Virus record (IMG/VR): IMGVR_UViG_3300042484_001840
Span: 32,001-96,000 of that record
From: a virus
Length of the DNA stretch: 64,000 nucleotides
Strand: one strand, 5' to 3'
The notes beneath the pieces are model-generated. The model made no database searches. It saw only the letters and a list, made by a program, of their open reading frames with translations, and was not told the DNA's origin. This document shows, one piece after another, positions 1 to 64,000 of the stretch. The number at the start of each line of letters is the position of its first letter. Positions within the stretch are counted from its first letter, which is position 1. Made by a program: the position numbers and the translations under genes.

Positions 1-692
1 CCCTCTTCTAGTCTGCGACGCTCAATGGGGTCTAGGGCCTGCAATGCCTGCCGATATGACTCAGCGTCAATACCGGGGTTGTCGTGGAGTTTGGAAGGGA
101 CGAAGATCCGTCCAGTTTGCATTCCCTCAACGATAAATCTTTGGCGAACCCAATTGGGGGCAGGGTTGGATGCGGATCTCATTCGCAGAGGAACCTGCGC
201 TAGGGCACCTTTTGCTGGACGGCGGAGACGAGAGAACATATACCGATAGTCGGATTCTCGGATTTCGGTAACTTCATCCATGCCAATAAATTGGAATTCA
301 GCACCCTTATAGCGAAGGTAGTCCTGCTGGTTATTTAGGTATCCAAATGAGATACGAGCGCCAGAAGGGAAAACAGCAGTATAGTTATTAGCGTTCCACC
401 TAACATTGTCATAGTTTGCCACCCAAGACTGGAATCTATCCATGATTGCACCAGGGAGGGCAAGGTCGGCGTATGTTCTTCGGAAAAGAATGGCTGAATA
501 ATTTGGGATATCAACATACTGTAGGGCAGACATTAATAGAGCCGAACTTTTACCTCCGCCAGCCGCTCCTCCAAAAAGTGCTTCTAGAGCGTAAGTCCGA
601 AGAAAAACCTTCTGAGTCAAGGAAGGCTCCTCAGGGCAAAACTCAGACATTTTTGGTTCTAAATATTTTAGAATTGATTCCCAGTCAGTCAT
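1..692 (-). CDS. terL: Terminase large subunit, N-terminal ATPase part (runs off the left edge of the window)
   Basis: Manual translation of the minus strand from ATG at 692 gives MTDWESILKYLEPK...ALFGGAAGGGKSSALL (Walker A)...FRRTY...GAEFQFIGMDEVT (Walker B)...MRSASNP (coupling motif)...FVPSKLHDNPGID. The frame is open to base 1. It is absent from the ORF track because no stop codon falls in the window. Confidence 0.95.
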   Translation of the reverse strand, partial: MTDWESILKYLEPKMSEFCPEEPSLTQKVFLRTYALEALFGGAAGGGKSSALLMSALQYVDIPNYSAILFRRTYADLALPGAIMDRFQSWVANYDNVRWNANNYTAVFPSGARISFGYLNNQQDYLRYKGAEFQFIGMDEVTEIRESDYRYMFSRLRRPAKGALAQVPLRMRSASNPAPNWVRQRFIVEGMQTGRIFVPSKLHDNPGIDAESYRQALQALDPIERRRLEE

Positions 693-723
693 ACCGTTCC
701 CTCGTAGATCATAAGATACATTA

Positions 724-930
724 GTGTTGACCAAAGCCTCAGAGGTACATGTGAAAAATTTTCTGTCAAAATTTAAAGGCAAACCATGGCGCACAATGGC
801 TGCGGACACTTTAATGATAACATTTATAGTGCTTACAAGTATTGGAGCATACATGATAGCACCGCCAGTTGGACTAATTACTGGTGGGGTATGTTGTGGC
901 TTATACGGCTTTCTTTTGGGGTCTGAATAA
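724..930 (+). CDS. Small two-TM membrane protein upstream of portal
   Basis: Hydrophobic ORF ending 2 nt before the portal start; true start may be GTG at 751 after GAGG. Confidence 0.6.
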   Translation: MLTKASEVHVKNFLSKFKGKPWRTMAADTLMITFIVLTSIGAYMIAPPVGLITGGVCCGLYGFLLGSE

Positions 931-932
931 AT

Positions 933-3203
933 ATGGCTTGGAATTCACGAAACACCAAGGGACTAAATTCATCTGAATCAAAGGCTGCCTCGCTCGGCCC
1001 TGGCGCTCCTGTTGCACAAAACCCCTCAATGGCTGGTAGGGGTTATAAGGATTCTTGGGATATTGAGCGTGCGTACCGAGAGGGTATGCAGAAAGTAACT
1101 TGGGTTTCGCGTTGTATTGATGCAATCTCAGGTAACCAAGCACGGCTTCCAGTCATTCTGCGAAAAGACAATAGTCCTAGTGGTGAAATTTTTACAAAAA
1201 AACATGAAATTTTAACCCTTCTTAATACAAAAGCAAATATTGGCGAAAACTCATTTATTTTTAGGTATCGTTTATCTAGCCAACTTTTAATGTCAAGCCG
1301 TGGCGTTTTCATTGAAAAGATCCGCGGTCGCGATGGACGGTTAATCGCACTCAACTTACTCCCACCGCAACACACTTCCCCGATCCCAGACGCTAAGAAG
1401 TTTGTCTCTGGGTATGAAGTAATGATGCCAAATGGTGGAAAGATCATTATTCCTCCAGACGATGTGACATGGATTCGTCGCCCGCATCCTCTTGACCCTT
1501 ATTTGTCAATGACACCAATGGAATCCGCTGGTATCGCCATTGAAGTAGAAAACTTAGCAAAGTTATACAACCGAAACTTCCTGCTTAATGACGGTAGACC
1601 AGGTGGTCTTTTGGTTCTTCGTTCGGAAATTGACGATGACGACAAAGATGAATTGCGAAGTCGTTTTCGTGGAAATATTAACAAGACTGGTTCAATTACG
1701 GTCATCTCATCTGATGATGGCGCTGACTATATTGACACCTCGTCTAGCCCGCGTGATGCCAGTTACATTGAAATGCGCCAGATAACCAAGGAAGAAATTC
1801 TTGCCGCATTTGGTGTTCCAGAATCTGTTATTGGAAACGCCGCTGGACGAACTTTTAATAATGCCGCTGAGGAACTTCGCGTTTTCTGGATGGAAACAAT
1901 GATGCCTCACCTTGAGCAAATTGCTCGGGCATTAGATGAATTAGACGAAGAATACTATATTGACTTTGAAACTGGGAATATCCCAATTCTAATTATTGCT
2001 AAGCAAGAGCGTGAGCGATATAGCAAAGATGAATTCCAAACTGGTCTTATTAGTATTAATGAATATCGGACCGCCACTGGACGAAAGACCGTAGAGTCAG
2101 ATATTGCCGACAGTCTCCTCCTGTCTCCGAACCTTGCCCCAGTTGCAAATACAGAGAAGCCTTTTGATGCCGCTCAGGTTCAACCTGTTGATATGGCTGG
2201 TGGTCAACCTGGTGCCCAACCTGGTGCCCCTGCTGGTCCTCCAGGCTTACCTATGCTCGGTTCTGAGCCACCGCCAGAAGGAGAGCCAGCCGTGGGCGAG
2301 GCGACTCCAGTGGGCGAACCAGGTCCAACTGACCAGATTGCACCAGGTGCATCGCCGGGGCAAGAAATTGAAGGAATTGCACCTGTTGCCAACGCGGCAC
2401 CGGGTCAACTTTCCGCTCGTCATGGAAGATTTGAAGTCAAAACAGAGAATCAAGCACTTGATGCTTGGGATGTCAAGGCTGAGCAAACCACAGAACGATG
2501 GTCAGAAATTCTTGATCGTAACTTAGAGCGTTATTTTGAAAGACAACAAAGGGTTGTTCTAGAGAAGGCTCTTGGTGCAAAGGCGCGCAAGTTGATGAGT
2601 TCTCGTGAATTGAAGACAGAGGATGTTTTTGATACCCCTGTCTGGAATAGGCAAATTGCCGACGACCTTGGTCCTGTCTATTTGGCAATTCTCCAAGATG
2701 CTTCTGAAATTTCACTAGGCGACTCTCAAAGTAGTAAAGAATTAGATGAGCAACTGGTCAAAGAGTACATTGCACAGCAAGTTGAGCGAACACAAAAGGT
2801 CAACGACACGACCAAAGAGGAAATTGCGGCGGCTTTATTAGTTGCCATGGCAATTGCCAACGAGGACGAATCTGACAGAATGAGCCTATTACGGGCAGCC
2901 TTAGCCGCTATTTTCGCTAATTTACTTGGCAAGCGTCGTCGCGTCATTGCTGAGCATGAGGCTTCTTCGGCTTTTAACGCTGGTACTTACTTTGCTGGTA
3001 AGCAGTTGGGTAAGTCTTCAAAAACTTGGATTACTCGCCGTGACCAGAAGGTTAGGTCTGAGCACACAATTCTTCATGGCAAGAGTATTCCCCTTGGAGA
3101 AGGTTTCATGGAGGATGGCGCTTTATTGAGGTTCCCTGGTGACCCTACCGCTCCGCTTCATTTGACTATCAACTGCCGATGCAGACTGAAATTCAATAAC
3201 TGA
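933..3203 (+). CDS. HK97-family portal protein fused to a C-terminal MuF/SPP1 gp7-like minor head domain
   Basis: Portal motifs (CIDAIS...LPV, HPLDPYLSMTPM, NDGRPGGLL, EEILAAFGVPESVIG), a Pro/Gly-rich linker, then KTWITRRDQKVRSEH...LRFPGDP...INCRC, typical of MuF-like domains. Confidence 0.9.
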   Translation: MAWNSRNTKGLNSSESKAASLGPGAPVAQNPSMAGRGYKDSWDIERAYREGMQKVTWVSRCIDAISGNQARLPVILRKDNSPSGEIFTKKHEILTLLNTKANIGENSFIFRYRLSSQLLMSSRGVFIEKIRGRDGRLIALNLLPPQHTSPIPDAKKFVSGYEVMMPNGGKIIIPPDDVTWIRRPHPLDPYLSMTPMESAGIAIEVENLAKLYNRNFLLNDGRPGGLLVLRSEIDDDDKDELRSRFRGNINKTGSITVISSDDGADYIDTSSSPRDASYIEMRQITKEEILAAFGVPESVIGNAAGRTFNNAAEELRVFWMETMMPHLEQIARALDELDEEYYIDFETGNIPILIIAKQERERYSKDEFQTGLISINEYRTATGRKTVESDIADSLLLSPNLAPVANTEKPFDAAQVQPVDMAGGQPGAQPGAPAGPPGLPMLGSEPPPEGEPAVGEATPVGEPGPTDQIAPGASPGQEIEGIAPVANAAPGQLSARHGRFEVKTENQALDAWDVKAEQTTERWSEILDRNLERYFERQQRVVLEKALGAKARKLMSSRELKTEDVFDTPVWNRQIADDLGPVYLAILQDASEISLGDSQSSKELDEQLVKEYIAQQVERTQKVNDTTKEEIAAALLVAMAIANEDESDRMSLLRAALAAIFANLLGKRRRVIAEHEASSAFNAGTYFAGKQLGKSSKTWITRRDQKVRSEHTILHGKSIPLGEGFMEDGALLRFPGDPTAPLHLTINCRCRLKFNN

Positions 3204-3235
3204 CTTTACTGAAAGTCGTACTTTACTGAAAGTAC
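3202..3235. promoter_or_regulatory. Two tandem palindromes GACTTT-ACTG-AAAGTC / GTACTTT-ACTG-AAAGTAC
   Basis: Seen directly between portal and protease; the core CTTTACTGAAAG recurs at 3434-3445. Confidence 0.5.
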
Positions 3236-3296
3236 CTTCCACTAGCAGTACCCCTATTGCGTTTATGATTAGTGTGTTAGTTACATGAGGTGAAAA

Positions 3297-4982
3297 ATGC
3301 CTGTACAAGAAGCAATAGAATTCAAAGCAATGCCTGGTCAAATTGGTATTGACGAGGCTAAAGGCATCGTTGAATGCTTCGTTGCTGGTGTTGGCAACAA
3401 GGACAGCGTTGGCGATATTGTTCTTTCTGGTGCCTTTACTGAAAGTCTGAAGCGACGCAAGCCACGAGTCGTTTGGGGTCACGACTGGAATCACCCAATT
3501 GGCAAAGTTCTAGAAATTTACGAAGTACCTGCTAATGACCCTCGTTTGCCCGCAAAAATGAAGCGCGCTGGAATTGGTGGTCTTTATGCTCGCGTTCAGT
3601 TTAATTTAAAGGCAGATAAAGGTCGCGAGGCGTTTGCCAATGTCGCGTTCTATGGCGAGGACCAAGAATGGTCAATCGGCTACAAAACTTTAGATGCTAT
3701 TTACGATAATGGTCGCCAAGCAAATCTACTTCGTGAAGTAGAACTATATGAAGTAAGCCCTGTATTGCACGGAGCAAACCAACTGACGGGCACTATTTCT
3801 ATTAAAGCAGCAAAAAAAGACGAGCCAGTAAACTCTTTTGGAAAATCAAAATGGGTGATGTTTGATCGTGAATTTGCAAGTCGCCTGAAAAAGGATTATC
3901 CACAAATTTGGGCGCTTGGTGGAAACATCAAGGGCAATGATCAGTATCGCATATTGACACAGATTGCCGAAGCGGGTGGAGTTGCCAAAAATCAGGCACA
4001 GACAAATGCATTAGAATTGCGTGAAGCATGGGTGGCGCGTCATGCAGGAGATTTCCGACTACCTGGCGTAATTGCTCAAATCAAGTGGTTAGCAGTGGGT
4101 AGTCGCGGTGAAGACCACATGAAAAATGTAGTCCGTGAAGCGATGCAAAAGCAAGATGCCAAAATGAAGGAAAAGACATTCCCAGCAGGGGAAATGGACG
4201 AAGAAGAAATGCCAAAAGGCATGGTAGGTCGTCAAATGGGGATGGCTCGCGCTTTGGCGATGGAACTTGGGAATAGGTTTGGTGGTCCTGCTAAAATTCG
4301 CCATGCTGATTCAAATATGGTTGTTTTTGACCACATCATGAATGGCGTTCCAAGCACCATGCGTGTTGCTTTCCATTTTGACGGTGAACGGTTTATGTTC
4401 GGTAAACCAGACCGCGTAAAGCCTACTGTCGTGTATATGCCAGAAAACGAAGATGAGGAATACTCCAAGCCTTCAAAGCCAATGATGAAACCAACTAATG
4501 CTGGCAATGTTTACGACGATCAGTACGAAGATGAGGATAAGCCCGTCTGGATGAAGCCCAAGGCTTGCGGTTGTGGCGGGAAAACTAATGCGTCTTCAGA
4601 AATTGATGATGCATTTGACAGTTTCAAATCTCTTTTTTCTGAAGAGGTCAAGGCTGGTCGCGCTATCAGTTCTGGCAATCTTGAAAAATTGATGCAGGCT
4701 ATTGAATTGATTCGTGGTGTTGTAGCAGGTGGCGGGCGAGCCGAAATTGAAATGAAAGATCCAAGCGCCAACATCTCAACTAACATTGAAGACTTGTTTG
4801 GAGTTAAGCAATTACTTGACCCAGTTTTTGAATACCATAATTTAAAAACACTCGCAACCGAGACTGGTATTGAAATAAAGGGTATAGTTTCAAGTAGTGC
4901 AATGAGCGCCATCAACACGGCGCTTAGTGTTTCTGATTATGATGCTGAATTAGTAGTGGAAAATAATTACACCGATAACTGA
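3297..4982 (+). CDS. HK97-family prohead protease with long C-terminal extension
   Basis: GNKDSVGDIVLSGAF, WGHDWNHPIG (catalytic His), EWSIGY (catalytic Ser), LYEVSPVLHGAN; lies directly after the portal. Confidence 0.92.
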   Translation: MPVQEAIEFKAMPGQIGIDEAKGIVECFVAGVGNKDSVGDIVLSGAFTESLKRRKPRVVWGHDWNHPIGKVLEIYEVPANDPRLPAKMKRAGIGGLYARVQFNLKADKGREAFANVAFYGEDQEWSIGYKTLDAIYDNGRQANLLREVELYEVSPVLHGANQLTGTISIKAAKKDEPVNSFGKSKWVMFDREFASRLKKDYPQIWALGGNIKGNDQYRILTQIAEAGGVAKNQAQTNALELREAWVARHAGDFRLPGVIAQIKWLAVGSRGEDHMKNVVREAMQKQDAKMKEKTFPAGEMDEEEMPKGMVGRQMGMARALAMELGNRFGGPAKIRHADSNMVVFDHIMNGVPSTMRVAFHFDGERFMFGKPDRVKPTVVYMPENEDEEYSKPSKPMMKPTNAGNVYDDQYEDEDKPVWMKPKACGCGGKTNASSEIDDAFDSFKSLFSEEVKAGRAISSGNLEKLMQAIELIRGVVAGGGRAEIEMKDPSANISTNIEDLFGVKQLLDPVFEYHNLKTLATETGIEIKGIVSSSAMSAINTALSVSDYDAELVVENNYTDN

Positions 4983-4996
4983 TTCAGGAAAGTAAT

Positions 4997-6622
4997 ATGG
5001 ACACAGAAAAATCTTTAGTAAAAATAACAACCAAGTATCACTGCATGGTTTCTGGAAAGAAACAAATGGAACCATGCGACGGATGCACCAACCCACAAGG
5101 CTGTCTTTCAAAAGCCATGCAATACAAGGAGAATGAAGAAATGGACGAACTCAACGAAAAGGCTATCGTCAAACTAGATGCAGACGGTGCTGTCGTAAAG
5201 TGCGCCAAGGGTCTTGAGGCTGCTGAATGTGGCTATAAGGCTGGAGCAAAAGTTTGTGGTGCTTGTGGTGCAATGGCATCAATGACCAAGGCTGACATGA
5301 TGCCAGATGCCGAAGAAGACGAAGAAGAAGAAATGTCGGATGACGACACTTCAATGATGCCCGATAAGAAGAAAAAGGGTGGCATGGGTGGCTACGCAAT
5401 GGGCGAAGATGACGAGGAAGAAATGATTCCCGCAAAGAAGAAGGGCGGGATGGGCGAGTATTCCGAAGATGACGAAGAAGAAGTCATGCCCGCAAAGAAG
5501 CGCGGTATGCCGATGGTGGATGCGGAAATGGCTGACGACGAAGAAATGATGCCTACTCCGAAAAAGAAGAAGCCAATGATGATGGTTGAAGACGAAGAGG
5601 AAATGCCTGAAGACGAAGAAATGGGCAAGACTTGGATGATGAAGCCAAGCAAGCGTTCGCGCATGATGGCAATGAAGTCACTTGAAGTTAAGTCTGAAAA
5701 TGACGATGTTTACATGTGTCAGTTGGAACGCAAGTCATACCCGTCAGCAAGTCAGATTTGCGAGAACTGCCCTGGTGGATGCCAGACAGAAGGCGGCATG
5801 CCTGGTTTGTTGGATGTTGAAGGCGTTGGTCTTGGCATTATCGGCGGAAAAGTACTTGACTCTGGTTACTCGTTTGACGACGACCTTTTTGTTGTTCAAC
5901 TTCAGGCAAAAGATGGCAATACATGGGAAATGATTGCCGATGGTCAAAGTGGTGAAATGTTGCGCATGGAGCGCATTAAGACACCAGACTTTGGCATTGA
6001 AGGCAAGTCGGCATTTGATGAAGAAACTGCTTCAGACTTTGGAATCGTTTCAGCATCAGAAGCAGTTGAGATTGCATTGAAGTCGCTTGAAGCAGAATTT
6101 GATGTAGTTGGCGATGTCGTTTCAACTGACTCGGATGTATTCCTCGGTCATGATGTCTACTCAATTGAAGTGGATGCAATGAATGGCAAGTCATACGATG
6201 TCTATGTTTCGCTTGATGGACAGTTTGTTGGTCTTGACGAGTGGACTGCCGATGAAGCAGAAGAAATTGAAGCAGAGGCTGCTGAAATTGCACTGAAGCG
6301 TGCATACGACGAAGAGTCACGCACAGACATGGCTAAGGGCGGTATGGCAATGCCTGACGGCTCATACCCAATCAAGGATGTTGCTGACCTTCGTAATGCA
6401 ATTCAGGCATACGGACGAGCCAAGGACAAGGAAGCAACCAAGGCACACATCATTAAGCGTGCAATGGCTTTGGGTTCGGAAGATTTGATTCCTGAGAATT
6501 GGGTTCCGAAAGATGTTGCTGACAAGTTCTCTAGCGAAAAATCTGAAGACAATCAATTTATGGCATCTTTGATGGAATTTGAACTTCTCGCACAAGAAGA
6601 GAATCTTAAAGACATTCTCTAA
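4997..6622 (+). CDS. Head-associated/scaffold-like protein: Cys-rich N-terminus, acidic Met/Lys low-complexity repeats, PepSY-like domain, C-terminal PDGSYPI..GRA domain
   Basis: EDDEEEMxPxKKKG repeats; ASEAVEIALKSL...VYSIEVDAMNGKSYDVYVS resembles PepSY; the C-terminal MPDGSYPIKDVADLRNAIQAYGRA...IPENW resembles a small domain recurrent in actinophage head proteins. Confidence 0.55.
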   Translation: MDTEKSLVKITTKYHCMVSGKKQMEPCDGCTNPQGCLSKAMQYKENEEMDELNEKAIVKLDADGAVVKCAKGLEAAECGYKAGAKVCGACGAMASMTKADMMPDAEEDEEEEMSDDDTSMMPDKKKKGGMGGYAMGEDDEEEMIPAKKKGGMGEYSEDDEEEVMPAKKRGMPMVDAEMADDEEMMPTPKKKKPMMMVEDEEEMPEDEEMGKTWMMKPSKRSRMMAMKSLEVKSENDDVYMCQLERKSYPSASQICENCPGGCQTEGGMPGLLDVEGVGLGIIGGKVLDSGYSFDDDLFVVQLQAKDGNTWEMIADGQSGEMLRMERIKTPDFGIEGKSAFDEETASDFGIVSASEAVEIALKSLEAEFDVVGDVVSTDSDVFLGHDVYSIEVDAMNGKSYDVYVSLDGQFVGLDEWTADEAEEIEAEAAEIALKRAYDEESRTDMAKGGMAMPDGSYPIKDVADLRNAIQAYGRAKDKEATKAHIIKRAMALGSEDLIPENWVPKDVADKFSSEKSEDNQFMASLMEFELLAQEENLKDIL

Positions 6623-6652
6623 TTACGAATTCCAATTAAAAAGGAGTCATTC

Positions 6653-7276
6653 GTGTCGTTTGATTTTTCAAAAGTTAACGGTGTCCAAGTAAAATTAGCA
6701 GTATCTCCTGATGCTATTCCTCAAGAACGCATCACTGGGGATATTCTTAAAGGACGCGGACCCCGACGAGGAAACCTAGAACGCTTACTTCGTTATTGGC
6801 GACCCATTATGCGCAAGCCTGGTGGATTTCGCCGTTGTAAAGTCATTTTGGCAGACCATCCCGAATTATTCCCATTGAATAACATTTGCGCTTGGCTTCA
6901 TCATGAGACTACTGGCTTATGGCCAAACGAGGGATGCCATCACCCTGGTATGAAAAATTGCCGTAAGAAAATTCAAGGTGTCGTTAGAGGTTCAGTTATT
7001 AGCGATAATGAATTTGCTCAGCGTCTTTCACGGCTTCGTGGCGATGGAAAGTCTCTTGACTCCATGGATGGTTACGATTCTGAAGTTGTAACTGAATCAG
7101 ACTTTAATCACGCAAAAACTGTCCTTGATGATTTTATTGAAATGGAAAATAAATTCATTATTTTTATTAATGATGATAATAATTGGCTTCACGAAGGTCA
7201 AGACGAAGATGGAAATTGGTCTCCGCATGATTGGATGAAGCCAGAAGGTCACGAAAAAGACTGCGGATGCGGGTGA
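6653..7276 (+). CDS. Hypothetical head-module protein with Cys/His motif
   Basis: LLRYW...PGGFRRC...ICAWLHHETTGLWP; AGGAG RBS before the GTG start. Confidence 0.6.
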   Translation: MSFDFSKVNGVQVKLAVSPDAIPQERITGDILKGRGPRRGNLERLLRYWRPIMRKPGGFRRCKVILADHPELFPLNNICAWLHHETTGLWPNEGCHHPGMKNCRKKIQGVVRGSVISDNEFAQRLSRLRGDGKSLDSMDGYDSEVVTESDFNHAKTVLDDFIEMENKFIIFINDDNNWLHEGQDEDGNWSPHDWMKPEGHEKDCGCG

Positions 7277-7281
7277 TTTAA

Positions 7282-9219
7282 TTGGAAGATAGTGACCGCA
7301 GGGAAAACCATCCTGACTGGGTTCAGGCACGGGTTAAATCATTTATTCAGGATACAAAAGTCGGCACTGTTCGTTCTGGTTCTGGCGTAGGGCAAGCACT
7401 ACAAGGCGCAGTTTCATATGTAACTCCTGGTGATGTTAGTGGTGTAACTAGCCCTGTTCGCTCTCGTCTTTACTCCGCCATTACTCCTGGTGGTCGTGGC
7501 TTGCGCCCTCGTGTCAATAGACCAAATGAGCGCGGATATCGTTGCCCTGAGGGATATCAGTTTGGTGGTCGCTTTACTGACTCCAAGTGGTCCACATGTG
7601 GACGACAGTTATTTGATATCCCATCACTATCACGAACTTTGCTTCAAATTGCCGATAACGCTATTCGTGTAGGGCGTGGTATTGGTTATCAAAATCCTGA
7701 CACAAACCCTCTTGGTGGTGCCGAAGTTACTGGCGGTTCATTGATTCAGAGCCGTATGGCAAATATTCCTCGTGTTAGTGCTTTTGACAAAAAGAAGCGT
7801 GATGATGGCTTAAAGGCGGCAATTGACGAGTTAGTCAATCCATTGGCTCCAGCGTCAATGATGATTCGGCGCGATGGTTTCCCAATGCAACCAGTCGTTT
7901 CTGCTGGAGAATTACGGAAAGTTCCAGACAATCGCAATATGGAAGGCGCAGTCTTTCTATTGTCTGCATCCAATATTGATTCTTTTGGTGGCGATGAATT
8001 GGGTTTATTGTCAAATACTGGCGTGAGCACTTTGATTTATGTTCTACCTAATGGTTCTACTGTTCGTATGGACAAAACCCGTGCGTTAACCGTAGGCGAA
8101 CGGCGCAAGTTGGGCAAGACTGTCAGTTCGGCATCCAAGATTGACAATAGTAATGATCCATTGGCTCGTCTAAAAATGGTCATTTCAGACTCTGGTGGCG
8201 GAATTTCTATCAACAAAGATTTTTCTAAAATTCGCAATGCTGAAGAAGTTGTTGATTCAGGCAAATTTAAAGGAAAGCCTCGCTGGGTTGCTGAAGCGTT
8301 TCGCAATAGTGGCAAAAAGCGTACTGTTTCTCCCCAGTCAATTGTTGATGATTCCAAGTTGGATTCCGAAACAGAAACTCAAGCAAGTAAAAATATTAAT
8401 GATATTGAAACTGCTATTGAACATATAAACAACGGTGGAAATCTTTCTGATATTAATCCCGCTATTTTGCCTCAGGCTATTCGTCGTGCAAAAGTTTATC
8501 GTCAAAAGAATATTGGATCTGGTCGTATTCTTTTTGAGCGTGCTGACGGCGGTGTTTCTTTTATAGAGGTTTCCAATGGAAAGCGCCTTGAGCATCTTGG
8601 TGCCCATTTTTCTGCCGCTATCGCTGAACATCTTGAATTACCTACTCCTAAAGTCCGCATCATGGGCGAAGGAGACAATCGCCCGTACCTCGTTCAAAAC
8701 ATTGATACTGTCGTGCCAAATGGCAAATTACAATCTATGAAGTTGACAGATATGCCCGCAAAAGACCTTGCTGGTATTTTTGTTTCTGATTACTTGACAG
8801 ATGTTCGCAAACGAAATCCTTCTACTGTTTCGGCTGTTTCTGCTGATGGTAAAGTTCGCGCAATTGCAACGATGAATACCCCCTCGTCGTTGGCTGGTTT
8901 ATCTGCTGAAGAAATGATCAAGCGTCGCTCCATTGTTATTGGCGATTGGGTAAAAGCAGATGGGAATAACATGATTAATGCCATCAAAAACCGCAATGAA
9001 GAAGTTCGTCGTCAAATTCTGGCTGTTTATGAAGATTTAATTCAACGAGCACGCGCTTTTAAATGGGATAGATACATTAAGCAACTACGGTTAGACGGTA
9101 AACTTTCTAGTGCAGAACAAAAGCATATGGATATTGTTAAATCTCTATATGACCAAAGACTAGACAATTTAGCCAAGTCTAAGGAATCTTTTGCTAATAT
9201 TTTGGAGTTAGGCAAATGA
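7282..9219 (+). CDS. RCPxG-motif protein with C-terminal degenerate HipA/PI3-PI4K-like (pseudo)kinase
   Basis: RCPEGYQFGGRFTDSKWSTCG near the N-terminus. The C-terminal AAIAEHLELPTP...IFVSDYLTDVRKRNPSTV...AIATMN aligns with the DRHxxN and ID(N/F)G loops of the neighbouring kinases but lacks both Asp residues. Confidence 0.6.
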   Translation: MEDSDRRENHPDWVQARVKSFIQDTKVGTVRSGSGVGQALQGAVSYVTPGDVSGVTSPVRSRLYSAITPGGRGLRPRVNRPNERGYRCPEGYQFGGRFTDSKWSTCGRQLFDIPSLSRTLLQIADNAIRVGRGIGYQNPDTNPLGGAEVTGGSLIQSRMANIPRVSAFDKKKRDDGLKAAIDELVNPLAPASMMIRRDGFPMQPVVSAGELRKVPDNRNMEGAVFLLSASNIDSFGGDELGLLSNTGVSTLIYVLPNGSTVRMDKTRALTVGERRKLGKTVSSASKIDNSNDPLARLKMVISDSGGGISINKDFSKIRNAEEVVDSGKFKGKPRWVAEAFRNSGKKRTVSPQSIVDDSKLDSETETQASKNINDIETAIEHINNGGNLSDINPAILPQAIRRAKVYRQKNIGSGRILFERADGGVSFIEVSNGKRLEHLGAHFSAAIAEHLELPTPKVRIMGEGDNRPYLVQNIDTVVPNGKLQSMKLTDMPAKDLAGIFVSDYLTDVRKRNPSTVSAVSADGKVRAIATMNTPSSLAGLSAEEMIKRRSIVIGDWVKADGNNMINAIKNRNEEVRRQILAVYEDLIQRARAFKWDRYIKQLRLDGKLSSAEQKHMDIVKSLYDQRLDNLAKSKESFANILELGK

Positions 9220-12200
9220 GTAAAATAGTTCTTATTAAAGACGCAATCAAGGATGAGCCATACGCTCTTGTGTCTTACGACTTCATGGAAGTTAAGGCAT
9301 TTGCGTTAACGGACGATGCCGAAGAGTGGTCTGAGTGGGCTAATCAGTCATGTAAAACAATTGACGAGATTCGTGAAAGTCTTACCTATTCACTTCAGAC
9401 AGAACTTCCACGACCAGCAACTGAAATTGAATTAGATGGAATTAAGCAATTCACCACATCTGAGCGTTTTATTCAAATTAAGTCTGCAATTAGTGAATCA
9501 AAACTTGAAATGGTTGGCACATTCAGTCGTCAGAGTCGTCGCTTTGCCGTAAAGACATTGAAAGATTCGGAACTTCCAGAAAGTCCATCTTCATTGCCTT
9601 TGACTTCTTTTAGTGCTCAAAGTCGGCAGGCAATCATTGAGTATAAGGCCTTGTCTTACAGGGCTGACAATAAGTTCTCGGCTACAGCCTTTGAAGCAAA
9701 GGGTGCGCGAGCATTATGGGACCCCTCCCTTGGACCATCTGGCGGATGGCGATGCCCTACTGGTTCTCAGTTCGGTGGATACATCACTGACCGCTTTGGT
9801 CGTGGATGCGGTGGAGGGGTTCTCCGTCGTGTTGGGCGAGCATTAGTTGATGCAGGTCGTGGAATTGACAAATTGGGCGAGGCACGAGGCGCTCGTCGTC
9901 TTGGTCGTGCCGCTGACAAACTCAATAATAAGCCTGGTGGCGGACGCGCTCAGCGTGCCGTTGGTAATGCGGCTAATGCCCTTGAGCGTGGCGCACAGCG
10001 TTTGGTGGGAGACTTTAAGCCTGGTGATGGGCGTGCTCGTCGTCGTGGTATTTCAGCACCAGATATTGCTCCTGAGCGTAAAAAGGAAATTGATGACCGC
10101 TTGATGGCTATTCAGGCAGAACTTGATGATCTGGTTGATCAGCCTCCGACTGGCGATATTGAGAAGCGTATTACAGAACTTACCAATGAAAATAAGAAGT
10201 TGCGTCGCGAGCGAGATGGAGCAATGCCAAAGCGCATTTCTGCCGTTAAGCCTGCTCCATCAAAGCGTCGTGTTGTTAAGCCTGAGGCTGGACGCAACGA
10301 GCGAGTTCAAGGTGCACGCCCTGTAAAGAAGCCAGTTACGCAAGGTCGTCGTCAGGGCGTTCTAGATCGTGCCGCTCAACGACTCGTTGGAGAATATGAC
10401 CCATCAGAGTATAAGCCTGGTGACAAAAAGCGTATCAAAGATCGCGAAAATCGCTACGCAAAAGTTTCTGATGAAGCATTGATTAATGCGCTAAAGATGA
10501 ACTCGCCCAAGGCTGTTAAGCCGGGTCAGAATCGTGACATTGAGGCAAACAAGCGTCAAGAGCGACTTGAAGTTCTTCAGGAAATGCTCAATCGTGGCAT
10601 TGATGTCCCAGAACAATTCAAGAAGGAAGTCAAGCAGTATCGCTTAAAGCCCCAGCGTAAGAAGCGTGGCGCTAAGGCTGGTAGTCGTCGTAGTCGTGCC
10701 GCCAACGCCCTAGAGCGAGCCGCTCAGCGAGTTCTTGCAGGGGACAAGAATAAGAAGCGTCGTGACCGTAGTCGTCGCAAGCGTGCCGCCGATGCTCTTG
10801 AGCGTGGTGCAAAACGGATTCTTGATGGTAAGAAAAAGCCTAAAAAACAAGATAATCGCAAAAAGCCACAACCAAACGGTGGTCTTAACCTACCTGGCGG
10901 TGGTCGTGGGATTATTGAACCGCGAGATACTGAAGGTCTACCAAAACCAGGTATGGGGGGCATGCGAAAGCCTGGTGAAGGTCAACTCAGTCTTGAAGAA
11001 CTTCAAGATTTAATAGATAGTAATGCAGGAATTACTGGTCTTTCTGAATTACGCAAACAGTTTAAAGATTATGACGATGCCCAGATTGACGATTTTTTAA
11101 GTCGTTTTGTTAAAGCACGCGAAAAAATAGATAATGATGATCCAGAAAGATTAAAACTTGACAAGTGGATCATCAATCTTGAAATGGAAAAAACCGCTCG
11201 TGAACTTGATCGCCTAAAGAAGGGCAAGAAAGAACGAGATAATCAGCGTGCCCGTGCTCGTCGTGCCGTTACCGCTCAAAGCGCATTTACCCCCATTCGT
11301 CGTCCACGCCCAAAGAAAATGAAGGGCGACAAGATTGCTTGGGACGATATGGATGCCCAGCAAAAAGCACGCATGCGTAATCGTGCTATTGCCGAACTTG
11401 ATGATCTTGATGCAAGTTGGCGCAAGCGTCTTGGTTTAAAGAGCAATGAACCACTCACTGACAAGATGATTCGTGACTACATTAAAGAACGAGAGAACAA
11501 CAAGCCTGGTGCTTACATTGGCGTTCTTAAGGCTAACGCTAACGACTGGGGCGTTCTTAAGGATTACGCAAATGACCTTGAGAATGGGGATATTCTAAAT
11601 AATCTTGGTCCGAAGCGTCGCAAGACACTTGTTGACGACTTGAATAATGCTTCTGCACCTAAGCGTGTTAAGACACCAAGTTCACCCCGACCCAAGTCTG
11701 CCCCAAGTGCAAAAAAGCGTGATGGTCTAAACGATAATGAAAAGAACCGTCTCAAAGAACTTGACGGACCTGAGTTTGACAACCAAGTAGAAGCATTTGA
11801 CGAAGCAGAGCGTCTGGCTAAAGCAAATAATGAATCTATGGTTGCGTTTGAACAAGATGGAAAATTCCGTGTTGTCAAGGCTCAAGACTTTAACGATCTA
11901 CTAGATGGCATTGATGATGACAGTCGTATGCAAAATGCGATTGGTAGTGTTCGCCATTTTGATGCTAATGGTAACGAAAGCAAAATTGATGTTTCCGAGT
12001 CTGCTCGCGTTAAGCAATCAATTAAAGAATCACTTGGCATTGATGCTCCAGAATCGCTTGGTGGCTCAATACCCGATGATCGGTCACGACGAAATGTGCG
12101 TAATCGGTTCCCGAATAATGGACTCCCCGATAAGGCATTCTGGCGAGACAAGGACTGGAAGCCTCGTACTGGTGGAGATGATGCAGAAAAGCATGAGCGT

Positions 12201-15200
12201 AGGTTTGGTCGCTACTTTGATTCCGATGGCAATATTAATGCTCGTGGTCGCTTTGTTAACGCTCAGTTAGAACAAGAGCGAGCAGAAAAGGCAAAGCCTA
12301 GGTTTAGTAAGACACCAGAATCTGTAATTCCAGAATCTAGTCGTAGAAAAACATCTACTTTTAATTTTGGTAAAGTTGAAGTTTTTGGCGAGGATAATAA
12401 CGGAAGAGTTCTTTGGAAAGACAAAGATGGCTTTGTTATTCCTGACAACATCGTAAATGATGAAGCCGTACGACAACGCTACATGCGTTATGCAAAAGAG
12501 GGGCGAGATGCCTATCTAAATGGAACATTTGCGCAAAATCTTGGCAAAAAGATTGATGATCTTTTAGTCAATAACGACCCCGATAAGCGTCGTGATTTAA
12601 GAACTAATCTCCAAAATCTCATTGAAGATCGTCGTTTTTTAATTGCACGAGATAACCCCGTTGCGGAACGAGGCAAATGGGCTGGGGAATTAGTCGCATT
12701 CCAAAACATGCTTAACGAGTTGGATGCTCATCCAAACGCAGTAGACATTTCCCCAATGAAAAATGAAGGACTTGATTCCTTGCCCAAGGCTTCTATTAAG
12801 CGTCGCGATTTATCCCTTATCAAATTGCCTGAATTTAAAGAAGCAAAAGAAGTATTCGTTCAATATTATGACCTTCGTAATGACAGGTTCAAAGCACATC
12901 TTGAAAACGACAGGCTTGATGATGCAAATATCATGATTGAAGGACTTGCTAACGAAATTGATGGGCATAATAAGATGTTGGCTGACCCTGCAATGCCCGA
13001 AGAAGACAGAATTAAGATTTTAGCGCGCCGTTCAGCCGCTCTTGAAAAAGTAGGTAAGTTTAACCAAGATTTGCAACTTCGTATGGATGAAATCAATAAA
13101 CGAATTGGCGCAGAGAACGCTGCACGATTAGGAATTCCAAGACTAAGCGAAGGCAACATCCCAGATAGTGTTGACGCACGGCGGAGAGCAATCATTGGAA
13201 ACAATTATGAAATAAGGCTTTTGGACAATATCAACCTTGAAAGAGCAAAGGAACGCGCTGCGGAACTTGCAAAAGAAAAAAATGATGGCGAAGGCATCTA
13301 TGTTACACAGGATAAAAAGAGTGGCAAATTCTTCTTACTAACTCGGGCTAATTTTGAAGAAGCAGTTAAAAACGATGCTTTTTCTGAAAATTATGTCGTT
13401 GATGCTGTCGTCTATGCCGCAAAGACCCCAGCGCCACCAAAGCCTCCTAGCGTTGCAAGAATTCCTGATCTAAATGATCCGTTTGATGGATTTAAATTGT
13501 GGAACATGCCAATGAGTTTTGATGCGGACGATAAAGGTAATGCAATCAACGCAGCAAAAAGATATGCTGTTGAATTTGATAGCGATTTTGTAGTAGCACA
13601 ACGCATAAGTGATGGAAAGAAATTTGTTCTTGATGCTCGTGACTGGAATGACTTTGTAAACTCTCCAAAAGTAAATAGTGATGATTTCACTGGCGTGGCA
13701 ATTTTTGGCGGATATGGAAGAGATACCGACGGAATGCCTCGGCTAAACGCTGGCAAAAAACAACTTATTAATGAAATGCAAAGTAGAGATTTAGGTCGCG
13801 TTTTCCCTAAGGGTAATCGCATTTTTGGTAGTGGTGATAAGAAAGCAAAAGAACGCGCTCAAAAGTTTGCCAAAGAACAAGCAGATGCCGATGGTCGGAA
13901 TCGTTATGTTATTGACACTGGCAAAGAATATATGGTTGTCAATGAAAAAGAATATAAAGAACTGCTAGCAGAATTCAATAACAAGGAACAACGCCTAAAT
14001 GCAACGCTATCTCCAGAGAAGTTCATTAGAGAACGAAAAGGGAATAATGGAGTAGGTAGGGGCGCTCTTTCTGGTCCAAGGGAAATGGATATTGATTCCG
14101 ACGAATATAAAGACGCTGTTGTAGCAGTACATCAACAGAAGGGGTCAATTCAAGATATTCCAGACCCACTATTTGCTGCTGTTGTATTTGACGAAAACAT
14201 TACGGACGGTAAGGGCAATTCATTAGAAATGCCAGATGGAAGTGGCGTTGTTCAATTTGAGGACATTTTTTCTGGACGCTTTCAGCCAGATGAAAATTTT
14301 AGATTTGAAAATTTAAGATTTAAGTTTACGCAGAAAAAGCCAAATAATTACAGAGACCCAGACTATGGCGGGGTCTGGGCTGTTTATAAAGTTGAAGACA
14401 AGCAAACTGGCGAAACTTGGTGGATTAAATCTTCGGCATATGGAGTTCATGACGCACTACTTGAAGACATTGGCATGGAAGGTGCTGGTATCTTTAATTT
14501 TGCCGCTGCAAATAACGCAAAGAACATAAGAATTAGTGGTGAAATTCCGCTTGAGCAAAATGGTAGAAAAGTCAGATGGACTGCCATGCGTGATATTGAT
14601 GCATGGGAAGCCCCAGAGGGTCAAGAGCAACTCAGTTGGGTAGATGCCAATAATGGTGGCATTGACGGCAATAATGTCAGTCTAGAAGATATGGCTAATA
14701 TTTTTGTTATGGATTTTGTCTTGGATAATCAAGATAGGCATGGCGGAAACTTCAAAATTGCAACTGATAATAATGGTGTTCAGCGTCTAGGCATTATTGA
14801 TAATGGTTTAATGTTTGGTGGTCGCGGATATGACATTATTGGTATGAGCCGTGATAACCCATTATCAAAAGCAGACATTAATCAAATTGCTGCAGAACGA
14901 GAAGCGTTAGACATGAAGGGATATGCAGAGGGTGATGGAAATATTTTAATAAGAGGATACAGTCTTCCTTCTTCATTCAAGAATCGCCTAGCGTCAAGTC
15001 AATTTGCTAGAGATGAATTCAATCTTCAGGTTAAATACTCAATTGAAACAATGCGAGAAAATATTGACAGAATTCTTGATGAGCAAAGAATTAAAGGAAA
15101 AGGTATTAAACTTTCAGAAACAGAACTAGCACATCTAAAAGCAATGAAATTAGTTGCTGATGCTCGCTTGAAATATCTTGAAGCAAACCCAACTGCTGTG

Positions 15201-15341
15201 ACTGACTATTTGTTGAAAGACCTACAAGTTAATCAGTCTTCTTCAACTCCCAGTCCAATAAATGCCCCAATGTCTCCAATTCGTCGCCCAAGGGGATTAA
15301 CTGGTCGTCAGGTTGGCTCGCCTTTTGCTGGAGGATTGTAA
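9216..15341 (+). CDS. 2041-aa putative virion cargo protein with C-terminal HipA/CtkA/PI3-PI4K-like kinase
   Basis: KGARALWDPSLGPSGGWRCPTGSQFGGYITDRFGRGCG motif, Arg/Lys-rich ALERxAQRLVG repeats and four internal alpha/beta repeats. Kinase motifs: WWIKSS, ALLEDIG, DFVLDNQDRHGGN (about 14733), IIDNG. Confidence 0.8.
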   Translation: MSKIVLIKDAIKDEPYALVSYDFMEVKAFALTDDAEEWSEWANQSCKTIDEIRESLTYSLQTELPRPATEIELDGIKQFTTSERFIQIKSAISESKLEMVGTFSRQSRRFAVKTLKDSELPESPSSLPLTSFSAQSRQAIIEYKALSYRADNKFSATAFEAKGARALWDPSLGPSGGWRCPTGSQFGGYITDRFGRGCGGGVLRRVGRALVDAGRGIDKLGEARGARRLGRAADKLNNKPGGGRAQRAVGNAANALERGAQRLVGDFKPGDGRARRRGISAPDIAPERKKEIDDRLMAIQAELDDLVDQPPTGDIEKRITELTNENKKLRRERDGAMPKRISAVKPAPSKRRVVKPEAGRNERVQGARPVKKPVTQGRRQGVLDRAAQRLVGEYDPSEYKPGDKKRIKDRENRYAKVSDEALINALKMNSPKAVKPGQNRDIEANKRQERLEVLQEMLNRGIDVPEQFKKEVKQYRLKPQRKKRGAKAGSRRSRAANALERAAQRVLAGDKNKKRRDRSRRKRAADALERGAKRILDGKKKPKKQDNRKKPQPNGGLNLPGGGRGIIEPRDTEGLPKPGMGGMRKPGEGQLSLEELQDLIDSNAGITGLSELRKQFKDYDDAQIDDFLSRFVKAREKIDNDDPERLKLDKWIINLEMEKTARELDRLKKGKKERDNQRARARRAVTAQSAFTPIRRPRPKKMKGDKIAWDDMDAQQKARMRNRAIAELDDLDASWRKRLGLKSNEPLTDKMIRDYIKERENNKPGAYIGVLKANANDWGVLKDYANDLENGDILNNLGPKRRKTLVDDLNNASAPKRVKTPSSPRPKSAPSAKKRDGLNDNEKNRLKELDGPEFDNQVEAFDEAERLAKANNESMVAFEQDGKFRVVKAQDFNDLLDGIDDDSRMQNAIGSVRHFDANGNESKIDVSESARVKQSIKESLGIDAPESLGGSIPDDRSRRNVRNRFPNNGLPDKAFWRDKDWKPRTGGDDAEKHERRFGRYFDSDGNINARGRFVNAQLEQERAEKAKPRFSKTPESVIPESSRRKTSTFNFGKVEVFGEDNNGRVLWKDKDGFVIPDNIVNDEAVRQRYMRYAKEGRDAYLNGTFAQNLGKKIDDLLVNNDPDKRRDLRTNLQNLIEDRRFLIARDNPVAERGKWAGELVAFQNMLNELDAHPNAVDISPMKNEGLDSLPKASIKRRDLSLIKLPEFKEAKEVFVQYYDLRNDRFKAHLENDRLDDANIMIEGLANEIDGHNKMLADPAMPEEDRIKILARRSAALEKVGKFNQDLQLRMDEINKRIGAENAARLGIPRLSEGNIPDSVDARRRAIIGNNYEIRLLDNINLERAKERAAELAKEKNDGEGIYVTQDKKSGKFFLLTRANFEEAVKNDAFSENYVVDAVVYAAKTPAPPKPPSVARIPDLNDPFDGFKLWNMPMSFDADDKGNAINAAKRYAVEFDSDFVVAQRISDGKKFVLDARDWNDFVNSPKVNSDDFTGVAIFGGYGRDTDGMPRLNAGKKQLINEMQSRDLGRVFPKGNRIFGSGDKKAKERAQKFAKEQADADGRNRYVIDTGKEYMVVNEKEYKELLAEFNNKEQRLNATLSPEKFIRERKGNNGVGRGALSGPREMDIDSDEYKDAVVAVHQQKGSIQDIPDPLFAAVVFDENITDGKGNSLEMPDGSGVVQFEDIFSGRFQPDENFRFENLRFKFTQKKPNNYRDPDYGGVWAVYKVEDKQTGETWWIKSSAYGVHDALLEDIGMEGAGIFNFAAANNAKNIRISGEIPLEQNGRKVRWTAMRDIDAWEAPEGQEQLSWVDANNGGIDGNNVSLEDMANIFVMDFVLDNQDRHGGNFKIATDNNGVQRLGIIDNGLMFGGRGYDIIGMSRDNPLSKADINQIAAEREALDMKGYAEGDGNILIRGYSLPSSFKNRLASSQFARDEFNLQVKYSIETMRENIDRILDEQRIKGKGIKLSETELAHLKAMKLVADARLKYLEANPTAVTDYLLKDLQVNQSSSTPSPINAPMSPIRRPRGLTGRQVGSPFAGGL

Positions 15342-15342
15342 A

Positions 15343-15690
15343 ATGGAACAAGATATTGAAAGAACAGAAAAATCTTTAAAGGATTTAAAGAAAGAAATCA
15401 CATATCCTGCTGTTATTTATGTTGAGACAGAACAGGGAAATATTGCTCCAATTTTAGTTCTTGAACGAAAAGGTAGAATTACTTCTTATTTTTGGGGCGA
15501 TGTTAAACGCTATGATTCAAATGAGTATAATGTTGTTGGTGATACTGTAAGACTATCTATAGGTTCGCAGTCGTCAGCAAAACTATTTTTTATTGATAAT
15601 GCCACTCCTGTGGACATTGACAGACTTATAGATCAGGCTAAGAAAAATAAGATAGTCAAACCAGAACCTAAAGGCAAAACATCAAAATGA
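15343..15690 (+). CDS. Small protein immediately downstream of kinase gene (candidate immunity/partner)
   Basis: ATG 1 nt after the kinase stop with GGAGG upstream; overlaps the start of the next gene. Confidence 0.6.
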   Translation: MEQDIERTEKSLKDLKKEITYPAVIYVETEQGNIAPILVLERKGRITSYFWGDVKRYDSNEYNVVGDTVRLSIGSQSSAKLFFIDNATPVDIDRLIDQAKKNKIVKPEPKGKTSK

Positions 15691-18600
15691 CTACCGATTG
15701 CGAAACTTGTCGTCCGCTTGTAAAAGTCATGAACCCCCAAATGTCTACGGACCGTAGGCGGTTTATGATTGAGAGCAAGGCTGCCGAATATCGCAAACAC
15801 ATGGGTCAGCCAAGCGGTTTATTGCAAAAGGGTGCTCGGGCAATATTTGACCCTAAACTTGGTCCGTCTGGTGGATATCGCTGTCCTGAGGGGAGTCAGT
15901 TTGGTGGTTACATTACCGACCGCTTTGGCAGAGGCTGTGGTGGGGGTATTATTCGCCGTGTCGGGCGAGCCTTTGGAAAACTAGGTCGTGGATTAGATAA
16001 CATTGCAGACAGGCGTGACCGTAGTCGTTTGGGTCGTGCCGTCAATCGCCGTAGTAAGCCTAATCGCGTTGCTCGTGCCGCTGGTGCGCTAGAGCGTGGA
16101 GCACAAAGACTTGTTGGCGAATACAAGCCCGGTGACTACAAACCAGGTGACGGTGGTCGTCGTAATAGGCGCAACCTACCTGGTGGACCCTCTTTGCGTC
16201 GTTCTGCTGTTCCACGCAAACCTAAGCGTGAACGCAAACTGCCCAAAGACGGGGACAAGAAGCCTCGCACCCAAGGGGCAACTCCCAAAAAGCGCCCCAT
16301 TATTGAGCGCGCTGCTGAAGGGCTAGAACGCGCTGCTCAGCGTGTTTTGGATGAAGATCGCAAGAAAAGAACACAAGGCGCTAAGCCTGCCAAGCCGAAG
16401 AAGCCTGTTGCTCCCAAGGTTCCTTCACTGAAGCCAAATGTTTCAGAAGATAAAAAACGAAACATCACCGACATTAATGATATTGACTGGGATAATTTAA
16501 CTCCCGAACAGCGTGACGAAATTCAAGGGATTCGTTGGGATGCCATTAGTGACCTTGAAGACAAAATGTCTAAGTATATTGGCGTTCCAAAAGAGCGCAT
16601 GGACCCTGTTCTATTTTTAGACAGAAATGAACGAAACAGAAATAATAAAAAATACCAAGCAGATGTGCTTAAGTGGAGACAATTACACAACAACTTTCAA
16701 GATATGCCAGCAGAAGCAATTAAAGAAATTGACTGGACCGATGGAGAACGCAAGAAGATTCTTGATGTTGTTAATGGGGATGTAAAGCCCGATCTTGCAA
16801 AAGACGGTGGAGAATTTGACTGGGATAATTTAACTCCAGAACAGCGTGGCAAAATCAAGGACATTGCAAACAATGCGCTAGAAGACGACAAAAAAGCACT
16901 TCTGAAACATTTTGGTGCTGCGAGTTGGAATAATGACAGAGTTAATCGTGCTATAGATTTAGCAGACAAAGGATTCATAAAGAAGGATAAAGCCAACGAA
17001 ATAGAAAAAATTGCATTGAGATGGAATCTGTTGCAAACCCAGTGGAATGACGAACCTAATCTTGCTATTAACGACATTAATTGGACAGACGACCAGCGTC
17101 AACAAATCCGTGATGCAATTGGCATAGAGGCTCCTAAGAAGCCCAAGACCCGTGGTGCTGACTTCTGGGAACGACGCAAGAATAACAAGCCGATCAAGCC
17201 TGAAGAATTAGATGTTGAGGATGCTCCAGAGATTTTCTCAAGCAAGCCAGACGGCACATCTGAAAGTAATCGTCTTGTCAAGGCTTGGGAACAAGCATAT
17301 GGAGACGAAATAGATAAATACTTTGCTGAGAAAAATGTAGATCGCCTTGAAAAATTAAAAAATTCAATAGATTTTATTCTCAATAAAAAAGAAATGAATC
17401 TATCTCCTGCTATGCGTCGGATGCTTCAAGAAAAAATTAATGACATAGACAAGAAGGTTGCTGCTCTCCGTGTGCGAAAAGCACGAGGTGCACGCACTGC
17501 CACACCAAAGCCAAAACTTCCCAGTCTTGTAGGTAAGCCAGTAAGCCGTCAATCAAAAATTACTCGTATTAAAGATAATGTCATTGATGCTTTGCGCATT
17601 AAAAACAGGCGTGAGAATGCTATGGGCGACTTTGCTCCAGACGCAATTGGTGATGGCGTACTTGCTTTCCCTGAAAACATTGTTAACGATGACATTAAAA
17701 ATGTGGCAGATGCAGTCAAGTGGCTTGATGACGGAAAATCATTATACGAAATTCCACAACATTATTGGCTAGAGGCAGTGACTGAGCATGTAGATAATGC
17801 AAGAAATCCACAATACAATAAAATTCCAATTAATAACCCTGGTGTTATTAAAAAGATTTTCATGTTTGAAAAATTAGACAAAGATGGAAAAGGCACTGGA
17901 ACTGGTGTCGTTTTTGCTCGTGCTCCAGGTAATGCAAGAGACGGCATGGGCGAGGTTATGGGTCAACAAGTCCTTAATGCTCTTGGTATGAATGTTGCTC
18001 CTGCGCGATTTGACGGAATTGTAAGAGACCCCGGCGGTGAAACTCCTGTTGCCGTAATGCCATTTGCTTGGAATAGGGCAGCACAAGGAGACATGCAACG
18101 ACCAGTAGCGATGAATTTTGACCGAAAGTTGTTTGATCAATTTGAAGATAAAGGATTCCCTGTACGACTAGGAAATTTATTAGGCAACTATTTCATGGGT
18201 GTTGGGGATAGGCACACAAATAACGCAATGATGGCAATTGTTGATGGTCAGCCTCATATTGTTCCTATTGACTTGGGCTGGAATGGTAACAGAAAAGATT
18301 TTTACCTTTATGCAAAGGGTGGATTTCAAGGTTTCTCAATGGACCCTGACTTATATGACAATATTGCAAATCACTTAGCCACACTTGATCCCGCAGAAGC
18401 AAAAAAACAACGCGATAAACTTGTTGAAGTTTTTGATGGAATGGTCTTGCGTGGTGATGCAATTGTTGCCCAAGGTAAAGATAAATTCATTAAAGATGCT
18501 GTAGCAATGATGCATCTTGGTGCTGATCCAGTTAAGAACGAGTCTTTTGTAGTAGAAATTGACAGAAAAGAACTTGAATCTACGATGGAGAAAAAAGCAT

Positions 18601-19937
18601 CGGATATATTTGATGCTTTAGAAGCAAATGTTGCGCAGGCGAAAAATGAAAGAGCGCGTTTATTTGATGCATGGGGAATGGAAGATGTTCCTTCATTGGG
18701 AGTACTTGAAGTAGTCCGCCCCACTAAGCCAAAGACACCAAAGGTATCTACACCCAAGGTATCCACACCTAAGGCACCTACCTCAAATGCATCCAAACCA
18801 AAAAGTGCTCTAGAAAGAATTATTGCACCACTTCGTATCAGTAATCCACAGAAAAGAAACCCACGAGTACCAATCTTGGCGGAAGTAAAATCTGGTGAAT
18901 TAATTGCTCGTCCAAAAATGATAGAAAATCCAAAAATTAAAAACCGCCAAAATGCCAAAGACTGGCTTGACAATGGTGGGCTAATTGAGGAAGTTCCGCA
19001 AAGATTTTGGGCACAAGCACTTTCTGACCATGTAAATGGTAACGCGGCAGTGAAACAGTATAAAGAAATTGACCCATCTGATGAAGTAGGTCAAGGTGCA
19101 GTTAAGACTACAAGAATTTACTTGGCACTTGATGAAAATGGTAAACCAACTGCCCAAGGGTTCCTCATTCAACGCGAAGGTGGAGTAGATAAACTCGGTG
19201 GGGCATTAGACAGAAATAATGTGGCAGAGTTGGTTGTAGCAAACATGCTCAATGCCTTTGGACTTAACTACGAACCAGCAAGACTAGATGGTCAACTTGA
19301 CGAAGATGGAAAAGAAGATTTAAATAAAGTTCCTGCTGTTGTTATTCCATTTGCATGGAATGGCGGACCAAACTATGTGAATGTTCAAAAGCCAAGTGGG
19401 TGGAATGCCGCCAACTTTGACAGGGATATTTTTGATGGTCTTGCTGATAAGGCATACCCACAGCGACTAGCAGCCTTTTTGGGAAATCTTGCTTTTGCCA
19501 TTCCTGATAGGCATGACCAAAATCAAATGGGTCAAATTATTGATGGTGTTCCTATGGTCGTTCCAATTGACTTTGGTTGGGCAGGCAAATACGGTCCAAT
19601 GGATTTCTATGATTATTTAGATGGCGAATTTGAAGAACTTGAACCTGACTTTTTTATGGACATGCAAAATCATTTGAATGGTTTAGACAAACAAACAAAA
19701 ATTGAACAAACACAAGCAATCAAACAAGTTTGGGACAATATTGAATCAAAACTAGAAGAAACATTTAATCGCGGGAAAGATCAATTTATTAACGATTTCC
19801 TTGATTTCTTAACACCAGAACAACGAGCAAACACAAGAGTGGTTGATCAGGCAACATATAAACTTAAGCAAATGTATGAACTTTTAGAAACACAATACAA
19901 TGAAATTCAAATTAATCGTCCTGAATTTCTTAAGTAA
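15687..19937 (+). CDS. 1416-aa putative virion cargo protein with two tandem HipA/PI3-PI4K-like kinase domains
   Basis: KGARAIFDPKLGPSGGYRCPEGSQFGGYITDRFGRGCG motif and WDNLTPEQR repeats. Kinase 1: GNYFMGVGDRHTNN...VPIDLG (about 18207). Kinase 2: GNLAFAIPDRHDQN...VPIDFG (about 19506). Confidence 0.8.
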   Translation: MTTDCETCRPLVKVMNPQMSTDRRRFMIESKAAEYRKHMGQPSGLLQKGARAIFDPKLGPSGGYRCPEGSQFGGYITDRFGRGCGGGIIRRVGRAFGKLGRGLDNIADRRDRSRLGRAVNRRSKPNRVARAAGALERGAQRLVGEYKPGDYKPGDGGRRNRRNLPGGPSLRRSAVPRKPKRERKLPKDGDKKPRTQGATPKKRPIIERAAEGLERAAQRVLDEDRKKRTQGAKPAKPKKPVAPKVPSLKPNVSEDKKRNITDINDIDWDNLTPEQRDEIQGIRWDAISDLEDKMSKYIGVPKERMDPVLFLDRNERNRNNKKYQADVLKWRQLHNNFQDMPAEAIKEIDWTDGERKKILDVVNGDVKPDLAKDGGEFDWDNLTPEQRGKIKDIANNALEDDKKALLKHFGAASWNNDRVNRAIDLADKGFIKKDKANEIEKIALRWNLLQTQWNDEPNLAINDINWTDDQRQQIRDAIGIEAPKKPKTRGADFWERRKNNKPIKPEELDVEDAPEIFSSKPDGTSESNRLVKAWEQAYGDEIDKYFAEKNVDRLEKLKNSIDFILNKKEMNLSPAMRRMLQEKINDIDKKVAALRVRKARGARTATPKPKLPSLVGKPVSRQSKITRIKDNVIDALRIKNRRENAMGDFAPDAIGDGVLAFPENIVNDDIKNVADAVKWLDDGKSLYEIPQHYWLEAVTEHVDNARNPQYNKIPINNPGVIKKIFMFEKLDKDGKGTGTGVVFARAPGNARDGMGEVMGQQVLNALGMNVAPARFDGIVRDPGGETPVAVMPFAWNRAAQGDMQRPVAMNFDRKLFDQFEDKGFPVRLGNLLGNYFMGVGDRHTNNAMMAIVDGQPHIVPIDLGWNGNRKDFYLYAKGGFQGFSMDPDLYDNIANHLATLDPAEAKKQRDKLVEVFDGMVLRGDAIVAQGKDKFIKDAVAMMHLGADPVKNESFVVEIDRKELESTMEKKASDIFDALEANVAQAKNERARLFDAWGMEDVPSLGVLEVVRPTKPKTPKVSTPKVSTPKAPTSNASKPKSALERIIAPLRISNPQKRNPRVPILAEVKSGELIARPKMIENPKIKNRQNAKDWLDNGGLIEEVPQRFWAQALSDHVNGNAAVKQYKEIDPSDEVGQGAVKTTRIYLALDENGKPTAQGFLIQREGGVDKLGGALDRNNVAELVVANMLNAFGLNYEPARLDGQLDEDGKEDLNKVPAVVIPFAWNGGPNYVNVQKPSGWNAANFDRDIFDGLADKAYPQRLAAFLGNLAFAIPDRHDQNQMGQIIDGVPMVVPIDFGWAGKYGPMDFYDYLDGEFEELEPDFFMDMQNHLNGLDKQTKIEQTQAIKQVWDNIESKLEETFNRGKDQFINDFLDFLTPEQRANTRVVDQATYKLKQMYELLETQYNEIQINRPEFLK

Positions 19938-19954
19938 GGTAACAAGGAACTGAC

Positions 19955-20380
19955 ATGGCTCAATATTTAATAGTTTACTCAGCAATTAATCCTGACTATA
20001 AACGAGGCGCTCCGTCTGGTTCTATTAAGTTTGACGGAGTTTCTGCAACAATTGTTGGACCTGATAGATTTGTAAAAGATTGGTCAAAGAAATTATCTAT
20101 TTCCTCGGTCTTGGCTTCAAGCATTAATGACAACAAAGTGGATATTTCAAGTTTTGTTTCAACAAACACCTATGTTGACATGATCTTTTTTGATGACGAT
20201 AGCGCATCTAAGAGTGATGATGGAAAATTAAAAAAGTTATACGATTCCATTTCTGGAAGTAAAAGAAAAATCACCCTTGAACGACTTCCAACTTTTGATG
20301 ATCCAGACTTTACAATTGAAAAACGAAATGCTTTTTTCAAAAAGGCACGCAAAATCAAAGAACAAAGTAGAAAAAAATAA
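19955..20380 (+). CDS. Small partner protein 1 (candidate immunity), paralog of next gene
   Basis: MAQYLI...SIKFDGV...W...SSVLASSINDNKVDI aligns with 20380-20709; AAGGA RBS. Confidence 0.65.
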   Translation: MAQYLIVYSAINPDYKRGAPSGSIKFDGVSATIVGPDRFVKDWSKKLSISSVLASSINDNKVDISSFVSTNTYVDMIFFDDDSASKSDDGKLKKLYDSISGSKRKITLERLPTFDDPDFTIEKRNAFFKKARKIKEQSRKK

Positions 20381-20709
20381 TGGCTGAATATCTTATTTAT
20401 CATGGCGATTTTGGCTCCAGTATTGACGACCCCGGTCTGATGTCAATTAAGGCTGATGGGGTCAAATTAACTATTCGGACCTCTCGTGACATGATGGAAG
20501 AGTGGAAAGATCGCATTGAAAATTCTATGGTTTTGCAGGGTTCAATAAAAGATGGACAAGTAGACCTTGAAAGATATATTTTTGCTAATAAGTATTCCAC
20601 ATGGACATTCTTTACTCAAGAAGAATTTGATGACTATAAAAAAGTGTACAATTCTGTAAAGGGTTCATCAGTAGTTGTGACTATTAAGCCAGAGAAAAAG
20701 AGCAACTAA
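20380..20709 (+). CDS. Small partner protein 2 (candidate immunity), paralog of previous gene
   Basis: MAEYLI...SIKADGV...W...NSMVLQGSIKDGQVDL; translationally coupled. Confidence 0.65.
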   Translation: MAEYLIYHGDFGSSIDDPGLMSIKADGVKLTIRTSRDMMEEWKDRIENSMVLQGSIKDGQVDLERYIFANKYSTWTFFTQEEFDDYKKVYNSVKGSSVVVTIKPEKKSN

Positions 20710-20710
20710 A

Positions 20711-23700
20711 ATGGCAAAGATGCGCGCGTCATCCAAAGAAGATGCAATGAAGATTGCACGCTATGTTGGCTGTTCTGGCGCACACCAAGATAAGAAGGGG
20801 AATTGGATACCTTGTGCCAATCCCGAAGATCTGGTGGAGATCCTAGATAAATCTGCAAGAAACTCTACTGAAAAGTTAACCAAGAAAAAGCGTCGTCGGT
20901 TTGTTAATGGTCAATGGGAAAGACTCGGAGAACGAGGTCCTATCAGTATTGACACAATTGACGGCGGTGGACTTGTGTCTGGTATGGGCAAGTCATTAAC
21001 TGAATGGTTCAAAGAGGAATGGGTTGATATTTCAAGACCCAAAAAGGGTGGCGGGTTTGAGGCGTGCGGACGAGATGACGCAGACAAGGGCAAATACCCT
21101 AAATGCGTACCAGCGTCACGAGCAAGCAATATGTCAGAGGAAGAAATTCGTTCTGCGGTTTCACGAAAAAGAAGAGCAGAATCTACACAAAGTAGAGATG
21201 GCAAAAAACCGATTTATGTTCCTACTGATAAAAAGAACGACCCATTTGTTTTGAACGAAAAATCAGCAATACCCACAAATCCAGAACTTTATGCACGGGT
21301 TAAGGCTGAAGCAAAAAAGAAGTTTGATGTTTATCCTTCTGCTTACGCAAACGCTTGGTTAGTAAGGGAATACAAAAAACGGGGTGGCGGATATCGTTCT
21401 GAAAAAGCAGACGATGGCGATTATGAAGACTTTGTTGAAGACCTCACAGAAATGCAACTATCCGATTTTATTGATTGGGTAGATCAAAAAGAAAAAGCAG
21501 AAAAGGTCTGCCCGCCAGCAACATCAGATATTGGCTTAAATATCAAGAATCGTCAGAATGCTATCAACACGGCTGGTTATGGTCCCCTAAACCCTAAAGA
21601 ACCCAATGTGGACTTTTGGGAAAAGAAGGCAAAACGCTGGTCTGTAACGATTGAAGAATCCAAGAAACAAAAGTGCGGAAACTGTGCTGTCTTTATTAAG
21701 ACTCCTCGGATTCTTGAATGCATTGAGTCGGGTCTTGGTAATGAGGCTGGAGACACTGCTTGGGATGCAATCAATGCTGGTGACCTTGGATACTGCGAGG
21801 CATTTGACTTCAAGTGTGCTTCTGCCCGTACCTGTGATGCATGGGTCGGTGGAGGTCCAGTAACTGTTGAAAAGGGTAAGCAAGAGGAAAAGGCTGATAC
21901 TTCCACGATTATTATTGGTCGTGCTAAGCCTCGCATTGGTGACCCCGATGTCTACACCGACCCCAACTCTGCTCGTCTGCGTTCTCGTAAACTTGGTTGC
22001 ATTGGTATCGCTCGTAGAGAAACGCCAGATGGAGAAGTTGTCTGGACACCCTGCACAAATATCTCAGATCAACGCAGATACCAAGGCGAAACACCCTTAG
22101 GTCAGCGAGATGAGGCTCGGCGTTTTGCTGACAGACTTGCTGAAGTTGGCGGTCCTGATCGTAAGCGCCGACGCATGCGTAAGTACAAGAGCCTTGAATA
22201 CACGACAGATATAAAGGCTTTTCGGACTTTGGGTTCAAGTATGGGCGGTCGCGGGATCAGTGGTAGTTGTCGTGAATTTACTGGAGTTGATGGCGATGGT
22301 GATGGATTCGTATGTAATCCCGCCTCTCGCGAGGACGACCTACCCCTTGCGGACACCCGAAAAATTTTTAAGCGTGGCGGTAAAATGCTGTCAAGACAAG
22401 AATTGGTAGAGCAAGATGAAACAATTCTTAATATGTTTGGCAAAGGTGAATCTTTATCAAAAATCGGTAAAGAAGTAGATCTTGACCCAAAAGAAGTTGA
22501 TTTTTTAATCAATGGTTTCCGCAAAAATAATCCAAAATCTGCATTCACATTATTCAATAATCGCAATATCAATATTCAAAAAAAGCGTGAAGAGCGCAGG
22601 AAATTAGTACTTGAGAATGTTAGAAAAGCCACAGATGCCAACCGCAAGTTAAATGCAAGAGGCGAAGACCCTACGCCAGAATCTGATGATGATCTTGATT
22701 TTACCCTTGATCCAGATAAGGTTCCTCAATATCTTAAAAAGAATTTTGCTAAATATATGCAACGCTTAAAAGACCCTGAATTTGCTGATGAAATAAAAAA
22801 AATTGCTGATGATTTGCGTGCTGGTCTTGGTTTGGCTGGAACGGCAAAAAAATACAAACGAGACTCAGCATTTATAGAAATTGTTCGTAGAAATGAAAAA
22901 ATTACAAAAACAAAAAAACTACAAAAAAACATTAGAGAATCAGAAGTTCCTGATTTTAATAATGATACTGATGACCCCGATTTTACTCTTGACCCAGAAA
23001 AAATTCCTCAATTTTTAAAAAGGGGTTTTGCTGGTAATGTTAGGCTAGCAAGAAGTCCTGAGTTTGCGGAAGAAAGAAAGAAAATTGCTGATGACTTGCT
23101 CCTTGGTCTTGGAATTAATGCCGTAAGATTAAAATATAATCGCGATACTTCATTGGTAGATGTAGTTCGCAGGCTTGAAAAAATTCCAAAATCAAAAGAA
23201 CTCAAAAAAGTTGATCCTAAAATTAGACAGGATGTTGTTGACCTTGTAGATAAATTGATTAAAGATGATAATCCATTCATGTCGGTTGCCGAAATCGCAA
23301 AAGAATTTAAAATTACTGGAATGGATGCGCGTCGGATTATTAATGCTGCAAAATTGGAAAAATATTTTGATTTGCACAATAAATATACAGACGCAAAAAG
23401 AAAAAAACTTTTTGCTGAAGTTGCTGAACTTCATAAACTTGATCTTACATATGAAGAAATAGGCAAACGCTTAGGAATTAGTGGTGATGCAGTAAATCAT
23501 ATTGTAAAAAAAATGAAACTACCCCTAAGACGACCTGGCGGGGGAGGTGGTCTTCCTGGAGTAATAAAAAGAGGTGGCGTAATGATTCCTCGTTCATTGG
23601 CAATGAAACAAAACAAGGAAATGCTTGACTTGTATCAGCGTGGCTATTCTCTTACAGATATTGCTAAAGAAATGGGAATCGGTGTTGCTACCGTTAGGGA

Positions 23701-23959
23701 AATTATTAAAAAATTTGCAGACAATGACAAAGTTCGTATTCGTGGAAATAATGTTACTGAAAAAGAAAATCAAATAAGAAAACTTTTGAAAGAAGGTTTG
23801 CACCCTCGTGAAATTATGCGAGACATTATAGGTAATGTTACATATAGTAGAATTTTAGAAATTGCAAAAGAAGAAGATATTAAAATTCCTCCTATGCGTA
23901 AATTTAAATCCGACAATCAAAACTTCAATTCATTTGAGAACAATGATTATTTTTACTAA
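20711..23959 (+). CDS. 1082-aa modular protein: string of small Cys-containing phage domains plus about 7 tandem HTH-like repeats
   Basis: Two GCxG...WxPC modules, a WFKEEWVD module, a YPSAYANAWLVREYKKRGG module, a CPPATSD...CGNC...YCEAFDFKC module and DGDGDG, then HTH-like segments (LTYEEIGKRLGIS, YSLTDIAKEMGIG, MSVAEIAKEFKIT). Confidence 0.65.
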   Translation: MAKMRASSKEDAMKIARYVGCSGAHQDKKGNWIPCANPEDLVEILDKSARNSTEKLTKKKRRRFVNGQWERLGERGPISIDTIDGGGLVSGMGKSLTEWFKEEWVDISRPKKGGGFEACGRDDADKGKYPKCVPASRASNMSEEEIRSAVSRKRRAESTQSRDGKKPIYVPTDKKNDPFVLNEKSAIPTNPELYARVKAEAKKKFDVYPSAYANAWLVREYKKRGGGYRSEKADDGDYEDFVEDLTEMQLSDFIDWVDQKEKAEKVCPPATSDIGLNIKNRQNAINTAGYGPLNPKEPNVDFWEKKAKRWSVTIEESKKQKCGNCAVFIKTPRILECIESGLGNEAGDTAWDAINAGDLGYCEAFDFKCASARTCDAWVGGGPVTVEKGKQEEKADTSTIIIGRAKPRIGDPDVYTDPNSARLRSRKLGCIGIARRETPDGEVVWTPCTNISDQRRYQGETPLGQRDEARRFADRLAEVGGPDRKRRRMRKYKSLEYTTDIKAFRTLGSSMGGRGISGSCREFTGVDGDGDGFVCNPASREDDLPLADTRKIFKRGGKMLSRQELVEQDETILNMFGKGESLSKIGKEVDLDPKEVDFLINGFRKNNPKSAFTLFNNRNINIQKKREERRKLVLENVRKATDANRKLNARGEDPTPESDDDLDFTLDPDKVPQYLKKNFAKYMQRLKDPEFADEIKKIADDLRAGLGLAGTAKKYKRDSAFIEIVRRNEKITKTKKLQKNIRESEVPDFNNDTDDPDFTLDPEKIPQFLKRGFAGNVRLARSPEFAEERKKIADDLLLGLGINAVRLKYNRDTSLVDVVRRLEKIPKSKELKKVDPKIRQDVVDLVDKLIKDDNPFMSVAEIAKEFKITGMDARRIINAAKLEKYFDLHNKYTDAKRKKLFAEVAELHKLDLTYEEIGKRLGISGDAVNHIVKKMKLPLRRPGGGGGLPGVIKRGGVMIPRSLAMKQNKEMLDLYQRGYSLTDIAKEMGIGVATVREIIKKFADNDKVRIRGNNVTEKENQIRKLLKEGLHPREIMRDIIGNVTYSRILEIAKEEDIKIPPMRKFKSDNQNFNSFENNDYFY

Positions 23960-24121
23960 TATTTAACAATTTTTGTAATATAACTGTCAAAAAGTGCGGT
24001 GTTACACTAGAAGCACTTACATATCTGTTATTGTAAATTGAGACGCGGTAACTGGGTGCTTACCTGAGCATTACTGGTCAGAACAACCAAACCAAATCAA
24101 CATTCTCAAGGAGAGAAAATT

Positions 24122-25420
24122 ATGTCAGTAGACGAAGGTCGCCTCACAGAATTGCAGTCTGCACTGCGTTCAAAAATGGCTGATAACAAGGCTATCGCTG
24201 ATTCGTTCAGCATTGAAGATGGCGTTGTACAGGTCACCACCCAGCAAAAGTCAGCGTTTGACAAGAACATGTCAGACATCAAGGAAATCAAGAGCCTCAT
24301 TGAGGGTCTTGAGTCCATGCGTCAGGTTGAGCAGTGGGGTTCCGCCCCTATCAGCGATTCAATCGCTGCTACTGCCGCTGCTGCAGGATTCCACATTCCC
24401 CGTGGCGCTAAGAGCCTCGGTGAATTGTTTATTGATTCGCCTGAATTCAAGTCGCTTGCTGGCGGTAAGAATGGCGCAAACATGCCCAGCCCGTTCCAGT
24501 TGAACGGTAGCGTTGCAGGACTCGGTTCATTCAGCCAGAAGGACTTGTACTCGTCATTGCCGAGCGGTACCCCTGGTTCGTTCGGTAGCATCCAACGCGA
24601 CCCGATTGTTGTGCCCCCCATGCGTACCAAGCGCGTTCGTGACTTGTTCCCAACCCGCACCACCACTGCCGCCGTTATTGAATACTTCCGTATGACTGGC
24701 TTCACCAACGCCGCTTCAACCGTTGCCGAGCGCAATGGTGGAAACACTGCATTCGGTGCAAAGCCACAGTCGGGCTTCACTTTCGCTGGCGCTCAAGCCC
24801 CCGTTCGTACCTTGGCTCACTGGGAAGCCGCTCACCGCAATGTTCTTGCCGATGAACCGCAATTGCGTTCAATCATTGACAACGAATTGATGTACGGTCT
24901 GCGTCTTGCCGAAGATGACCAAATCCTCAACGGTGACGGAACTGGCGAAAACCTTGAAGGTGTTCTCCAGACCTCGGGCATCCAGACATACGCAAAGGGC
25001 GACAGTGGCGTTGCTTCTGACAACTATGCTGACGCGATTCGTCGTGCGGCTACCTTGTCGTTCCTCGCTTACTACGAGCCAACGGGCGTTGTCATGCACC
25101 CGAATGACTGGGAGCAGATTGAATTGTCCAAGGACGACAATGGTCAGTACCTCGTTGCTGTCAGCGTCGCCCTCGGTGGCGAACCCCGCTTGTGGCGCAT
25201 CCCCGTTGTGGAAACTCCAGCAATTGCTGAAGGAACCGCTTTGGTTGGTGCCTTCGGTACGGGCGCACAGTTGTACGACCGTGAGCAGGCTTCAATTCGC
25301 ATCAGCGAACAGCATGCTGACTTCTTCGTGCGTAACGCCATCGTGATTCTTGCCGAACAGCGCCTTGCGCTCGCCGTCAAGCGTCCTGAGGCATTCGTTT
25401 CTGTGGACTTCACTTCCTGA
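24122..25420 (+). CDS. HK97-fold major capsid protein with N-terminal delta domain
   Basis: Coiled-coil N-terminus, VRTLAHW, EDDQILNGDGTGENLEG, VMHPNDW, RLWRIPVVET, FVRNAIVILAEQRLALAVKRPEAF; AGGAG RBS. Confidence 0.95.
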   Translation: MSVDEGRLTELQSALRSKMADNKAIADSFSIEDGVVQVTTQQKSAFDKNMSDIKEIKSLIEGLESMRQVEQWGSAPISDSIAATAAAAGFHIPRGAKSLGELFIDSPEFKSLAGGKNGANMPSPFQLNGSVAGLGSFSQKDLYSSLPSGTPGSFGSIQRDPIVVPPMRTKRVRDLFPTRTTTAAVIEYFRMTGFTNAASTVAERNGGNTAFGAKPQSGFTFAGAQAPVRTLAHWEAAHRNVLADEPQLRSIIDNELMYGLRLAEDDQILNGDGTGENLEGVLQTSGIQTYAKGDSGVASDNYADAIRRAATLSFLAYYEPTGVVMHPNDWEQIELSKDDNGQYLVAVSVALGGEPRLWRIPVVETPAIAEGTALVGAFGTGAQLYDREQASIRISEQHADFFVRNAIVILAEQRLALAVKRPEAFVSVDFTS

Positions 25421-25442
25421 TTCTAGAACGAATCAAGTGATT

Positions 25443-25467
25443 AGCCCCCCAGCAATGGGGGGCTTTT
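25443..25467 (+). terminator. Rho-independent terminator after capsid gene
   Basis: AGCCCCCCA-GCAA-TGGGGGGCT followed by TTT. Confidence 0.85.
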
Positions 25468-25522
25468 CGCTGTTCTGGGGCAGGTTTAGGTTGTATAATT
25501 AGGTAGTCGTTTTAGGGAGAGT

Positions 25523-26419
25523 TTGATGGCAGTTACTCAAAGTGCACGCTTACAGGTTTATAGGTGGACTGAAGATACCGATGAGTTCACTCGCGCCTAC
25601 ATGGACACCAGTCATGAAAATCTAGAATCTTATGCTGCCAAGTTAACAACTGGCATTAGTTTGCCCGCTGTTTCGTCTGCATATGCTCGTTCTTTCTTTT
25701 TTAACACCGCCACAGATAAACTTTATTTTTATGACACAGGTGACGCTTCTGGGGATTGGCGAGAAATCACCCTAGATCCGTCAGTTAATAAGTCAATCTT
25801 TACTGGCGCTGGTCAGATTCTTTATTCAACTGGTTCGGCTACCCCAGCGGTACTAGCCTCTGGGACTAGTGGGCAGTTTTTAACAACCAATGGCACTGCC
25901 CCAAGTTGGACTAGTGCTGTAGTTACTCCTACGGGCACTCAGACTCTTACTAACAAGACGCTGACATCACCAACGATCAATACCGCACCAATAAACCGTT
26001 CTGTATTGGGCGCTCCTTTTGAGAAGTGGGCAGTCTCTACTTCCGCAATTAGTACAAGTCTCAATACTGGCGTAAACCTATACATAGAAAACAACTCTGG
26101 CGCTTTTATGTATACGGGAAGCGCAACAAATACTTGGATTCCAAACATTAGTTATAGTGCTGCTCTAACGCTAAATAACAATATGGCAATTAATAACACT
26201 TTAACTGTCTCAGTTATTGCAAACATTGGCTCTACTGCCGCTTTTGCAAGTACTTTAAAGATTGATGATTCAACAGTGACGGTTCAATGGCAGGGAGGAC
26301 TCGTGCCCTCAACTGGCAACTCAAGTGCTTATGATGTTTATTCATACGCAATTGTTAAGACAGATACCTCTACTTACACTGTCTTTGGCTCAAGAACCAA
26401 ATTTGACACGGTTCCGTAA
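25523..26419 (+). CDS. Tail-fibre-like/structural protein
   Basis: Thr/Ser/Gly-rich; GTSGQFLTTNGTAPSW, TQTLTNKTLTSP and C-terminal WQGG..P......DVYSY motifs common in phage fibres. Confidence 0.65.
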   Translation: MMAVTQSARLQVYRWTEDTDEFTRAYMDTSHENLESYAAKLTTGISLPAVSSAYARSFFFNTATDKLYFYDTGDASGDWREITLDPSVNKSIFTGAGQILYSTGSATPAVLASGTSGQFLTTNGTAPSWTSAVVTPTGTQTLTNKTLTSPTINTAPINRSVLGAPFEKWAVSTSAISTSLNTGVNLYIENNSGAFMYTGSATNTWIPNISYSAALTLNNNMAINNTLTVSVIANIGSTAAFASTLKIDDSTVTVQWQGGLVPSTGNSSAYDVYSYAIVKTDTSTYTVFGSRTKFDTVP

Positions 26420-26421
26420 CT

Positions 26422-28143
26422 ATGCCTCTATTTTCTAGTTTTTCCGCGAGTTCTGCTCGCTCGTTAGGCTTGACGAGTGGAGCGCCTCCTGGTCCCCCAG
26501 TTATTACCAGTAATTCTTCAACCGCAACAACGCTTACTATTGGTATTACGCCAGTTCTTGGTTCTTTTGAAATTTCAAGATTTGAATACAGTCTCAATGG
26601 TGCGTCGTATACGGGTAATATTTCTGGCTCTGCTACCACATTTCAATTTACTGGACTAGTACCAAGTACTTCATACACAGTTCGTATTCGTGCCGTTGAT
26701 GCTTCTAGTCAGATTAGTGATGTGTCTAATCAGATAACACGAAGTACAACTGCCGAAATTCCACCTTCTGCTCCAAGCGTTAGCCTTACTCAAAGAGAGT
26801 CGGCTGTAGGTTCTGGTGGAACTGCAATTAATGCAACAAAACTTAATTTTTCGTATGGTGTCGCCACTGCTGGAACTTATCCAGTTACTTCCTATGAGTA
26901 CATTCTCTATCGGGGGGCAACGCTCATAACTGCGGCGGCGGTGCCGATGGCTCCGAATACAAATCACATCATTGAGGGCTTGACTCCAGGATCTTCGCAT
27001 ACTGTTTATGTCCGCGCTATTGCTACTGCGAATGGGACAACCCCTGGGGATTACGGTTCTGCAACTGCATCAACGGATACAGAAATTGCAAATAGCCCCC
27101 CTAGTCTAACTATCACGAGCCAAGATACAGTTAATGTCACATTTAGTGTTAGCGGCAGTACTGGCGGAACATACGGCGTAAGGGCATATCTTTGGCTTGT
27201 TGTCCGTAACTCCGATGGAGTGTGGGTTAATTCAGGTGAAACAACAAATACTTCAAACACAGTTAACGCTGGAACTCCACCTGATGGTAGTTTTACAATA
27301 TATGCAGCCGCAAAAAGTTTAGTAAGTAATCTACAAGGTAATAATTCATCTGTTGGCGGTCAGTTGAACCCACTAGTGCCAGCCCCCCCCATTATTTATT
27401 TCTCGTCTGAAAGTGCAAGCGAGCGAGGTACTGCCTATTTAGCATGGAATGCTGTTCCATACGCAACGCAATATCAGGTATTTAGAAATGGAGTTCATTA
27501 CGCCACAACTGGTTCAACATCGTACAATGTCCCAGTTTCTGCTGGCAGTAATTGGAACTTTTTTGTTAGGGCAGGCAATAGACTAGACCAGTTCTCTGGT
27601 AATTCCAATACCAAGTACATGACCACTGGCGCTACGGGTGTTCCGTGGTCCAGTACGGTTTCAACAGCAAGATACATTCAAAACTATGGTTCTTGCGTTC
27701 AGGGCGACTCAATTAGTAGTCTTGTTATCCAAGCACCAGCGTCTGCCAGTAATGAAAATGACGCTGGGCATTACTTTATTGAAAAAATCGGTTTTGAGGG
27801 TTTAAAAACTCCAGGTGGTTTTAATTTTATTCGCTCTTCAACCCGCCTTCTTTATATACAAAAAACATCAGGACCTTCACCAACCGTTCCTGAATGGTCG
27901 GCTGGGAAGCACACTATTAATAACTTTGCATTAAGTGAAACAACTGGGTTCATTTATGAATGGGGCGTTTATCAGGGTGGTGCAGACATTTCAAATGTGG
28001 TTTTTAAAGTGACTACAACACTGCAATACGGAGGCGGATGGGGTGCCTTTAATAGTGGTTGTTCACCACAAGCAGAATATTCTGTTATTGGTAGAAATAT
28101 AAAATTAACTGGAACTGTAGTAACAGCAACTACATATGGTTAA
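26422..28143 (+). CDS. Fibronectin type III repeat structural protein
   Basis: FTGLVPSTSYTVRIRAVD, IEGLTPGSSHTVYVRA, LAWNAVPYATQYQVFRNG. Confidence 0.75.
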   Translation: MPLFSSFSASSARSLGLTSGAPPGPPVITSNSSTATTLTIGITPVLGSFEISRFEYSLNGASYTGNISGSATTFQFTGLVPSTSYTVRIRAVDASSQISDVSNQITRSTTAEIPPSAPSVSLTQRESAVGSGGTAINATKLNFSYGVATAGTYPVTSYEYILYRGATLITAAAVPMAPNTNHIIEGLTPGSSHTVYVRAIATANGTTPGDYGSATASTDTEIANSPPSLTITSQDTVNVTFSVSGSTGGTYGVRAYLWLVVRNSDGVWVNSGETTNTSNTVNAGTPPDGSFTIYAAAKSLVSNLQGNNSSVGGQLNPLVPAPPIIYFSSESASERGTAYLAWNAVPYATQYQVFRNGVHYATTGSTSYNVPVSAGSNWNFFVRAGNRLDQFSGNSNTKYMTTGATGVPWSSTVSTARYIQNYGSCVQGDSISSLVIQAPASASNENDAGHYFIEKIGFEGLKTPGGFNFIRSSTRLLYIQKTSGPSPTVPEWSAGKHTINNFALSETTGFIYEWGVYQGGADISNVVFKVTTTLQYGGGWGAFNSGCSPQAEYSVIGRNIKLTGTVVTATTYG

Positions 28144-28184
28144 AACTATCACTATAAAGTAAATACCTATGTCATAATATAGGT

Positions 28185-28415
28185 GTGAAAACAATTCTTC
28201 TCCGCATCCTAGCAACATTCGCTGCTTCTGGTCTTGGCGTTATTGGAGCAGGCGCAATCGCTAATGTACCCATTTGGCAATCAATGCTTATGGCTGGAAT
28301 TGGTGGAGTTGCGCTAGTCGTAGAAGGTCTTTCACGGGCATATCTGGATGACGGCAAATTAACTAAAGATGAAATTAATGCCGTTTTCAGTAAGGTAGAC
28401 AAGAAGGCTAAGTGA
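28185..28415 (+). CDS. Holin-like membrane protein
   Basis: Two hydrophobic helices followed by DDGKLTKDEINAVF and a basic tail. Confidence 0.55.
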   Translation: MKTILLRILATFAASGLGVIGAGAIANVPIWQSMLMAGIGGVALVVEGLSRAYLDDGKLTKDEINAVFSKVDKKAK

Positions 28416-28416
28416 C

Positions 28417-30447
28417 ATGACGGGCTTTTTTGACCGTCTGAAAAATATAGCAAAAACGCTATTTCGTCATGGTGGGCTTATTTATATACCAGTAGCAATC
28501 CTTGGCTTCTTTGCCCCTACTAACGCTAAAGCAGAAGTTCAATATGGCTTATCTGTGACTTTTTGGGATAACTACACGGGTCAAAATGGGCAGTTTAACA
28601 ATGCTCCGCCAATTCCTCCAACAACTCCCATCTGCTTAGAAACTACATACTTTTCCCTAGTTCATAACTTTAGTAACACCCCTGTCTGTGGAATTTATGA
28701 TGATTTTGTTATGCGTGCCGAAGGGTACATAACAGCACCCGTTAGCGGAACATACAGGCTATATCTGCACGGCGATGATGGTGTAAAACTTTACCTAGAT
28801 GATTCCATAATTATTGATGCTTGGTACGATTCTGGCAACGCTGGATACGCCGTAGATGTTGAGTTCACCGAAGGAGTCTCTAAGTCTTTGACGGCTTGGT
28901 ACTACGAAAATGGCGGCGGCGCACAAGTAAGGCTTGATTACCTAGTTGATGGTCAGTGGATTGCAGTCCCAGATTCTTGGTTTACTCAGAACATTCAAAC
29001 TCCCCCAACAACTACAACCACACTTCCCCCATACCTCAATCCAGTAACAAATTTAATTGCTGTTGCAAAACCAGATGGGAGCGTAGACCTAGGTTGGGAC
29101 GCACCAACATCAAGTAATGTTGATATCTACGCTTACTCAGTTAGTTTTTATGACCTTGACGAGATTGGTGGAACCACATCTGGTGGCTGGGGAGTTTGGA
29201 CTAATCAAGGAACAATTTATTCACTTGCTGAATATATGTTTTCTGGAAGTAATCCTGTCACGACTGGATACGGACCTGTACGCTTTGGTGTCAAAGCGGG
29301 AAATCAAAGTTGCTTTTCTAGTGAGGGCGTAGGTCCGTGTGTGTACGGTCCTGAATTAACTGTTGATGCGACTGTTTTTGACCCAACTCCACCCACAACA
29401 ACTACTCCAGAAATTCCAGAAACGACGACAACATGGGTTCCAGATACAACATCCACAATCCCTCCGATGACGAGTACTACTACTGTCCCCATAGAGACTG
29501 TCCCTGTAACGACGACAGAGCCGACGACAGAGCCACCTACAGAAACGACAGTGGCGGAAGAACCAGAGACCACACCGACAACTGAAGCGGAGGTTCCAGT
29601 TGAAACCAGTGCCCCAGAACCAGAACAAGAGGGACCCGACTCAACGCTACCTGAATCAACAGAACCACCCGAAACAACGCCAACGACGAGTGAAGCGCCG
29701 ATAGATGTCCCTGAGGATGTTCAAGATGCCGCTGAAGAGGCTGTTGATGAAATTCTAGCATCATCTGAAAATATTGAAGAACTATCTAATGCTGTTGATG
29801 AACTGGTTGCTGAGGCTGATACACCAGAAGAACTAGTAGCGGTTATTGACGCTCTTCTTGGGACTGACCTGACAGATGAGCAGTTTGACGCAGTTATTGA
29901 CTCTGTGTTCTCTGAGCCTTTGACGGATGAAAACTTCTCTGCTGCCCTTGACGCAGTATTTGAAGAACCTCTTTCTGATGAGCAGTTTGATTCTGTTATC
30001 ACTGCAATTTTAGACGAGCCATTATCTGACGAGCAATTTGAGGAACTTGTTAGCGTTCTTGAATCAGACTCCGTTACTGAAGAGCAGGTTTCATCTGCTG
30101 TTGATGAAATCATTGCTAATGAAATTTCAGAAGAGCAAGCAGTTGATCTTGCCACTAGTGCAAAAGTTTTGGAAAGCATTGATGGCGAGCAGGCAACAGA
30201 AATTTTTGATGCGGTTGAAATTTCTGCCGTGTCAGAAGAAGAAGCCGCCCAACTTGTAGAGGCTGTTCAAGATGCTCCAACTGAAGTAAAAGAAGCATTT
30301 GAAACTGAAATCAATATTTTCCAAGGCGCTATTGATATATATGTTCCGCTTGGCTCAAGTATTTCAGTTGGCGGACGGCGTGTAGTCGTTGCAGTCAGTA
30401 CCGTCATTGTTATTGCCCCTGCCCCAATTATATCTAGGAGACGCTAG
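28417..30447 (+). CDS. Membrane-anchored surface protein with PA14 domain, Thr/Pro linker and acidic repeats
   Basis: Signal-like N-terminus (AKA|E), PA14 motifs (GYITAPVSGTYRLYLHGDDGVKLYLD, YYENGGGA), LSDEQFxxVI repeats, C-terminal TM plus RRR. Confidence 0.75.
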   Translation: MTGFFDRLKNIAKTLFRHGGLIYIPVAILGFFAPTNAKAEVQYGLSVTFWDNYTGQNGQFNNAPPIPPTTPICLETTYFSLVHNFSNTPVCGIYDDFVMRAEGYITAPVSGTYRLYLHGDDGVKLYLDDSIIIDAWYDSGNAGYAVDVEFTEGVSKSLTAWYYENGGGAQVRLDYLVDGQWIAVPDSWFTQNIQTPPTTTTTLPPYLNPVTNLIAVAKPDGSVDLGWDAPTSSNVDIYAYSVSFYDLDEIGGTTSGGWGVWTNQGTIYSLAEYMFSGSNPVTTGYGPVRFGVKAGNQSCFSSEGVGPCVYGPELTVDATVFDPTPPTTTTPEIPETTTTWVPDTTSTIPPMTSTTTVPIETVPVTTTEPTTEPPTETTVAEEPETTPTTEAEVPVETSAPEPEQEGPDSTLPESTEPPETTPTTSEAPIDVPEDVQDAAEEAVDEILASSENIEELSNAVDELVAEADTPEELVAVIDALLGTDLTDEQFDAVIDSVFSEPLTDENFSAALDAVFEEPLSDEQFDSVITAILDEPLSDEQFEELVSVLESDSVTEEQVSSAVDEIIANEISEEQAVDLATSAKVLESIDGEQATEIFDAVEISAVSEEEAAQLVEAVQDAPTEVKEAFETEINIFQGAIDIYVPLGSSISVGGRRVVVAVSTVIVIAPAPIISRRR

Positions 30448-31631
30448 TGAAAAAGTTTAAATATGTGTTTGTTTTAGTTGCTGTTGTTTTTGGATTGACT
30501 GCATCTCAATCTTTTGCAACAACAACTTCAATTGGCGATTCAGATTTTGAAAATGGCTCTTTGTCTGGATGGGAAAAAGGAACACAAACTGGTTCGCTTT
30601 CTAGCGGTCAAGTTAGCGGAAGCGGAAGTGGCGTTACATTAATCAATAGTTCTGTAACTTTTTCTGCTGGATCTAAGAATGCCGTTGGAAGCCCCACTAT
30701 TGGAGGTTTGCCCAACCCTTATTATGCTCCTGCCGTTGAGCCGACTACATGGACATTCTCCCCTTATGGGACATACGGGGTTGCGCTTCAGCCTAATGGT
30801 CAACAAACATTTGATAATGCAACATCAGCATTGGGATTGAGTTCATCTGAAAATACTGCTATTAAGTCAATGCTTTCAACGCAAGCATCACAATCAGGAA
30901 ATGGCAGTGGTGCGCCAACGGACGCTTCGTGGATTACAAAAGTAGTTACTCTTAATGCTGGAACGACATACACAATGTCATGGAACTACATTGGTACGGA
31001 CTATGTTCCATTCAATGATGGTTCTATTACTTCTCTTGTCTACCAAGGAAGTGGCACGCCTCCAGTAGTTACAGTCAATAACGGAGTATCAAAGTATGCC
31101 CTATTAGGTTTTACAAACCCAGGTACTGGAGATTACTCAACTGGAACCTTTGGTTCAACTGGGTGGCAAGTTTCAACATATCAAGTTTCTATTACGGGGA
31201 CTTACCTTTTAGGATTTGTTGTATTCAACCTAGATGACAATTCACTTTCTCCTGTTCTTTTGGTTGACAGTCAACCAGGTCTAACTTTAAAAAATGGTGA
31301 GAATTTTGGCGCAGTAACGCCAAATAATCCAGATGCACCTGTCGTCACGACATCCCCTCCAACAACTGTTCCCGCAGTAACAACTGCTCCGCCAACTACG
31401 GTTCCAGAAACCACGACCACAACACCGACTGTAACGATTGCTCCAGAAACAACAAGTCCTGAAGTTGTAGTTACCCCTGTAACGGAGCCAGTGGTAACCG
31501 TTCCTATTGAATCATTGCCAGTTACTGGAAATAGCGTCAATTTATTGTTTGTTTTTAGTTTGATATCAACCTTGATTGGACTCGGTTGTATTTGGATTCG
31601 CAAAGAAGGGATTAGTAAAGAAAATGTTTAA
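30447..31631 (+). CDS. Secreted protein with LPXTG-type sorting signal
   Basis: Signal peptide MKKFK...SFA, Thr/Pro-rich stalk, LPVTG followed by a hydrophobic helix and RK tail. Confidence 0.75.
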   Translation: MKKFKYVFVLVAVVFGLTASQSFATTTSIGDSDFENGSLSGWEKGTQTGSLSSGQVSGSGSGVTLINSSVTFSAGSKNAVGSPTIGGLPNPYYAPAVEPTTWTFSPYGTYGVALQPNGQQTFDNATSALGLSSSENTAIKSMLSTQASQSGNGSGAPTDASWITKVVTLNAGTTYTMSWNYIGTDYVPFNDGSITSLVYQGSGTPPVVTVNNGVSKYALLGFTNPGTGDYSTGTFGSTGWQVSTYQVSITGTYLLGFVVFNLDDNSLSPVLLVDSQPGLTLKNGENFGAVTPNNPDAPVVTTSPPTTVPAVTTAPPTTVPETTTTTPTVTIAPETTSPEVVVTPVTEPVVTVPIESLPVTGNSVNLLFVFSLISTLIGLGCIWIRKEGISKENV

Positions 31632-31800
31632 AAAATTTCGTAGAGAGATTGCCGCACTTGCATGGACTCTTGGCGGAACCGCAATGGTTCTCATTACGCT
31701 GAGCGGTCAAACTTTGAATCAAGGTTTGTGGATTGTGCTTTTTTCATTTATTTTGCACATGATTGGCGTATTATTTACCAAAGATGATAACGATAAATAA
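31624..31800 (+). CDS. Small two-TM membrane protein (holin candidate)
   Basis: Two hydrophobic segments; directly upstream of the endolysin. Confidence 0.5.
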   Translation: MFKKFRREIAALAWTLGGTAMVLITLSGQTLNQGLWIVLFSFILHMIGVLFTKDDNDK

Positions 31801-31832
31801 TGTATAATATATAAAACACTTCTGGAGAAAAA

Positions 31833-32636
31833 ATGACACTTCCTTTCATTAAACTCGTCGTACCAACCGCTCTTAAGCAGTATAAGAATGGTCAGTTGGC
31901 AGAGAGTGTGCTTGCGCCAGTTAAAACAGGCGGAAAAATGTATGCACCTGTTGCTGCTGAATTCAACAAGATGTACGACGCGGCGCTTGCTGCTGGGTTC
32001 AAACTGAAGAATGTTGGTGACTATCGCTCTTTTCAGGGTCAGTTGTCAATGTTTATGGACCGCTATGTCACGACAGACACTGGCACTGGCGTGACTCGTC
32101 AATATGAGGGTAAGACTTGGTATCTCAAGAAGGGCAAGGCTCCTTCAGCCGCTCCAGACCCAACTGGTCTTAAGGGTTCTAATCATGGCTGGGGACTAGC
32201 AATTGACCTTGGTTACGATGTCAACGGCAAACTCACCTCAATGGGCGGTGCTTGCTTTGATTGGATGTGCGCTAACGCCCCTAAGTATGGTTTCTACCTT
32301 CAGGGCAACAATAAGGCATCCAAGGAATTTGAGGCTTGGCACTGGCAGTACTGCCTCGGTGATGCATCGCCAGACGGTTCAGTTCAAGCCGCTCCAGCGT
32401 CCGCTCCCGCACCTGCCCCTGCTGGCAGTGGAATGAAGTTTGATTACCCCGGCACGCCAGTTTCGCTAGGTTCAAAAGGACCAGCCGCTTCTCTTGTTCA
32501 AGCAATCATTGGTGCAAAGGCAGATGGAGACTTTGGTCCGAAGTCTGTTGCTTCACTGAAGGCTTGGCAAACTGCAAATGGCTTAACTGCCGATGGTTCA
32601 GTTGGTCCTGTTACATGGAAGAAAATGTTCGGCTAA
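31833..32636 (+). CDS. Endolysin: M15/VanY-type peptidase plus peptidoglycan-binding domain
   Basis: YRS...SNHGWGLAID...EAWHW zinc-peptidase motifs; C-terminal DGDFGPKS...WQTANGLTADGSVGPVTW. Confidence 0.9.
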   Translation: MTLPFIKLVVPTALKQYKNGQLAESVLAPVKTGGKMYAPVAAEFNKMYDAALAAGFKLKNVGDYRSFQGQLSMFMDRYVTTDTGTGVTRQYEGKTWYLKKGKAPSAAPDPTGLKGSNHGWGLAIDLGYDVNGKLTSMGGACFDWMCANAPKYGFYLQGNNKASKEFEAWHWQYCLGDASPDGSVQAAPASAPAPAPAGSGMKFDYPGTPVSLGSKGPAASLVQAIIGAKADGDFGPKSVASLKAWQTANGLTADGSVGPVTWKKMFG

Positions 32637-32641
32637 GAATC

Positions 32642-32989
32642 ATGGAACCATCTAAAATTGCATTAATTCAAGCACTTCTTAATGGCGCGCAGATCAATGT
32701 CGTTCCAGATCAAATTCGTTTAAATCCAGCAGAAAAGGATTTGGCTGAATCTCTTCTGCGCATTGCTACAACTTACGGAAAATTTGACGAAGTAGGCGGA
32801 GGAATCTACGCGGCTTATGATTCTGGCGCACTGAATGAAACACAAAACATTGGCGTTAAATGCTCAAATTGTGTTTTGTATGCTGGTGGAGATCGTTGTA
32901 AAATTATTTCGCTAGCAGTTGAACCAACTGGTAAATGTAGATTTGCTGTTATCCCCGATGGAGTGGTTAAGGGATATGGCAAAATATGA
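32642..32989 (+). CDS. Hypothetical protein with HiPIP-like four-Cys motif
   Basis: KCSNCVLY...CKII...VEPTGKCRF. Confidence 0.55.
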   Translation: MEPSKIALIQALLNGAQINVVPDQIRLNPAEKDLAESLLRIATTYGKFDEVGGGIYAAYDSGALNETQNIGVKCSNCVLYAGGDRCKIISLAVEPTGKCRFAVIPDGVVKGYGKI

Positions 32990-33366
32990 GCGACAGGTTC
33001 TTCTATCAAGCAAAGGTTGTGAATGTTGTTGACGGTGACACTCTGGACCTCTTGGTGGACCTTGGTTTCAATGTACATCACAATATCCGCGTTCGTTTGC
33101 ATGGCATCAATACGCCTGAATCAAAGACGACGGATATCAAAGAAAAAGAACTCGGACTAAAGGCAAAAGACTATACAAAAGACTGGATTGCTCGGCATCC
33201 CGTAGTTTTTGTTAGCACGGTTAAAGATAAGAAAGAAAAGTTTGGTCGCATACTTGCAAATATCTATAGCGACGAAACTAAGAATGTTTCACTAAATGAT
33301 TCTTTAGTAGATGCTGGCTACGCTCGCGTTTACAATGGCGAGAAAAGAACTGGGTGGTTTGATTGA
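32986..33366 (+). CDS. Thermonuclease (SNase-like)
   Basis: VVDGDT, RVRLHGINTPE, KFGRILA, LVDAGYARVY. Confidence 0.9.
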   Translation: MSDRFFYQAKVVNVVDGDTLDLLVDLGFNVHHNIRVRLHGINTPESKTTDIKEKELGLKAKDYTKDWIARHPVVFVSTVKDKKEKFGRILANIYSDETKNVSLNDSLVDAGYARVYNGEKRTGWFD

Positions 33367-33406
33367 CATGGGACTCCAAAACCTACAGAAACAGTGGTAT
33401 TAAATC

Positions 33407-33925
33407 ATGGCAGATAGAAATGGTGACCTTATTGTTTATCATCGCTCAGACTGCGGTTCTGGCTATGTAAGAATGTATGGCTTCGGCGGAGATGGCACAG
33501 GTCAATCTTGCGGAAAATGGGGATTAGAAGATTGGCAAATAGACATCATTCATCAATATGACTGGAACTTCAAAGCGGAAGACCTGAACCAATTGAAAAT
33601 CTATCGCGATGGTGATTTATTTGGCAACGGGAAGTTATCCCCAGAGCAATTTCAGTTGGCAGTGAATTATGTAGCAGGATGCCATACGGATGCATATGGT
33701 CACCTACTCAACGACGATGGGAGTAGGCAGGATGGACAAAATCCTCAAGATTCCCAAGGTTTCTATTTGGCATTTAATGTAAACAATAGATGTCCAGATA
33801 GCACAAGAAGGGAATGCCCTGAGAATCACGCCCGTTGGAAAAGTTTAGAGGCATCAATGGGAGGGGACATGAGCGCTTTTGGCGGTGGACCCGAGACTTG
33901 GAAATTAATTCCGTACAACGGATAA
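33407..33925 (+). CDS. Hypothetical protein
   Basis: 172-aa ORF in gene order; no motif recognised. Confidence 0.6.
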   Translation: MADRNGDLIVYHRSDCGSGYVRMYGFGGDGTGQSCGKWGLEDWQIDIIHQYDWNFKAEDLNQLKIYRDGDLFGNGKLSPEQFQLAVNYVAGCHTDAYGHLLNDDGSRQDGQNPQDSQGFYLAFNVNNRCPDSTRRECPENHARWKSLEASMGGDMSAFGGGPETWKLIPYNG

Positions 33926-33942
33926 TAAAAGTTTGGATTGAT

Positions 33943-34143
33943 ATGGGACTACAAGAAGCACTTATTGGTTTTGCTGTAGCATTTATTGGCTTATTGACGG
34001 CACTTGTTGAAAAAGGTCGTCGCGAAAATTCCCGTGATCACAATACGGTTCGTGACCGCCTAGACGACATCAAGTTAGATGTTCGCGAGGTTCGCACTGT
34101 GTTAACCGACCATCTTCAGGCTCACTCAGAAGATAAAAAGTAA
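33943..34143 (+). CDS. Small membrane/coiled-coil protein
   Basis: N-terminal TM then RRENSRDH...HLQAH. Confidence 0.55.
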   Translation: MGLQEALIGFAVAFIGLLTALVEKGRRENSRDHNTVRDRLDDIKLDVREVRTVLTDHLQAHSEDKK

Positions 34144-34365
34144 TTACTTTTTAGTTTTCTTCTTTTTCTTCTTAGTAAATTCAGCATCCTGCTGGCGCTT
34201 CCACGCCAAATATTCTGGCGGATACTTTCTTTTTTCTGGATGCATCAAGTATTCGTGAATATCAAATGATTGCTTTGTGTCCTTATTGCAGTGAGGACAA
34301 ATTTGAGTACTGGCAGGGTAGTCGCTAGTTTGCCAAGTCACTGGTACTCTCCGCAGGATGGGCAC
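34144..34365 (-). CDS. Hypothetical basic protein with CPHC
   Basis: Convergent ORF with Lys-rich tail. Confidence 0.45.
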   Translation of the reverse strand: MPILRRVPVTWQTSDYPASTQICPHCNKDTKQSFDIHEYLMHPEKRKYPPEYLAWKRQQDAEFTKKKKKKTKK

Positions 34366-34567
34366 TTATCATCGCCCCATTTTAGCGGCTGACCGCAGTC
34401 ATAGCAATACAGGATTTCTTCTTCGGCGTTATTGTTTTCTTTACTGTCCACAGTTGGATTGTACCGCATGATAAGTTTTACCTAGGTGAATGCAGACTAT
34501 GTAATAATAGGTATGCATGCCGAATTGAGCAAGATGAGCCTGTATTTTCTAATTTATATGGAGTAAA

Positions 34568-34900
34568 ATGAATGATGTAATTAGTAATGATGTTTTCTGG
34601 CATAAAGACAATCATGTCATTCATTTGCAACTAAACAAAAGCGAAGTATCTATCGTCCATGTTCACTGCCCTCATACTGAAGACAGAGAATGCCGTATTG
34701 GGAAATTTGAATGTATCGTTTCTTGGTTCTTGGATAGGTACGGACTTGAATGCAATGTTGGCATTTGTGAGATTTCGTCCGAGATTGAAATAGCATGGTC
34801 TGCGGTCGGGGAAGACTTTGACGATCCAGAACTATGCCAAGTTTGGGTAATCCCAGTAAACGATGAAGCGTTCTCCGCTTGGCTGATTACTCAGGCGTAA
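34568..34900 (+). CDS. Hypothetical Cys-containing protein
   Basis: GGAG RBS, 110 aa. Confidence 0.6.
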   Translation: MNDVISNDVFWHKDNHVIHLQLNKSEVSIVHVHCPHTEDRECRIGKFECIVSWFLDRYGLECNVGICEISSEIEIAWSAVGEDFDDPELCQVWVIPVNDEAFSAWLITQA

Positions 34901-35369
34901 CTTCAGTATCTGTATATCTTTCGGCTTCTTCCACATACTTCTTAACCTCAGGCATAAGCGTGTCTAGGAACCTACTGATATCAGGGTGATTTAAGCCCTC
35001 TTTGAAATTGAACGAATAAGTGTTTCTGTTTTTGACTTTTGTCTTTGTTATGAGTTTACTTTTCAAAAGCAGTTTCACTGAGTGATTAATATTTGATTCT
35101 GAGACTCCGATGTATTTTGATAATGCTCGTTGAGTAATTCCAGAATCTTCAATGATTGCTATGAGAACTCGCCCATGACTATTGAGTAGTTGTACCTGAT
35201 TAGGTTTGGCGTAAGTAACAAGATGATGCCTGTCCAGTAAGTGCATGATCCTGTCGGTAACTGCTTCAGCAGATTCACCTTTATCCATTGCAATTTGAAT
35301 AGTGATCTTAAGTGGTTCAAAAATTTCAAGTTTACTATTAATTGACACTGGTTCAGCAGAATTAATCAT
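34887..35369 (-). CDS. MarR-like winged-helix DNA-binding protein
   Basis: RVLIAI...GITQRALSKYIGVSESNINHSVKLLLKSKLITKTK...NTY. Confidence 0.75.
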   Translation of the reverse strand: MINSAEPVSINSKLEIFEPLKITIQIAMDKGESAEAVTDRIMHLLDRHHLVTYAKPNQVQLLNSHGRVLIAIIEDSGITQRALSKYIGVSESNINHSVKLLLKSKLITKTKVKNRNTYSFNFKEGLNHPDISRFLDTLMPEVKKYVEEAERYTDTEVTPE

Positions 35370-35437
35370 ACAAATGCACTATAGTACATTGGACAACCAC
35401 GGCACGCCCATTGAGCCTCAATTTATGGAGACAGTAA

Positions 35438-35680
35438 ATGAGCCTTGAAAACAAACTCAATAGCCTCAAGCAAATTAGGGATCTGAAGAATGTGTGTACC
35501 GTTGGCGGCATTATCAATGAGTTACCAGAAGTAGAGAAGAAGGCGCTAGTCAGTGCCCTTAGTTCTAAAGCCTCAACACGAGGAATCTACGATGCTCTCA
35601 AATCTGAAGGTTTCAAGATTGATAGACAAACAATAACTCTTCACCGTAAGGGCTATTGCCGATGTAAGGAGCAAGAATGA
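35438..35680 (+). CDS. Small Zn-binding/HTH-like protein coupled to phosphoesterase
   Basis: CTVG...HRKGYCRC; overlaps the next start. Confidence 0.6.
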   Translation: MSLENKLNSLKQIRDLKNVCTVGGIINELPEVEKKALVSALSSKASTRGIYDALKSEGFKIDRQTITLHRKGYCRCKEQE

Positions 35681-36900
35681 CCGATCTATCCAAGCGCCTC
35701 GCTGCTGTAGAGAATCAAGCAGAACTTGAGGACGCAGTAAAGAAGAAGAAGTCACCCCAAGGATGGGAACCTGGTGTTGTCTGGGAAGGCACAAAAGGAA
35801 CTATCACCACAAGTGCGGTATATGAACCGCCGAAGGAATGGTCATCACTCCTGAAAGAACGAGGACTAGACCCCGACCTTTACGAGATCGTCGGAGACAC
35901 AATTCGCTGGACATCTTTTGATGGATGGAAGCGAGATGCACCTGGCGACGAGGCATATAGCACTATTTGTTATTCTTACAAGGCTGATATACGCCTGAAG
36001 TCCCCAGAACGACCCAATTTGGACGAGATATATCAGGCTATAAAGAAGGCAAAAAAGCCCTCTAAAGAAGCACCCTCTGGAGACACCACTTTTGTCATTG
36101 CTCTGTCGGATTGGCAGACAGGAAACCGTGATGGTGGCGGAGTACAAAAGCAGGTAGAAGAGATCGCCGCGCTTCCAGATAAATTAGTTAAAAGAGTTCG
36201 TGACCTGCGCAAATGCGGTACGAAAATCAACCATATCCTTATTGTTGGCTTAGGCGACCTAGTAGAAGGAACTTGCGGACACTACCCAGCCCAGCAATTC
36301 CGTATTGAAGTAGACCGCCGAGAGCAGATGAAGATTGTCCGAAGGGGAATCCGCGACATCATTATGGCTCTAGCCCCCTTAGTAGAGCGCGTCACCGTTA
36401 CTGCTGTTGGTGGAAACCACGGTGAAAACAGAGGATTGAGCGGAAAAGCCTTCACCACAACTGGAGACAACGACGATGTTGCCATCTTTGAGCAGATTGC
36501 CGAAGCCTTCCAGATGAACAAAGAAGCCTTTCCCAATGTCAGTTGGCGTATTCCGCTAGAACGATTGACCACTTCTGTTGAGATTAACGGCAAGATCATC
36601 GCCTTTACTCACGGACACCTTAGTAAGCCTTCTGGGAACGCCGCACAATCTGTATGGAATTGGTGGAAAGACCAGGCTCACGGACGCGCTCACCCAGGTG
36701 TTGCCGATGCCGACATCCTCGTAACAGGGCATTATCACCACTTCAATGCCAAAGAACAGGAAGGGCGAGCACTATTCGTCTGCCCAAGCATCGTATCTGT
36801 TGGTGAATACTTCCAAGATACCTATGGAGTCAAGACTCGTGCAGGCACTTTGACCTTCTGTGTCAATAGCGTCGGATGGACAGAAATGTCAATTGTCTAA
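35677..36900 (+). CDS. Metallophosphoesterase (calcineurin-like/Mre11 fold)
   Basis: SDWQ, GLGDLVEG, GGNHG, FTHGH, TGHYHH. Confidence 0.88.
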   Translation: MTDLSKRLAAVENQAELEDAVKKKKSPQGWEPGVVWEGTKGTITTSAVYEPPKEWSSLLKERGLDPDLYEIVGDTIRWTSFDGWKRDAPGDEAYSTICYSYKADIRLKSPERPNLDEIYQAIKKAKKPSKEAPSGDTTFVIALSDWQTGNRDGGGVQKQVEEIAALPDKLVKRVRDLRKCGTKINHILIVGLGDLVEGTCGHYPAQQFRIEVDRREQMKIVRRGIRDIIMALAPLVERVTVTAVGGNHGENRGLSGKAFTTTGDNDDVAIFEQIAEAFQMNKEAFPNVSWRIPLERLTTSVEINGKIIAFTHGHLSKPSGNAAQSVWNWWKDQAHGRAHPGVADADILVTGHYHHFNAKEQEGRALFVCPSIVSVGEYFQDTYGVKTRAGTLTFCVNSVGWTEMSIV

Positions 36901-36936
36901 GAAGTTCATATAAATCTAACGGAGAATTAGGGAAGT

Positions 36937-37548
36937 ATGACAACTATTATTGGACTACAAGGTGACCGCTGGTGTGCAGTAGGAGCGGACAGCCTCATTA
37001 CATCAATGGACGAAAGCGGGTTCATTACTAGTCAACAAGTCCTGTCTAGCACTTCATCTAAACTTATCTCAAAGAACGGTTACATCATAGGAGCGGCAGG
37101 AGATGTCAGAGCAATCAACATCCTGCATCATGTCTACGAACCGCCCACTATACCTAGAACACTAGTACCAAGCAGAATAGATCAGTTCGTCACTAAGGAA
37201 GTCATCCCAAGCCTAAGAGAGTGCTTTGACAACCAAGGCTACAGCCCTCCAGATAAATCTGACCGAGAACACCAAGCCCAACAAGACTCAACAATCCTCA
37301 TAGCAGTCAAAGCCCGTATCTACATTATTGACAACGACTACTCATGGGCACAAGACGAACGAGGCATTTACACCATTGGTACAGGTTGCCAGTATGCAAC
37401 AGCAACATTGCATCTACTTACAGGGAACACAACCAAAGCCCTTACCCAAGATAAGGCAATCTCCCATATACAGAAAGCCCTGTCCATCGCGTCTCACCAC
37501 GACCCGTACACAGGACCGCCACACCACATCCACACCCAGACCACATGA
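36937..37548 (+). CDS. HslV/proteasome beta-type N-terminal threonine protease
   Basis: MTTIIG...GADS...SKL...GAAG...IGTG, characteristic of Ntn proteases with Thr1. Confidence 0.8.
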   Translation: MTTIIGLQGDRWCAVGADSLITSMDESGFITSQQVLSSTSSKLISKNGYIIGAAGDVRAINILHHVYEPPTIPRTLVPSRIDQFVTKEVIPSLRECFDNQGYSPPDKSDREHQAQQDSTILIAVKARIYIIDNDYSWAQDERGIYTIGTGCQYATATLHLLTGNTTKALTQDKAISHIQKALSIASHHDPYTGPPHHIHTQTT

Positions 37549-37566
37549 AAGCCACACTTTTACCAC

Positions 37567-37857
37567 ATGTTTCCCATAAGCCAACCAGTGTTCTTCAAGA
37601 AGGCTAACTGCCTAGGACAGACACACTTAATGTTCCCCCAACACCATAAGGACATTACTTACATCCAACAAGCACGAGAACTCTGTAGTACTTGCAGTGT
37701 GAGCAAACAATGCCTAGAATATGCTCTTGAGTTTCCAGCAGCAGACATGCACGGAGTATGGGCAGGTTTGACAAGTAGGCAGTTATCTGCGGAACAAAAG
37801 CGCAGGGGAATCAAGGCAACACGACCCACATTGGCTCAAATGTGGGGAGATAAGTAA
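37567..37857 (+). CDS. whiB: WhiB-family transcription factor
   Basis: ANC...ARELCSTCSVSKQCLEYAL...GVWAGLT; four Cys plus the GVWxG turn. Confidence 0.9.
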   Translation: MFPISQPVFFKKANCLGQTHLMFPQHHKDITYIQQARELCSTCSVSKQCLEYALEFPAADMHGVWAGLTSRQLSAEQKRRGIKATRPTLAQMWGDK

Positions 37858-37941
37858 GTATCCCAATAAGTAACATAGATTTTACACAAAACACTACAAA
37901 TTCATGTAATTTACCACTATACAAACAATAGAAGGATAGTT

Positions 37942-38172
37942 ATGTCTACAACCCTCACCTACAACCAGTGGATAGCAATCGGAATAGAACAAGGATGGTG
38001 CGGACCAGCAGTCTGCTACACCCATGATGGACTACCGACTACGGCTGATGAGGACGACGAGTTTCAAGAGAGCGACCCGTGCATCCATATCATCAGACTG
38101 TATGAGGATCACGAGACGAGACTGGCGATAGAGAACAACCATTCGGCTAGCAACTGGCGCAAACCGATATGA
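37942..38172 (+). CDS. Hypothetical protein
   Basis: GWCGPAVCYTHDGLP...DPCIHIIRLY; AAGGA RBS. Confidence 0.6.
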   Translation: MSTTLTYNQWIAIGIEQGWCGPAVCYTHDGLPTTADEDDEFQESDPCIHIIRLYEDHETRLAIENNHSASNWRKPI

Positions 38173-38375
38173 GCATCCTTGACGACCTCAAGGCGAGGAT
38201 AGATCAACTCATGAAGGACACTGAGGCTCTTGATGAGGAGTTGGATGAGTGGCAGATCACCAACAACAAGAACTGCATTGCGGAGTTGAAGAGTGACCTA
38301 GTGAGGTTACAGAAACTCATTGACGGGCACTTGAGTACTAAGCAACCCGAATCCGACACTCAGGGCAAAAACTAG
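38169..38375 (+). CDS. Hypothetical coiled-coil protein
   Basis: Coupled to the previous gene; heptad pattern. Confidence 0.5.
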   Translation: MSILDDLKARIDQLMKDTEALDEELDEWQITNNKNCIAELKSDLVRLQKLIDGHLSTKQPESDTQGKN

Positions 38376-38691
38376 CACCGCCGAAACGCTCAGGGGAATC
38401 TGTGCCAGCACACCCCACGCCCTCGCGTCCGCACGGGAGCAGAATTTTGTCGCCAGTGAGGTAGGCGTGAATCATGTCGGTCTGAGTTGGGATCGGCACT
38501 CGCGCTGGCGGAGGCTCTGGTAATCCCAGTTCCTCGTCCAGTGCGCGCATCAGCGTCTGGATGCACCAGTTCGTGTAGGCTACACCTAACTTCTCTGCGT
38601 GCTCTACAAGTCGGTTCTTCTGTTTGCCCGGCAAGCGGAGAACGATTGTTGCTGGCTGGGTCTCGTTAGACTTGCGGGGTTTGGCGGGCAT
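38338..38691 (-). CDS. Ribbon-helix-helix-like protein with C-terminal Zn finger
   Basis: TIVLRLPGKQKNRLVEHAEKLGVAYTNW; PCG...C...FCPEC. Confidence 0.6.
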   Translation of the reverse strand: MPAKPRKSNETQPATIVLRLPGKQKNRLVEHAEKLGVAYTNWCIQTLMRALDEELGLPEPPPARVPIPTQTDMIHAYLTGDKILLPCGREGVGCAGTDSPERFGGASFCPECRIRVA

Positions 38692-38839
38692 CGCGCTCCA
38701 CTAGCGTCAGCAGGTATTCGGTGATGGTCATGTCGTATCCTTCGGCTAGGGCGAGGATCTGGTTCTTCGTTTTGCCAGCGATCTTGAGAGTGATAGTCGT
38801 CTTAGGGGAGGCAGTTGGTTTTGGGGGTCGTCCGATCAT
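38666..38839 (-). CDS. 57-aa ribbon-helix-helix protein (not in ORF track)
   Basis: Manual translation MIGRPPKPTASPKTTITLKIAGKTKNQILALAEGYDMTITEYLLTLVERDARQTPQV; similar pattern to the adjacent RHH gene. Confidence 0.7.
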   Translation of the reverse strand: MIGRPPKPTASPKTTITLKIAGKTKNQILALAEGYDMTITEYLLTLVERDARQTPQV

Positions 38840-38939
38840 GTTGGTAGTTTACTGAAAGGAGGTTGCTTTTTGGGGATGGGTCCTGTATAATAGTGTTATA
38901 CCGAAAAGTGTTCGGTTTAAATTACTAAGGAGTATTACT

Positions 38940-39494
38940 ATGAACCGTTTAGATTTAGGCGACTTCAAGTTCGCAGAGAGTCTTGAACGACTCGTCACCC
39001 GACCGAAGGCATTGAATGGCATCGCCCTTCCGACTGTCCGTAACCTAGTTGAGTCGCGTCTTATCAACGCTGACTTTGACGCAGTGATTACATCAGGACC
39101 AAAGGAACGCGAAGTCAACTGGGATCACCCCAACCATCGCGTCTGGGAGTTTGACGATTCGGAAGATAGTTACGGTCCTAAGTTGGAACAAGTAGAAGAG
39201 ATGATCTTTTGGGGTGCACAGCAAGACGATGTTCTCGTTCACTGTCACGCAGGGATGAGTCGCTCTACTGCTACGGCTTGGGGTATCTGTATCGCTAAGG
39301 GCTTGGATGCCAAGGAGAGTCTTGTGGCTCTACTGGATGCTCACCCTAATGATGATGGATACGACGAGAAGCGTTGGTTCTGCCCGAATGGACTTCTTGT
39401 CCGCCACATGCAGACCATCTTCAATGATCCGACTCTCTTGGATATCCGTGAAGAAGTGCTACGCGACGACAAGCGCATCAGCCACTGGCTGTGA
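38940..39494 (+). CDS. Cys-dependent (PTP/dual-specificity-like) phosphatase
   Basis: VLVHCHAGMSRSTA (HCx5R), upstream FDD acid loop and downstream PN motif; TATAAT and AGGAG upstream. Confidence 0.85.
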   Translation: MNRLDLGDFKFAESLERLVTRPKALNGIALPTVRNLVESRLINADFDAVITSGPKEREVNWDHPNHRVWEFDDSEDSYGPKLEQVEEMIFWGAQQDDVLVHCHAGMSRSTATAWGICIAKGLDAKESLVALLDAHPNDDGYDEKRWFCPNGLLVRHMQTIFNDPTLLDIREEVLRDDKRISHWL

Positions 39495-39947
39495 GAGTGC
39501 GTATAACTGTTTCTCATATTCCTTGACAATCTTGTCGTAGGTAGAGAGGAACATCTCTCGGTCCCCATTCGTGTGGAGGTTGTAGGAACTAACTCCTCCT
39601 AGAGCCTTCACCGTTTGGGAGACTAGAGCGTGGATAGATTCAGATGAATAGTTGCCAGAGTGTGCCGCATCAGCAGCACGCCTGAACTGCTGCCATGCTT
39701 CTCCGCCACTGGGTACTGATTCGCCGTGGATCAAATCAACAGTTCTCCGACGCACTTCGCCTACGCGAGGCATGTAACTGTTTTCTATAACAAGGTCGTC
39801 AAGCACGAGGTCAACATCATCCTTGTTTAAATCTTTGAGAATGCGCCACCACGCTTCGTACGCCTGCTTCTGATAGACAGGGTTAATCTGCTGGTTCCAA
39901 CTCAGATAAATTCTGTCAACAATTTGACACAGTTCTGTTTTAGTCAT
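39459..39947 (-). CDS. Replicative helicase loader/inhibitor-like (G39P-like) protein
   Basis: MTKTE...AWWRILKDL...YMPRVGEVRR...EAWQ pattern; coupled to the upstream replication-type gene. Confidence 0.55.
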   Translation of the reverse strand: MTKTELCQIVDRIYLSWNQQINPVYQKQAYEAWWRILKDLNKDDVDLVLDDLVIENSYMPRVGEVRRRTVDLIHGESVPSGGEAWQQFRRAADAAHSGNYSSESIHALVSQTVKALGGVSSYNLHTNGDREMFLSTYDKIVKEYEKQLYALSQPVADALVVA

Positions 39948-40347
39948 CTAAGAAGCCACCCTTGCTGTCATCCGCCACCGTGAGGTTAGAGAACCGCTCA
40001 ATGTGAGCCGAGTCCCGCAGGATTAATTCTAGCGAGTTGTAAACCGTTCCGCTTGGATTTTGTCCCATGTGCCAAGGAGATAGGGCACAGCCCCGTATCG
40101 CATCCTTAACAATGTCCGATCCAAATTGGTTGACTGCCACTGTGATCAACTTCGTCCGCTCGTCGGAGAGGCGGGGCTTCCTACCTTTACCTTGGAAAAA
40201 AGTATCTACATAGGTTTGCCAGACCTGAAGAATGATTGCGGGGCTAACAGGTTGTAGATAGTTAGCGCGCTTCTTCTCGGTGCGGGACTGTTTAGTTGGT
40301 TCATCTAAATCAAATAGACTTGGTTGTTCTGAAATAATTTCAGGCAT
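39940..40347 (-). CDS. Replication initiator C-terminal-like protein
   Basis: VWQTY...LSDERTKLI...AIRGCALSPWHMGQN...LELILRD; start at 40347 follows AGGGGAG. Confidence 0.5.
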   Translation of the reverse strand: MPEIISEQPSLFDLDEPTKQSRTEKKRANYLQPVSPAIILQVWQTYVDTFFQGKGRKPRLSDERTKLITVAVNQFGSDIVKDAIRGCALSPWHMGQNPSGTVYNSLELILRDSAHIERFSNLTVADDSKGGFLDD

Positions 40348-40800
40348 AATTCTCCCCTTAACTTTAGTAATTCTTAGTTTACCAACAAGGATAAACATAT
40401 ATCAACTTATTCCACGGAATATTTAACAAGAAGAAAAGAACACATTACCCTGGAGTAATACGAAACTTGTTTCGTTTTACGACACCAGTAAAGAGTGCAA
40501 CATAACTAAAGAGAGATTAGGTAAGACCTGGAGGGGGGTCTGGGGGGAACCATCGTCTTTTGCTGTCGTACTTTGGGGTACGCTCAAGCAAGCCCTTCGG
40601 ACTAGAGTATGTTGTTCTGACGGGTATGAGGCCTCGTCGTGTTTGTAAGATACTGACTATAGCGCGAGTCATACGCCACCGTCGCATATAGGACATTTTT
40701 TTTGAAAAAGTTTTGCAACTGTAACATTCGTTGCGTGTTTTAGTGTAATGTAGTTACGCGGGGAATGTTTCGCCCCCTTATATTCACCGCATGGTTGAGG

Positions 40801-40844
40801 TGGTGGAGGTTAAGTGCGTCATGAGCGTTCTTTAACCTCCACCA
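40801..40844. terminator. 13-bp inverted repeat (hairpin) just downstream of the 40853-41323 gene
   Basis: TGGTGGAGGTTAA...TTAACCTCCACCA. Confidence 0.55.
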
Positions 40845-40852
40845 ACTCCCAC

Positions 40853-41323
40853 TTAGATGATGGGGAGATTGAACTCTCGTCGTTCTACCATGATGCCAAG
40901 AGCGCAGTAGTTCACTAGATCTAAGAATGTATCTTGCATTGCTTCGTGATTAGGCTGTCTTCCGTCACCGTCAAGATTTTCTAAGCGCGCCACTTTGTCG
41001 TGGATGCGTACTAGCAATCCTTGTCGTCCAAAGCGAGTGATTGCATCTGGACCATAATCTTTTTGCTTTGATACAAGAATATTTACACATTCTTTTTTGT
41101 TTAGATCTAGTTCTCTCAATCGCGCTACTTCAATTGCTTCCGCACCAATCTGTGAGAAGAACACACAGGCTTGGATGTTTCCACCTCGTCGGTCGTAGAG
41201 TGATTCAATAAACCCATCTAGATACTTGCGTATCATTGCTGGTGATTTATCTTTCCTCTTTAAGACGAGTGAGAAGATGGCATCAATTGCTGACTCTGCT
41301 GATTCGTTCCATGTTTGTGGCAT
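40853..41323 (-). CDS. DUF1599/nucleotide-modification-associated (dNTP pyrophosphatase-like) protein
   Basis: LVSKQKDYG...GLLVRIHDKVARLENL...DTFLDLVNY. Confidence 0.7.
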   Translation of the reverse strand: MPQTWNESAESAIDAIFSLVLKRKDKSPAMIRKYLDGFIESLYDRRGGNIQACVFFSQIGAEAIEVARLRELDLNKKECVNILVSKQKDYGPDAITRFGRQGLLVRIHDKVARLENLDGDGRQPNHEAMQDTFLDLVNYCALGIMVERREFNLPII

Positions 41324-41370
41324 GAATCTATTTTTATCACAGAGTCATACACCACCGTCGTTTGTTGAGA

Positions 41371-41595
41371 TCAGCCCTGCCAGATTTTTTGGTATGACAG
41401 TGGCCACTGAGACACTGGTTCGCATCCCTTGTCAAAGTGATCCTTGAGTGCTTCGTCGGTACCGCATGCGGAGCAGATCTCCGTCTTGTTATCCGCTCGC
41501 GAGATCGCGCCAGGGTATGCGCCTGGTGTTTCATTGTTCGGAATGTGGTTATTCACACAGCGCGGACAGATCTTGTGGACTGTTTTAGTATTCAT
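41371..41595 (-). CDS. Small Zn-finger protein
   Basis: CPRC...AISRADNKTEICSACGTDEA; AGGAG RBS. Confidence 0.7.
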   Translation of the reverse strand: MNTKTVHKICPRCVNNHIPNNETPGAYPGAISRADNKTEICSACGTDEALKDHFDKGCEPVSQWPLSYQKIWQG

Positions 41596-41653
41596 TTTTA
41601 CTCCTAGTTAGTAGATTATTTATTGTTAGTAGATGATTTATTAGATAAGTTTA

Positions 41654-41941
41654 TCAGGACTCTTCAAAGTAGTCAACAATCATTTCAAACTTGAGTGATG
41701 TCAAGTGTGCGATCACTGTGTCGGTTAGGCATATCCAGAGTTCTTGATCCTCAAGGATCTGCTCTCCTAATATTTCTAAATCCAAATCAGTGAGTTCATA
41801 CACAAAGTCATACAGGCTGTTTGGTACTACTGGCTCAAAGTTGTCGTTAACAATGCTTCGTATTAGTTGTGGGGAAAGAACAAGCGCGTTAGACGGTGGT
41901 GTCCGATCCCTCTTCCACCACCGTCGCTTGTTGAGAGTCAC
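41654..41941 (-). CDS. Hypothetical protein
   Basis: Coupled ORF in a minus-strand run. Confidence 0.55.
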   Translation of the reverse strand: MTLNKRRWWKRDRTPPSNALVLSPQLIRSIVNDNFEPVVPNSLYDFVYELTDLDLEILGEQILEDQELWICLTDTVIAHLTSLKFEMIVDYFEES

Positions 41942-42216
41942 TCTTCTCCGACCCAGCGGGCGAAGATGTCATAACGCTGTTTGCCGTCTTCCGATTGGAT
42001 GTATCGGCAAGTTGTTTCAATGCCGGGGTAAGCAATCTTCAGTCGTGTTGAGAATGTTGGCGATGATGCTCGCTTGAACACTGCCCATGACTTCGGCTTT
42101 TGCTTCAGTTCCTCCACGAATGGGAGATACTTCTTCATTGACTTTTCGGATGTGTCTTTTTTTTCTGTGCTCTTGCTGTGGGAAGGCTTTGGGTCTTCCC
42201 ATTGAATGTCAATCAT
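41938..42216 (-). CDS. Hypothetical protein
   Basis: MIDIQWEDP...IFARWVG; AAGGA RBS, coupled to neighbours. Confidence 0.6.
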   Translation of the reverse strand: MIDIQWEDPKPSHSKSTEKKDTSEKSMKKYLPFVEELKQKPKSWAVFKRASSPTFSTRLKIAYPGIETTCRYIQSEDGKQRYDIFARWVGEE

Positions 42217-42401
42217 TTCCTTGTTTCCTTGTTCTGTGTAATCCCCATTAACCATGGGGTGTATTGGCTTGCGTACATTGACGCTTCAAAGAATGTTCTG
42301 AAGCGTCTCACTGTATCACTATGAGGAAAGTCTACACACCAATTGCGTGTGTCGCCATCCTTCTGAGTGATTTCTTCGTAGTAAATCGTAACCTTTCTCA
42401 C
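42213..42401 (-). CDS. Hypothetical protein
   Basis: Overlaps both neighbours by 4 nt. Confidence 0.5.
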   Translation of the reverse strand: MRKVTIYYEEITQKDGDTRNWCVDFPHSDTVRRFRTFFEASMYASQYTPWLMGITQNKETRK

Positions 42402-42853
42402 TTCACCCCTCTTCCCTTAAACCTGTCGTGGGCTTCACGGATACCTTCCATGAATGAGAGATTGTAGGTTTCCCATAAATCGTCATCGCTCAAAATCCAA
42501 CTACCTGTCTCTTGGAGTTCTTCGTCAGTTGCGATACCAGCAACCCACAGGAGTGCGTCCTTGGTATCGGGGAATAAATCATAAGCACCAATGCCAATCA
42601 CTTCCCGTGCGTTCTCACGAAGCGCAGAGGGAGAGAACAGCATGGCATTGCCGTAGGTGACATCTGCTGGTACAGATGTATTGACAGGGCGACCGAGCCG
42701 TTCGGCAAGTTCGCACACGACACCATCGTCAAAGTAGTCGTCGCCAGTAATGCGAGCCTCGTCGTGGTCGTCAAGGTCGTCCATATCTATGATGACGCAT
42801 TCGCTAGCGTCAATGATTGTCTCAGTTCCTAAGTGAACAATAAACTTTGCCAT
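42398..42853 (-). CDS. Acidic hypothetical protein
   Basis: Start moved to 42853, directly after the conserved promoter/leader cassette. Confidence 0.65.
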   Translation of the reverse strand: MAKFIVHLGTETIIDASECVIIDMDDLDDHDEARITGDDYFDDGVVCELAERLGRPVNTSVPADVTYGNAMLFSPSALRENAREVIGIGAYDLFPDTKDALLWVAGIATDEELQETGSWILSDDDLWETYNLSFMEGIREAHDRFKGRGVK

Positions 42854-42934
42854 AAGTAATCCTTTGTTAGTAGTTGCGTGTGTAATCATTATAGCAGGGT
42901 TATGTAGATTACACAACCCTGCTACTTAGATTTA

Positions 42935-43633
42935 TCAGATTATTTGTTCTGCTCGCTCTTTTATTTTGACTAGAGCGTCGTCAAAGAAATTATAGAACTG
43001 TTCATAACCGTCATCGTCATCAAGGTCAATGTCTCCCGATGGTGATGGCTCTTCGCTTTCGTCAAACATGACATCGCCATCCATGACGACGACATAGCCG
43101 ACATAGCCCATACCCGTTTCGCTGTACGCAACACTAAATGTAAGCGTCGGATACATCTCGGAGATTTTGACGAGGAAACCATTTGAGAATGGACTCCAAG
43201 CAGTGTTGTAGAAAATCTCCAACTGTCCGATTGGGGTAGCAGTTCCTATGGGTGCGTTTGTAATTTCAGTATCGTAGTCGCCCCACTTAGTTCCCCAGTT
43301 ACTATTTGCCCAGTCATACCAGTTGCTGTAGCCAGTCTCGGCTAGAGACTTCTGCCCAGCCTCGTACTTTTCCACTGTGTCTTTGACTAGGTGGTCGTAC
43401 CATTCCTGAGTCATCTTGCCATCGTCCAGCATGACCTTCCAATTTGGGTGAGGTTCAGGGGATGTTGGGGTTGGTGACTGCGTGCCATCTAGAGCACTAG
43501 GCATTGGGACTAATGAGGCAATTTTGACAATTCGGTTGCCATCCTTGTCGGTAGATTGGATATCGTTCCAAAAACGAGATAGTAGGGCATTGTCACCCTT
43601 GACTGTCATAGTGTTATCGCAATGGTTAGGCAT
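42935..43633 (-). CDS. DUF1281/YubB ferredoxin-like family protein
   Basis: MPNHCDN...WYDWANSNWGTKW...NTAWSP...YSETG. Confidence 0.75.
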   Translation of the reverse strand: MPNHCDNTMTVKGDNALLSRFWNDIQSTDKDGNRIVKIASLVPMPSALDGTQSPTPTSPEPHPNWKVMLDDGKMTQEWYDHLVKDTVEKYEAGQKSLAETGYSNWYDWANSNWGTKWGDYDTEITNAPIGTATPIGQLEIFYNTAWSPFSNGFLVKISEMYPTLTFSVAYSETGMGYVGYVVVMDGDVMFDESEEPSPSGDIDLDDDDGYEQFYNFFDDALVKIKERAEQII

Positions 43634-43690
43634 TGTGTGTCCTTTCGGTAGTAGTTGATTGTATAAGTATACACTGTATTTTGTGTAATG

Positions 43691-43987
43691 TCAACACGCA
43701 GAGTTAATAAAATCCTGAGCGAGGACACTAAAATCTTGATTGTCGTGCTTGAAAAATCTTTCCCAATCGCTATCCCCACAAGCAAGCAATACAGCAAGCC
43801 CTGCTAAAGCGACGGGGAGTGAGTCATATGTTTCGGTGTAATCGTTAGCAACGAAGTCTGTCCACCAAAGCGAATACTTGCCATCGTTCTCGTGGAGTTC
43901 TATGCCGATATGGTACTTGTCCACGATGAATGAGTAGAGGGAAATACCGTTCTCATTGTCTGTGCTGAAATCTTTGAAAATCTTCAT
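43691..43987 (-). CDS. Hypothetical protein
   Basis: AGGAG RBS, coupled to the upstream gene. Confidence 0.6.
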   Translation of the reverse strand: MKIFKDFSTDNENGISLYSFIVDKYHIGIELHENDGKYSLWWTDFVANDYTETYDSLPVALAGLAVLLACGDSDWERFFKHDNQDFSVLAQDFINSAC

Positions 43988-44295
43988 TTGTAGTTTCTCC
44001 TTAGTGAGTTAGTACGGCTTTTTGCGTCCATTGCTTCTTTGCCCCACAGACTGTGGAGTGTGTAATGTTGGATAAGTAACCCAACAGCCTTCCAGATATC
44101 CTCTGCTGTCCATTCACTGTCGTCGCCCATGTCAGGGTTATCAAAGTCAATGTCGTAGATAAATCCATCTAAAGCAACTTCAGGAGTGCTGACAAGCGTG
44201 TAGTAGTGCTCGTCAATAATCTCAGCGAGTTCGTGAATTGCCCGACTTTCGTTGGCAAGTTCTTCCATCTCTGCGTGCTGTTCCCATGAAATCAT
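43984..44295 (-). CDS. Acidic hypothetical protein
   Basis: Has its own promoter cassette. Confidence 0.65.
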   Translation of the reverse strand: MISWEQHAEMEELANESRAIHELAEIIDEHYYTLVSTPEVALDGFIYDIDFDNPDMGDDSEWTAEDIWKAVGLLIQHYTLHSLWGKEAMDAKSRTNSLRRNYK

Positions 44296-44381
44296 TACTG
44301 TGTCCTTTCGTAGTAGGTATAGGTGTAAGTATACACGCTGAGAAGCAATAAAGCAACCCAGCGTGTAAACTTTTTAAAAAA

Positions 44382-44846
44382 TCACCAAGATGATGAGTAG
44401 TTAAACTCCCAGTCTTCGGGGAGTGTCAGCAACTTCCCAATAGCGTCGGCGGTGTATTGGACATTGCCCATATACCACTCGTCGTATTCTGTGCCCCCAA
44501 AGAAAAAGCCCTCTTGGACTGGCAGGAGTTCGCTAGCGAGAGAGTTGTCAGCGAGAACCTTTTTGCAAATGTCCACGAGTTCCGTTAGTTGGTCTCGTGA
44601 CACATAGGAAGTCTGACAGTTGTCTAAACCGTCTTGACAGTTCTTGACGAACCAGCCGTGAACGGCATTAGCCTTTCGCCAGTAGGCAACCTTAACTTCA
44701 ATAGAAGCAGATGGAAGTTCGTCGCTAACGAAATCGCCAATCTTGGAAAGTTCCATAAGTGACTGATAGAGAGCATTGCTCTCAGGTGTGCTCCACTTCG
44801 TTCCCGAAGCGTATTTGCGTGCGTATAAAAATTGGTCAAGTCCCAT
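44382..44846 (-). CDS. Conserved phage protein (MGLD...YWRKAN family)
   Basis: MGLDQFLY...YWRKANAVHGWFV...GFFFGGTEYDEWY...YSSSW; own cassette. Confidence 0.75.
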   Translation of the reverse strand: MGLDQFLYARKYASGTKWSTPESNALYQSLMELSKIGDFVSDELPSASIEVKVAYWRKANAVHGWFVKNCQDGLDNCQTSYVSRDQLTELVDICKKVLADNSLASELLPVQEGFFFGGTEYDEWYMGNVQYTADAIGKLLTLPEDWEFNYSSSW

Positions 44847-44928
44847 TGTTGTGTCCTTTGTTAGTAGTTGTGTGTGTAATCATTATACAGTATCTGTAGG
44901 GGTTTTGCAACCCCTACAGAAAGATTTA

Positions 44929-45240
44929 TCAGAGTGACCGAAAGTAATAGCCGTCTGTTTCCCAAAAGTCGCCACCTTGGAATAGGTCATGGGCATACTT
45001 GGCGAAATCAAAGTATCGCCAAACTCGCTCGTGAATGCCATCCATAAAGCAACTCTCATAAGCATGGAACTCTCCGAACTCTTTATGCGAGCCGAAGTAC
45101 CCATAATAGGAGTCGGTATAGTCACTGATTTCGCCCTCTGCGTCCTCGGCAGAAATATGGTAATTGAGACAAAACTCAGTGAATGAATTGACATCTAAAC
45201 CGTTGTCCTCGGCAATGCTTTCATAAGTAATGGTGTCCAT
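44929..45240 (-). CDS. ArdA-like antirestriction protein (short form)
   Basis: Acidic; YYGYFGSHKEFGE...RYFDFAKYAHDLF..GDFWETDGYYFR matches the ArdA C-terminal pattern. Confidence 0.65.
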   Translation of the reverse strand: MDTITYESIAEDNGLDVNSFTEFCLNYHISAEDAEGEISDYTDSYYGYFGSHKEFGEFHAYESCFMDGIHERVWRYFDFAKYAHDLFQGGDFWETDGYYFRSL

Positions 45241-45318
45241 AGTAATCCCTTCGTAGTGGTGTTAGATAAGTATAGCAGGTCTGTGTAAGGTTTACAACCT
45301 TATCATCAGATTTCTTTC

Positions 45319-45615
45319 TCAGAGCCGACCACCGTAGTCTCGCTCGTTGTAGTAGCGATTTTCCCACTGTGCTTGCTTTTCAGCATCAGCGATTTCGGTT
45401 TCCAACTCTTCAAAGATTTCCTTCATTGCTTCAATGACGAGTGAGTGGATATCGGCAACAGTGCCGTGGTTTTTAATTCCGATACCGACATTCTGTGCTT
45501 CTCGCACTTCGTCATACCAATTGAAAAGTGCTTGCCACTCTCCAATGTTGCGAGCGTTGTATTCGTCAGCAATAAGTTGCTTGATGACTTCCGTAAAGTT
45601 AGTGGTGGTTTCCAT
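45319..45615 (-). CDS. Hypothetical protein
   Basis: Start 45615 after the cassette; a second promoter copy lies at about 45730-45762. Confidence 0.65.
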   Translation of the reverse strand: METTTNFTEVIKQLIADEYNARNIGEWQALFNWYDEVREAQNVGIGIKNHGTVADIHSLVIEAMKEIFEELETEIADAEKQAQWENRYYNERDYGGRL

Positions 45616-45777
45616 AGTTGTCCTTTTCCGTAGTAGTGGCTTACCAGATAAGTATAGCAGATATGTGTAACAATTACAACATCTAAATAGATATTTATTA
45701 GATTTTTTTTTGCGCCGTAACCTATAGGACAAGTATAGCAGATGGGTGTAACAATTACAACCTATTTATAGATAAAG

Positions 45778-45810
45778 TTATCCACAAAGTTATCCACAGA
45801 CTTATTCACA
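45778..45810 (+). promoter_or_regulatory. Three DnaA boxes at 12-bp spacing
   Basis: TTATCCACA (45778), TTATCCACA (45790), TTATTCACA (45802). Confidence 0.75.
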
Positions 45811-45940
45811 GGCAAAAAATAGGGGGTCATCCGCCACCGTACGAAAAAGAGACACACAGTCCCGTACCCCAAATCGGGGAGCGGGGCTATCAACCTTCAT
45901 GACAAATTCTGTCAATACTTGCAAGCATTAGCCCCGCAAC

Positions 45941-45954
45941 CGAACTAATGTTCG
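45941..45954. promoter_or_regulatory. LexA (Gram-positive type SOS) box
   Basis: CGAAC-TAAT-GTTCG 4 nt before the ATG at 45959. Confidence 0.65.
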
Positions 45955-45958
45955 TAGC

Positions 45959-46324
45959 ATGATCAACCAGAATAAGTGGACAACCCACATCACAGCACTC
46001 CGCTCATATGCGGAACGAACAGGAACTACGCGAGTCCCGCGGACTCATGTAGAAAATACAGAAACAGGTGAAGTGCGCCTCGGCGCTTGGGTGTCGTATG
46101 TTCGTCACCGCCAGCGCAAGGGACACTTGTCAGTTGTGCAGATTCAGGAACTTGCAACACTCCCGAATTGGCACTACGAACCACTGCCCGCAGGACGGAC
46201 AGGCGACTCTGCCCGTGACGCTCTCATTCAAGCACGGTCTGAAGATGGCGCACGAGTCCGTGAACTCTCACAAGAGTTTGGTCTTACTCGTCAGCGGATT
46301 CATCAAATTATTTCAGCCAAGTGA
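45959..46324 (+). CDS. Helicase-associated (HA) domain plus HTH protein
   Basis: W...LRSYAERTGTTRVP...LGAWVSYVR...L; C-terminal RELSQEFGLTRQRIHQI. Confidence 0.75.
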   Translation: MINQNKWTTHITALRSYAERTGTTRVPRTHVENTETGEVRLGAWVSYVRHRQRKGHLSVVQIQELATLPNWHYEPLPAGRTGDSARDALIQARSEDGARVRELSQEFGLTRQRIHQIISAK

Positions 46325-46608
46325 ACAAGATGAATGAGTCATACGCCGAGTGGCAGAGAGAGTTTAGGAAGTCACAACAGGTGAAGCCGAAGAGTGAGAA
46401 AGTGAAACCAAAAGGTTTCGTACTGTTTCTCGCAATGATCTTCTACTCGCTCATAGTGTCTGTGATTTTTTTCGTTGTCGTCACTCTTGCCCTAAGTATT
46501 GCAGGGTGGTCAGACTTCCTGTCTGCTCGTGAAGTGTTCGGTATATGTTTTGGCATCTCTTCACTCAGGGGACTTGACAGAGTTTTCTACGGTAGGAATC
46601 CTTTTTAG
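46321..46608 (+). CDS. Membrane protein
   Basis: Two hydrophobic segments. Confidence 0.55.
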   Translation: MNKMNESYAEWQREFRKSQQVKPKSEKVKPKGFVLFLAMIFYSLIVSVIFFVVVTLALSIAGWSDFLSAREVFGICFGISSLRGLDRVFYGRNPF

Positions 46609-46615
46609 ATATAGC

Positions 46616-46651
46616 AAAGAGCGGTAGGTGATAAACACCTACCGCTCTTTT
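46616..46651. terminator. Bidirectional terminator between convergent genes
   Basis: AAAGAGCGGTAGGTG-ATAAA-CACCTACCGCTCTTT. Confidence 0.85.
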
Positions 46652-46694
46652 GTGAAGCAGAGAGGAAAGGACAAGTAACCCTCTGCTAAGAAAG

Positions 46695-48044
46695 TCAGTC
46701 GTCTAAGTTTCGTTCTTTCCAAACTGACGAGTTCTTGATTTCACCAACAGCGTTAGCCTTAAGTCTCTTGCCTTGCTTGACTTGTTTCAATGCCTTGATA
46801 GCACCTTCAACATCATTAACTTGGTGAATACTGTGCTTAATAACAAGGTTCGCACACTCATCAGTCAGGTTGGCAAAGTTATTGTCGCCCTTGCCATCGG
46901 TAACATAACCATCGCAAACCCAAATGAATGGTTCGCCTTGCTTACGCTTGGCTTGTGCGAAACGAATAGCAGGACCATCAACGCCGTTACCGCCGTTGCC
47001 AGTAGGAACTTTCTCAACAACCTTGCCTCGTTCTGCCATTACCCAAACATTCGGGATTTCCTCAGAACCAACTCGGTGAGAGTAACCAATGATTACGCAA
47101 CCGGGCGCTTCCTCAATAATCTCCCACAAGTTTTCTGTTTCCAAACGCATTGAACCTGATTGGTCAATAAGAACAACACCGCCTCGTCCCTTAGCACGAC
47201 GATCAAAAATGCGTCGCTCAGGGTCTGTCAACATTCGTCCAATGCGACGAGGGTTGCGACCAATGTTAGTAGCAACTCTTTTTCGTCCAAGGTTTCCGTC
47301 AACAGCACGAGGCTTTGGAAGTTCTAATTCAATGAGTCTAGCGAACGCACCAGCGCCTGATTTTGCAATGTTCTTGACATCAGGAATTTCCTCGTTACCA
47401 AACTCATCAGGAGTTCCATCGTTACCTTCAGGCTTTAGCAAACTTTCAAGAAGTCGTGCGATAGGAACGGTCAACTTGTTGAAACCTTGCGGTAGACCAT
47501 TCTCATCCGCCACCGTGGAAGCAACAGCAGGTGTTTTTTTCCATATCTTGGCGAGTGCTTTTTGCAATTCTCGTGCTTGCTTCTCAAACTCAGGATTCGT
47601 TGTCTTGAGTCCTCGTAAGAAGTTTGCACCAGCCTTAGTGCCAGCGACAGCAGGAAGGAAACGAACAACTCCGTTCCAATCTCCGTTCTCGCCAATGATT
47701 TTTCCTGTCTGCGATTCAGAACCGTCTGCTAGTGCGTCAATAGGGAAGCCCTGTTTTGCAACCAACATATTCACACGAAACTCCTCTGCCATCATAAGCA
47801 GGTCAGTTTCAATTCCTAGTGCCAGCATTGCTTCAGGATTCGTTGGCGAAACTTTTGCGTGCATAAGTTCGTGAGCACGAACGACACGAGAAGTGTCGTC
47901 AGCGCCGTACGGTACTCGCATTTTTGCCGCTCGCATTTCTGTCCAAGCGTCACCTCGCACGGGGTTGCCCTCTTGGACTTCCCACGCACGAGGCTCAATG
48001 TCACGCCTGTTGATAAATTCGGGCATTGCTTTCATAACCTGCAT
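46695..48044 (-). CDS. Metallopeptidase-like (HExxH) plus vWA domain protein
   Basis: RAHELMH...EE; MIDAS VLIDQSGSM...GGNG...WVCDG. Confidence 0.8.
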   Translation of the reverse strand: MQVMKAMPEFINRRDIEPRAWEVQEGNPVRGDAWTEMRAAKMRVPYGADDTSRVVRAHELMHAKVSPTNPEAMLALGIETDLLMMAEEFRVNMLVAKQGFPIDALADGSESQTGKIIGENGDWNGVVRFLPAVAGTKAGANFLRGLKTTNPEFEKQARELQKALAKIWKKTPAVASTVADENGLPQGFNKLTVPIARLLESLLKPEGNDGTPDEFGNEEIPDVKNIAKSGAGAFARLIELELPKPRAVDGNLGRKRVATNIGRNPRRIGRMLTDPERRIFDRRAKGRGGVVLIDQSGSMRLETENLWEIIEEAPGCVIIGYSHRVGSEEIPNVWVMAERGKVVEKVPTGNGGNGVDGPAIRFAQAKRKQGEPFIWVCDGYVTDGKGDNNFANLTDECANLVIKHSIHQVNDVEGAIKALKQVKQGKRLKANAVGEIKNSSVWKERNLDD

Positions 48045-48045
48045 A

Positions 48046-48765
48046 TCAAGAAACTCCGTTCACTAAGATTGCGTCTAATACGGACTGATAGTGTTTTCCG
48101 AAAGTTAGGCGTGCCGCCTTCTCCACAGAAACTGTTTTGCGTAGAGTGTCAAACGCCATAAATGCTCGGATAGAGAAACGCCTATCCTTGTCAGCGTCAG
48201 CCGAAGCGGCCGCCGCTCCTCGCAAATCAGGCGAGAGCATTGTCAGAGCGTCAGGGTGAGGCGTGTTGATTCGCACAGCAACGGGAAAGCGGTCTTTGAG
48301 AGCCTGAGGCAACTCACGCATATCCTCAATGTTCGTGGTCATAAACACCGAGAAGCCTTTTTTCGGCTTCAAGATTCGTCCTGTCTCAGGATGTTCCCAA
48401 GAGGCAGATTCCTCACTGTCAAACATCGCAAGTAGTTGCGACATAACATCGCCTGACGCACGGTCAATTTCGTCAGCGACAACTCGTCCGCCGTTGATAC
48501 CGTCGCCTTGCCACGCCTTGATAACAGTGCCATCTTGCCATTTCCAAGTGCCATCGCCTGATGGCTTGAAGTGACCAGTAACATCGGCACTCGTCATATC
48601 CTCGTTACAGATAAGACGGTGAGCACCTGCCGAAACATTGCCAAATGTAAGACCAGCGAATGTTTTGCCCGTTCCTGGCGGTCCGAACAGAATTAGTTTG
48701 TTGATTCCTGAGTCAAGAATGTCGTTGACATCTTGCCAGCATTCGGGGAGATTAGTAGTAGTCAT
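48046..48765 (-). CDS. MoxR/CbbQ-type AAA+ ATPase
   Basis: GPPGTGKT, VVADEIDRA, MTTN, LPQALKDRF, FSIR; paired with the vWA gene. Confidence 0.88.
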   Translation of the reverse strand: MTTTNLPECWQDVNDILDSGINKLILFGPPGTGKTFAGLTFGNVSAGAHRLICNEDMTSADVTGHFKPSGDGTWKWQDGTVIKAWQGDGINGGRVVADEIDRASGDVMSQLLAMFDSEESASWEHPETGRILKPKKGFSVFMTTNIEDMRELPQALKDRFPVAVRINTPHPDALTMLSPDLRGAAAASADADKDRRFSIRAFMAFDTLRKTVSVEKAARLTFGKHYQSVLDAILVNGVS

Positions 48766-48874
48766 AGTTTGTCCTTTGCTAGTAGCGGGTTTTCCCGTGT
48801 TTGATAAGTATACACCCTGTGTGTAGAAATTGCAACTTTATTTCAGAAATTATTTGACATTTTTTTTAGAATGT

Positions 48875-48903
48875 AGTGGCAGGGAGATTTCCCCCCTGCC
48901 ACT
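48875..48903 (-). terminator. Hairpin terminator
   Basis: AGTGGCAGGG...CCCTGCCACT immediately after the 48910 stop. Confidence 0.6.
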
Positions 48904-48909
48904 CACTCA

Positions 48910-49308
48910 TCAGGCGACCTGAGAGATATTGACTACATTCTCAGTGTCGTTGGCGATTTCCGTGACTCGTACTTGGTCGTACTTAGTGACGGTAGTAATC
49001 GCCTCAGCAATATCGCTGGGGATAACGCCCAACTCAACGGCGGACTTGAATTTCTTACCGTCCACTTCAAGTTTGGTAACTTGCTTGAGAACGATAGGCG
49101 AGACAAGTTCGGTCAATGCCTTCAGGTTGTACTTGGGTCGCTCACCATTGACGATGAGAACCTTTTGTCCGTCCACGACATTGAAGTTGAGTCCCTTTTC
49201 AGCGTAGGCAAGTTTCAAGTCTGCCTCTGCTTGGGCTTTAGCCTTTTCAGCATTTTCCAATGCTTGCTTGGCATTCAAGTAGTTGAGAGTGATTTGTGTG
49301 AGATTCAT
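48910..49308 (-). CDS. Hypothetical protein with N-terminal coiled coil
   Basis: Own cassette; YLNAKQALENAEKAKAQAEADLK. Confidence 0.7.
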   Translation of the reverse strand: MNLTQITLNYLNAKQALENAEKAKAQAEADLKLAYAEKGLNFNVVDGQKVLIVNGERPKYNLKALTELVSPIVLKQVTKLEVDGKKFKSAVELGVIPSDIAEAITTVTKYDQVRVTEIANDTENVVNISQVA

Positions 49309-49387
49309 AATTTGTCCCTTTCAGTAGTGGTGTGTATTCATTATACAGGTTGTGCGTAACAATTGCAACCTTATTTCTAAATTATTT

Positions 49388-49615
49388 TCAGAATTCGTAT
49401 TCGTCGCCTGTTGATACCCAACAGATTTCGCCATCTTGAAAACCTTGGCGGTAAAGTTTGCCAAGAACAACAAGTAAGCCGTTAGAGATACTCCCCAACT
49501 TGCTTGTGATGTATTCCTCGGCGGTAGCGTCGGTACTAAACAACTCGTAATTAGTGGCAATGTAATCGCCGTGCATTTCTCCATAAAGAACCGCTTGAAA
49601 GAAATTCGTACTCAT
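49388..49615 (-). CDS. Hypothetical protein
   Basis: Own cassette. Confidence 0.65.
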   Translation of the reverse strand: MSTNFFQAVLYGEMHGDYIATNYELFSTDATAEEYITSKLGSISNGLLVVLGKLYRQGFQDGEICWVSTGDEYEF

Positions 49616-49698
49616 ATTGTGTCCCTTCGTTAGTAATTGCTTGCGGAAATAAGTATATCAGGTGGGTGTATGAATTACAACATTATTACTTAGATTTA

Positions 49699-49764
49699 TC
49701 AGATATTTTTCAGAACCATAGATAATGTTCCGAGTAGGTATAGACCAACGAATAAGAGTCCCAT
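49699..49764 (-). CDS. 21-aa hydrophobic microprotein (not in ORF track)
   Basis: MGLLFVGLYLLGTLSMVLKNI directly after a full promoter/leader cassette (49765-49822). Confidence 0.55.
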   Translation of the reverse strand: MGLLFVGLYLLGTLSMVLKNI

Positions 49765-49947
49765 AGTAATCCTTCTGTAGTAGGTGAAATATAAGTATAC
49801 AGGTTGGGTGTAAGAATTACAACCTTATTTATGTTACAGAATGATTACAATAATTGTAACAGAAATGTTATATTAAAATGTTGTATTTGTTACACAGAAG
49901 TGCTATACTTATATTCGTAAGTTACTACTACCGAAAAGGACAAAACT

Positions 49948-50145
49948 ATGGAAGCGAAATGTTGCGCCGATAAGCCGATGCTAGAAGTTTATGGTTACGA
50001 GGGTTGTGCGGATTGTTACGATAAATGGTGCGAGGGCGAACTTATCGCCTATGAAGATTTACGCCGTGCAGAGTTCGCAAACTCTTGGGTGATTGGTGGC
50101 GGTTACGCCTCAGACGCTGATCTCGCTTACGAACAGTTTGCGTGA
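49948..50145 (+). CDS. Hypothetical Cys-rich protein
   Basis: Own cassette, divergent from 49764. Confidence 0.65.
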   Translation: MEAKCCADKPMLEVYGYEGCADCYDKWCEGELIAYEDLRRAEFANSWVIGGGYASDADLAYEQFA

Positions 50146-50298
50146 TGGCGAGTCCCACTGCTGAAAGGCGGTGGGACAACCACTTAGTCCCGCTTGGGCA
50201 GTCTCATCCGCCACCGTCATTCATTGGGAGCGCGCGTGCGGGGCTATCTCGGTATACCCCACCCCTAAAGCCCCGTATCCCCCAAAAATTTCTGGGGG

Positions 50299-50330
50299 TT
50301 ATCCACAGGCTGGGGATAACCTGTGGATAA
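50299..50330. promoter_or_regulatory. Three DnaA boxes (one with a mismatch)
   Basis: TTATCCACA 50299, TGGGGATAA 50311, TGTGGATAA 50322. Confidence 0.7.
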
Positions 50331-50340
50331 CTTTGACCCG

Positions 50341-50517
50341 TCAGCAAGCCCCCTCACAATACTCGCAAGTGGTCTCGTCAACTTCGTGACAGCCATTCCA
50401 GCCTTCGTCAACTTTGTTGTTGTCGGCGCAATACTGTATGCGACACCAGTCAGAACAGAAAACAATTCTGTCAACGATGTCGCCACTCTTATCTTCAATC
50501 AAAAGTAGGTGAGCCAT
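50341..50517 (-). CDS. 58-aa Cys-rich protein (not in ORF track)
   Basis: MAHLLLIEDKSGDIVDRIVFCSDWC...GWNGCHE...CEYCEGAC after a cassette. Confidence 0.7.
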   Translation of the reverse strand: MAHLLLIEDKSGDIVDRIVFCSDWCRIQYCADNNKVDEGWNGCHEVDETTCEYCEGAC

Positions 50518-50647
50518 TATTTTGTCCCTTCGGTAGTAGTGCCTTACCTTATCTATTATAGCAGGCGGGTGTAGAAATTACAACTCGATTTGTTAAATTT
50601 ATTTAGAACTTTGGGGGCGGACTTTCGCCCGCCCCCAACGCTCATGA

Positions 50648-50935
50648 TCAGGCTTCGCACTCGCAGTCGTAGTGGAGTTCTTCGCACCAACCGCAGTGGT
50701 CACGATCCCACTCTTCGTCTTCGTCTTCTTCGTCCTGAATGTCAAAAGACACCCAAGCCATGACGGTACGAAGCAAGTGGTCGTAATCGCCAGCAGTGGC
50801 GTTCTGAGTGAACTCAGCGATTACTTCCCGTGATACGCCGTGATTACGGAGCGCACCACAAACTCTTGCGATAATGCTGAACGCATTACCGTCCTGCCCG
50901 ACGAGCAGAACCGAAACTTCAGGATACTTAACCAT
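50648..50935 (-). CDS. Conserved phage protein
   Basis: LVGQDGNAFSIIARV...ATAGDYDHLL; own cassette; hairpin 50611-50638 follows. Confidence 0.75.
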   Translation of the reverse strand: MVKYPEVSVLLVGQDGNAFSIIARVCGALRNHGVSREVIAEFTQNATAGDYDHLLRTVMAWVSFDIQDEEDEDEEWDRDHCGWCEELHYDCECEA

Positions 50936-51108
50936 AATTTGTCCCTTCGTTAGTAGTTTTTCCTTACCTGATAAGTATAGCAGATAGGTGTAACAACTAC
51001 ACCATTGTAGAGCGTGTCATTTGTCACATAAGATTTATTCGTAAAAGTGTGTAAATGCTACACCCACCTGCTATAATATATATATCACCTACTACGAAAG
51101 GAAAAAAT

Positions 51109-51441
51109 ATGATTTGGAAAGCAAAAGCCTCCGACATTATTGACCACCTTGTTTACTCAGGGGCAGACACCTATGAGTGGTATCACGAACTCACCGAAAC
51201 CAAAGACGGACAAATTGTCTGTACGATGGAAACGGGCGAGTACGACGATGAGTCTGAACCGTTGACAGCGAGTGTTGCGTTCTCCCCCACTCACGCCTTG
51301 ACAGTCGCCAATGCGATTATCAAGGGACAGGGAGCGGGTTGGCGCACCGTTCAGTCAGCAGTCGCTAATGACGACTTTGACTCCGATGCCGCGGACATCG
51401 TTCTCCAGCACATCGTGCTGAGCGACTTGGTGTTCGGCTGA
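51109..51441 (+). CDS. Acidic hypothetical protein
   Basis: Start 51109 after a cassette; ends DAADIVLQHIVLSDLVFG. Confidence 0.7.
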   Translation: MIWKAKASDIIDHLVYSGADTYEWYHELTETKDGQIVCTMETGEYDDESEPLTASVAFSPTHALTVANAIIKGQGAGWRTVQSAVANDDFDSDAADIVLQHIVLSDLVFG

Positions 51442-51479
51442 GACTTCAGGGCGGGGGAGGGAAACCTCCCCCAAGACCC

Positions 51480-51523
51480 TGTGGATAACCTTTTCCACAG
51501 CCTGTGGATAACCCTGTGGATAA
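51480..51523. promoter_or_regulatory. Four DnaA boxes
   Basis: TGTGGATAA 51480, TTTTCCACA 51491, TGTGGATAA 51503, TGTGGATAA 51515. Confidence 0.78.
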
Positions 51524-51638
51524 CTTTCCCGATAGCCCCGTATACAAAGTGCGGGTGCGGGACTGTCACGATAAATAGTCGTGGAAATTCTTGAATTGAA
51601 AAAACGGGAAGCGGGGCTAACAAACTAAATAGCAGGGG

Positions 51639-51806
51639 TCAAGCCCCTGCCACACTAGTCACTCGGTCCACGAGAACCCGCAAATCCAACAGAATGTCTG
51701 TCATTTTGCCCGCCTCGGCAATACTGACTCCCCGCAAATCACGGAGAGTCTCGTCAATGAGGTTATATATTTCCTCGGTTGGCGTGAGTAAATTTAACTG
51801 ACTCAT
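51639..51806 (-). CDS. 55-aa hypothetical protein (not in ORF track)
   Basis: MSQLNLLTPTEEIYNLIDETLRDLRG...; overlaps the stop of the upstream gene by 4 nt with a GGGG RBS. Confidence 0.55.
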   Translation of the reverse strand: MSQLNLLTPTEEIYNLIDETLRDLRGVSIAEAGKMTDILLDLRVLVDRVTSVAGA

Positions 51807-52195
51807 ACTGTCGCCCCTTCCTTGATCTTGGCTAGTTGTTCGGCACGAATTGCGTTTACTTCCTCGGCTGAGAATACCTTACCGAACACGCTCAACATGG
51901 TACGAATGTCGTCGTCCACGCCCGTAGTGTTACCTTCCTCGTCGTACCCTGCGATAACAGCAGGTCCGACAAGTCGGTAACCTTCGCCAGCCAAAGTAGA
52001 AGCGAACTCGTTTAAGGCGAAGTCAGAACGGAATAAACCTTCCTCGTTCAACCACAAGTCAAGACCGTTCACCAATTGAACGCTCTCAATGAGTCCCTGA
52101 ACGAGACTCTGGAGAAACTCCAAAGACTTTTGACCTTCGGGCTTCTGAACAATGTACGGCGAACCGTCTAAATCGTTGATGTAAATGACTTGCAT
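51803..52195 (-). CDS. DUF3846-like protein
   Basis: LEFLQSLVQGLIESV...LWLNEEG...N..AS...LVGPAVIAG.D.EG. Confidence 0.75.
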   Translation of the reverse strand: MQVIYINDLDGSPYIVQKPEGQKSLEFLQSLVQGLIESVQLVNGLDLWLNEEGLFRSDFALNEFASTLAGEGYRLVGPAVIAGYDEEGNTTGVDDDIRTMLSVFGKVFSAEEVNAIRAEQLAKIKEGATV

Positions 52196-52287
52196 AATTA
52201 GTCCCTTTCGTAGTAGTGTTTATATATTATAGCCTTGTGGGGCAGGAAAGTCAAATCCTGCCCCACAATTATTTCATTTCTTTAGGC

Positions 52288-52476
52288 TCAGACCGTGACC
52301 TTGCGTGCCTTGCGTCGCGCGCGGACATTGCGGATCTCTGCGCGAAGTGATGCGGTGAGTCCAGCCTTGATCCAAATGGCGGTTATCAAAGAAGCGTTGA
52401 TCATAACCAGCAAGCCTCTGATGACTTCCAAAGTGTAATCCGAGAGAGTGAAGTTGATAGTGTATTGAGCAATCAT
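52288..52476 (-). CDS. Small membrane protein
   Basis: Own cassette; TM plus basic tail. Confidence 0.6.
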   Translation of the reverse strand: MIAQYTINFTLSDYTLEVIRGLLVMINASLITAIWIKAGLTASLRAEIRNVRARRKARKVTV

Positions 52477-52630
52477 TTTGTGCCTTTCGTAGTAGGTATG
52501 AGATAAGTATAGCGACTTTGTGTAACTTTTACAACCTTCTAGTAAGTGTCATTTGTCACACTACTCAATGTTGTAATTTCTACACAGACTCGCTATAATA
52601 TACTTGTACACAACTACTAAAGGAGAAAAT

Positions 52631-52864
52631 ATGCTCAGCACCAAAATTGGAAATAGTGACTGGTACTTCGTTCTCAACAACGGAGCGACTCGCAAGTTCT
52701 CAGTTCAGTTTCTCGGCAGACGACGAGGAGACGACAAGCGAGACATCGTGACATTCCGTGAAGGTGCGCCACACTACGAGGCGTACACGACCGAGACGGG
52801 CAAAGCAATTCCGAAGTTTGTCGCAAAAGCAATTTGGGAAGCAATGGAAAAGTCCCCCGCCTGA
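52631..52864 (+). CDS. Hypothetical protein
   Basis: Start 52631 after a cassette. Confidence 0.65.
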   Translation: MLSTKIGNSDWYFVLNNGATRKFSVQFLGRRRGDDKRDIVTFREGAPHYEAYTTETGKAIPKFVAKAIWEAMEKSPA

Positions 52865-53045
52865 CAAGCGGGGGAAACCCTTTAGCCCCGTTGGATATAT
52901 GCGTGCGTGGAAAGTTTTGACGCTTCTCTTCCGCCACCGTCAATAGTAGGGAACACAGGGGCGGGGCTGTCACCCCTAAATAGGGGTGTTCAGGGGGCGT
53001 ACCTCACGATACGCCCCCTTCGGGTGGCCAAACTCGCCACTCGCC

Positions 53046-53492
53046 TCACTCCTCGTTGAACAAGTCGTTCAGCATTTGCGTTTCTAAGTTCCGCATACTA
53101 GAACTTTCCACGATGTCACTAACCATCTTGCCTAGGTCAAAGCCCGCTTCTGCGAGTTCTGCTAGAAGTTCCTCAGACGGTTCTTCCTCAACTTCGGCGT
53201 AGTGTTGTTGCTTCTCGTCGTCGCTCATCGCTTGGATACTGCGGTCATAGCCAACCCAATTCCCAATGTTTGAGTACTCGTCTAGTTGCTCGTGAGTAAG
53301 ATTGAACTCACGCATAACACGCTCGGTCATGACCGATGAAGGTATGCCTTCACCTAACTCCACGCTTCGCTTAGCGTTCTCTATGAGAAGGCTCGTACGG
53401 TAGTTACAAAGCCGTACGAAGTGGTCAGGGTAGTAGAACGATACTCCATTGGGGAATTCGCTATCAGGGAAAAAATCGGACTTGGTAATCAT
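53046..53492 (-). CDS. Acidic hypothetical protein
   Basis: GAAAGGA RBS before 53492. Confidence 0.65.
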   Translation of the reverse strand: MITKSDFFPDSEFPNGVSFYYPDHFVRLCNYRTSLLIENAKRSVELGEGIPSSVMTERVMREFNLTHEQLDEYSNIGNWVGYDRSIQAMSDDEKQQHYAEVEEEPSEELLAELAEAGFDLGKMVSDIVESSSMRNLETQMLNDLFNEE

Positions 53493-53508
53493 TAGTAATC
53501 CTTTCGGG

Positions 53509-53736
53509 TCAGAGGTCTGGTAAGTAATCAAATTCTACGGTTGTCTCCCAAGAGATATCTTTCATTTCCCAACCGTAGTGGTAGCGAAGGTTCTTGGTTG
53601 CCATGTCAATGGCGACTTCTGTTAGTTGGTCATTATCCAAGTTGGTGAATGACGGCTCCTCTAAATCTATCTCAACAAAGTGAGTCAGAGAAAAGAAATC
53701 TCCAACAAAGGTGACATTACAACTTGCGTGCTTCAT
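53509..53736 (-). CDS. Hypothetical protein
   Basis: ACTAC..CGAAAGGA leader. Confidence 0.6.
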   Translation of the reverse strand: MKHASCNVTFVGDFFSLTHFVEIDLEEPSFTNLDNDQLTEVAIDMATKNLRYHYGWEMKDISWETTVEFDYLPDL

Positions 53737-53779
53737 AGTAATCCTTTCGGTTGTAGTTGGTATGGGGTGAAGTTGGGGG

Positions 53780-54295
53780 TCAGACCCCCAACTCCTCGGC
53801 TAGTTGCTTCTGAGTCTTACCTAGGTGCTTCTTAGCGCACACAGGGCCGACTCCGACACGATGACCGTAGCCATCCTTGTCGTCTAGTTCGGCACTACAG
53901 AACAAACAAACGCCCGTACGCACGCCGTACTCCATAGCGACGAGTGCGGTGACCTTTTCGGTTGGCGAGAGCAGGGAGATCGCTCCACGCTCGTAAATCC
54001 AACCGCTTTCGCCACGACGCATTGCGTAGAGATTGCCACCTTCGGATTGCTTCACCTTGTAGATCAAGTGACCGACGAGGTAGAAACCGACTTCGGTAAC
54101 CTTCTCGGCAGGCTTGACTTCCGTAGCAGGCTTAGCCATAACCTTGGCGAACATTGAACGGATAGCCTTTTCTTGCGCTTCGCTCAATGCGCCCTTGTTC
54201 TCAAAAGTCTTAGCGATTGAGATTGCGAACGCACTCCACTGTTGGGCTTTCGCCCATTCAATGACGGAAGTAATCGGGGTCAATGTGGTAGTCAT
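53780..54295 (-). CDS. DUF6011-like Zn-finger protein
   Basis: GVCLFCSAELDD...GVGPVCAKK; own cassette. Confidence 0.75.
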   Translation of the reverse strand: MTTTLTPITSVIEWAKAQQWSAFAISIAKTFENKGALSEAQEKAIRSMFAKVMAKPATEVKPAEKVTEVGFYLVGHLIYKVKQSEGGNLYAMRRGESGWIYERGAISLLSPTEKVTALVAMEYGVRTGVCLFCSAELDDKDGYGHRVGVGPVCAKKHLGKTQKQLAEELGV

Positions 54296-54370
54296 AATTT
54301 CTCCTTAGTAGTAGTGGTGATAAATACAAGTATACAGCAGGGGTGTATGAATTACAACCCCTGCCTCGGC

Positions 54371-54493
54371 TCACCAAGTTGGTGGCCGACCGATGAAGTT
54401 GCCATCGGAGTCGTAGCAACCATTGTCGGGGTCAAGGTAGCCCTGAGCGTCGTAGCGGTCAGGATCGTTGTAGTCGTCATGATCGTTATTCAT
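54371..54493 (-). CDS. 40-aa Asp-rich microprotein (not in ORF track)
   Basis: MNNDHDDYNDPDRYDAQGYLDPDNGCYDSDGNFIGRPPTW after a full cassette. Confidence 0.65.
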   Translation of the reverse strand: MNNDHDDYNDPDRYDAQGYLDPDNGCYDSDGNFIGRPPTW

Positions 54494-54575
54494 AATTTCC
54501 CCTTTGTAGTAGTTGGTATTTAATAAGTATACAGGCTTCGTGTAAGAATTACAACCTTATTCGCAAGATTATTGG

Positions 54576-54591
54576 TGTGACATTGGTCACA
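54576..54591. promoter_or_regulatory. CRP/GlxR-type site
   Basis: Perfect TGTGA-CATTGG-TCACA; related sites at 51013, 52545, 55269, 56857, 59460, 60612. Confidence 0.55.
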
Positions 54592-54816
54592 GGCCAGTCG
54601 TCTGGGGGCTTGGGGGTCGTCGGCCGGGTTTGGGGAGTTTGGCCACCCTGCTTCGGAGGCATTTAGTCCCGCTTGGTTATGGCGAGTTTCCCGTGTTTGT
54701 CGCAAGCCCCGCAGGTGAAAACGGCAAAGCGGAGATGCGGGGCTAGTGGTGGTTTTCGGATTAGCAATTATATGTAAGGGGTGGGGCAGGGTTTCCCCCG
54801 CCCCACCATGCCCCTG

Positions 54817-55185
54817 TCACCACACAGGAGTAAATCGTCGCTCGTCGGCGTTGTAAGCGTGTTCGTAGTGAGTGCCTTTATTCTCAAGGTTACGAACTTC
54901 AATTTCTTGAACGAGACGCTTGGCAATTGCGCTGAAGTTCAAGCCATCAGTGCCTGCCACCATTCGCTTGCGTCGGTGGGCGATAACCGAAGCGGTAACC
55001 AATTCCGAACGCTTGAGTGCGTTCTCGTCGGCGTACACCTTCGTTACTGCGTCGGCTACTTGTTGGTAATCCCAACAGGCGTTGTACATTCCGCCGAGCA
55101 GTGTAATTAAATCAAATCGTGACGGAAGTGAATAGTAATCGCCCTGTAATTTGGTGGGCTTATTCTTATGCCATTTGGTAAGCAT
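54817..55185 (-). CDS. Hypothetical protein
   Basis: Own cassette. Confidence 0.65.
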   Translation of the reverse strand: MLTKWHKNKPTKLQGDYYSLPSRFDLITLLGGMYNACWDYQQVADAVTKVYADENALKRSELVTASVIAHRRKRMVAGTDGLNFSAIAKRLVQEIEVRNLENKGTHYEHAYNADERRFTPVW

Positions 55186-55358
55186 ATTTTTTCCTTTCGT
55201 AGTAGTGGTTATGAATATAAGTATACACCTTCTGTGTAGGAATTACAACTTCTAGCGTCAAATAATTGTGTGACAAATGACACTAGGCAGAACTGTGTAA
55301 ATGCTACACCCACCTGCTATACTTGTATATGTAAGGAAAACCTACCGAAAGGAATACT

Positions 55359-55541
55359 ATGAATAACGCAGAATTGTTCGTGTGGAATGAAATTGAAGAG
55401 GGCTTCATTCGTGAGTATGGAATTGAAGACGGTATACGAGTGTGCGATTACGCACAGCGTGTATATTACAGGAGTGGCAAGATGACCCTAGCCGTCAAGG
55501 CGGCAACGGAATGGGCTAGCAGAATGAGAATGGGAGTCTGA
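55359..55541 (+). CDS. Small protein, paralog of 57375-57554
   Basis: FVWNEIEEGFIREYGIEDGIR...AV..A.EW. Confidence 0.7.
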   Translation: MNNAELFVWNEIEEGFIREYGIEDGIRVCDYAQRVYYRSGKMTLAVKAATEWASRMRMGV

Positions 55542-55542
55542 T

Positions 55543-55743
55543 ATGGCAAGTGTTTCAGTAAGCGGTGTCGCCCTACTAGGTAAGACAACGGCAGTAGGTT
55601 CTCATATAGATTTACGAGAACGCCTAGCCTACCTAGAGGGCGTTCTCAGCGGGCTAGAGAACGCTGGAGTAGTTCTGCCTACGGGAGACTACGAGACGCT
55701 CTACAGGACGCTCAAAGATACCAAAGAATTTCTTTACGAATAA
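55543..55743 (+). CDS. Hypothetical protein
   Basis: GGAG RBS, coupled. Confidence 0.55.
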   Translation: MASVSVSGVALLGKTTAVGSHIDLRERLAYLEGVLSGLENAGVVLPTGDYETLYRTLKDTKEFLYE

Positions 55744-55808
55744 CTTGACATTCCTACACCTAGGGTGTATAATATACCTATAACGAAAACTAACCGAAAG
55801 GACTACTA

Positions 55809-55979
55809 ATGGCTACCGTTCCCAACTACGAAATTGAACGACTAAATGAGTTTGTCGCAGAAATTGAAATTGCGATTAAGGAACACGGTTACGCATATGC
55901 GTACGGTGCGACAATGTTCAACTTGAAGTCTTTGCTCAACCAAATTACCCGTGAGCCAGCACCTTGGGAGAACCTATGA
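55809..55979 (+). CDS. 56-aa hypothetical protein (not in ORF track)
   Basis: MATVPNYEIERLNEF... after a consensus TTGACA-17-TATAAT cassette. Confidence 0.7.
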   Translation: MATVPNYEIERLNEFVAEIEIAIKEHGYAYAYGATMFNLKSLLNQITREPAPWENL

Positions 55980-56098
55980 AATACAAATGGAATGAACTAG
56001 AAAAGTTCGCCTTCGCCACGCAGAAGTTGCGGGCGAACCGAATTCCTGACAAGAAAAAAGAGTCAAACCGAAAAGCGTGTAGGAAGCGAGACTACTGA
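55976..56098 (+). CDS. 40-aa basic protein (not in ORF track)
   Basis: MKYKWNELEKFAFATQKLRANRIPDKKKESNRKACRKRDY; ATGA overlap and GGAG RBS. Confidence 0.55.
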   Translation: MKYKWNELEKFAFATQKLRANRIPDKKKESNRKACRKRDY

Positions 56099-56364
56099 GT
56101 CTCGCCAACTACTCCGCTAGCCCCGCCCTCATCTTGAGCGTGCGGGGCTTTTGCTTTCCATAAACCAATTGGACATTCTGCATTGGACAGGGTTGTCTTC
56201 AATGGCATGAAGCACCCGCAAATTCCGCAAGTGCTTAGACGCTTACTGAAGTGGTCACAGCCCCGACAGATGTCTAAGCGTTCTTTTCGTTCCAAGCGGG
56301 TCAAGCGGGGGATTGACGGGCGTAGTAAATCCGTGAATTGCGCAGGAGATTGTTCTTCGTTCAT
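56092..56364 (-). CDS. DUF6171-like Cys-rich protein
   Basis: RLDICRGC...TCGICGCFMPLKT...CPIGLW. Confidence 0.7.
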   Translation of the reverse strand: MNEEQSPAQFTDLLRPSIPRLTRLERKERLDICRGCDHFSKRLSTCGICGCFMPLKTTLSNAECPIGLWKAKAPHAQDEGGASGVVGETQ

Positions 56365-56434
56365 ACGCTAATTGTATCCACGGAAGTATACCTAAGGGGT
56401 ATGACATAGTTGCCCATGCCATACCCCTTGATTA

Positions 56435-56788
56435 TCACAATTGGATAAACCTACCCAATTTGAATATCTGCTGGATAAGTGCGCCCCATGAGCAGTAGTA
56501 GTGCATGACTACCAATTTCTTGCTCGCTGGGTAATACTTGCCCGTACCCCAAGTATCTGTCTTAGTGGGGTTCTCGCCTTGATTAACAGCATACGGTTGA
56601 TTGAGTGCCACTCCGCAACAGGAACAGGGTAGTGAACCAAATTCGCCATCAAGGGCTAAGTGGATCATCTGCATGTTGCGCTTACGCTTCATGCCTTGGC
56701 GGAGTGCTTCAAGCGTGTCTGCTTCGGCGTATGCCTTAGCACCGTGTTCCCACGGTTTACGGTAAGCGGGTTTAGTAATGGTAGTCAT
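56435..56788 (-). CDS. Hypothetical Zn-binding protein
   Basis: Start 56788 after a cassette; CSCCG...HYYC. Confidence 0.65.
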   Translation of the reverse strand: MTTITKPAYRKPWEHGAKAYAEADTLEALRQGMKRKRNMQMIHLALDGEFGSLPCSCCGVALNQPYAVNQGENPTKTDTWGTGKYYPASKKLVVMHYYCSWGALIQQIFKLGRFIQL

Positions 56789-57187
56789 TAGTAGTCCTCT
56801 CAGTAGTTGTAAATATAAGTATACAGGAGAAGTGTAACAATTACAACATTGCATAGTATGACAATTGTCACTATCGGTATTGCGCCTAATTACTTATGAG
56901 TATATTATACACGATAGGTGAATGAATGTCAAGTATTTACACAAAATAATTTATTATATTTAGTTTTATAAATAATATCTATAATATATAAATGTCTTCC
57001 GCCACCGTCAATAGTAGAAGCGCTTAGCCCCGTTCATTTTTTGGCAAATTTATATCATTTCTACCAATTTCATATCAGTTCGGGTGCGGGGCTGTCAGCC
57101 TTCTGAAATACTTTGTAATACAAGGTGATACAGGGAATTACTGCGTGCGGGGCTAATAGTTTTCTTTCCCGCCAATCAAGTCGCCCC

Positions 57188-57292
57188 TCATTCCATCAAA
57201 TCTTTAAAATCATCCCAAAACAGAGCGACAATAATTCCCGCAACCATTCCAAGCGCCCCAAGTCCAATCAAAAAGTCGTTTAGCAATTCCAT
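57188..57292 (-). CDS. 34-aa single-TM microprotein
   Basis: MELLNDFLIGLGALGMVAGIIVALFWDDFKDLME after a cassette. Confidence 0.65.
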   Translation of the reverse strand: MELLNDFLIGLGALGMVAGIIVALFWDDFKDLME

Positions 57293-57374
57293 AATTTCTC
57301 CTTTGTAGTAGTTGGTTACATAGACAATTATACAGGAGGGGTGTGGCAGAGTTTCCCCTGCCACCCCCAAGCGA

Positions 57375-57554
57375 TCAGTAGACCGCTCGCTCTCGGCGTT
57401 CCCACTCAATCGCATTGGCGACTGCCTTGGCAATCCCCTTGGCGGTTTGGCTATGAGTACGACTGGCTCGTTCACCAATTCGCAACCCTCGCTCTAACCC
57501 GTACTGGCGGATTAGGTTTTCGTGGATCTCATCCCATAAGAATTTGGTATTCAT
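57375..57554 (-). CDS. Small protein, paralog of 55359-55541
   Basis: MNTKFLWDEIHENLIRQYGLERGLR...AVANAIEW. Confidence 0.7.
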   Translation of the reverse strand: MNTKFLWDEIHENLIRQYGLERGLRIGERASRTHSQTAKGIAKAVANAIEWERRERAVY

Positions 57555-57642
57555 ATTTTCTCCCTTAGTAGTGGTGACTTCCTTACATATATAAGTATAC
57601 ACAAGGGGTGTGGCAGAGTTCCCTCCGCCACGCCCCCAGCGA

Positions 57643-58008
57643 TCAGTAATCCTCATCCTCATCGTCCTCGTCCTCTTGGCTGAGAAACTCCTCATCGTCC
57701 ATCCATTCGCCCTGCCCGATGAGACTCACGAAACCTGCGTTGGGGTTCTCGTGGTTGGTTGTGACTGCGTTGATGAACTTCAGACCACACGACTCGTCCC
57801 ACCAAACTTTGAGCGTGGTGAGCATTTCCTCAGAAGTGCCCTCAAAAGTGCGGTCATCGCAGTGAACGCCGTTATAGTTCTCACGGAACCAGCCCGCCTG
57901 CTCCTCGTCCATTGCGAGGTAGATTTTGTGGCAACCGTCCCAAGCGATAAGGAGAGCGCCCTCAAGAGCGTCCTCAACTGGGTCAAATAAATTGTCTAAG
58001 GTTTTCAT
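57643..58008 (-). CDS. Acidic conserved phage protein
   Basis: IAWDGCHKIYLAMD...WWDESCGLKFI; own cassette. Confidence 0.7.
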   Translation of the reverse strand: MKTLDNLFDPVEDALEGALLIAWDGCHKIYLAMDEEQAGWFRENYNGVHCDDRTFEGTSEEMLTTLKVWWDESCGLKFINAVTTNHENPNAGFVSLIGQGEWMDDEEFLSQEDEDDEDEDY

Positions 58009-58098
58009 AGTTTGTCCCTTTCAGTAGTTGTTGCTTACTTAGTAATTATACACAAGGGGTGTGGCAGAGTTTCCTCCGCCACCCCCTGACGCTTGAGA

Positions 58099-58314
58099 TC
58101 AGATCTCAGCCTCCCACATACGGCAGATCTCCTTGGTGATATGGAGACCCTGAACAAGTGCCAAGCCAATGGCTCGCTTTAGTTCGTTGGGCGTTGCCAA
58201 GGGGAGGTAGTTGTCAATGTCCTCCCAAGCCTTGAGACCAGCAAGGATTTCCTCGTAGGTCTTGCTGGCATAAGCCTTGTCATTACTAGTTGGGAACTTG
58301 GTTTCGGTAGTCAT
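58099..58314 (-). CDS. Hypothetical protein
   Basis: Own cassette. Confidence 0.65.
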   Translation of the reverse strand: MTTETKFPTSNDKAYASKTYEEILAGLKAWEDIDNYLPLATPNELKRAIGLALVQGLHITKEICRMWEAEI

Positions 58315-58549
58315 AATTTGTCCTCTCGGTAGTGGTTTTCCTTACCTAGTAAGTATACACCTTGGGTGTAGCACTTACACCATTATTCGTGTTACAGAAT
58401 GGTTACAGATTTATGACGGAAATGTAATGGAGAGCCAAAATGCCGATATGGGCAATGTGTCACCATTACACGCTAGAACGCCCCCTAAGCGCCTGACCCC
58501 CCTCTCCGCCCCTAGCACCCAATCCTGAGCCTGAAACGGCTGAGAGACG

Positions 58550-59147
58550 ATTTCCACAGATTTATACACAGCCTCTGAGCAGGGGAAATGTGGCAAAACC
58601 CCAGCGTGAGGGCACTTTTTGCATAACCCCTGCTAGTGGGCTTACACACGGTGGTTATCCACAGAAGTGACCACTTACCACCAGATTTCACCAGTAGTTA
58701 TCCACAGGGGTGTGTATAAAGTTGGGGATAAGGTTATCCACAGGATATCCACAGGGTGTGGATAAAGTAGTTGTACTGTGCAAGTAAGTTATCCACAGGG
58801 GGTGTGGATAAAGGTGTGGATAAAGTTTTCCACAGGGTGTGGATAAACCTGTGGAAAAGATAGTTGTAGTCTACAAGTAAGTTTTCCACAGGATGGGGAT
58901 AAAGTTGTGGATAAAGTTATCAACAGGGCTGTGGATAAAGTTGTGGATAACTTTTTGCTCTGTAAAAAATTCTCTTCCGCCACCGTCAAAGTTTTAGAAA
59001 CGAGGGGGCGGGGCTAGTCCCCTACTAACAAGAATTGAAAAATCTGAACTTATAAAAAAAAGCATTAGCCCCGTTTGTTTTTTCAAGAAGCATTAGCCCC
59101 GTTTGTTTTTTGAGTTTTCCACAGGTTTTTCCACAGGCTGTGGATAA
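58550..59147. repeat. Large DnaA-box array (oriC-like or DnaA-titration locus)
   Basis: 16 perfect TT(A/T)TNCACA boxes plus 5 one-mismatch boxes in 58550-58950, and 3 more at 59115-59147; 11-14 bp spacing within blocks. Confidence 0.85.
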
Positions 59148-59179
59148 GGGGGTAGGGTTTGACCCCCACCCCCACTCAA

Positions 59180-59377
59180 TCACCAAGGGCACTCGTTGTG
59201 TCCTTTTCTCATTATCCATCGCGATTTCATTTCGCTGACGAATCGGTAGGCAACTTTGTGCGGACTCCATAAGTAAGCGAGTCGCCTGATGCCTGTCATG
59301 TCCTCAGCCTCGTCCAATTCGCAATTGGCGGGCATGTAAAGCGAACCGCTCCACTCTAGTCCTTTGAGCCATTTCAT
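59180..59377 (-). CDS. Hypothetical protein
   Basis: Start 59377 after a cassette. Confidence 0.65.
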   Translation of the reverse strand: MKWLKGLEWSGSLYMPANCELDEAEDMTGIRRLAYLWSPHKVAYRFVSEMKSRWIMRKGHNECPW

Positions 59378-59555
59378 ATTTTCTCCTTCTAGTAGTTCCT
59401 TACATATACAAGTATAGCAGACTTGTGTAACCATTACAACATTTATCAACAAATATCTTTGTGACAAAAGACACGCCGTACAATGGTGTAAACTCTACAC
59501 CCTCATGCTATACTTATGGAGTACGGAAAACCTACTACTAAACAAGGGAGACAGT

Positions 59556-59834
59556 ATGAAGTTCATGACCGAAACGCTAGTGACAGACACGCTCTGCTAC
59601 GAAGTAATTGCCGAGACAGCCAAGACGCTGACAATCAGGTCAATGGCACGAGGCGAGCAGGTGTACACCGATGGCGCACCATTGCCAGTAATCGGACTCC
59701 GAGCGATTTCTGATCCGAACGGAGACACCAAAGTGGTGAGACTCCGTAAAGACGGAACTTACCGCAAGGCTCAGGGATACAACCCCCTGCGGTTCACCGA
59801 GACTCCGATCTTCTACACGGACTACAAGTACTGA
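59556..59834 (+). CDS. Hypothetical protein
   Basis: Start 59556 after a cassette; YEVIAETAKTLTIR. Confidence 0.7.
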   Translation: MKFMTETLVTDTLCYEVIAETAKTLTIRSMARGEQVYTDGAPLPVIGLRAISDPNGDTKVVRLRKDGTYRKAQGYNPLRFTETPIFYTDYKY

Positions 59835-60008
59835 GAGATGGGCGGGGGGCGAAAGCCCCCCCCCCCCCAGTTATCCACAGGGCTGTGGACAACTTTGCGC
59901 GGAAAATCCGTGCGGGGCTATGGGCTTCCCGACGCGCCCGCTAGCCCCGTTGCTTCAAAATCTGGAGACTCACGGTATGGGCAGAACCCCGCAGGGCTTA
60001 GCGCCCCC

Positions 60009-60296
60009 TCAATCGGGGACGCTTGCCCATGCTTCGGCTTCGGTACTGAACTCGCCAAACTCGGAGACGGTACGAACTTCGGTCAGGCTTACGGCTTGAC
60101 GGACAGTAAAGCGACGCTCGCCGTCCCAAGCGAAGCCGTTAGGGTCTTGCTCAGAAGTGACAAAGTAGCCATCGCCGTAGATATCTCCGTGAACCCTTGA
60201 CGCAAACCAGCGCATAGTGCTATCGGAGAAAAAGTGGTAGCCAGCGTCTTTACTAGCCTCCACGAACTCACTTAGTGTCATGGTTGAAATACTCAT
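60009..60296 (-). CDS. Conserved phage protein
   Basis: AGYHFFSDSTMRWFASRV...YFVTSE...RRFTVR...FGEFST; own cassette. Confidence 0.75.
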   Translation of the reverse strand: MSISTMTLSEFVEASKDAGYHFFSDSTMRWFASRVHGDIYGDGYFVTSEQDPNGFAWDGERRFTVRQAVSLTEVRTVSEFGEFSTEAEAWASVPD

Positions 60297-60373
60297 AGTT
60301 ATCTCCTTAGTAGTTGATGGATAAATTATACCGAGGGGGTGTGGCTCAGTTCCCCAAGCCACACCGAAGCCCC

Positions 60374-60541
60374 TCAGAACCGAGGTAGTTGGCTTAGGAC
60401 ATAATCCTCGGCACGGGTGATGTACTTAGCCGTAACAGCGCCTCGTGCTTTTCTATAAGCGAGGTCATAGATACGGTCAGCAACTTCAAAGCCATGCTTA
60501 CGGATAAGAGCCTCGTAAAGTTCATTTTCTGAGAATGTCAT
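60374..60541 (-). CDS. Small protein, distant paralog of 55359/57554 family
   Basis: NELYEALIRKHGFEVADRI...A.R. Confidence 0.6.
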   Translation of the reverse strand: MTFSENELYEALIRKHGFEVADRIYDLAYRKARGAVTAKYITRAEDYVLSQLPRF

Positions 60542-60636
60542 TATTTTCTCCTTAGTAGTGGTGACAGATATAAGTATACACCCGCCGAGTGTAGAAACTA
60601 CAACCATACGGTGTGTCTCTTGTCACACTACCTAAC

Positions 60637-60772
60637 CGAACAGGTGTTCGCACGGAGACACCGAACAAGTGTTCCCCGAACGGGTGTTCGTACCGAACAA
60701 GTGTTCGCTTGATAAAAATACGCACCGACGCATAAAAATACACCGAACAGGTGTTCTACGAACAGGTGTTCG
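60637..60772. promoter_or_regulatory. Array of six LexA (SOS) boxes
   Basis: CGAAC-N4-GTTC(G/C/T) at 60637, 60662, 60677, 60694, 60744, 60759; TTGACA follows at 60774. Confidence 0.8.
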
Positions 60773-60858
60773 CTTGACAAATGTAGCCACATTACGGAGG
60801 GAATGTGGACACAATAAAAGCACAGAACTAGAACCGATAGCCCCGCTAGACTAAAGAT

Positions 60859-62766
60859 ATGAATGGGCAACTAATACTAGGAACGGACACGCTTGTTGCC
60901 GTGTTCCCGTACGATAAGGCGCAAGTTGCGCGGATCAGAACCATACGCGGGGCTGTATGGGACAACGCATCTAAAACATGGCGGATACCCCTTACTCAAT
61001 TCTCCAAGGCAACAGAATTGGCGTTGGAACTCGGCTGGTGGATTAGCCCCGAAGTAGCAATGCTGAACATACCCAGTGAACCCGTGGACATGATGACGGT
61101 GAACAGCAAAACCGTGAGGCTTTCGTTCTCGTTTGACCCAGTAAAAGTGCGTGCGGTTAAGCGGATACCAGGCATAACTTGGGACAAAAAGACGGCATCG
61201 TGGGAAGCCCCGCTCTCGTCACTATCGGAATGTGCTGACTGGGCGAAGCAGTTTGACATGGAAGTAAGCGAAGATACGCAGACGCAAATATCAGAAATAA
61301 CCGAAACCAGGTCAAAACTGATTGAGCAGTCAAGGCAAACCGATGCTGACCTTGAAGTGGCGGGACTACCACTGCTTCCGTACCAAAGAGCGGGCGTGAA
61401 GTACGCTGCTGAGGCACGCAGATGCTTCATTGCTGACGACATGGGACTTGGTAAAACACTCCAAGCAATCGCAACTCTTGAGTATGTTATGGATAGTTAC
61501 CCCGCAGTTGTTGTCTGCCCACCCACGCTGGTACTGAACTGGAAGAACGAGTACAACAAGTGGCTACCAGGTAGAAATGTTGTCACGGTGAAGAACCGAA
61601 GCGAATTCCCAGACGGGGCTTATGATGTTGTCGTTGTTGGTTACTCAAACATCAACGCATGGGCGAACAAACTCCAAAAGCACCGAAGTTATGTGTTTGA
61701 CGAGTCGCATTACTGCAAAAGTGCTGATGCGCAGCGCACGAAGGCTGCCATCAAGATGGCGAAGTCGGCACCGAAAGAAGGAATTGTTCTTTGTTTGACT
61801 GGTACGCCCGTAACCAACCGCCCCGCTGAATACGCCCCGCAGTTGGACATGCTTGGAAAACTTTCTGATTTTGGTGGCAAATGGGGCTTTTACCGACGAT
61901 ATTGCGCGGCTTTCCGAGACAGATTTGGGCAATGGAACATCTCAGGCAACTCCAACTTGGAAGAACTCAACGACAGACTCCGAGGAAACTGTTATATCCG
62001 AAGAACTAAGGACCAGGTACTGGAAGAACTCCCACCCGTGCGTCACAACACGATCCTGATTGAAGGAACTGATGCGGGGCTGAAGGAGTATCGCAAGGCG
62101 GAAAACGACATCGTAAAATATCTAATGGAGCGTGCACGGCAAATCGCTGAAGAACTTGGTGAATCACCGAACTCCGCTGCTGTGCGAGCAAAAATGAGGG
62201 CAGAACGGAACGAACATTTGATTCGCATCGGCGTTCTTCGGAAGTTAGCCGCTAAAGCGAAGATGCCCGCTGTTATTGAATGGGTTGATGGGCGCATTGA
62301 AGCGGGGCAAAAGGTGGTTATCGCCGCTCACCACCGTGAAATCGTTGATGAACTTGCTCAGAAGTATGGGAACATAAAGATTCAGGGAGGCATGGATGTC
62401 AATGATGTGGAAGCAAACAAGAAGATGTTTCAAGAGAAAAGTGTCACAGAAAGCCCCGTTATCGTTCTTTCCATCCAAGCAGCGAAAACAGGTCACACGC
62501 TGACCGCTTCTCAAGATGTTCTCTTCGTGGAACTTCCATGGACACCGAGCGATGTGGATCAAACTTACTCAAGATGCCACCGACTGGGACAAAAGGGCAG
62601 TGTAACAGCAACTTATCTGCTTTGTCAAGGAACTGTTGATGAAAAAATCTACGATGTCATTGAGCAGAAGCGTGGAGTTGTGAACGCTGCGACTGAAGGA
62701 ACCGAAGTGAGCGGGGCTGGTGGAGAATTGTTTGACCATTACCTCCAACTGTCAATGAAATACTGA
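60859..62766 (+). CDS. SNF2-family helicase with two N-terminal HARP-like domains (SMARCAL1-like)
   Basis: Two repeats F.YD...V..I..I.G..WD...KTW..P; IADDMGLGKT, FDESH, LTGTP, QTYSRCHRLGQ. Confidence 0.9.
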   Translation: MNGQLILGTDTLVAVFPYDKAQVARIRTIRGAVWDNASKTWRIPLTQFSKATELALELGWWISPEVAMLNIPSEPVDMMTVNSKTVRLSFSFDPVKVRAVKRIPGITWDKKTASWEAPLSSLSECADWAKQFDMEVSEDTQTQISEITETRSKLIEQSRQTDADLEVAGLPLLPYQRAGVKYAAEARRCFIADDMGLGKTLQAIATLEYVMDSYPAVVVCPPTLVLNWKNEYNKWLPGRNVVTVKNRSEFPDGAYDVVVVGYSNINAWANKLQKHRSYVFDESHYCKSADAQRTKAAIKMAKSAPKEGIVLCLTGTPVTNRPAEYAPQLDMLGKLSDFGGKWGFYRRYCAAFRDRFGQWNISGNSNLEELNDRLRGNCYIRRTKDQVLEELPPVRHNTILIEGTDAGLKEYRKAENDIVKYLMERARQIAEELGESPNSAAVRAKMRAERNEHLIRIGVLRKLAAKAKMPAVIEWVDGRIEAGQKVVIAAHHREIVDELAQKYGNIKIQGGMDVNDVEANKKMFQEKSVTESPVIVLSIQAAKTGHTLTASQDVLFVELPWTPSDVDQTYSRCHRLGQKGSVTATYLLCQGTVDEKIYDVIEQKRGVVNAATEGTEVSGAGGELFDHYLQLSMKY

Positions 62767-62874
62767 AATCACCCCACCCGTAGTATTCATTTGATAAACT
62801 ATAGGGGCACAGAAAAACTACTACTTGCTATCGGCGTATGCGCCTGACCTTATCCACCGAACAACGGAGCAAAA

Positions 62875-63426
62875 TTGAAACCATCAACTGTAGCGAAGCA
62901 TTATCTAATACCAATTTCTATCATCGCAAGTGCCATCATATTCATCTCAAGTACATTTGGAAGTAATCCAAGTAATCAAACATCGGTCTCTATAACCCCA
63001 ACAGAAACACCAACAACTACTAGCGTTTTGACAACCGAAGCCCCGTCAACTACTACGACAACGCTTCTTCCCCCGAACTGGACTCCACCGACATTGCCGT
63101 CTGATGTTCCATGTCAAGAGTGGACTCAAACAGCACTTGATGCTGGCTGGCATTGGGCGCTCCTACCCGACCTGCTCCGTATTGTATGGCGTGAATCTCG
63201 CTGTCAGAATGTGATTGAAGGTCACCCTCAATGGAATGGACATGACCGAGGACCGCTTCAGATCAATCAGGTGTGGCTTGACGAGATTGAGGCGAAGTAT
63301 GGCACTTGGGAAGTGGTTGACGATCCCCACTACAACTTTGCTTGGGCGTGGGAAATGTACATCTGGTTTGAGGCTAATCGTGGGTGTGGATTTGACCCGT
63401 GGTACAAAACACATTCGTGTAAGTGA
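62875..63426 (+). CDS. Secreted lytic transglycosylase (SLT)-like protein
   Basis: Signal/TM, Thr-rich linker, IVWRESRC...DRGPLQINQVW...N...A...PW. Confidence 0.75.
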   Translation: MKPSTVAKHYLIPISIIASAIIFISSTFGSNPSNQTSVSITPTETPTTTSVLTTEAPSTTTTTLLPPNWTPPTLPSDVPCQEWTQTALDAGWHWALLPDLLRIVWRESRCQNVIEGHPQWNGHDRGPLQINQVWLDEIEAKYGTWEVVDDPHYNFAWAWEMYIWFEANRGCGFDPWYKTHSCK

Positions 63427-63435
63427 GGAGCAAAA

Positions 63436-63948
63436 ATGAACATATTCAACAAATGGATCATCGGAGTCACCCTCTCCTTCGCAGTCATCGGCGTTTCCTT
63501 ATGCGGGACTGCGGACAACAAGGCAAATGCTGAAAAAATAGTTCCAGCAACAGCACCGATTGACCTTTCGGGAGTGAATTGGACTGAACTCGCTCGTTTT
63601 ATGTATGGAAGATGCGGGGAATACCATGACCTCGCCATCGCAGTCGGCTGGACTGAAGCGCATTGGAAGAAGTTGAGTTTCGTCATGTACCGCGAGTCCC
63701 GCTGTAACACGATGTCGTTCAACAAGAAGGACCCAAACGGTGGAAGTCGTGGACTTATCCAGATCAACGGTTTCTGGTGTAAACCAAGCAAGTACAACAA
63801 ATCTGGCTGGTTACAGGCGCAAGGAATACTTAACACTTGCGAGGATCTGTTCATTCCCGAAGTAAACCTCCGTGCGGGGCTAGCGATGTGGAACTACAGC
63901 CAACAGCGCAACAAGTGCGGCTGGCAGCCATGGGCAACACGGTGCTGA
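63436..63948 (+). CDS. Secreted lytic transglycosylase (SLT)-like protein, paralog
   Basis: VMYRESRC...SRGLIQINGFW...DLFIPEVNLRAG...GWQPW. Confidence 0.8.
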   Translation: MNIFNKWIIGVTLSFAVIGVSLCGTADNKANAEKIVPATAPIDLSGVNWTELARFMYGRCGEYHDLAIAVGWTEAHWKKLSFVMYRESRCNTMSFNKKDPNGGSRGLIQINGFWCKPSKYNKSGWLQAQGILNTCEDLFIPEVNLRAGLAMWNYSQQRNKCGWQPWATRC

Positions 63949-64000
63949 CCCCATTGTTCTGATAAATCTAACGGAACACAAAAGTGCTGGTCAGAGGCTT

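Follow-up and report, generated by a model that had tools for sequence, protein, structure and literature searches.

Kinase-like proteins that share an N-terminal motif, and their small partner genes, in the head module of an uncultured phage

Three large proteins encoded in the head module of an uncultured phage, p645, p2041 and p1416, look like a new kind of head-injected cargo, since every type of kinase comes with a small partner of its own and one kinase-partner pair is swapped as a unit between near-identical phages. The three share an N-terminal motif, RCPxGxQFGGxxTD...CG (the RCP motif), and their C-terminal modules are predicted to be atypical protein-kinase-like domains. The whole reading, in which partnered kinases are ejected with the phage DNA and phosphorylate host targets early in infection, is given a probability of about 0.5.

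Organization of the head module

The genome is about 145 kb long. The host is probably a low-GC actinobacterium, because the genome carries three WhiB genes and its capsid protein is actinophage-like, with its nearest relatives (50% identity) in Brevibacterium phage Cantare and the Gordonia Bendigovirus phages. The window, the 64,000-nucleotide stretch of this genome that was analysed, is the head-morphogenesis module, with the following features.

933-3203, plus strand: portal with a C-terminal MuF domain
3297-4982, plus strand: S78 prohead protease
4997-6622, plus strand: 541-residue protein
6653-7276, plus strand: p207, a Cys/His-rich protein of 207 residues
7282-9219, plus strand: p645, 645 residues, with the RCP motif at residue 87 and a putative C-terminal pseudokinase module
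9216-15341, plus strand: p2041, 2041 residues, with the RCP motif, a basic region, a variable middle and a C-terminal kinase module
15313-15690, plus strand: s125, 125 residues, small partner gene after p2041
15687-19937, plus strand: p1416, 1416 residues, with the RCP motif at residue 65, a repeat-bearing middle and two kinase modules, kinase-a and kinase-b
18751-20371, plus strand: swapped cassette (linker, kinase-b and s141 gene), from the comparison with the related locus L017
19955-20380, plus strand: s141, 141 residues, small partner gene co-varying with kinase-b
20380-20709, plus strand: s109, an s141 paralog, presumed to partner kinase-a
20711-23959, plus strand: 1082-residue DUF3721/DUF5872 protein with HTH repeats
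24122-25420, plus strand: major capsid protein, HK97-fold

The earlier note had placed three proteins between the prohead protease and capsid genes. Their plus-strand reading frames of 645, 2041 and 1416 codons are confirmed, with a corrected gene order: the portal with its MuF domain, the S78 protease and the 541- and 207-residue proteins come before p645, p2041 and p1416, and small open reading frames and the 1082-residue HTH-rich protein lie between p1416 and the capsid gene. The p645, p2041 and p1416 genes are co-oriented late genes. The true start of s125 is probably the ATG at 15343, which would give a protein of 115 residues; in L016 and L017, s125 orthologs of 113-115 residues come after those of p2041.

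The synteny of the upstream part of the module (933 to 7276) is maintained among related loci. The p207 gene is present in 75 of 78 loci, and in all 75 it is directly followed by a p645-like reading frame with the RCP motif. In each of the 34 related IMG/VR loci that have a capsid gene in range, this gene lies downstream of the RCP genes on the same strand. Five of six more distant contigs run from a portal or S78 protease gene through RCP proteins and small reading frames to the DUF3721 protein or capsid gene, while in the sixth (P0142) the downstream DUF3721 protein alone is visible.

The N-terminal module and the basic regions

The RCP motif is located at residues 87, 179 and 65 of p645, p2041 and p1416 (nucleotides ~7540-7581, ~9750 and ~15879), in agreement with the earlier note, and no further copy turns up outside these three reading frames when the 145 kb genome is scanned in full in all six frames. 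A profile of the N-terminal region retrieves 273 protein cluster representatives at E≤1e-3, of which 192 also pass E≤1e-10, and the N-terminal motif is thus far above chance. It is near the N-terminus in every family member. In p2041 it is preceded by an extension (residues 1-135) that is itself conserved across 73 relatives. No sequence homologs of these proteins were found in cultured phages.

The proposed shared N-terminal module is upheld, in that the RCP region is widespread, strongly conserved and N-terminal in head-module proteins. The profile search also upholds the consistent head-module location that was expected of the family, while the expected wide diversity of C-terminal enzymatic domains is absent: about 60% of the relatives end in a kinase of the same superfamily, about 28% have in common one other, unnamed domain, and one relative carries an RNase_T domain. 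The description of the set as MuF-independent holds in part, as p645, p2041 and p1416 contain no MuF domain, but a MuF domain is present in the same module, fused to the portal.

Basic repeats of the ALERGAQRLV type occur, as described before, in two of the three proteins, with four copies in p2041 (at nucleotides 9981, 10362, 10710 and 10797) and two in p1416 (16089 and 16323); the 145 kb genome has no others. This motif is found in only 27 of 151 relatives, which rules it out as a general signal for loading or cleavage. The net charge is +37 over residues 51-250 of p1416 and about +51 (summed) over residues 201-550 of p2041, and histone-like HC2 Pfam matches occur among the relatives. Gene position and composition suggest that the basic repeats may bind DNA.

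The kinase modules

The kinase modules span residues ~1632-1995 in p2041 (nucleotides ~14109-15200), ~666-947 in kinase-a and ~1081-1416 in kinase-b. Their DRHxxN catalytic loops are located where the earlier note had seen them, DRHGGN at residue 1840 of p2041, DRHTNN at residue 841 of p1416 (nucleotide ~18207) and DRHDQN at residue 1274 (nucleotide ~19506), each followed by ID(N/L/F)G. The four strings that it regarded as a helical pre-domain are also present, at residue 378 of p645, 1634 of p2041, and 676 and 1090 of p1416. Kinase-a and kinase-b are plainly paralogous (36% identity, E 5e-56), while the modules of p645 and p2041 (k645 and k2041) have a weak likeness (E 6e-4); the two pairs are joined solely via an iterated HMM built on relatives.

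The AF2 model of kinase-b (pLDDT 86.8, pTM 0.87) was compared with known structures by VIA-align. The matches are CotH (Z 13.1, 4.7 Å rmsd over 264 residues), PI4KIIalpha (Z 12.9, 4.4 Å, 246 residues), CtkA (Z 11.4, 4.2 Å, 207 residues), HipA (Z 10.9, 4.2 Å, 217 residues) and MavQ (Z 10.8, 4.4 Å, 225 residues); HipT is matched at Z 9.9 (5.1 Å, 241 residues). Foldseek matches the model to PI3K p110 at E 8e-5 with a probability of 1.0. These matches bear out the proposed assignment to an atypical kinase-like class that includes HipA, CtkA, PI3-PI4K and CotH. The Pfam PI3_PI4_kinase profile scores 20-22.5 bits (20 in p2041), under its gathering cut-off of 27.1; HipA_C has no match, and HipA_2 has a weak match in one of 32 relatives.

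Three of the four modules, k2041, kinase-a and kinase-b, retain the catalytic residues, and 100 of the 116 family domains have the full E/D/H/N/D set. The ATP-binding lysine is in β3 alone in 80 of these 116 domains, in the glycine-rich loop alone in 34, in both in one and in neither in one; k2041 has the classical β3 lysine, while in kinase-a and kinase-b a glycine-loop lysine replaces it. Together, the retained set and the mutually exclusive lysines argue for retained catalysis.

The module of p645 (residues ~370-645, nucleotides ~8390-9216; matched by the iterated kinase HMM over residues 370-600) has A/K/N/T/M at these five positions. The earlier note took it for a degenerate copy. Instead, the same altered active site, with SD(Y/F/W)LxDxRxR in place of DRHxxN, is seen in every one of the 58 p645-like orthologues that were aligned from the 78 loci, and p645 is predicted to be a pseudokinase that is conserved as a core gene across the wider phage group.

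Small partner genes and the swapped cassette

The polymorphic-toxin organization suggested for this locus is stronger than had been claimed, in that phages with 90-98% identity elsewhere differ by a joint replacement of kinase-b and the adjacent s141 gene. Compared with L017, the flanks of the cassette have 78-93% DNA identity, while no nucleotide similarity is left across 18751-20371. Both breakpoints are sharp, and the one at 20371 is about 9 nucleotides before the s141/s109 junction at 20380. The kinase-b alleles have 22-44% identity in most 50-residue windows (64% in one and 10% in the last), and the s141 alleles 35-36%, whereas s109 (92%), p645 (97%) and the capsid protein (98.6%) are conserved. 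The swapped allele is seen in independent assemblies. s109 is related to s141 (32% identity, E 2e-13), and it is still 92% identical in phages in which kinase-b and s141 are swapped.

The AF2 model of s141 (pLDDT 86.4) has no PDB match that reaches Z 3. Among its weak nearest matches are two HipS structures and the HipA N-domain (Z 2.2-2.6) and, in the Atlas, Couple_hipA clusters (TM 0.35-0.40).

A fifth kinase of the same genome, which is k2041-like (E 7e-83), lies outside the head module, among genes on the minus strand. It has neither the RCP motif nor the basic N-terminal region but retains its partner, a paralog of s125 (37% identity, E 7.5e-24) directly after it on the minus strand (G000:106905-107237). 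The N-terminal module thus tracks head-module location, while the partner tracks the kinase.

Possible roles

If the proteins are injected cargo, the N-terminal module, with its RCP motif and two cysteines, would tie them to the head by acting as an incorporation tag or by associating with DNA. The kinases would be ejected along with the DNA and phosphorylate host targets at the onset of infection, and the cognate small protein encoded just downstream would restrain or escort the kinase in the producing cell. In this scheme p645 would be the ancestral, catalytically dead core member, and p2041 and p1416 lineage-specific additions that re-use its N-terminal module. It is gene position that suggests head packaging and injection, and the role of the partners and the kinase substrates are what we infer. 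Evolution of kinase and partner as a replaceable cassette suggests an arms race with the targets or defences of the host. There is precedent in the packaged multidomain effectors predicted for phages, among them kinases of another family (PMC5512222). Several points weigh against cargo: ejection of proteins of 1416-2041 residues would require unfolding, the core member p645, as a pseudokinase, could be purely structural, and the fifth kinase-partner pair indicates that such kinases can work without packaging.

The kinases might instead act in head assembly or otherwise late in the producing cell, on head, scaffold or host proteins, without delivery to the next host. The top structural match of the model, CotH, is an assembly kinase of the spore coat and no effector, the genes are within the morphogenesis operon, and the p645-like member is a core gene. 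Nevertheless we consider such a role unlikely: it accounts neither for the swap of kinase-b and its partner for a 34-36% identical allele between near-identical phages, nor for growth from one to three RCP proteins. A structural role inside the head, with condensation of DNA and kinase-like folds as scaffolds for which catalysis is irrelevant, would suit p645, conserved in all aligned orthologs without catalytic residues, and the very basic N-terminal regions with histone-like matches in relatives. The 100 of 116 other domains with all five catalytic positions, and the compensated lysine relocation, are the pattern expected from selection for catalysis, and make this role very improbable for the set.

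It is also conceivable that these are HipT/HipS-like toxin-antidote modules for conflict within the cell, with co-infecting phages or host defence, and that their head location is incidental and their N-terminal region has a different role. The fold matches include HipA and HipT, the HipA N-domain, HipS and Couple_hipA clusters are among the weak matches of the partner model, one pair lies outside the head module, and the kinase-b/s141 swap resembles the behaviour of a toxin-immunity cassette. However, the similarity of the partner to HipS is not significant at any level, the partner gene comes second, behind the kinase, while in hipBST it comes first, and the strict link of the RCP N-terminus to the head module in the 34 loci with a capsid gene in range is left unaccounted for; this explanation seems distinctly unlikely to us.

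Comparison with known systems

MuF polymorphic toxins are large multidomain proteins encoded beside portal and head genes, with variable C-terminal enzymatic domains and cassette-like variation, and they are predicted to be packaged and injected. Phage polyvalent proteins (Iyer et al. 2017, PMC5512222) share with the proteins described here a large multidomain architecture, a location beside portal and head genes, variable C-terminal enzymatic domains with cassette-like variation, and predicted packaging and injection. The effectors here differ in the absence of MuF and in having the unnamed RCP/2-Cys domain as the N-terminal module. The polyvalent-protein kinases of Verrucomicrobia and Bacteroidetes phages are truncated and of the Ser/Thr/Tyr type (PMC5512222), whereas the kinases here have a full C-lobe and a helical tail, and their hosts are probably actinobacteria.

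HipA and the HipT-HipS pair of HipBST have a similar protein-kinase-like core (Z 9.9-10.9) and a DxHxxN-type catalytic loop; in HipBST a partner gene of ~100-140 codons likewise adjoins the kinase, and HipT, like the modules here, is without the HipA N-subdomain. The downstream partner and the fusion of the kinases to long head-module proteins set the present system apart. PI4KIIalpha and the PI3K-PI4K family, CotH and CtkA share DRHxxN followed by IDxG and give the best fold matches (Z 11.4-13.1), although the kinases here are without the accessory domains of lipid kinases. As in WNK kinases, the alignments place the ATP-binding lysine in the glycine-rich loop rather than in β3, which holds for both modules of p1416 and for 34 of the 116 domains, with homology limited to the kinase superfamily.

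The internal proteins of T4 (IPs and Alt) and the ejection proteins of giant phages of the phiKZ/SPN3US type are also basic and encoded among head genes. In those systems the protease is of the gp21 type and the targeting sequences are short and cleaved, whereas the protease here is of the S78 (HK97) type, and the proteins have no known cleavage sites and no sequence relation. What they would have in common is the proposed mechanism, prohead loading by an N-terminal signal and ejection with the DNA.

Gene order and probable host

The virus record, from which the window takes bases 32001-96000, comprises 145,042 bp and is estimated to be 98% complete. The three RCP proteins, p645, p2041 and p1416, are encoded within a + strand module for head morphogenesis; they are named for their lengths and carry the N-terminal RCPxGxQFGGxxTD...CG motif. 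The genes are listed in window positions, or with the prefix G000 for the whole genome:

933-3203, +, portal with C-terminal MuF domain
3297-4982, +, S78 (HK97-type) prohead protease
4997-6622, +, 541 aa protein
6653-7276, +, p207, Cys/His-rich protein with C-terminus CGCG, without family assignment
7282-9219, +, p645
9216-15341, +, p2041
15313-15690, +, s125, small ORF
15687-19937, +, p1416
19955-20380, +, s141, small ORF
20380-20709, +, s109, small ORF
20711-23959, +, 1082 aa protein, N-terminal DUF3721/DUF5872 and several HTH units towards the C-terminus
24122-25420, +, HK97-fold major capsid protein, the next gene after the 1082 aa protein
37597-37782, +, WhiB-like gene
G000:101851-102054, -, WhiB-like gene
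G000:114118-114318, -, WhiB-like gene

The Phage_Mu_F match in the portal covers aa 667-752 and is slightly over the Pfam cut-off; a portal-MuF fusion is seen in one relative too (locus L015). The p207 protein contains a GGFRRC string, loosely reminiscent of the GGYRCP motif. Counterparts of the 1082 aa protein in relatives range from 173 aa to at least about 1490 aa. The capsid protein shares 50% identity with its counterparts in Brevibacterium phage Cantare and Gordonia Bendigovirus phages.

In the literature, actinophages are recognized by the marker WhiB (PMC10914622). The genome has three WhiB-like genes and about 45% GC; its probable host is a low-GC actinobacterium, which we infer to be aquatic. 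A prophage-based host search of 185,579 species genomes gave one match; the matched contig (6.3 kb) belongs to a Bacteroidia MAG, and we guess that it is a phage contig binned wrongly.

The RCP module

When ORFs, motifs and modules were re-examined, every sequence feature listed in the earlier note was present. The RCP motif, at aa 87 of p645, aa 179 of p2041 and aa 65 of p1416, is indeed common to the three proteins, and a six-frame scan of the whole 145 kb found it nowhere else in the genome. p2041 has four copies, and p1416 two, of the ALERGAQRLV-type motif (ALER motif), which lies in the Arg-rich basic region after the RCP motif. DRHxxN with IDxG downstream is found at one site in p2041 and at two in p1416.

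In a search of 1.84 billion cluster representatives, a profile built on the N-terminal regions of all three proteins matched 273 proteins at an E-value cut-off of 1e-3 and 192 at 1e-10, counts that include some close relatives. The matched proteins are 189-3439 aa long, and the match is near the N-terminus in every case. The core of the module is G(W/Y/F)RCPxGxx(F/Y)GGxITDRFGRxCG. The N-terminal profile has no counterpart in Pfam, PHROGs or NCBIfam (noise only) or in PDB sequences. No match for p1416 or the p2041 kinase module was found in cultured phages by tblastn, and, as judged from these searches, the family appears essentially absent from the 185,579 species genomes and from cultured phages.

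The location of the module is also conserved. In five distant contigs with available DNA, the RCP proteins follow the portal or S78 protease and precede the DUF3721 protein or capsid gene; in a sixth (P0142) only the downstream DUF3721 protein is visible. Among 78 IMG/VR loci, fetched by patterns favouring p645-like sequences, a p207 homolog is present in 75, always as the nearest upstream neighbour of the p645-like gene; in every one, an RCP ORF starts less than 700 nt downstream of it. The capsid gene lies downstream on the same strand in all 34 loci that have it in range. The 31 loci with both p207 and a capsid gene encode one RCP protein (25 loci), two (5) or three (1). The single universal member is p645-like, in a set whose retrieval favours that type. 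Since most loci have just one RCP protein, of this type, the window phage, with three, stands at the expanded extreme of the family.

The regions that follow the motif are strongly basic, with a net charge of +37 in p1416 (aa 51-250) and about +51 in p2041 (aa 201-550), and HC2 histone-like Pfam matches occur among the relatives. The ALER motif was considered as a general cleavage or loading signal and rejected, being present in only 27 of 151 relatives; within the genome it is confined to p2041 and p1416 and is absent from the capsid and other head proteins.

Several smaller features were noted in these proteins. At its extreme N-terminus, p1416 has a CxxC (aa 5-8, window 15699-15710) that is kept in a 40%-identical relative, P0012, and that would make four cysteines together with the two of the RCP motif; p645 has no such CxxC and p2041 has a single upstream Cys. 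The middle of p1416 (aa ~265-480, window 16480-17100) contains repeated DWDNLTPEQR / INWTDxxR units and is the site of an indel among relatives: similarity to the related locus L017 is interrupted at 16790-17064, and the ortholog in that locus is ~116 aa shorter. Within aa ~860-1600 of p2041 (window ~11800-14000), four ~60 aa repeat units are seen by eye and two by regular expression, each an A/K/E-rich helix followed by a YVV..GKF.VL..DF strand pair.

Fold of the C-terminal modules

The two p1416 modules, kinase-a (aa ~666-947) and kinase-b (aa ~1081-1416), are paralogs (36% identity, E 5e-56), and the p645 and p2041 modules have weak similarity to each other (E 6e-4). The two pairs are linked only via an HMM iterated over relatives, which matches all four modules. 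The earlier reading of these modules as kinase-like is borne out by an AF2 model of kinase-b (32 aligned relatives; pLDDT 86.8, pTM 0.87), which matches solved kinases. Foldseek against the PDB retrieves PI3K p110 chains (E 8e-5, probability 1.0) and HipT. In the ranking from an exhaustive VIA-align run, Fam20 and actin-fragmin kinase come next after the five structures tabulated here.

Structural alignment of the kinase-b model with known kinase folds
Structure, Z, rmsd (Å), residues aligned
CotH, 13.1, 4.7, 264
PI4KIIalpha, 12.9, 4.4, 246
CtkA, 11.4, 4.2, 207
HipA, 10.9, 4.2, 217
MavQ, 10.8, 4.4, 225

Among predicted viral structures, the nearest belong to uncultured phages, including one protein with a PI3/4-kinase annotation, and further neighbours are large proteins from one mycobacteriophage and from haloarchaeal tailed viruses. 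As modelled, the C-terminal module is a bilobal protein-kinase-like (PKL) atypical kinase fold.

The PI3_PI4_kinase profile (PF00454) scores 20.0 bits on p2041 and 22.5 bits on p1416, short of its 27.1 cut-off, and covers the catalytic-loop stretch alone. Among 32 relatives, it is matched at E<=0.01 by three, and HipA_2 is matched by one (E 3.5e-4); the window proteins have no match to HipA_C or HipA_2. The modules are a separate branch of the protein-kinase-like superfamily, outside the PI3_PI4_kinase and HipA families.

C-terminal diversity across the RCP family, which the earlier note named as support for its reading, is limited. About 90 of 151 representatives end in a kinase of this superfamily, 42 have a second, unnamed domain in common and a single one carries RNase_T; the family has no wide repertoire of unrelated C-terminal toxin domains. 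The second domain (P0058-like) has no Pfam or PHROG match and no Atlas match at >=0.9. Examples of non-kinase RCP proteins in related loci are:

L006:10001-13527, second unnamed C-terminal domain instead of kinase
L009:10001-14996, second unnamed C-terminal domain instead of kinase
L008:9662-14307, second unnamed C-terminal domain instead of kinase
L014:10001-17170, P0046 (2389 aa), RNase_T / DnaQ-like exonuclease domain at aa 341-508

Active sites

In the family alignment (A3), the D, R, N and second D of the catalytic motifs are invariant and the H nearly so. The helix-C Glu, the catalytic-loop Asp/His/Asn and the Mg-binding Asp are all kept in 100 of 116 family kinase domains. The ATP-binding lysine is found in two places, on β3 only in 80 of the 116 domains and in the glycine-rich loop only in 34, with one domain having both and one neither. 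p2041 is of the classical type, and both p1416 modules have the glycine-loop lysine (GVIKK..VVFAR and GAVKT..FLIQR). On sequence grounds, this displacement of the lysine from β3 to the glycine-rich loop resembles WNK kinases. Since the relocation is compensated, the pattern argues that catalysis is under selection.

The domain with neither lysine is p645. Its module had been taken for a degenerate copy, a description that does not hold, as the altered active site is kept across all 58 aligned orthologs: SD(Y/F/W)LxDxRxR stands in place of DRHxxN in 58 of 58, and Asn replaces the Mg-binding Asp in most. Because these altered residues are conserved, p645 is no recent wreck but either a conserved pseudokinase or an enzyme that works by another chemistry.

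Small partner genes and cassette exchange

The two small ORFs behind p1416, s141 and s109, are paralogous to each other (32% identity, E 2e-13). Relative to the related loci L016 and L017, the capsid protein is 98.6% identical, p645 97% and s109 92%, and s141 only 35-36%. Up to about aa 250, p1416 and its L016 ortholog are 100% identical; from about aa 1000, most 50-residue windows are 22-44% identical to L016/L017, with one at 64% and the last at 10%. DNA identity to L017 is 90% up to 16790, 78% over 17064-18750 and 93% from 20372 on, and no similarity is detectable over 18751-20371. The breakpoints of the swap are thus 18751 and 20371, the right one ~9 nt before the s141/s109 junction (20380). 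The alternative kinase-b/s141 allele is present in several independent assemblies. The polymorphic-toxin pattern suggested in the earlier note is therefore found here: the N-terminal module is kept, kinase-b is replaced and the adjacent s141 co-varies.

A further kinase of 679 aa is encoded outside the window:

G000:107237-109276, -, fifth kinase, similar to the p2041 module (E 7e-83)

It sits between two WhiB genes (~102 kb and ~114 kb) and has neither the RCP module nor a basic N-terminal region. The ORF directly after it (110 aa; pair G000:106905-109276, -) is 37% identical to s125 (E 7.5e-24). This protein and p2041 share the C-terminal residues GGL, and one copy of the ~60 aa unit of p2041 also precedes its kinase. 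Both the cassette swap and the duplicated pair tie the small genes to the kinases: the partner goes with the kinase type, and the RCP module with the head-module location.

By hhalign, no relation is detectable between the families of s125 and s141 (probability 0.3%), and the N-terminal extension of p2041 scores 6% by the same method as a fused partner. Small ORFs behind non-kinase RCP proteins form a third family (L006_90, L008_91, L009_107 and L015_89, at loci L006, L008, L009 and L015). Complex prediction for kinase-b and s141 gave a score of 0.00, below the mark, which speaks neither for nor against binding.

The AF2 model of s141 (pLDDT 86.4) has no Foldseek match in the PDB at E<=0.001, no VIA match at Z>=3 and no usable match in an Atlas feature search. 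A second-look alignment gave 16 chains at Z>=2, of which three, a HipA N-domain and two HipS structures, align along their full length with Z below significance.

Alignment of the s141 model with HipA N-domain and HipS structures (all below significance)
Structure, Z, rmsd (Å), aligned aa
HipA N-domain 7czo, 2.6, 3.6, 64
HipS 8ezr_A, 2.3, 3.5, 59
HipS 7ab3_E, 2.2, 3.6, 61

Two Couple_hipA clusters are among the nearest Atlas shapes (TM 0.35-0.40, below significance). A HipS-like s141 is a consistent, statistically weak lead from the model, and it fits a kinase core that, as in HipT, has no HipA-type N-subdomain.

Proposed function

The RCP proteins would be incorporated into the head and delivered with the DNA. 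Their late head-module position, an N-terminal module common to a core head-module gene and their basic regions suggest this, as does the paralog outside the head module that lacks the RCP module. The full mechanism, with head packaging, delivery with DNA and host-directed kinases, is argued from gene position and composition, and we give it a probability of about 0.5.

Kinases encoded among head genes could also be assembly kinases acting in the producing cell, which we consider unlikely; the exchange of kinase-partner cassettes points to conflict with the host. An intracellular toxin-antidote module like HipT/HipS, to which the resemblance of s141 would lend itself, is quite improbable for proteins that carry the RCP module in the head region. 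A mainly structural role, set beside kinase domains with largely intact catalytic residues, is very unlikely. Head delivery can be joined with the HipT/HipS likeness in one scheme, doubtful as a whole, in which a split HipT/HipS-like kinase system has become capsid cargo. The partner would silence the kinase in the producer and be left behind at packaging, so that the kinase would be active only after injection; cassettes would be exchanged to match host targets or defences, and about a third of the kinases would have the WNK-like lysine.

Comparison with known systems

Ser/Thr kinase signalling is something on which actinobacteria depend heavily. Should the kinases enter the cell together with the DNA, phages of abundant and mostly uncultured members of this group would have a means of host takeover based on phosphorylation. 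New to family libraries are the N-terminal head-module domain (273 protein clusters), a large atypical-kinase superfamily between the PI3/4K and HipA types, and the cognate small partners. The mutually exclusive lysine positions are a natural experiment in kinase active-site plasticity, and the co-swapped kinase-partner cassette is a ready-made pair for toxicity-and-rescue work.

No description of an RCP-kinase system was found in the literature. The closest concept is that of packaged 'polyvalent' multidomain proteins and MuF toxins, and phage-packaged kinases have already been predicted by Iyer et al., in a different truncated family and in other phyla (PMC5512222). MuF toxins have the MuF domain at the N-terminus of the effector, whereas here an unnamed RCP module takes its place and MuF is in the portal; in agreement with the earlier proposal of effectors without MuF, Pfam finds no family on the N-terminal parts of p645, p2041 or p1416. 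While polyvalent-protein kinases are truncated, RCP proteins carry PI3/4K-HipA-CotH-like kinases. Compared with both systems, the window phage has its own distinguishing features: tandem kinases in one protein, cognate small partners with a demonstrated co-swap, a relocated lysine and a probable actinobacterial host.

Follow-up and report, generated by a model that had tools for sequence, protein, structure and literature searches.

Does every kinase module encoded in this stretch of phage DNA have a small partner protein of its own, and what might such a partner do? The sequence under study (64,000 nucleotides, the window) comes from a large, uncultured lake phage, and the genes of interest form its head-morphogenesis operon. 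The sequence-only reading had proposed one partner domain per kinase domain, all four partners belonging to one family and one of them being fused to the front of the next giant protein. All genes concerned are located on the plus strand. The first, p645 (7282–9219), encodes the first protein in a series carrying the motif RCPxGxQFGG (RCP motif, here at aa 88); a domain with a weak match to the kinase HMM is located at its C-terminus (aa 354–621, approximately 8341–9144). It is followed by p2041 (9216–15341), a giant protein with a single kinase domain (aa 1628–1982, DRHGGN at aa 1840) within a C-terminal cassette (aa 1534–2041; 13815–15341). The start of p115 (15343–15690), which belongs to family c12 of the "B" superfamily, is preceded by GGAGG and located 1 nt past the p2041 stop. 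The next gene, p1416 (15687–19937, RCP motif at aa 66), encodes two tandem kinase domains (aa 638–972, 17598–18602, and aa 1069–1405, 18891–19901). Behind it lie p141 (19955–20380) and p109 (20380–20709), the long form with a basic C-terminal tail and the short form of family c6, respectively. The arrangement described beforehand, with one small gene behind the one-kinase gene and two paralogous small genes behind the two-kinase gene, holds at these coordinates. A free-standing partner gene is absent behind p645.

The kinase domains were delimited with an HMM of about 335 positions built from 66 related kinase segments. It identified one full domain in p2041 (188 bits) and two in p1416 (258 and 238 bits), while the full-length match in p645 reached only 26 bits. 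Both catalytic Asp residues are replaced in p645, and its earlier designation as a pseudokinase is therefore correct. In an alignment of 25 kinase sequences, D-R-H-x-x-N and the subsequent metal-binding Asp (I-D-x-G) are invariant and the N-lobe Lys and Glu nearly so. Among solved structures, TOR, DNA-PKcs, and PI3K match best, with E values of 6e-5 to 1e-3 across the catalytic loop. PF00454 was matched by 20 of the 25 relatives at E up to 0.1 (best 7e-9), the window proteins scoring 20 and 22.5 bits, below the Pfam gathering threshold of 27.1; Pfam HipA_2 was also matched by seven of the 25 domains. Judged by these catalytic motifs, the modules are PI3K/PI4K-like (HipA-like) kinases. No match to a kinase domain or to p645 was obtained in tblastn searches of 50,697 records of isolated phages.

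The association of kinases with small genes was followed through about 45 related uncultured phage loci. An ORF of 60–165 aa lies within 44 nt behind each of the 57 distinct kinase genes but behind only 46 of 122 other large genes (Fisher p 2e-18). The kinase clusters (35% identity) and the BLAST clusters of the small genes correspond almost one-to-one; part of this co-clustering is due to common descent of neighboring genes, and the evidence independent of it is limited to three observations described below: the swaps, one fusion case, and kinase–partner pairs located away from the head operon. The best hhalign links between small-gene families (c9~c11, 96%; c5~c14, 95%; c6~c8, 64%) parallel sister clades of kinases. 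The p2041 kinase sits in the clade with partners of the c9/c11/c12 type, and homologues of p115 are always found directly behind kinases of this same clade, also outside head operons. In the swaps, the N-terminal 450 aa of two giant proteins are 74–92% identical and their kinase domains fall into different clusters (<35% identity). Thus, L017 and L018 share 92% of this region and carry a kinase with a c8 or a c5 partner, respectively; L022 and L035 share an 89% identical backbone with c8 versus c10, and in L020/L025 both positions differ. Members of one slot gene family share the N-terminal 200 aa and bear either a kinase or another domain (domain X). The fusion case, L038, combines both in one protein and is followed by small genes of both cognate families. 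The partners themselves are never fused, as none of about 150 partner HMM matches fell on a protein longer than 200 aa. A constant N-terminus with an exchangeable C-terminal domain and a co-varying small gene downstream are features of polymorphic modules. Taken together, these results strongly support that each active kinase module and its adjoining small gene behave as a cognate pair. The proposal of a cognate small partner per kinase thus stands for each active module, through adjacency, swaps, and the co-duplication described below, and is not supported for the pseudokinase.

The small proteins could not be joined by sequence into the single family that had been expected. The paralogy of p141 with p109 is genuine (E 2e-13, 32% identity), but neither p115 nor the N-terminal domain of p2041 (N-dom; aa 1 to about 96, 9216–9503) matched them in BLASTP. 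In profile–profile comparison with hhalign, the p141/p109 ("A") superfamily could not be connected to the p115 ("B") superfamily (probability 0.3–0.4%, single and merged families), nor N-dom to any small-gene family (2.5% or less). The pattern P-x6-7-D-x15-W, on which the assumed kinship was based, is indeed present in p141, p109, and the p2041 N-terminus and arises in 0.5–0.7% of trials when each sequence is shuffled; it is not a family feature, being carried by 14 of 25 members of the p141/p109 family and two of 30 of the N-dom family. When 1.84 billion representatives were searched by HMMER with a profile of the p141/p109 family, about 16 free-standing proteins (67–236 aa) were recovered, among them no p115-like protein and no giant-protein N-terminus. 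Locus searches yielded only one relative when the query was a single protein or the alignment of the two paralogs, and long repetitive matches to the A2 profile (P0035, P0039–41) were discarded as spurious multi-stretch hits. Pfam and PHROGs gave zero matches for any small protein. The isoelectric points of the partners range from acidic to basic. By sequence comparison, the small genes represent at least two or three mutually unrelated families.

The paralogy of p141 and p109 has a counterpart in the kinases. The domains from two-kinase genes group in a single clade (support 0.99), with their single-kinase relatives outside. The single-kinase giants (L057/58, L055/56) have one c6 partner each, and only the long, p141-like form. 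Two partners stand behind the two-kinase genes of four lineages (the window, L003, L008–10, and L053/54). The exception, L059, has two kinase domains and one c6 partner on a low-coverage contig containing Ns. L042 was also considered as a two-kinase lineage and rejected, since only a single kinase domain was recognized by the HMM and the second small gene there turned out to be a free-standing N-dom. The tree and the partner counts identify the p1416 kinases as a tandem duplication with the partner gene duplicated alongside. A fourth kinase is encoded in the same genome outside the window, on the other strand and in a non-structural region (L067, 679 aa). It is 38% identical to the p2041 cassette, the similarity starting at aa 1534 of p2041, and, as the pairing rule predicts, a p115 paralog (37% identity) lies directly behind this kinase gene. 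The same kinase/p115-type pair is present in L005–7; neither this pair nor that of L067 has the RCP motif or belongs to the head operon. With this fourth pair counted, active kinases and free partners in this genome stand at 4:4.

This balance leaves out N-dom, which had been taken for the partner of the pseudokinase fused to the next gene. Such a fourth partner would extend the strict 1:1 rule to p645, a reading that we regard as very improbable. It would fit the window, L011, L051, and L057/58, where the N-dom gene directly follows the pseudokinase gene with no small gene between, and a free-standing 97-aa N-dom gene does exist in L042/L043. However, the neighborhood does not track the pseudokinase. 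The first RCP gene (the conserved p645 family) comes in long forms, which have the pseudokinase domain, and short forms, which lack it, and the N-dom gene follows the two equally often: in L013, L032, L040, and L048 it stands directly behind a short form, whereas in L019 and L038 a long form is not followed by an N-dom gene. In many phages, it comes after a complete kinase-plus-partner pair, and N-dom is also found on giants without a kinase (L011, L040, and L050). Its 30 distinct homologues are nearly all N-terminal on RCP-motif giants. Of its 48 occurrences, 45 are fusions, in contrast to the partner families, and its sequence remains 97–99% identical across swaps of the cis and upstream kinases. 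A search for free-standing versions returned seven short proteins; the contigs of five are shorter than 1.1 kb, and the other two are encoded near the ends of longer contigs. The AF2 model of N-dom (pLDDT about 90, residues 1–96) has the element order βββ-αα-β-αα and shares the order βββ-α-α with p109 in the first 60 residues, which could be read in favor of a fused partner, but the profiles gave no sequence link to the partners and the 4:4 ratio is reached without N-dom. The best VIA match of the model was an adenylyl cyclase (Z 5.4), and the one match in BFVD was an uncharacterised 236-aa phage protein (E 6.5e-6). N-dom is probably a conserved backbone module for delivery or assembly and not the partner of the pseudokinase; the fused-partner claim is not supported.

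For the free-standing small proteins, the most likely function, by analogy with polymorphic toxin–immunity pairs, is that of kinase-specific neutralisers. We slightly favor the view that the small downstream gene of each active module encodes a protein that binds its cognate kinase specifically. Kinase and small protein would be produced together late in infection, and the small protein would prevent the kinase from acting in the cell that makes it. When the giant is packaged into the capsid, the small protein would stay outside or be released, and the giant would later be delivered into the next host. p115 would serve the p2041 kinase, and p141 and p109 those of p1416. That the small proteins bind and inhibit the kinases and stay out of the virion is what we infer from the analogy, and the need for self-protection is an assumption because lysis of the host is imminent by the time the genes are switched on. 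In secretion systems, small dedicated chaperones are encoded beside their effector. By this precedent, the small proteins could be folding or packaging chaperones that pass the giants to the procapsid, and their genes are indeed tightly coupled to the giants within a head-morphogenesis operon. This role appears improbable: the partners co-vary with the variable C-terminal kinase type and not with the conserved N-terminal RCP region, which would be the packaging handle, and the L067 and L005–7 pairs occur without either the motif or the operon. Immunity proteins follow the variable C-terminal domain, whereas secretion chaperones do not (PMC3482391, PMC5576092); in this respect, the partners are immunity-like.

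The pairs outside the head operon bear differently on the neutraliser reading itself. Silence until packaging is not obviously applicable to them, and a regulatory subunit, co-expressed with its kinase and involving no packaging step, would fit equally. The small proteins might thus complete or activate the kinase as regulatory or structural subunits, like HipS, a split HipA N-subdomain-1 that packs onto the core of the kinase. This is the less likely explanation, though not a negligible one, and it overlaps with neutralisation because HipS itself inhibits. The comparison is suggested by the HipA_2 matches and by the sizes (a kinase core of about 335 positions and partners of about 100 aa). 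HipBST and HipJS combine a similar HipA/PI3K-like Ser/Thr kinase core with an adjacent small protein, likewise a mixed β/α protein of about 100 aa, and HipS binds the kinase domain (PMC10627512, PMC8262856); in the hipJS and hipIN families, the HipS-like gene is also located downstream of the kinase (PMC8262856). The order of elements in p109 differs, however. Its AF2 model (pLDDT 93.8) has the order βββ-ααα-β-α-β, whereas HipS consists of a five-stranded sheet with four N-terminal strands, three helices, and the fifth strand (ββββ-ααα-β; PMC10627512). VIA did list Hip proteins, with Z 2.1 for p109 to HipS (7ab3_B) and Z 3.2–3.3 for N-dom to 7ab3_B, 7vkb_B (HipS), and 4pu3_A (HipA N-subdomain), but all these values are at noise level. 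Profile searches of all PDB chain sequences with the p141/p109 (A4) and N-dom (A6) families listed no Hip protein at E up to 10, and neither these searches nor Pfam revealed sequence similarity to HipS or HipA N-subdomain-1. A HipB-type regulator is absent here, and the kinases are C-terminal modules of giants of 600–2000 aa, unlike those of HipBST/HipJS. In wider searches, the p109 model reached E 0.27 (PDB) and 0.12 (BFVD) at best in Foldseek and Z 3.0 in VIA; the modelled fold is confidently predicted, without a clear solved relative. An ESM Atlas search for p115 gave no usable match.

Among known systems, the MuF phage toxins are likewise head-associated and combine a conserved N-terminus with variable effector domains at the C-terminus, and delivery together with the DNA has been proposed for them as it is here (Jamet et al., 2017, PMC5576092). 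In temperate phages, immunity ORFs lie downstream of MuF toxins (PMC5576092). The carriers in the lake phage are RCP-motif giants and not MuF proteins. The sole Pfam match to Phage_Mu_F is C-terminal in the portal protein (933–3203, aa 667–752); p645, p2041, and p1416 have none. Here the effectors are kinases, a word absent from the text of the MuF paper (PMC5576092), and unlike in MuF toxins, several effectors are arrayed one after another, with two modules and two partners for one of the genes. The same cassette exchange of a C-terminal module and a small downstream gene is known from CDI, Rhs, and T6SS effectors (Zhang et al., 2012, PMC3482391), where the N-terminal trafficking region is constant and the partner is always a separate polypeptide, as observed here. 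Delivery presumably occurs by phage capsid and tail instead of a bacterial secretion system, the producer is an infected cell in the lytic phase, and toxicity and immunity are assumed by analogy.

The broadest formulation is correspondingly tentative, and we hold it at somewhat below an even chance: PI3K/HipA-like kinases and kinase-specific inhibitors might constitute an undescribed phage plug-in of exchangeable two-part cassettes, carried on capsid-delivered giants or on a separate leader, with at least one inhibitor fold confidently predicted without a clear solved relative and the 1:1 ratio kept through tandem duplication and gene fusion. The rule of one free small gene per active module and none for the pseudokinase makes modules and partners predictable in uncultured phages. 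If the partners are specific kinase neutralisers, these lake phages would accumulate several active kinases, with protein or lipid substrates, to be delivered to the next host and would have solved the problem of self-harm in the manner of bacterial toxin–immunity pairs. Polymorphic-toxin logic would then extend to kinase effectors in a phage head operon, and the small genes would be a source of natural, highly specific kinase binders from several new families.

The window represents the head module of an uncultured virus whose record comprises 145,042 bases and is 98% complete according to CheckV. The portal gene (933-3203), whose product ends in a Phage_Mu_F-like stretch (residues 667-752, E 7.5e-7) and represents a portal-MuF fusion, and the prohead protease gene (3297-4982) are followed by the genes of p541 and p207 (proteins are named by their length in amino acids). 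Then come p645 (7282-9219), p2041 (9216-15341), p115 (15343-15690), p1416 (15687-19937), p141 (19955-20380), p109 (20380-20709), the DUF3721/DUF5872/HTH protein p1082 (20711-23959), and the major capsid protein (24122-25420). A strongly conserved motif, RCPxGxQFGG (RCP motif), is common to p645 (aa 88), p2041 (aa 180), and p1416 (aa 66), near the N-terminus.

An HMM of related kinase segments detected one full kinase domain in p2041, two such domains in p1416, and a weak but full-length match in p645. Both catalytic Asp residues are gone in p645 and its long-form relatives, so that the assignment of one, two, and a pseudokinase domain made in the sequence-only reading was correct. An alignment of 25 sequences shows no variation in D-R-H-x-x-N and the Asp that follows, and almost none in the N-lobe Lys and Glu. 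By profile, the closest solved proteins across the catalytic loop are TOR, DNA-PKcs, and PI3K, and among 25 relatives the Pfam family PI3_PI4_kinase was touched by 20 and HipA_2 by seven. The kinase and p645 had no match in any isolated phage (50,697 records).

Related loci were collected via the RCP motif (42 viral loci) and via look-ups of partner homologues (about 15 more), a partner being the small gene directly behind a kinase gene. Each of the 57 distinct genes encoding a full kinase domain had a small ORF of 60-165 aa within 44 nt behind them, compared with 46 of 122 other large genes. By profile comparison, the BLAST families of these small genes form at least the following groups: A (c6, which is the p141/p109 family, c8, and weakly c5/c14), B (c12, which is the p115 family, c9, c11, c22, and weakly c1/c20), and c10. 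When the kinase domains were clustered independently at 35% identity, the clusters corresponded almost one to one to the small-gene families, and each clade of the kinase tree was associated with one partner family. A helical family of 77-106 aa (c2) is located behind non-kinase RCP giants (about 930-1350 aa), directly upstream of the DUF3721 gene, in loci L016-L051 (e.g., L018:19340-19597); the window's lineage does not have it.

Cassette swaps, copy number, a domain fusion, and a fourth kinase pair provide evidence independent of shared descent. Loci L017 and L018 are 92% identical in the first 450 aa of the gene carrying the N-terminal domain of p2041 (first ~96 aa; N-dom) and 91% in the upstream kinase; their kinases differ (c8-type vs. 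c5-type), each with the matching small gene. The same behavior was found for L022/L035 (c8 vs. c10) and L020/L025. One c6 gene accompanies single-kinase giants of the c6 kinase type (L057/58, L055/56), and two such genes accompany two-kinase genes in four lineages. The domains of two-kinase genes form one clade (0.99) with single-kinase domains outside, which indicates that kinase domain and partner were duplicated together. The only exception found is L059 (L059:1-3446), a contig with 3x coverage that contains Ns, in which two kinase domains are followed by a single c6 gene of the p109 type. If real, it hints that the p109 type belongs to the first kinase and the p141 type to the second. Both L059 domains are KK1-like (weak tree support) and separated by a linker of ~320 aa. 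In L038, one protein combines a kinase with the non-kinase domain X and is followed by both cognate small-gene families; like L059, this fusion hints at a nested order of kinases and partners. Some loci carry a "slot" gene (L018:6040-8192, L050:2334-4940, L032:5448-8185, L038:753-4635), which is flanked by a gene for an acidic 87-aa product and by the first RCP gene (p645 and its relatives). Its N-terminal ~200 aa are common, with up to 80% identity, and the C-terminal part varies between a kinase, with partner family c1, and the ~530-aa domain X, with partner family c4. No slot gene is present in the window's phage.

The fourth active kinase is encoded on the other strand in a non-structural region of the same genome, about 10-14 kb past the window's end (L067, G000:C1:105806-109975, minus strand). 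This 679-aa kinase (1432-3471 of L067, minus strand) has a different N-terminal leader (EPYDPDAIDADxDG...), and the gene directly behind it encodes a p115 paralog of 110 aa (1100-1432, minus strand), as predicted for a further kinase. Kinase and partner are 38% and 37% identical to p2041 and p115, respectively. The orthologous pair in L005-7 comprises 615 and 105 aa. The same loci encode a 636-aa non-kinase protein with the L067 leader and its own 85-aa gene downstream. With the L067 pair, this genome has four active kinase domains and four free small partners, and N-dom is not needed for the balance. The proposed ratio of one partner per kinase domain was retained for active kinases, with N-dom probably not among the partners.

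N-dom, which had been regarded as the fused partner of the pseudokinase, does form a domain (pLDDT about 90, order bbb-aa-b-aa, 30 distinct relatives). It behaves as backbone. Matches to its HMM were fused at the N-terminus of giants in 45 of 48 cases, whereas the partner HMMs matched no protein >200 aa. N-dom is 97-99% identical among phages that differ in kinase type, either in the N-dom gene itself or upstream, and it is present on non-kinase giants, too. It does not track the pseudokinase, as it occurs behind first RCP genes with a pseudokinase domain in three of five lineages and behind those without in about five of seven. These results speak against a fused partner. A clean free-standing N-dom of 97 aa was detected in L042 (10116-10409) and L043 (7989-8282) only, its stop overlapping the DUF3721 gene start; other short matches were ORFs cut near contig ends. 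The arrangement resembles a clean deletion that left N-dom behind as a separate ORF, since this position is occupied by a 900-aa N-dom kinase and its partner in the relatives L045 and L049.

The proposal that all four partners belong to one family applies to p141 and p109 (32% identity, E 2e-13). For p115 and N-dom, relatedness to these two was not detectable by BLASTP or by profile-profile comparison with hhalign (0.3% and at most 2.5%, respectively). The suggested motif P-x6-7-D-x15-W does not mark the family: it is present in two of the 30 relatives of N-dom and in 14 of the 25 relatives of p141/p109. When the p141/p109 profile was run with HMMER against the full set of 1.84 billion representatives, the only relatives returned were free-standing and 67-236 aa long. 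On short metagenome contigs, P0027 (236 aa) and P0030 (228 aa) are natural fusions of a p109-type and a c10-type partner domain (C-terminal half vs. c10, hhalign 97.5%). P0042 (136 aa), a distant p141-type homologue on Logan contigs of 6.9 and 8.7 kb, lies beside genes for a DNA methylase and a Z1-domain protein and lacks an upstream giant kinase gene; it is possibly an orphan partner in surroundings that resemble a defence locus.

The small genes follow the kinase domain, which is variable, rather than the N-terminal region, which is conserved. Since they track the kinase domain, are never fused, and persist with non-RCP leaders, the small protein is best read as a kinase-domain-specific binding protein. 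Most likely, it would neutralize its cognate kinase in the producing cell, as immunity proteins do in polymorphic toxin systems; the small ORFs behind MuF phage toxins are a comparable arrangement (PMC3482391, PMC5576092). The main rivals are a packaging chaperone and a HipS-like regulatory or completing subunit. HipS, a split domain of ~100 aa, acts as an inhibitor of the HipT kinase (PMC10627512), and HipS-like genes are located downstream of the kinase in hipJS (PMC8262856), which makes this lead biologically suggestive. The p109 model is confident (pLDDT 93.8, bbb-aaa-b-a-b), its first five elements occur in the same order in N-dom, and structure searches with it returned no clear solved or viral relative. 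HipS was listed at noise-level Z for both models (N-dom 3.3, p109 2.1), and neither sequence searches of the p141/p109 and N-dom families nor the order of structural elements supported it. For the preferred role as a neutralizing binding protein, the logic is already known; what is new are the players and the strict per-module bookkeeping.

Follow-up and report, generated by a model that had tools for sequence, protein, structure and literature searches.

A PeSL-like array of promoter, hairpin and leader modules predicted from the sequence of a phage that is not T4-like

The closest described parallels to the locus reported here are the promoter-early stem-loops (PeSLs) of the T4-type phages RB49/phi1, T4/PST and KVP40/nt-1 (Arbiol et al. 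2010, PMC2839356; Comeau et al. 2014, PMC4122927). In these elements a stop codon is followed by an AT-rich tract, sigma-70-like -35 and -10 boxes separated by N17, and then a Shine-Dalgarno (SD) sequence and ATG, with a G-run/C-run stem-loop between or over the promoter boxes. Their consensus is lineage-specific, they cluster in hyperplastic regions of small ORFans, and they host indels and replacements between phages that are about 95% identical, with crossovers lying from the -10 to the ATG. A second parallel is offered by the start-associated sequences (SAS and ESAS) of Cluster K mycobacteriophages (Pope et al. 2011, PMC3203893). These are short asymmetric conserved words that include or abut the SD a few nucleotides ahead of non-structural ATG starts, in a single orientation relative to genes of unrelated families, and about half of the sites have an upstream inverted repeat.

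We analysed a window of 64,000 nucleotides (positions 32,001 to 96,000 of IMG/VR record IMGVR_UViG_3300042484_001840) from an uncultured ~134-kb phage that probably infects actinobacteria. The phage is not T4-like, and its capsid and portal are nearest to those of Brevibacterium and Gordonia phages. Window positions 42.85–60.6 kb (~18 kb) hold about 40 small genes, mostly ORFans, and about 35 regulatory modules, for which the "about 30 cassettes" of the initial annotation was a fair count. Nearly every small gene carries its own copy of one standard promoter(-hairpin)-leader unit, whose order is an AT-rich stretch, TTGTAA-N4-TACAC-N9-TATACT, a leader of 20–41 nt with ACTAC(TAC) adjoining an extended SD, and the ATG. 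Per 10 kb, the combination of promoter, leader and ATG occurs 11.3 times in the array, 0.2 times in the structural half of the phage and 0–2.3 times in distant relatives; in Brevibacterium phage Cantare, of which 50 kb was scanned, its density is 0. The array appears, as judged from its sequence, to be a PeSL-like system in a non-T4 phage; within the literature checked, such a layout is described only for T4-type phages. The PeSL analogy drawn in the initial annotation is apt, since both the parts and the crossover positions between -10 and ATG agree (PMC2839356, PMC4122927). The two systems differ in that a strong stem-loop is present in only about a third of the modules here, several of which have lost the -35 altogether, and in that this phage has an extra invariant TACAC block, which forms a dyad with the -35, and a conserved ACUAC leader word that is common clade-wide. 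Promoter and terminator activity is predicted from sequence here. For PeSLs, mini-circles are known (PMC2839356).

Most standard modules lie on the minus strand. They are found at 45238–45297 (ATG 45240, 103 aa, the one ArdA-like anti-restriction gene of the array), 45613–45679 (ATG 45615, with a gene-less second promoter copy 81 nt upstream at 45732–45760), 49306–49368 (TTGCAA, TACGC, TATAAT; ATG 49308), 49613–49680 (ATG 49615), 50515–50583 (ATG 50517) and 54491–54554 (ATG 54493, 40 aa). Another, at 49761–49822, would drive a hydrophobic 21-aa micro-ORF (49763–49698), and one with TTGCAA at 48763–48835 heads a clade-wide two-gene operon (48765 to 46695) encoding an AAA ATPase and a 449-aa partner. 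At 56786–57011 (ATG 56788) the upstream AT-rich tract contains three more consensus-like promoters (56904–56932, 56953–56981 and 56983–57011). The module at 43631–43694, also on the minus strand, has TTGACA-17-TATACT, a ACTACTAC leader and ATG 43633 (232 aa, DUF1281_C). The gene that follows, 43987, is operonic and, like 53492, 55543 and 59838, has no promoter of its own. Plus-strand modules are found at 49881–49950 (standard, ATG 49948) and 55745–55811 (consensus TTGACA-N4-TACAC-N8-TATAAT, ATG 55809). The last module, 60539–60603 on the minus strand, has TTGTAG-N4-TACAC-N10-TATACT and ATG 60541, and upstream of it lie GTGTCT-CTT-GTCAC and a cluster of LexA-like boxes. Early, host-takeover timing is plausible, and the small ORFans, the ArdA-like gene and the strong promoters of sigma-70 type are in keeping with it. 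Bacillus phage SPO1, a large phage of a Gram-positive host, reportedly has a host-takeover module of 24 small genes organised into about 12 operons, each served by strong early promoters and ribosome sites. It would share with the array a dense set of tiny early genes together with numerous strong promoters of host type, terminators and strong SDs. The SPO1 module differs in sitting within the terminal redundancy; it is not known to have a standardised leader word or promoter dyad, and a recombination-seam role is not known to have been proposed for it.

The near-consensus promoter repeat first noted is real, and it is confined mainly to the array: TTGYAA-N17-TATAMT with one mismatch allowed has 21 matches in the window against 1.34 expected (0 of 100 shuffles reach 21), 21 of the 24 strict matches in the whole 145-kb contig lie within window 44.9–59.5 kb, and a weight-matrix scan of the window gives 23 copies. 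The palindrome TGTA-N5-TACA noted to overlap the -35 is equally genuine; as TGTA-N5-TACAC it has 25 copies genome-wide, about 1.6 being expected, all in promoters and in a single fixed register, and a genome-wide scan found none outside promoters. Among 21 module pairs orthologous between the phage and an IMG/VR contig of ~95% identity, substitutions number 0/126 in the -35, 0/105 in TACAC and 0/126 in the -10 (0/357 in total) versus 23/273 in the two spacers. Selection thus acts on the blocks of the repeat in the bipartite pattern typical for a promoter, and TACAC, at a fixed N4 from the -35, is constrained as strongly as both hexamers.

That constraint gives some weight to a tentative reading, a serious possibility in our judgement, in which TGTA-N5-TACA(C) is an operator for a dimeric protein of phage or host that switches more than 20 promoters off or on jointly. 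The half-sites are spaced by one helical turn, the -35 is kept at the non-consensus TTGTAA rather than TTGACA, and in five promoters its first T is exchanged for G, giving a perfect GTGTA-N5-TACAC dyad. Such hexamers occur in the minus-strand module at 58312–58380 (GTGTAA-type, ATG 58314) and in three of the divergent pairs, namely 50933–51111 (GTGTAG-type on the minus strand, ATG 50935; GTGTAA-type on the plus strand, ATG 51109), 55183–55361 (standard, minus, ATG 55185; GTGTAA-type, plus, ATG 55359, a two-gene operon) and 59375–59558 (standard, minus, ATG 59377; GTGTAA-type, plus, ATG 59556, a two-gene operon), the pair at 52474–52633 being of standard modules (minus, ATG 52476; plus, ATG 52631). 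GTGTCA-TTT-GTCAC lies between the members of the pairs at 50933–51111 (element at 51014–51027), 52474–52633 (52546–52559) and 55183–55361 (55270–55283). On the other side, the dyad is restricted to promoters and, since it never occurs elsewhere, is indistinguishable from a promoter-recognition element; its inner symmetry is weak, with a T ahead of TACA in only 13 of 23 copies, and no HTH regulator was found among 30 array ORFs. It is not known to match any described operator, those of Rex, cre, TnrA and NtcA being spaced differently. The model for an operator of this kind would be the stoperators of Cluster A mycobacteriophages, the L5 gp71 sites (cited in PMC3203893), which occur in dozens of short copies across non-structural genes under global control by one regulator; these are asymmetric 13-mers between genes that block elongation, whereas the dyad is part of each promoter.

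The promoters come in two flavours, with perfect-consensus copies at 56932, 55745, 52254 and 43694 coexisting with at least 20 TTGTAA/TACAC copies, and a YACAC word stands ~9 nt ahead of the -10 in some promoters of distant relatives (L012/L028, L029, L005 and L009). T4 MotA reads its box at -30, and the TTGTAA/TACAC promoters could likewise be a later class that needs a TACAC-reading phage activator, the few perfect TTGACA-17-TATAAT promoters being the true early ones. We think this unlikely: the TTGTAA/TACAC class retains the TTG of the -35, the optimal 17-bp spacing, a UP-like tract and often a TGn ahead of the -10, it scores 9–10 of 12 for sigma-70 unaided, and two TTGACA promoters also have TACAC in the same register.

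The leader repeat claimed ahead of the ATG proved to be an ACTAC-type word, present 9–16 nt before the start in 32 of 34 cassettes, where chance would give 0.02 per site, and followed by an A-rich AAGGA/GGAG. Its position is tied to the SD and ATG, while the distance from -10 to ATG varies over 20–41 nt, and the same CTAC-plus-SD leader occurs in relatives at 38–53% protein identity without this promoter. The analogy with SAS holds for position and fails for sequence, the 13-bp GGGATAGGAGCCC of Cluster K being unrelated to ACTAC(TAC) plus GAAAGGA; SAS also lie outside any promoter unit, and ESAS arms lack the RNA covariation of the hairpins described below (PMC3203893). With about 35 strong-looking promoters in 18 kb, the array might be imagined as chiefly a non-coding sponge that titrates host RNA polymerase, its small ORFs incidental. 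We consider this very improbable, given that all modules end in a well-placed SD, ATG and open frame, that the leaders are under selection for translation, and that the array ORFs are 95–100% conserved in the close relative, some having homologues in other phages.

Strong hairpins over or replacing the -35 occur in 13 modules, about a third of all, and in 11 of 32 modules a hairpin with an MFE of -21 kcal/mol or lower ends at the -10. Five stem-loops over the -35 had been located correctly to within about 2 nt in the initial annotation; each has an MFE of -21 to -26.5 kcal/mol, in the top 0.5% of random 46-mers from the same genome. All are in minus-strand modules, and comprise 42892–42924 (12-bp stem; module 42851–42924 with TATAAT, a ACTACTAA leader and ATG 42853, 151 aa), 44332–44367 (extending into TATACT; module 44293–44367 with leader and ATG 44295), 44893–44920 (enclosing TTGCAA; module 44844–44921 with TATAAT, leader and ATG 44846), 52235–52268 (13-bp stem with TTGACT in the loop; module 52193–52268 with TATAAT, leader and ATG 52195, DUF3846) and 54337–54364 (a stem enclosing the standard promoter of module 54293–54364, ATG 54295). 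Four hairpins said to replace the -35 were also confirmed, again on the minus strand, each with a GNRA loop and followed by a leader: ~57338–57368 (module 57290–57368, TATAAT, ATG 57292, a hydrophobic 34-aa peptide), ~57600–57641 (module 57552–57641, TATACT, ATG 57554), ~58050–58092 (module 58006–58092, TATAAT, ATG 58008, 121 aa) and 60334–60373 (module 60294–60373, TATAAT, ATG 60296). Two GNRA hairpins are additional to these: an orphan at 54780–54807, with TATAAT and no gene behind it (54767–54807, minus), and one at about 56394–56429 (module 56362–56429, minus, with TATACT, a short leader without ACTAC, and ATG 56364). In the minus-strand module 53734–53792 (ATG 53736) the loop of the hairpin, 53772–53792, holds the upstream stop codon, and an ACTAC leader is present; no -10 was found in this module.

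The sense RNA is more stable than the antisense in 20 of 21 hairpin cases. One family with 11 copies is paired in 97.7% of cells and has double compensatory changes at 6 of its 12 pairs, and none of 500 shuffles attained the observed values. Its loops are GNRA, and G-U pairs, which are confined to the sense strand, outnumber every other pair at two positions. These loops, compensatory changes and strand-specific G-U pairs indicate that the hairpins covary and act in RNA, and we accordingly reject them as operators over the -35 in favour of action on the upstream transcript. Inverted repeats at fixed positions adjoining gene starts might also recall DNA-level promoter structures of the N4 early kind, read by a phage RNA polymerase, or attC-like sites of integron type. 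That reading is hardly credible in view of the same RNA features, the location of the hairpins ~30 nt ahead of the predicted start and adjoining a sigma-70 -10, the failure to find an integrase or recombinase among 30 array ORFs, and the presence of a promoter in each cassette, which integron cassettes lack. The hairpin probably acts as a terminator or insulator of the upstream gene. It has no clean U-tract and is followed only by the U/A-rich -10 region, and a terminator scan flagged a single hairpin, 52235–52268, on the opposite strand; moreover, insulation would not be general, since about two thirds of modules have no strong hairpin.

Structural comparison with the single close relative, the ~95% identical contig, gave nine junctions. 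The seven differences are collinear and all are whole-cassette indels or ORF replacements; six are inside the array and the seventh, at 63946/63957, is beyond it. Per-cassette identity is mosaic (78–100%), single cassettes of 78–85% standing amid neighbours of 97–100%; the cassette at ATG 49615, for example, is 78% identical with 99% flanks. The initial annotation had cast the repeat as a site of gain, loss and inversion, and the alignment bears this out for gain, loss and replacement, the breakpoints falling within repeat modules in six of six array differences (between -10 and ATG, at the -35 or at the hairpin). It does not do so for inversion, as none separates the two near-identical genomes and the sole hint comes from a family of three paralogues, one of which lies on the opposite strand.

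The extra DNA of the relative at seam 1 (52279/52288) is a complete cassette of 500 bp, made up of hairpin promoter, leader and an ORF of 139 aa; it lies after the upstream stop codon and before the AT-rich edge of the next module. At seam 4 (57602–58001) leader, ORF and the upstream half of the next promoter are exchanged together, with junctions at a -10 and in a leader. The gene at ATG 57554 stands behind a different promoter upstream half in the relative. Seam 5 (58329–58373) is a 237-bp indel by which the relative has an extra ORF and hairpin promoter within the leader of the ATG 58314 module. The relative has unrelated ORFs in place of those at ATG 54493 and ATG 59377, and lacks the 121-aa ORF at ATG 58008, which has a 56% homologue in L021. 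One difference leaves an orphan promoter in the window; where this phage has the gene-less hairpin of 54767–54807, a leader and an ORF of 58 aa are present in the relative. No homologues of the relative-specific ORFs were found anywhere in this genome, and across the clade the cassette ORFs are sporadic while four core genes are universal.

It is possible, though we doubt it, that the modules are ordinary promoters and that junctions fall there only because such events alone leave working genes. Intergenic seams are to be expected for that reason; coding sequence makes up ~68% of the array and modules roughly half of its intergenic DNA, seam 1 has no flanking homology, and nine junctions from one genome pair do not separate a recombination hot spot from the only tolerated place. 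Against this, seam 5 is a clean crossover within an ACTAC word common to two leaders, and seams 2, 4 and 6 extend from the leader or SD to the following -10, -35 or hairpin, which leaves conserved patches on either side of the swapped unit. Hairpin-promoter-leader copies of 85 nt, dispersed in the sequence, share 82–90% identity, and PeSL mini-circles have, by experiment, the same junction positions (PMC2839356).

We consider it likely that the region is a hyperplastic accessory-gene block, probably early, in which nearly every small gene has a standard plug, hairpins insulate, and the modules are recombination seams. Each plug would combine an AT-rich UP-like tract with a promoter of the host sigma-70/sigma-A type (TTGTAA-N4-TACAC-N9-TATACT), followed by a short leader free of structure, in which ACUAC(UAC) immediately precedes the extended SD (GAAAGGA), and by the ATG. 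About a third of modules have, just past the previous stop codon, a GC-rich RNA hairpin that ends 0–6 nt ahead of the -10. Its most likely role is to stop or attenuate transcription reading through from the upstream gene and to shield the 3' end of that gene's message; the cassette would therefore be transcriptionally insulated, and such modules would depend on the -10 alone. Because dozens of modules of 60–90 nt have identical patches of 10–20 nt in common, they could act as seams, and homologous or microhomology recombination between them would allow single ORFs to be deleted, inserted or replaced with the expression of their neighbours intact.

The promoter repeat that the initial annotation had described over the array of small genes (about 42.85–60.6 kb of the window), with its TGTA-N5-TACA palindrome, is borne out by a pattern scan of the window, in which TTGYAA-N17-TATAMT occurs 21 times against 1.3 expected; 21 of the 24 strict matches in the whole contig lie at 44.9–59.5 kb of the window. 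A weight matrix built from the pattern matches finds 23 promoter copies in the window, with the consensus AT-rich tract, then G-TTGTAA-N4-TACAC-N9-TATACT-TAT. The genome has 25 copies of the dyad TGTA-N5-TACAC, which covers the -35 and part of the spacer, against about 1.6 expected; all of them lie inside these promoters and in one register, and five are perfect (GTGTA-N5-TACAC). With 21–23 copies at an exact N17 spacing and an AT-rich consensus upstream, this is a sigma-70-like promoter of the class found in the promoter-early stem-loop (PeSL) elements of T4-type phages, where it follows an AT-rich tract and the stop codon of the gene before. The word TCTGATAAATCT, part of the AT-rich tract, lies just 5' of several modules (42928, 44922, 49692 and 63958; 5 matches against 0.5 expected).

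We compared 21 orthologous promoter pairs between the window phage and a relative about 95% identical to it, and found no substitution among 357 positions of the -35, TACAC and -10 blocks and 23 among 273 positions of the two spacers. This block-wise conservation is the pattern of a working bipartite promoter, with hexamers under purifying selection, and the lack of any change in the TACAC block shows that TACAC is functional and not a leftover of duplication. The exact promoter pattern gave only single chance matches in IMG/VR and JGI metagenome contigs (3 and 27 loci, one each), and the weight matrix, run on 30 related loci, found the promoter in none but the 95% relative; thus the promoter is lineage-specific among the records searched, which may lack some very near the window.

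Downstream of the promoter, alignment on the start codon places an ACTAC-type word 9–16 nt before the ATG, followed by AAGGA or GGAG, in 32 of 34 cassettes. Since this word is tied to the ATG while the -10 lies anywhere from 20 to 41 nt before it (predicted 5'UTR about 15–35 nt), the word is part of the translation-initiation region and not of the promoter. A Shine-Dalgarno sequence and start codon close the 3' end of the module in all 34 cassettes, as they do in PeSL elements. About 35 modules serve about 40 genes, a few of them operonic, so that the roughly 30 cassettes first reported stand as an observation. The leader, ACTAC(TAC)-N0-4-AAGGA, does not follow the consensus of the start-associated sequences of Cluster K mycobacteriophages, a 13-bp GGGATAGGAGCCC found 3–7 bp before the start codon (PMC3203893), and resembles them in position only. 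The idea that a copy of the leader acts in trans, as antisense or decoy, was rejected, as all strict leader matches precede an ORF except three at unrelated sites. Neither leader nor hairpins belong to a family in Rfam 15, where the two matches obtained were at chance level (E about 0.5, far below the gathering score).

The hairpins that had been placed over, or in lieu of, the -35 are all real and correctly located, and two more were found at 54780-54807 and about 56394-56429. A strong stem with RNA-level covariation is present in 13 of the approximately 35 modules, the others having none; in 11 of 32 modules the minimum free energy of the stem-loop lies between -21 and -32 kcal/mol, which places it among the most stable 0.5% of 46-mers from the genome, and its 3' arm stops 0–6 nt before the -10. 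In five modules the stem encloses the -35 (at 52235-52268 the loop holds TTGACT), and in six window modules, as well as in further copies in the 95% relative, a stem of about 12 bp replaces it. When 11 copies of this -35-replacing family were aligned, 97.7% of cells paired, compensatory double changes were seen in 6 of the 12 pairs, and none of 500 shuffles reached the observed covariation; loops are GAAA, GGAA or GCAA, with G-U as the most frequent pair at two positions. The sense-strand RNA is more stable than the antisense in 20 of 21 cases, which together with the covariation indicates that the hairpin is selected in RNA and in the direction of transcription. Its position upstream of the next gene's -10 makes it part of the 3' end of the preceding message, and we read it, on these sequence features, as a putative terminator, attenuator or 3'-end protector of that message. 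The hairpins have no clean U-tract; intrinsic terminators that do not have U-tracts have been reported for actinobacteria.

That the hairpins instead act at the DNA level, as promoters or integron-like sites, is hardly credible, since the G-U pairs, confined to the sense strand, and the GNRA loops point to RNA. Integron cassettes consist of a promoterless ORF plus attC and depend on a tyrosine integrase with attI and Pc, whereas the cassettes of the array each have their own promoter and no integrase was found among the 30 array ORFs searched. The loop sequence GGAAC was also inspected as an ECF-type or weak -35 and rejected, because at an 18-bp spacing it matches TTGACA in only 2 of 6 positions, and the -10 does not resemble that of ECF promoters. 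A separate GC hairpin at 53772-53792 (minus strand) holds in its loop the stop codon of gene 53780-54295, whose protein, considered as a candidate regulator, ends in an HTH-like ...TQKQLAEELGV lacking a recognition helix.

The 95% relative is a 129-kb IMG/VR contig, collinear with the window and 92–97% identical to it, and alignment of the two shows seven structural differences (seams). At seam 1 (52279/52288) a whole additional cassette, with hairpin promoter, leader and 139-aa ORF, is present in the relative, and at seam 2 (54359-54497) an ORF is replaced, one junction lying at the SD/ATG and the other at the next -35. At seam 3 (54756/54761) the relative carries a leader and 58-aa ORF where the window has an orphan hairpin and -10 only. 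Seam 4 (57602-58001) replaces leader, ORF and the upstream half of the next promoter together, so that the same downstream gene is preceded by a hairpin promoter in the window and by another upstream half in the relative. Seam 5 (58329-58373) is an insertion into a leader, in the relative, of an ORF plus hairpin promoter, with the crossover in the ACTAC word of both leaders; at seam 6 (59176-59377) an ORF is replaced between SD and 3' hairpin. Seam 7 (63946/63957) lies outside the array and is another self-contained cassette of the relative with the same leader type. The ORFs specific to the relative have no homologue anywhere in this genome; they thus represent gains or losses and not moves, and cassette translocation was rejected on the same grounds. 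The initial proposal that the repeats are points of gene gain, loss and inversion is supported in its first part, as 8 of the 9 junctions inside the array fall within a module or at its edge and genes are also replaced there, and is weak in its last, since no inversion separates the window from the 95% relative.

Identity is also mosaic from cassette to cassette (for example 78% at 49391-49615, where the flanks are at 99%, and 82% at 50651-50935). Copies of the hairpin-promoter-leader unit, about 85 nt long, are 82–90% identical to one another, a level of identity sufficient for phage recombination systems. The junctions might alternatively have been left by selection alone: modules fill much of the intergenic DNA, so selection for intact genes would also leave junctions there, and nine junctions inside the array from one genome pair are too few to separate the two statistically. 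A search for a third close genome with two cassette proteins as queries returned only the 95% relative and 53–63% homologues in unrelated contexts. Seams 2, 4, 5 and 6, on which the case for a seam role rests, speak against selection alone, and we consider that reading rather unlikely. Our favored reading, which we hold with good confidence, is a PeSL-like array of individually promoted, probably early accessory genes, in which nearly every small gene would be expressed from its own standard plug, insulated from its neighbours, and the plugs would double as seams for recombination.

The dyad could be the operator of a global regulator, a tentative proposal that we rate somewhat below even; to our knowledge none of the Rex, cre/CcpA, TnrA/GlnR, NtcA, NrdR, BldD or GntR-type sites fits it in spacing. 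A broader and doubtful scheme is a two-layer plug-and-play platform, in which the dyad in more than 20 promoters would let one regulator time all accessory genes, a second factor, a post-transcriptional regulator or a nuclease, would act through the clade-wide ACUAC word, and genes recombining into a module would automatically fall under both. We think it improbable that the promoters are of an activator-dependent class, and very improbable that the array serves as an RNA polymerase sponge. In every divergent promoter pair the two -35 boxes flank GTGTCA-TTT-GTCAC, a direct TGTCA repeat (51014, 52546, 55270, 59461 and 60613, with variants at 54577 and 56858), which may be a regulator site shared by both promoters.

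The array ORFs are nearly all ORFans, mostly without Pfam or PHROG function, and most have no homologue in relatives at 50–80% core identity, as in PeSL hyperplastic regions. The exceptions are a 103-aa ArdA-like anti-restriction protein (44932-45240, minus strand; Pfam PF07275 at 7.7e-7, PHROG 2059), DUF3846, DUF1281_C and a few PHROGs of unknown function. Two hydrophobic micropeptides of 21 aa (49698-49763) and 34 aa (57191-57292), both on the minus strand, each have a full promoter-leader module. A trio of paralogues is spread over both strands and its members have promoters of three different types, a distribution that hints at past duplication, inversion and promoter swapping.

Four genes are clade-wide (an AAA ATPase, its 449-aa partner, 48913-49308 and a helicase); most cassette ORFs are found in the near relative only, and a few appear sporadically in distant contigs, where their context differs. 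The distance between the same core genes is about 12 kb here and about 3.4 kb in a distant relative (L009). Among the distant relatives, L005 and L009 repeat promoter flavours of their own, L010 has palindromes, and a CTAC-plus-SD leader is common to several of these relatives; thus the dense array is a lineage-specific expansion on a clade-wide leader habit. In the same region, L005:1000-6300 contains promoter-like units TGTCACAC...TGTCATACT, and in L010:300-8500 the palindrome CTAATGATTAG is present more than 12 times. L001, an 80% relative, has ordinary operonic DNA in the adjacent region, and 50 kb of Brevibacterium phage Cantare, a cultured relative whose small genes are packed on one strand with short gaps, gave no promoter-leader-ATG match.

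The window covers bases 32,001-96,000 of a single contig of 145,042 bp (44% G+C). An 11.3-kb sequence stands at both ends of the contig (genome 1-11341 and 133702-145042), and its two copies show 42 mismatches, 41 of which fall within the first kb; this leaves about 133.7 kb of unique genome. Either the phage has a long terminal repeat or its genome is circularly permuted and the assembly overlaps itself. The array, mostly on the minus strand, lies between the plus-strand virion module (portal, protease and major capsid), which takes up the left 42 kb of the window, and a plus-strand SNF2-type helicase gene that begins at 60,859. The portal matches phrog_2662 and the capsid phrog_10, and their best isolate matches, 40–50% identical, are proteins of Cantare and several Gordonia phages, from which we take the host to be likely actinobacterial. 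The window contains no tRNAs, and megablast of the array against INPHARED found no matching close isolate. Other repeats occur here as well. DnaA-box-like nonamers (TTATCCACA / TTTTCCACA) form dense clusters in both orientations in gene-free gaps of the array (58549-59160, 45764-45809, 50297-50332 and 51489-51537). Six LexA-type CGAAC-N4-GTTCG boxes lie at 60637-60772, between the last cassette promoter and the helicase gene. The 17-nt word TTGACGGTGGCGGAAGA occurs five times against 0 expected (40958, 50204, 52927, 56995 and 58973, minus strand), often near the DnaA-box gaps, and recurs 5–6 times in L009, a 53% relative; it may be a second, clade-wide class of promoter or binding site. TAGCCCCGC occurs 12 times in the window against 0.22 expected (40238 to 63874), mostly at non-coding spots beside cassettes.

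The array has the same parts list and genomic setting as published PeSL elements, behaves as they do between relatives about 95% identical, and shares even their crossover positions (PMC2839356, PMC4122927). PeSL traits also include mini-circles excised by recombination between neighbouring elements (PMC2839356). The PeSL stem-loop is of GGGG...CCCC type, lies in or over the promoter and acts as terminator or attenuator; in the array a strong stem is confined to a minority of modules. The two differ in their carriers: PeSL elements reside in T4-type myoviruses, and this phage, by its portal and capsid, is not T4-type, which makes the array a PeSL analogue and not a member by descent. In the literature examined, PeSL-type promoter-terminator cassettes serve as seams only in T4-like phages of Gram-negative hosts (PMC2839356, PMC4122927). 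The array suggests that the PeSL solution arose independently in a large phage with actinophage-like virion genes. It offers about 35 naturally occurring promoter/UTR variants that come with comparative data, together with a well-defined group of ORFans, the ArdA-like gene among them, that are likely to act on the host, and its invariant TACAC block and ACUAC leader word are two small puzzles open to direct test. The principle itself is not new, but the PeSL concept, T4-centred so far, is here extended to an actinophage-like lineage, in support of the view that standardised expression plugs give phages a general means of trying new accessory genes.
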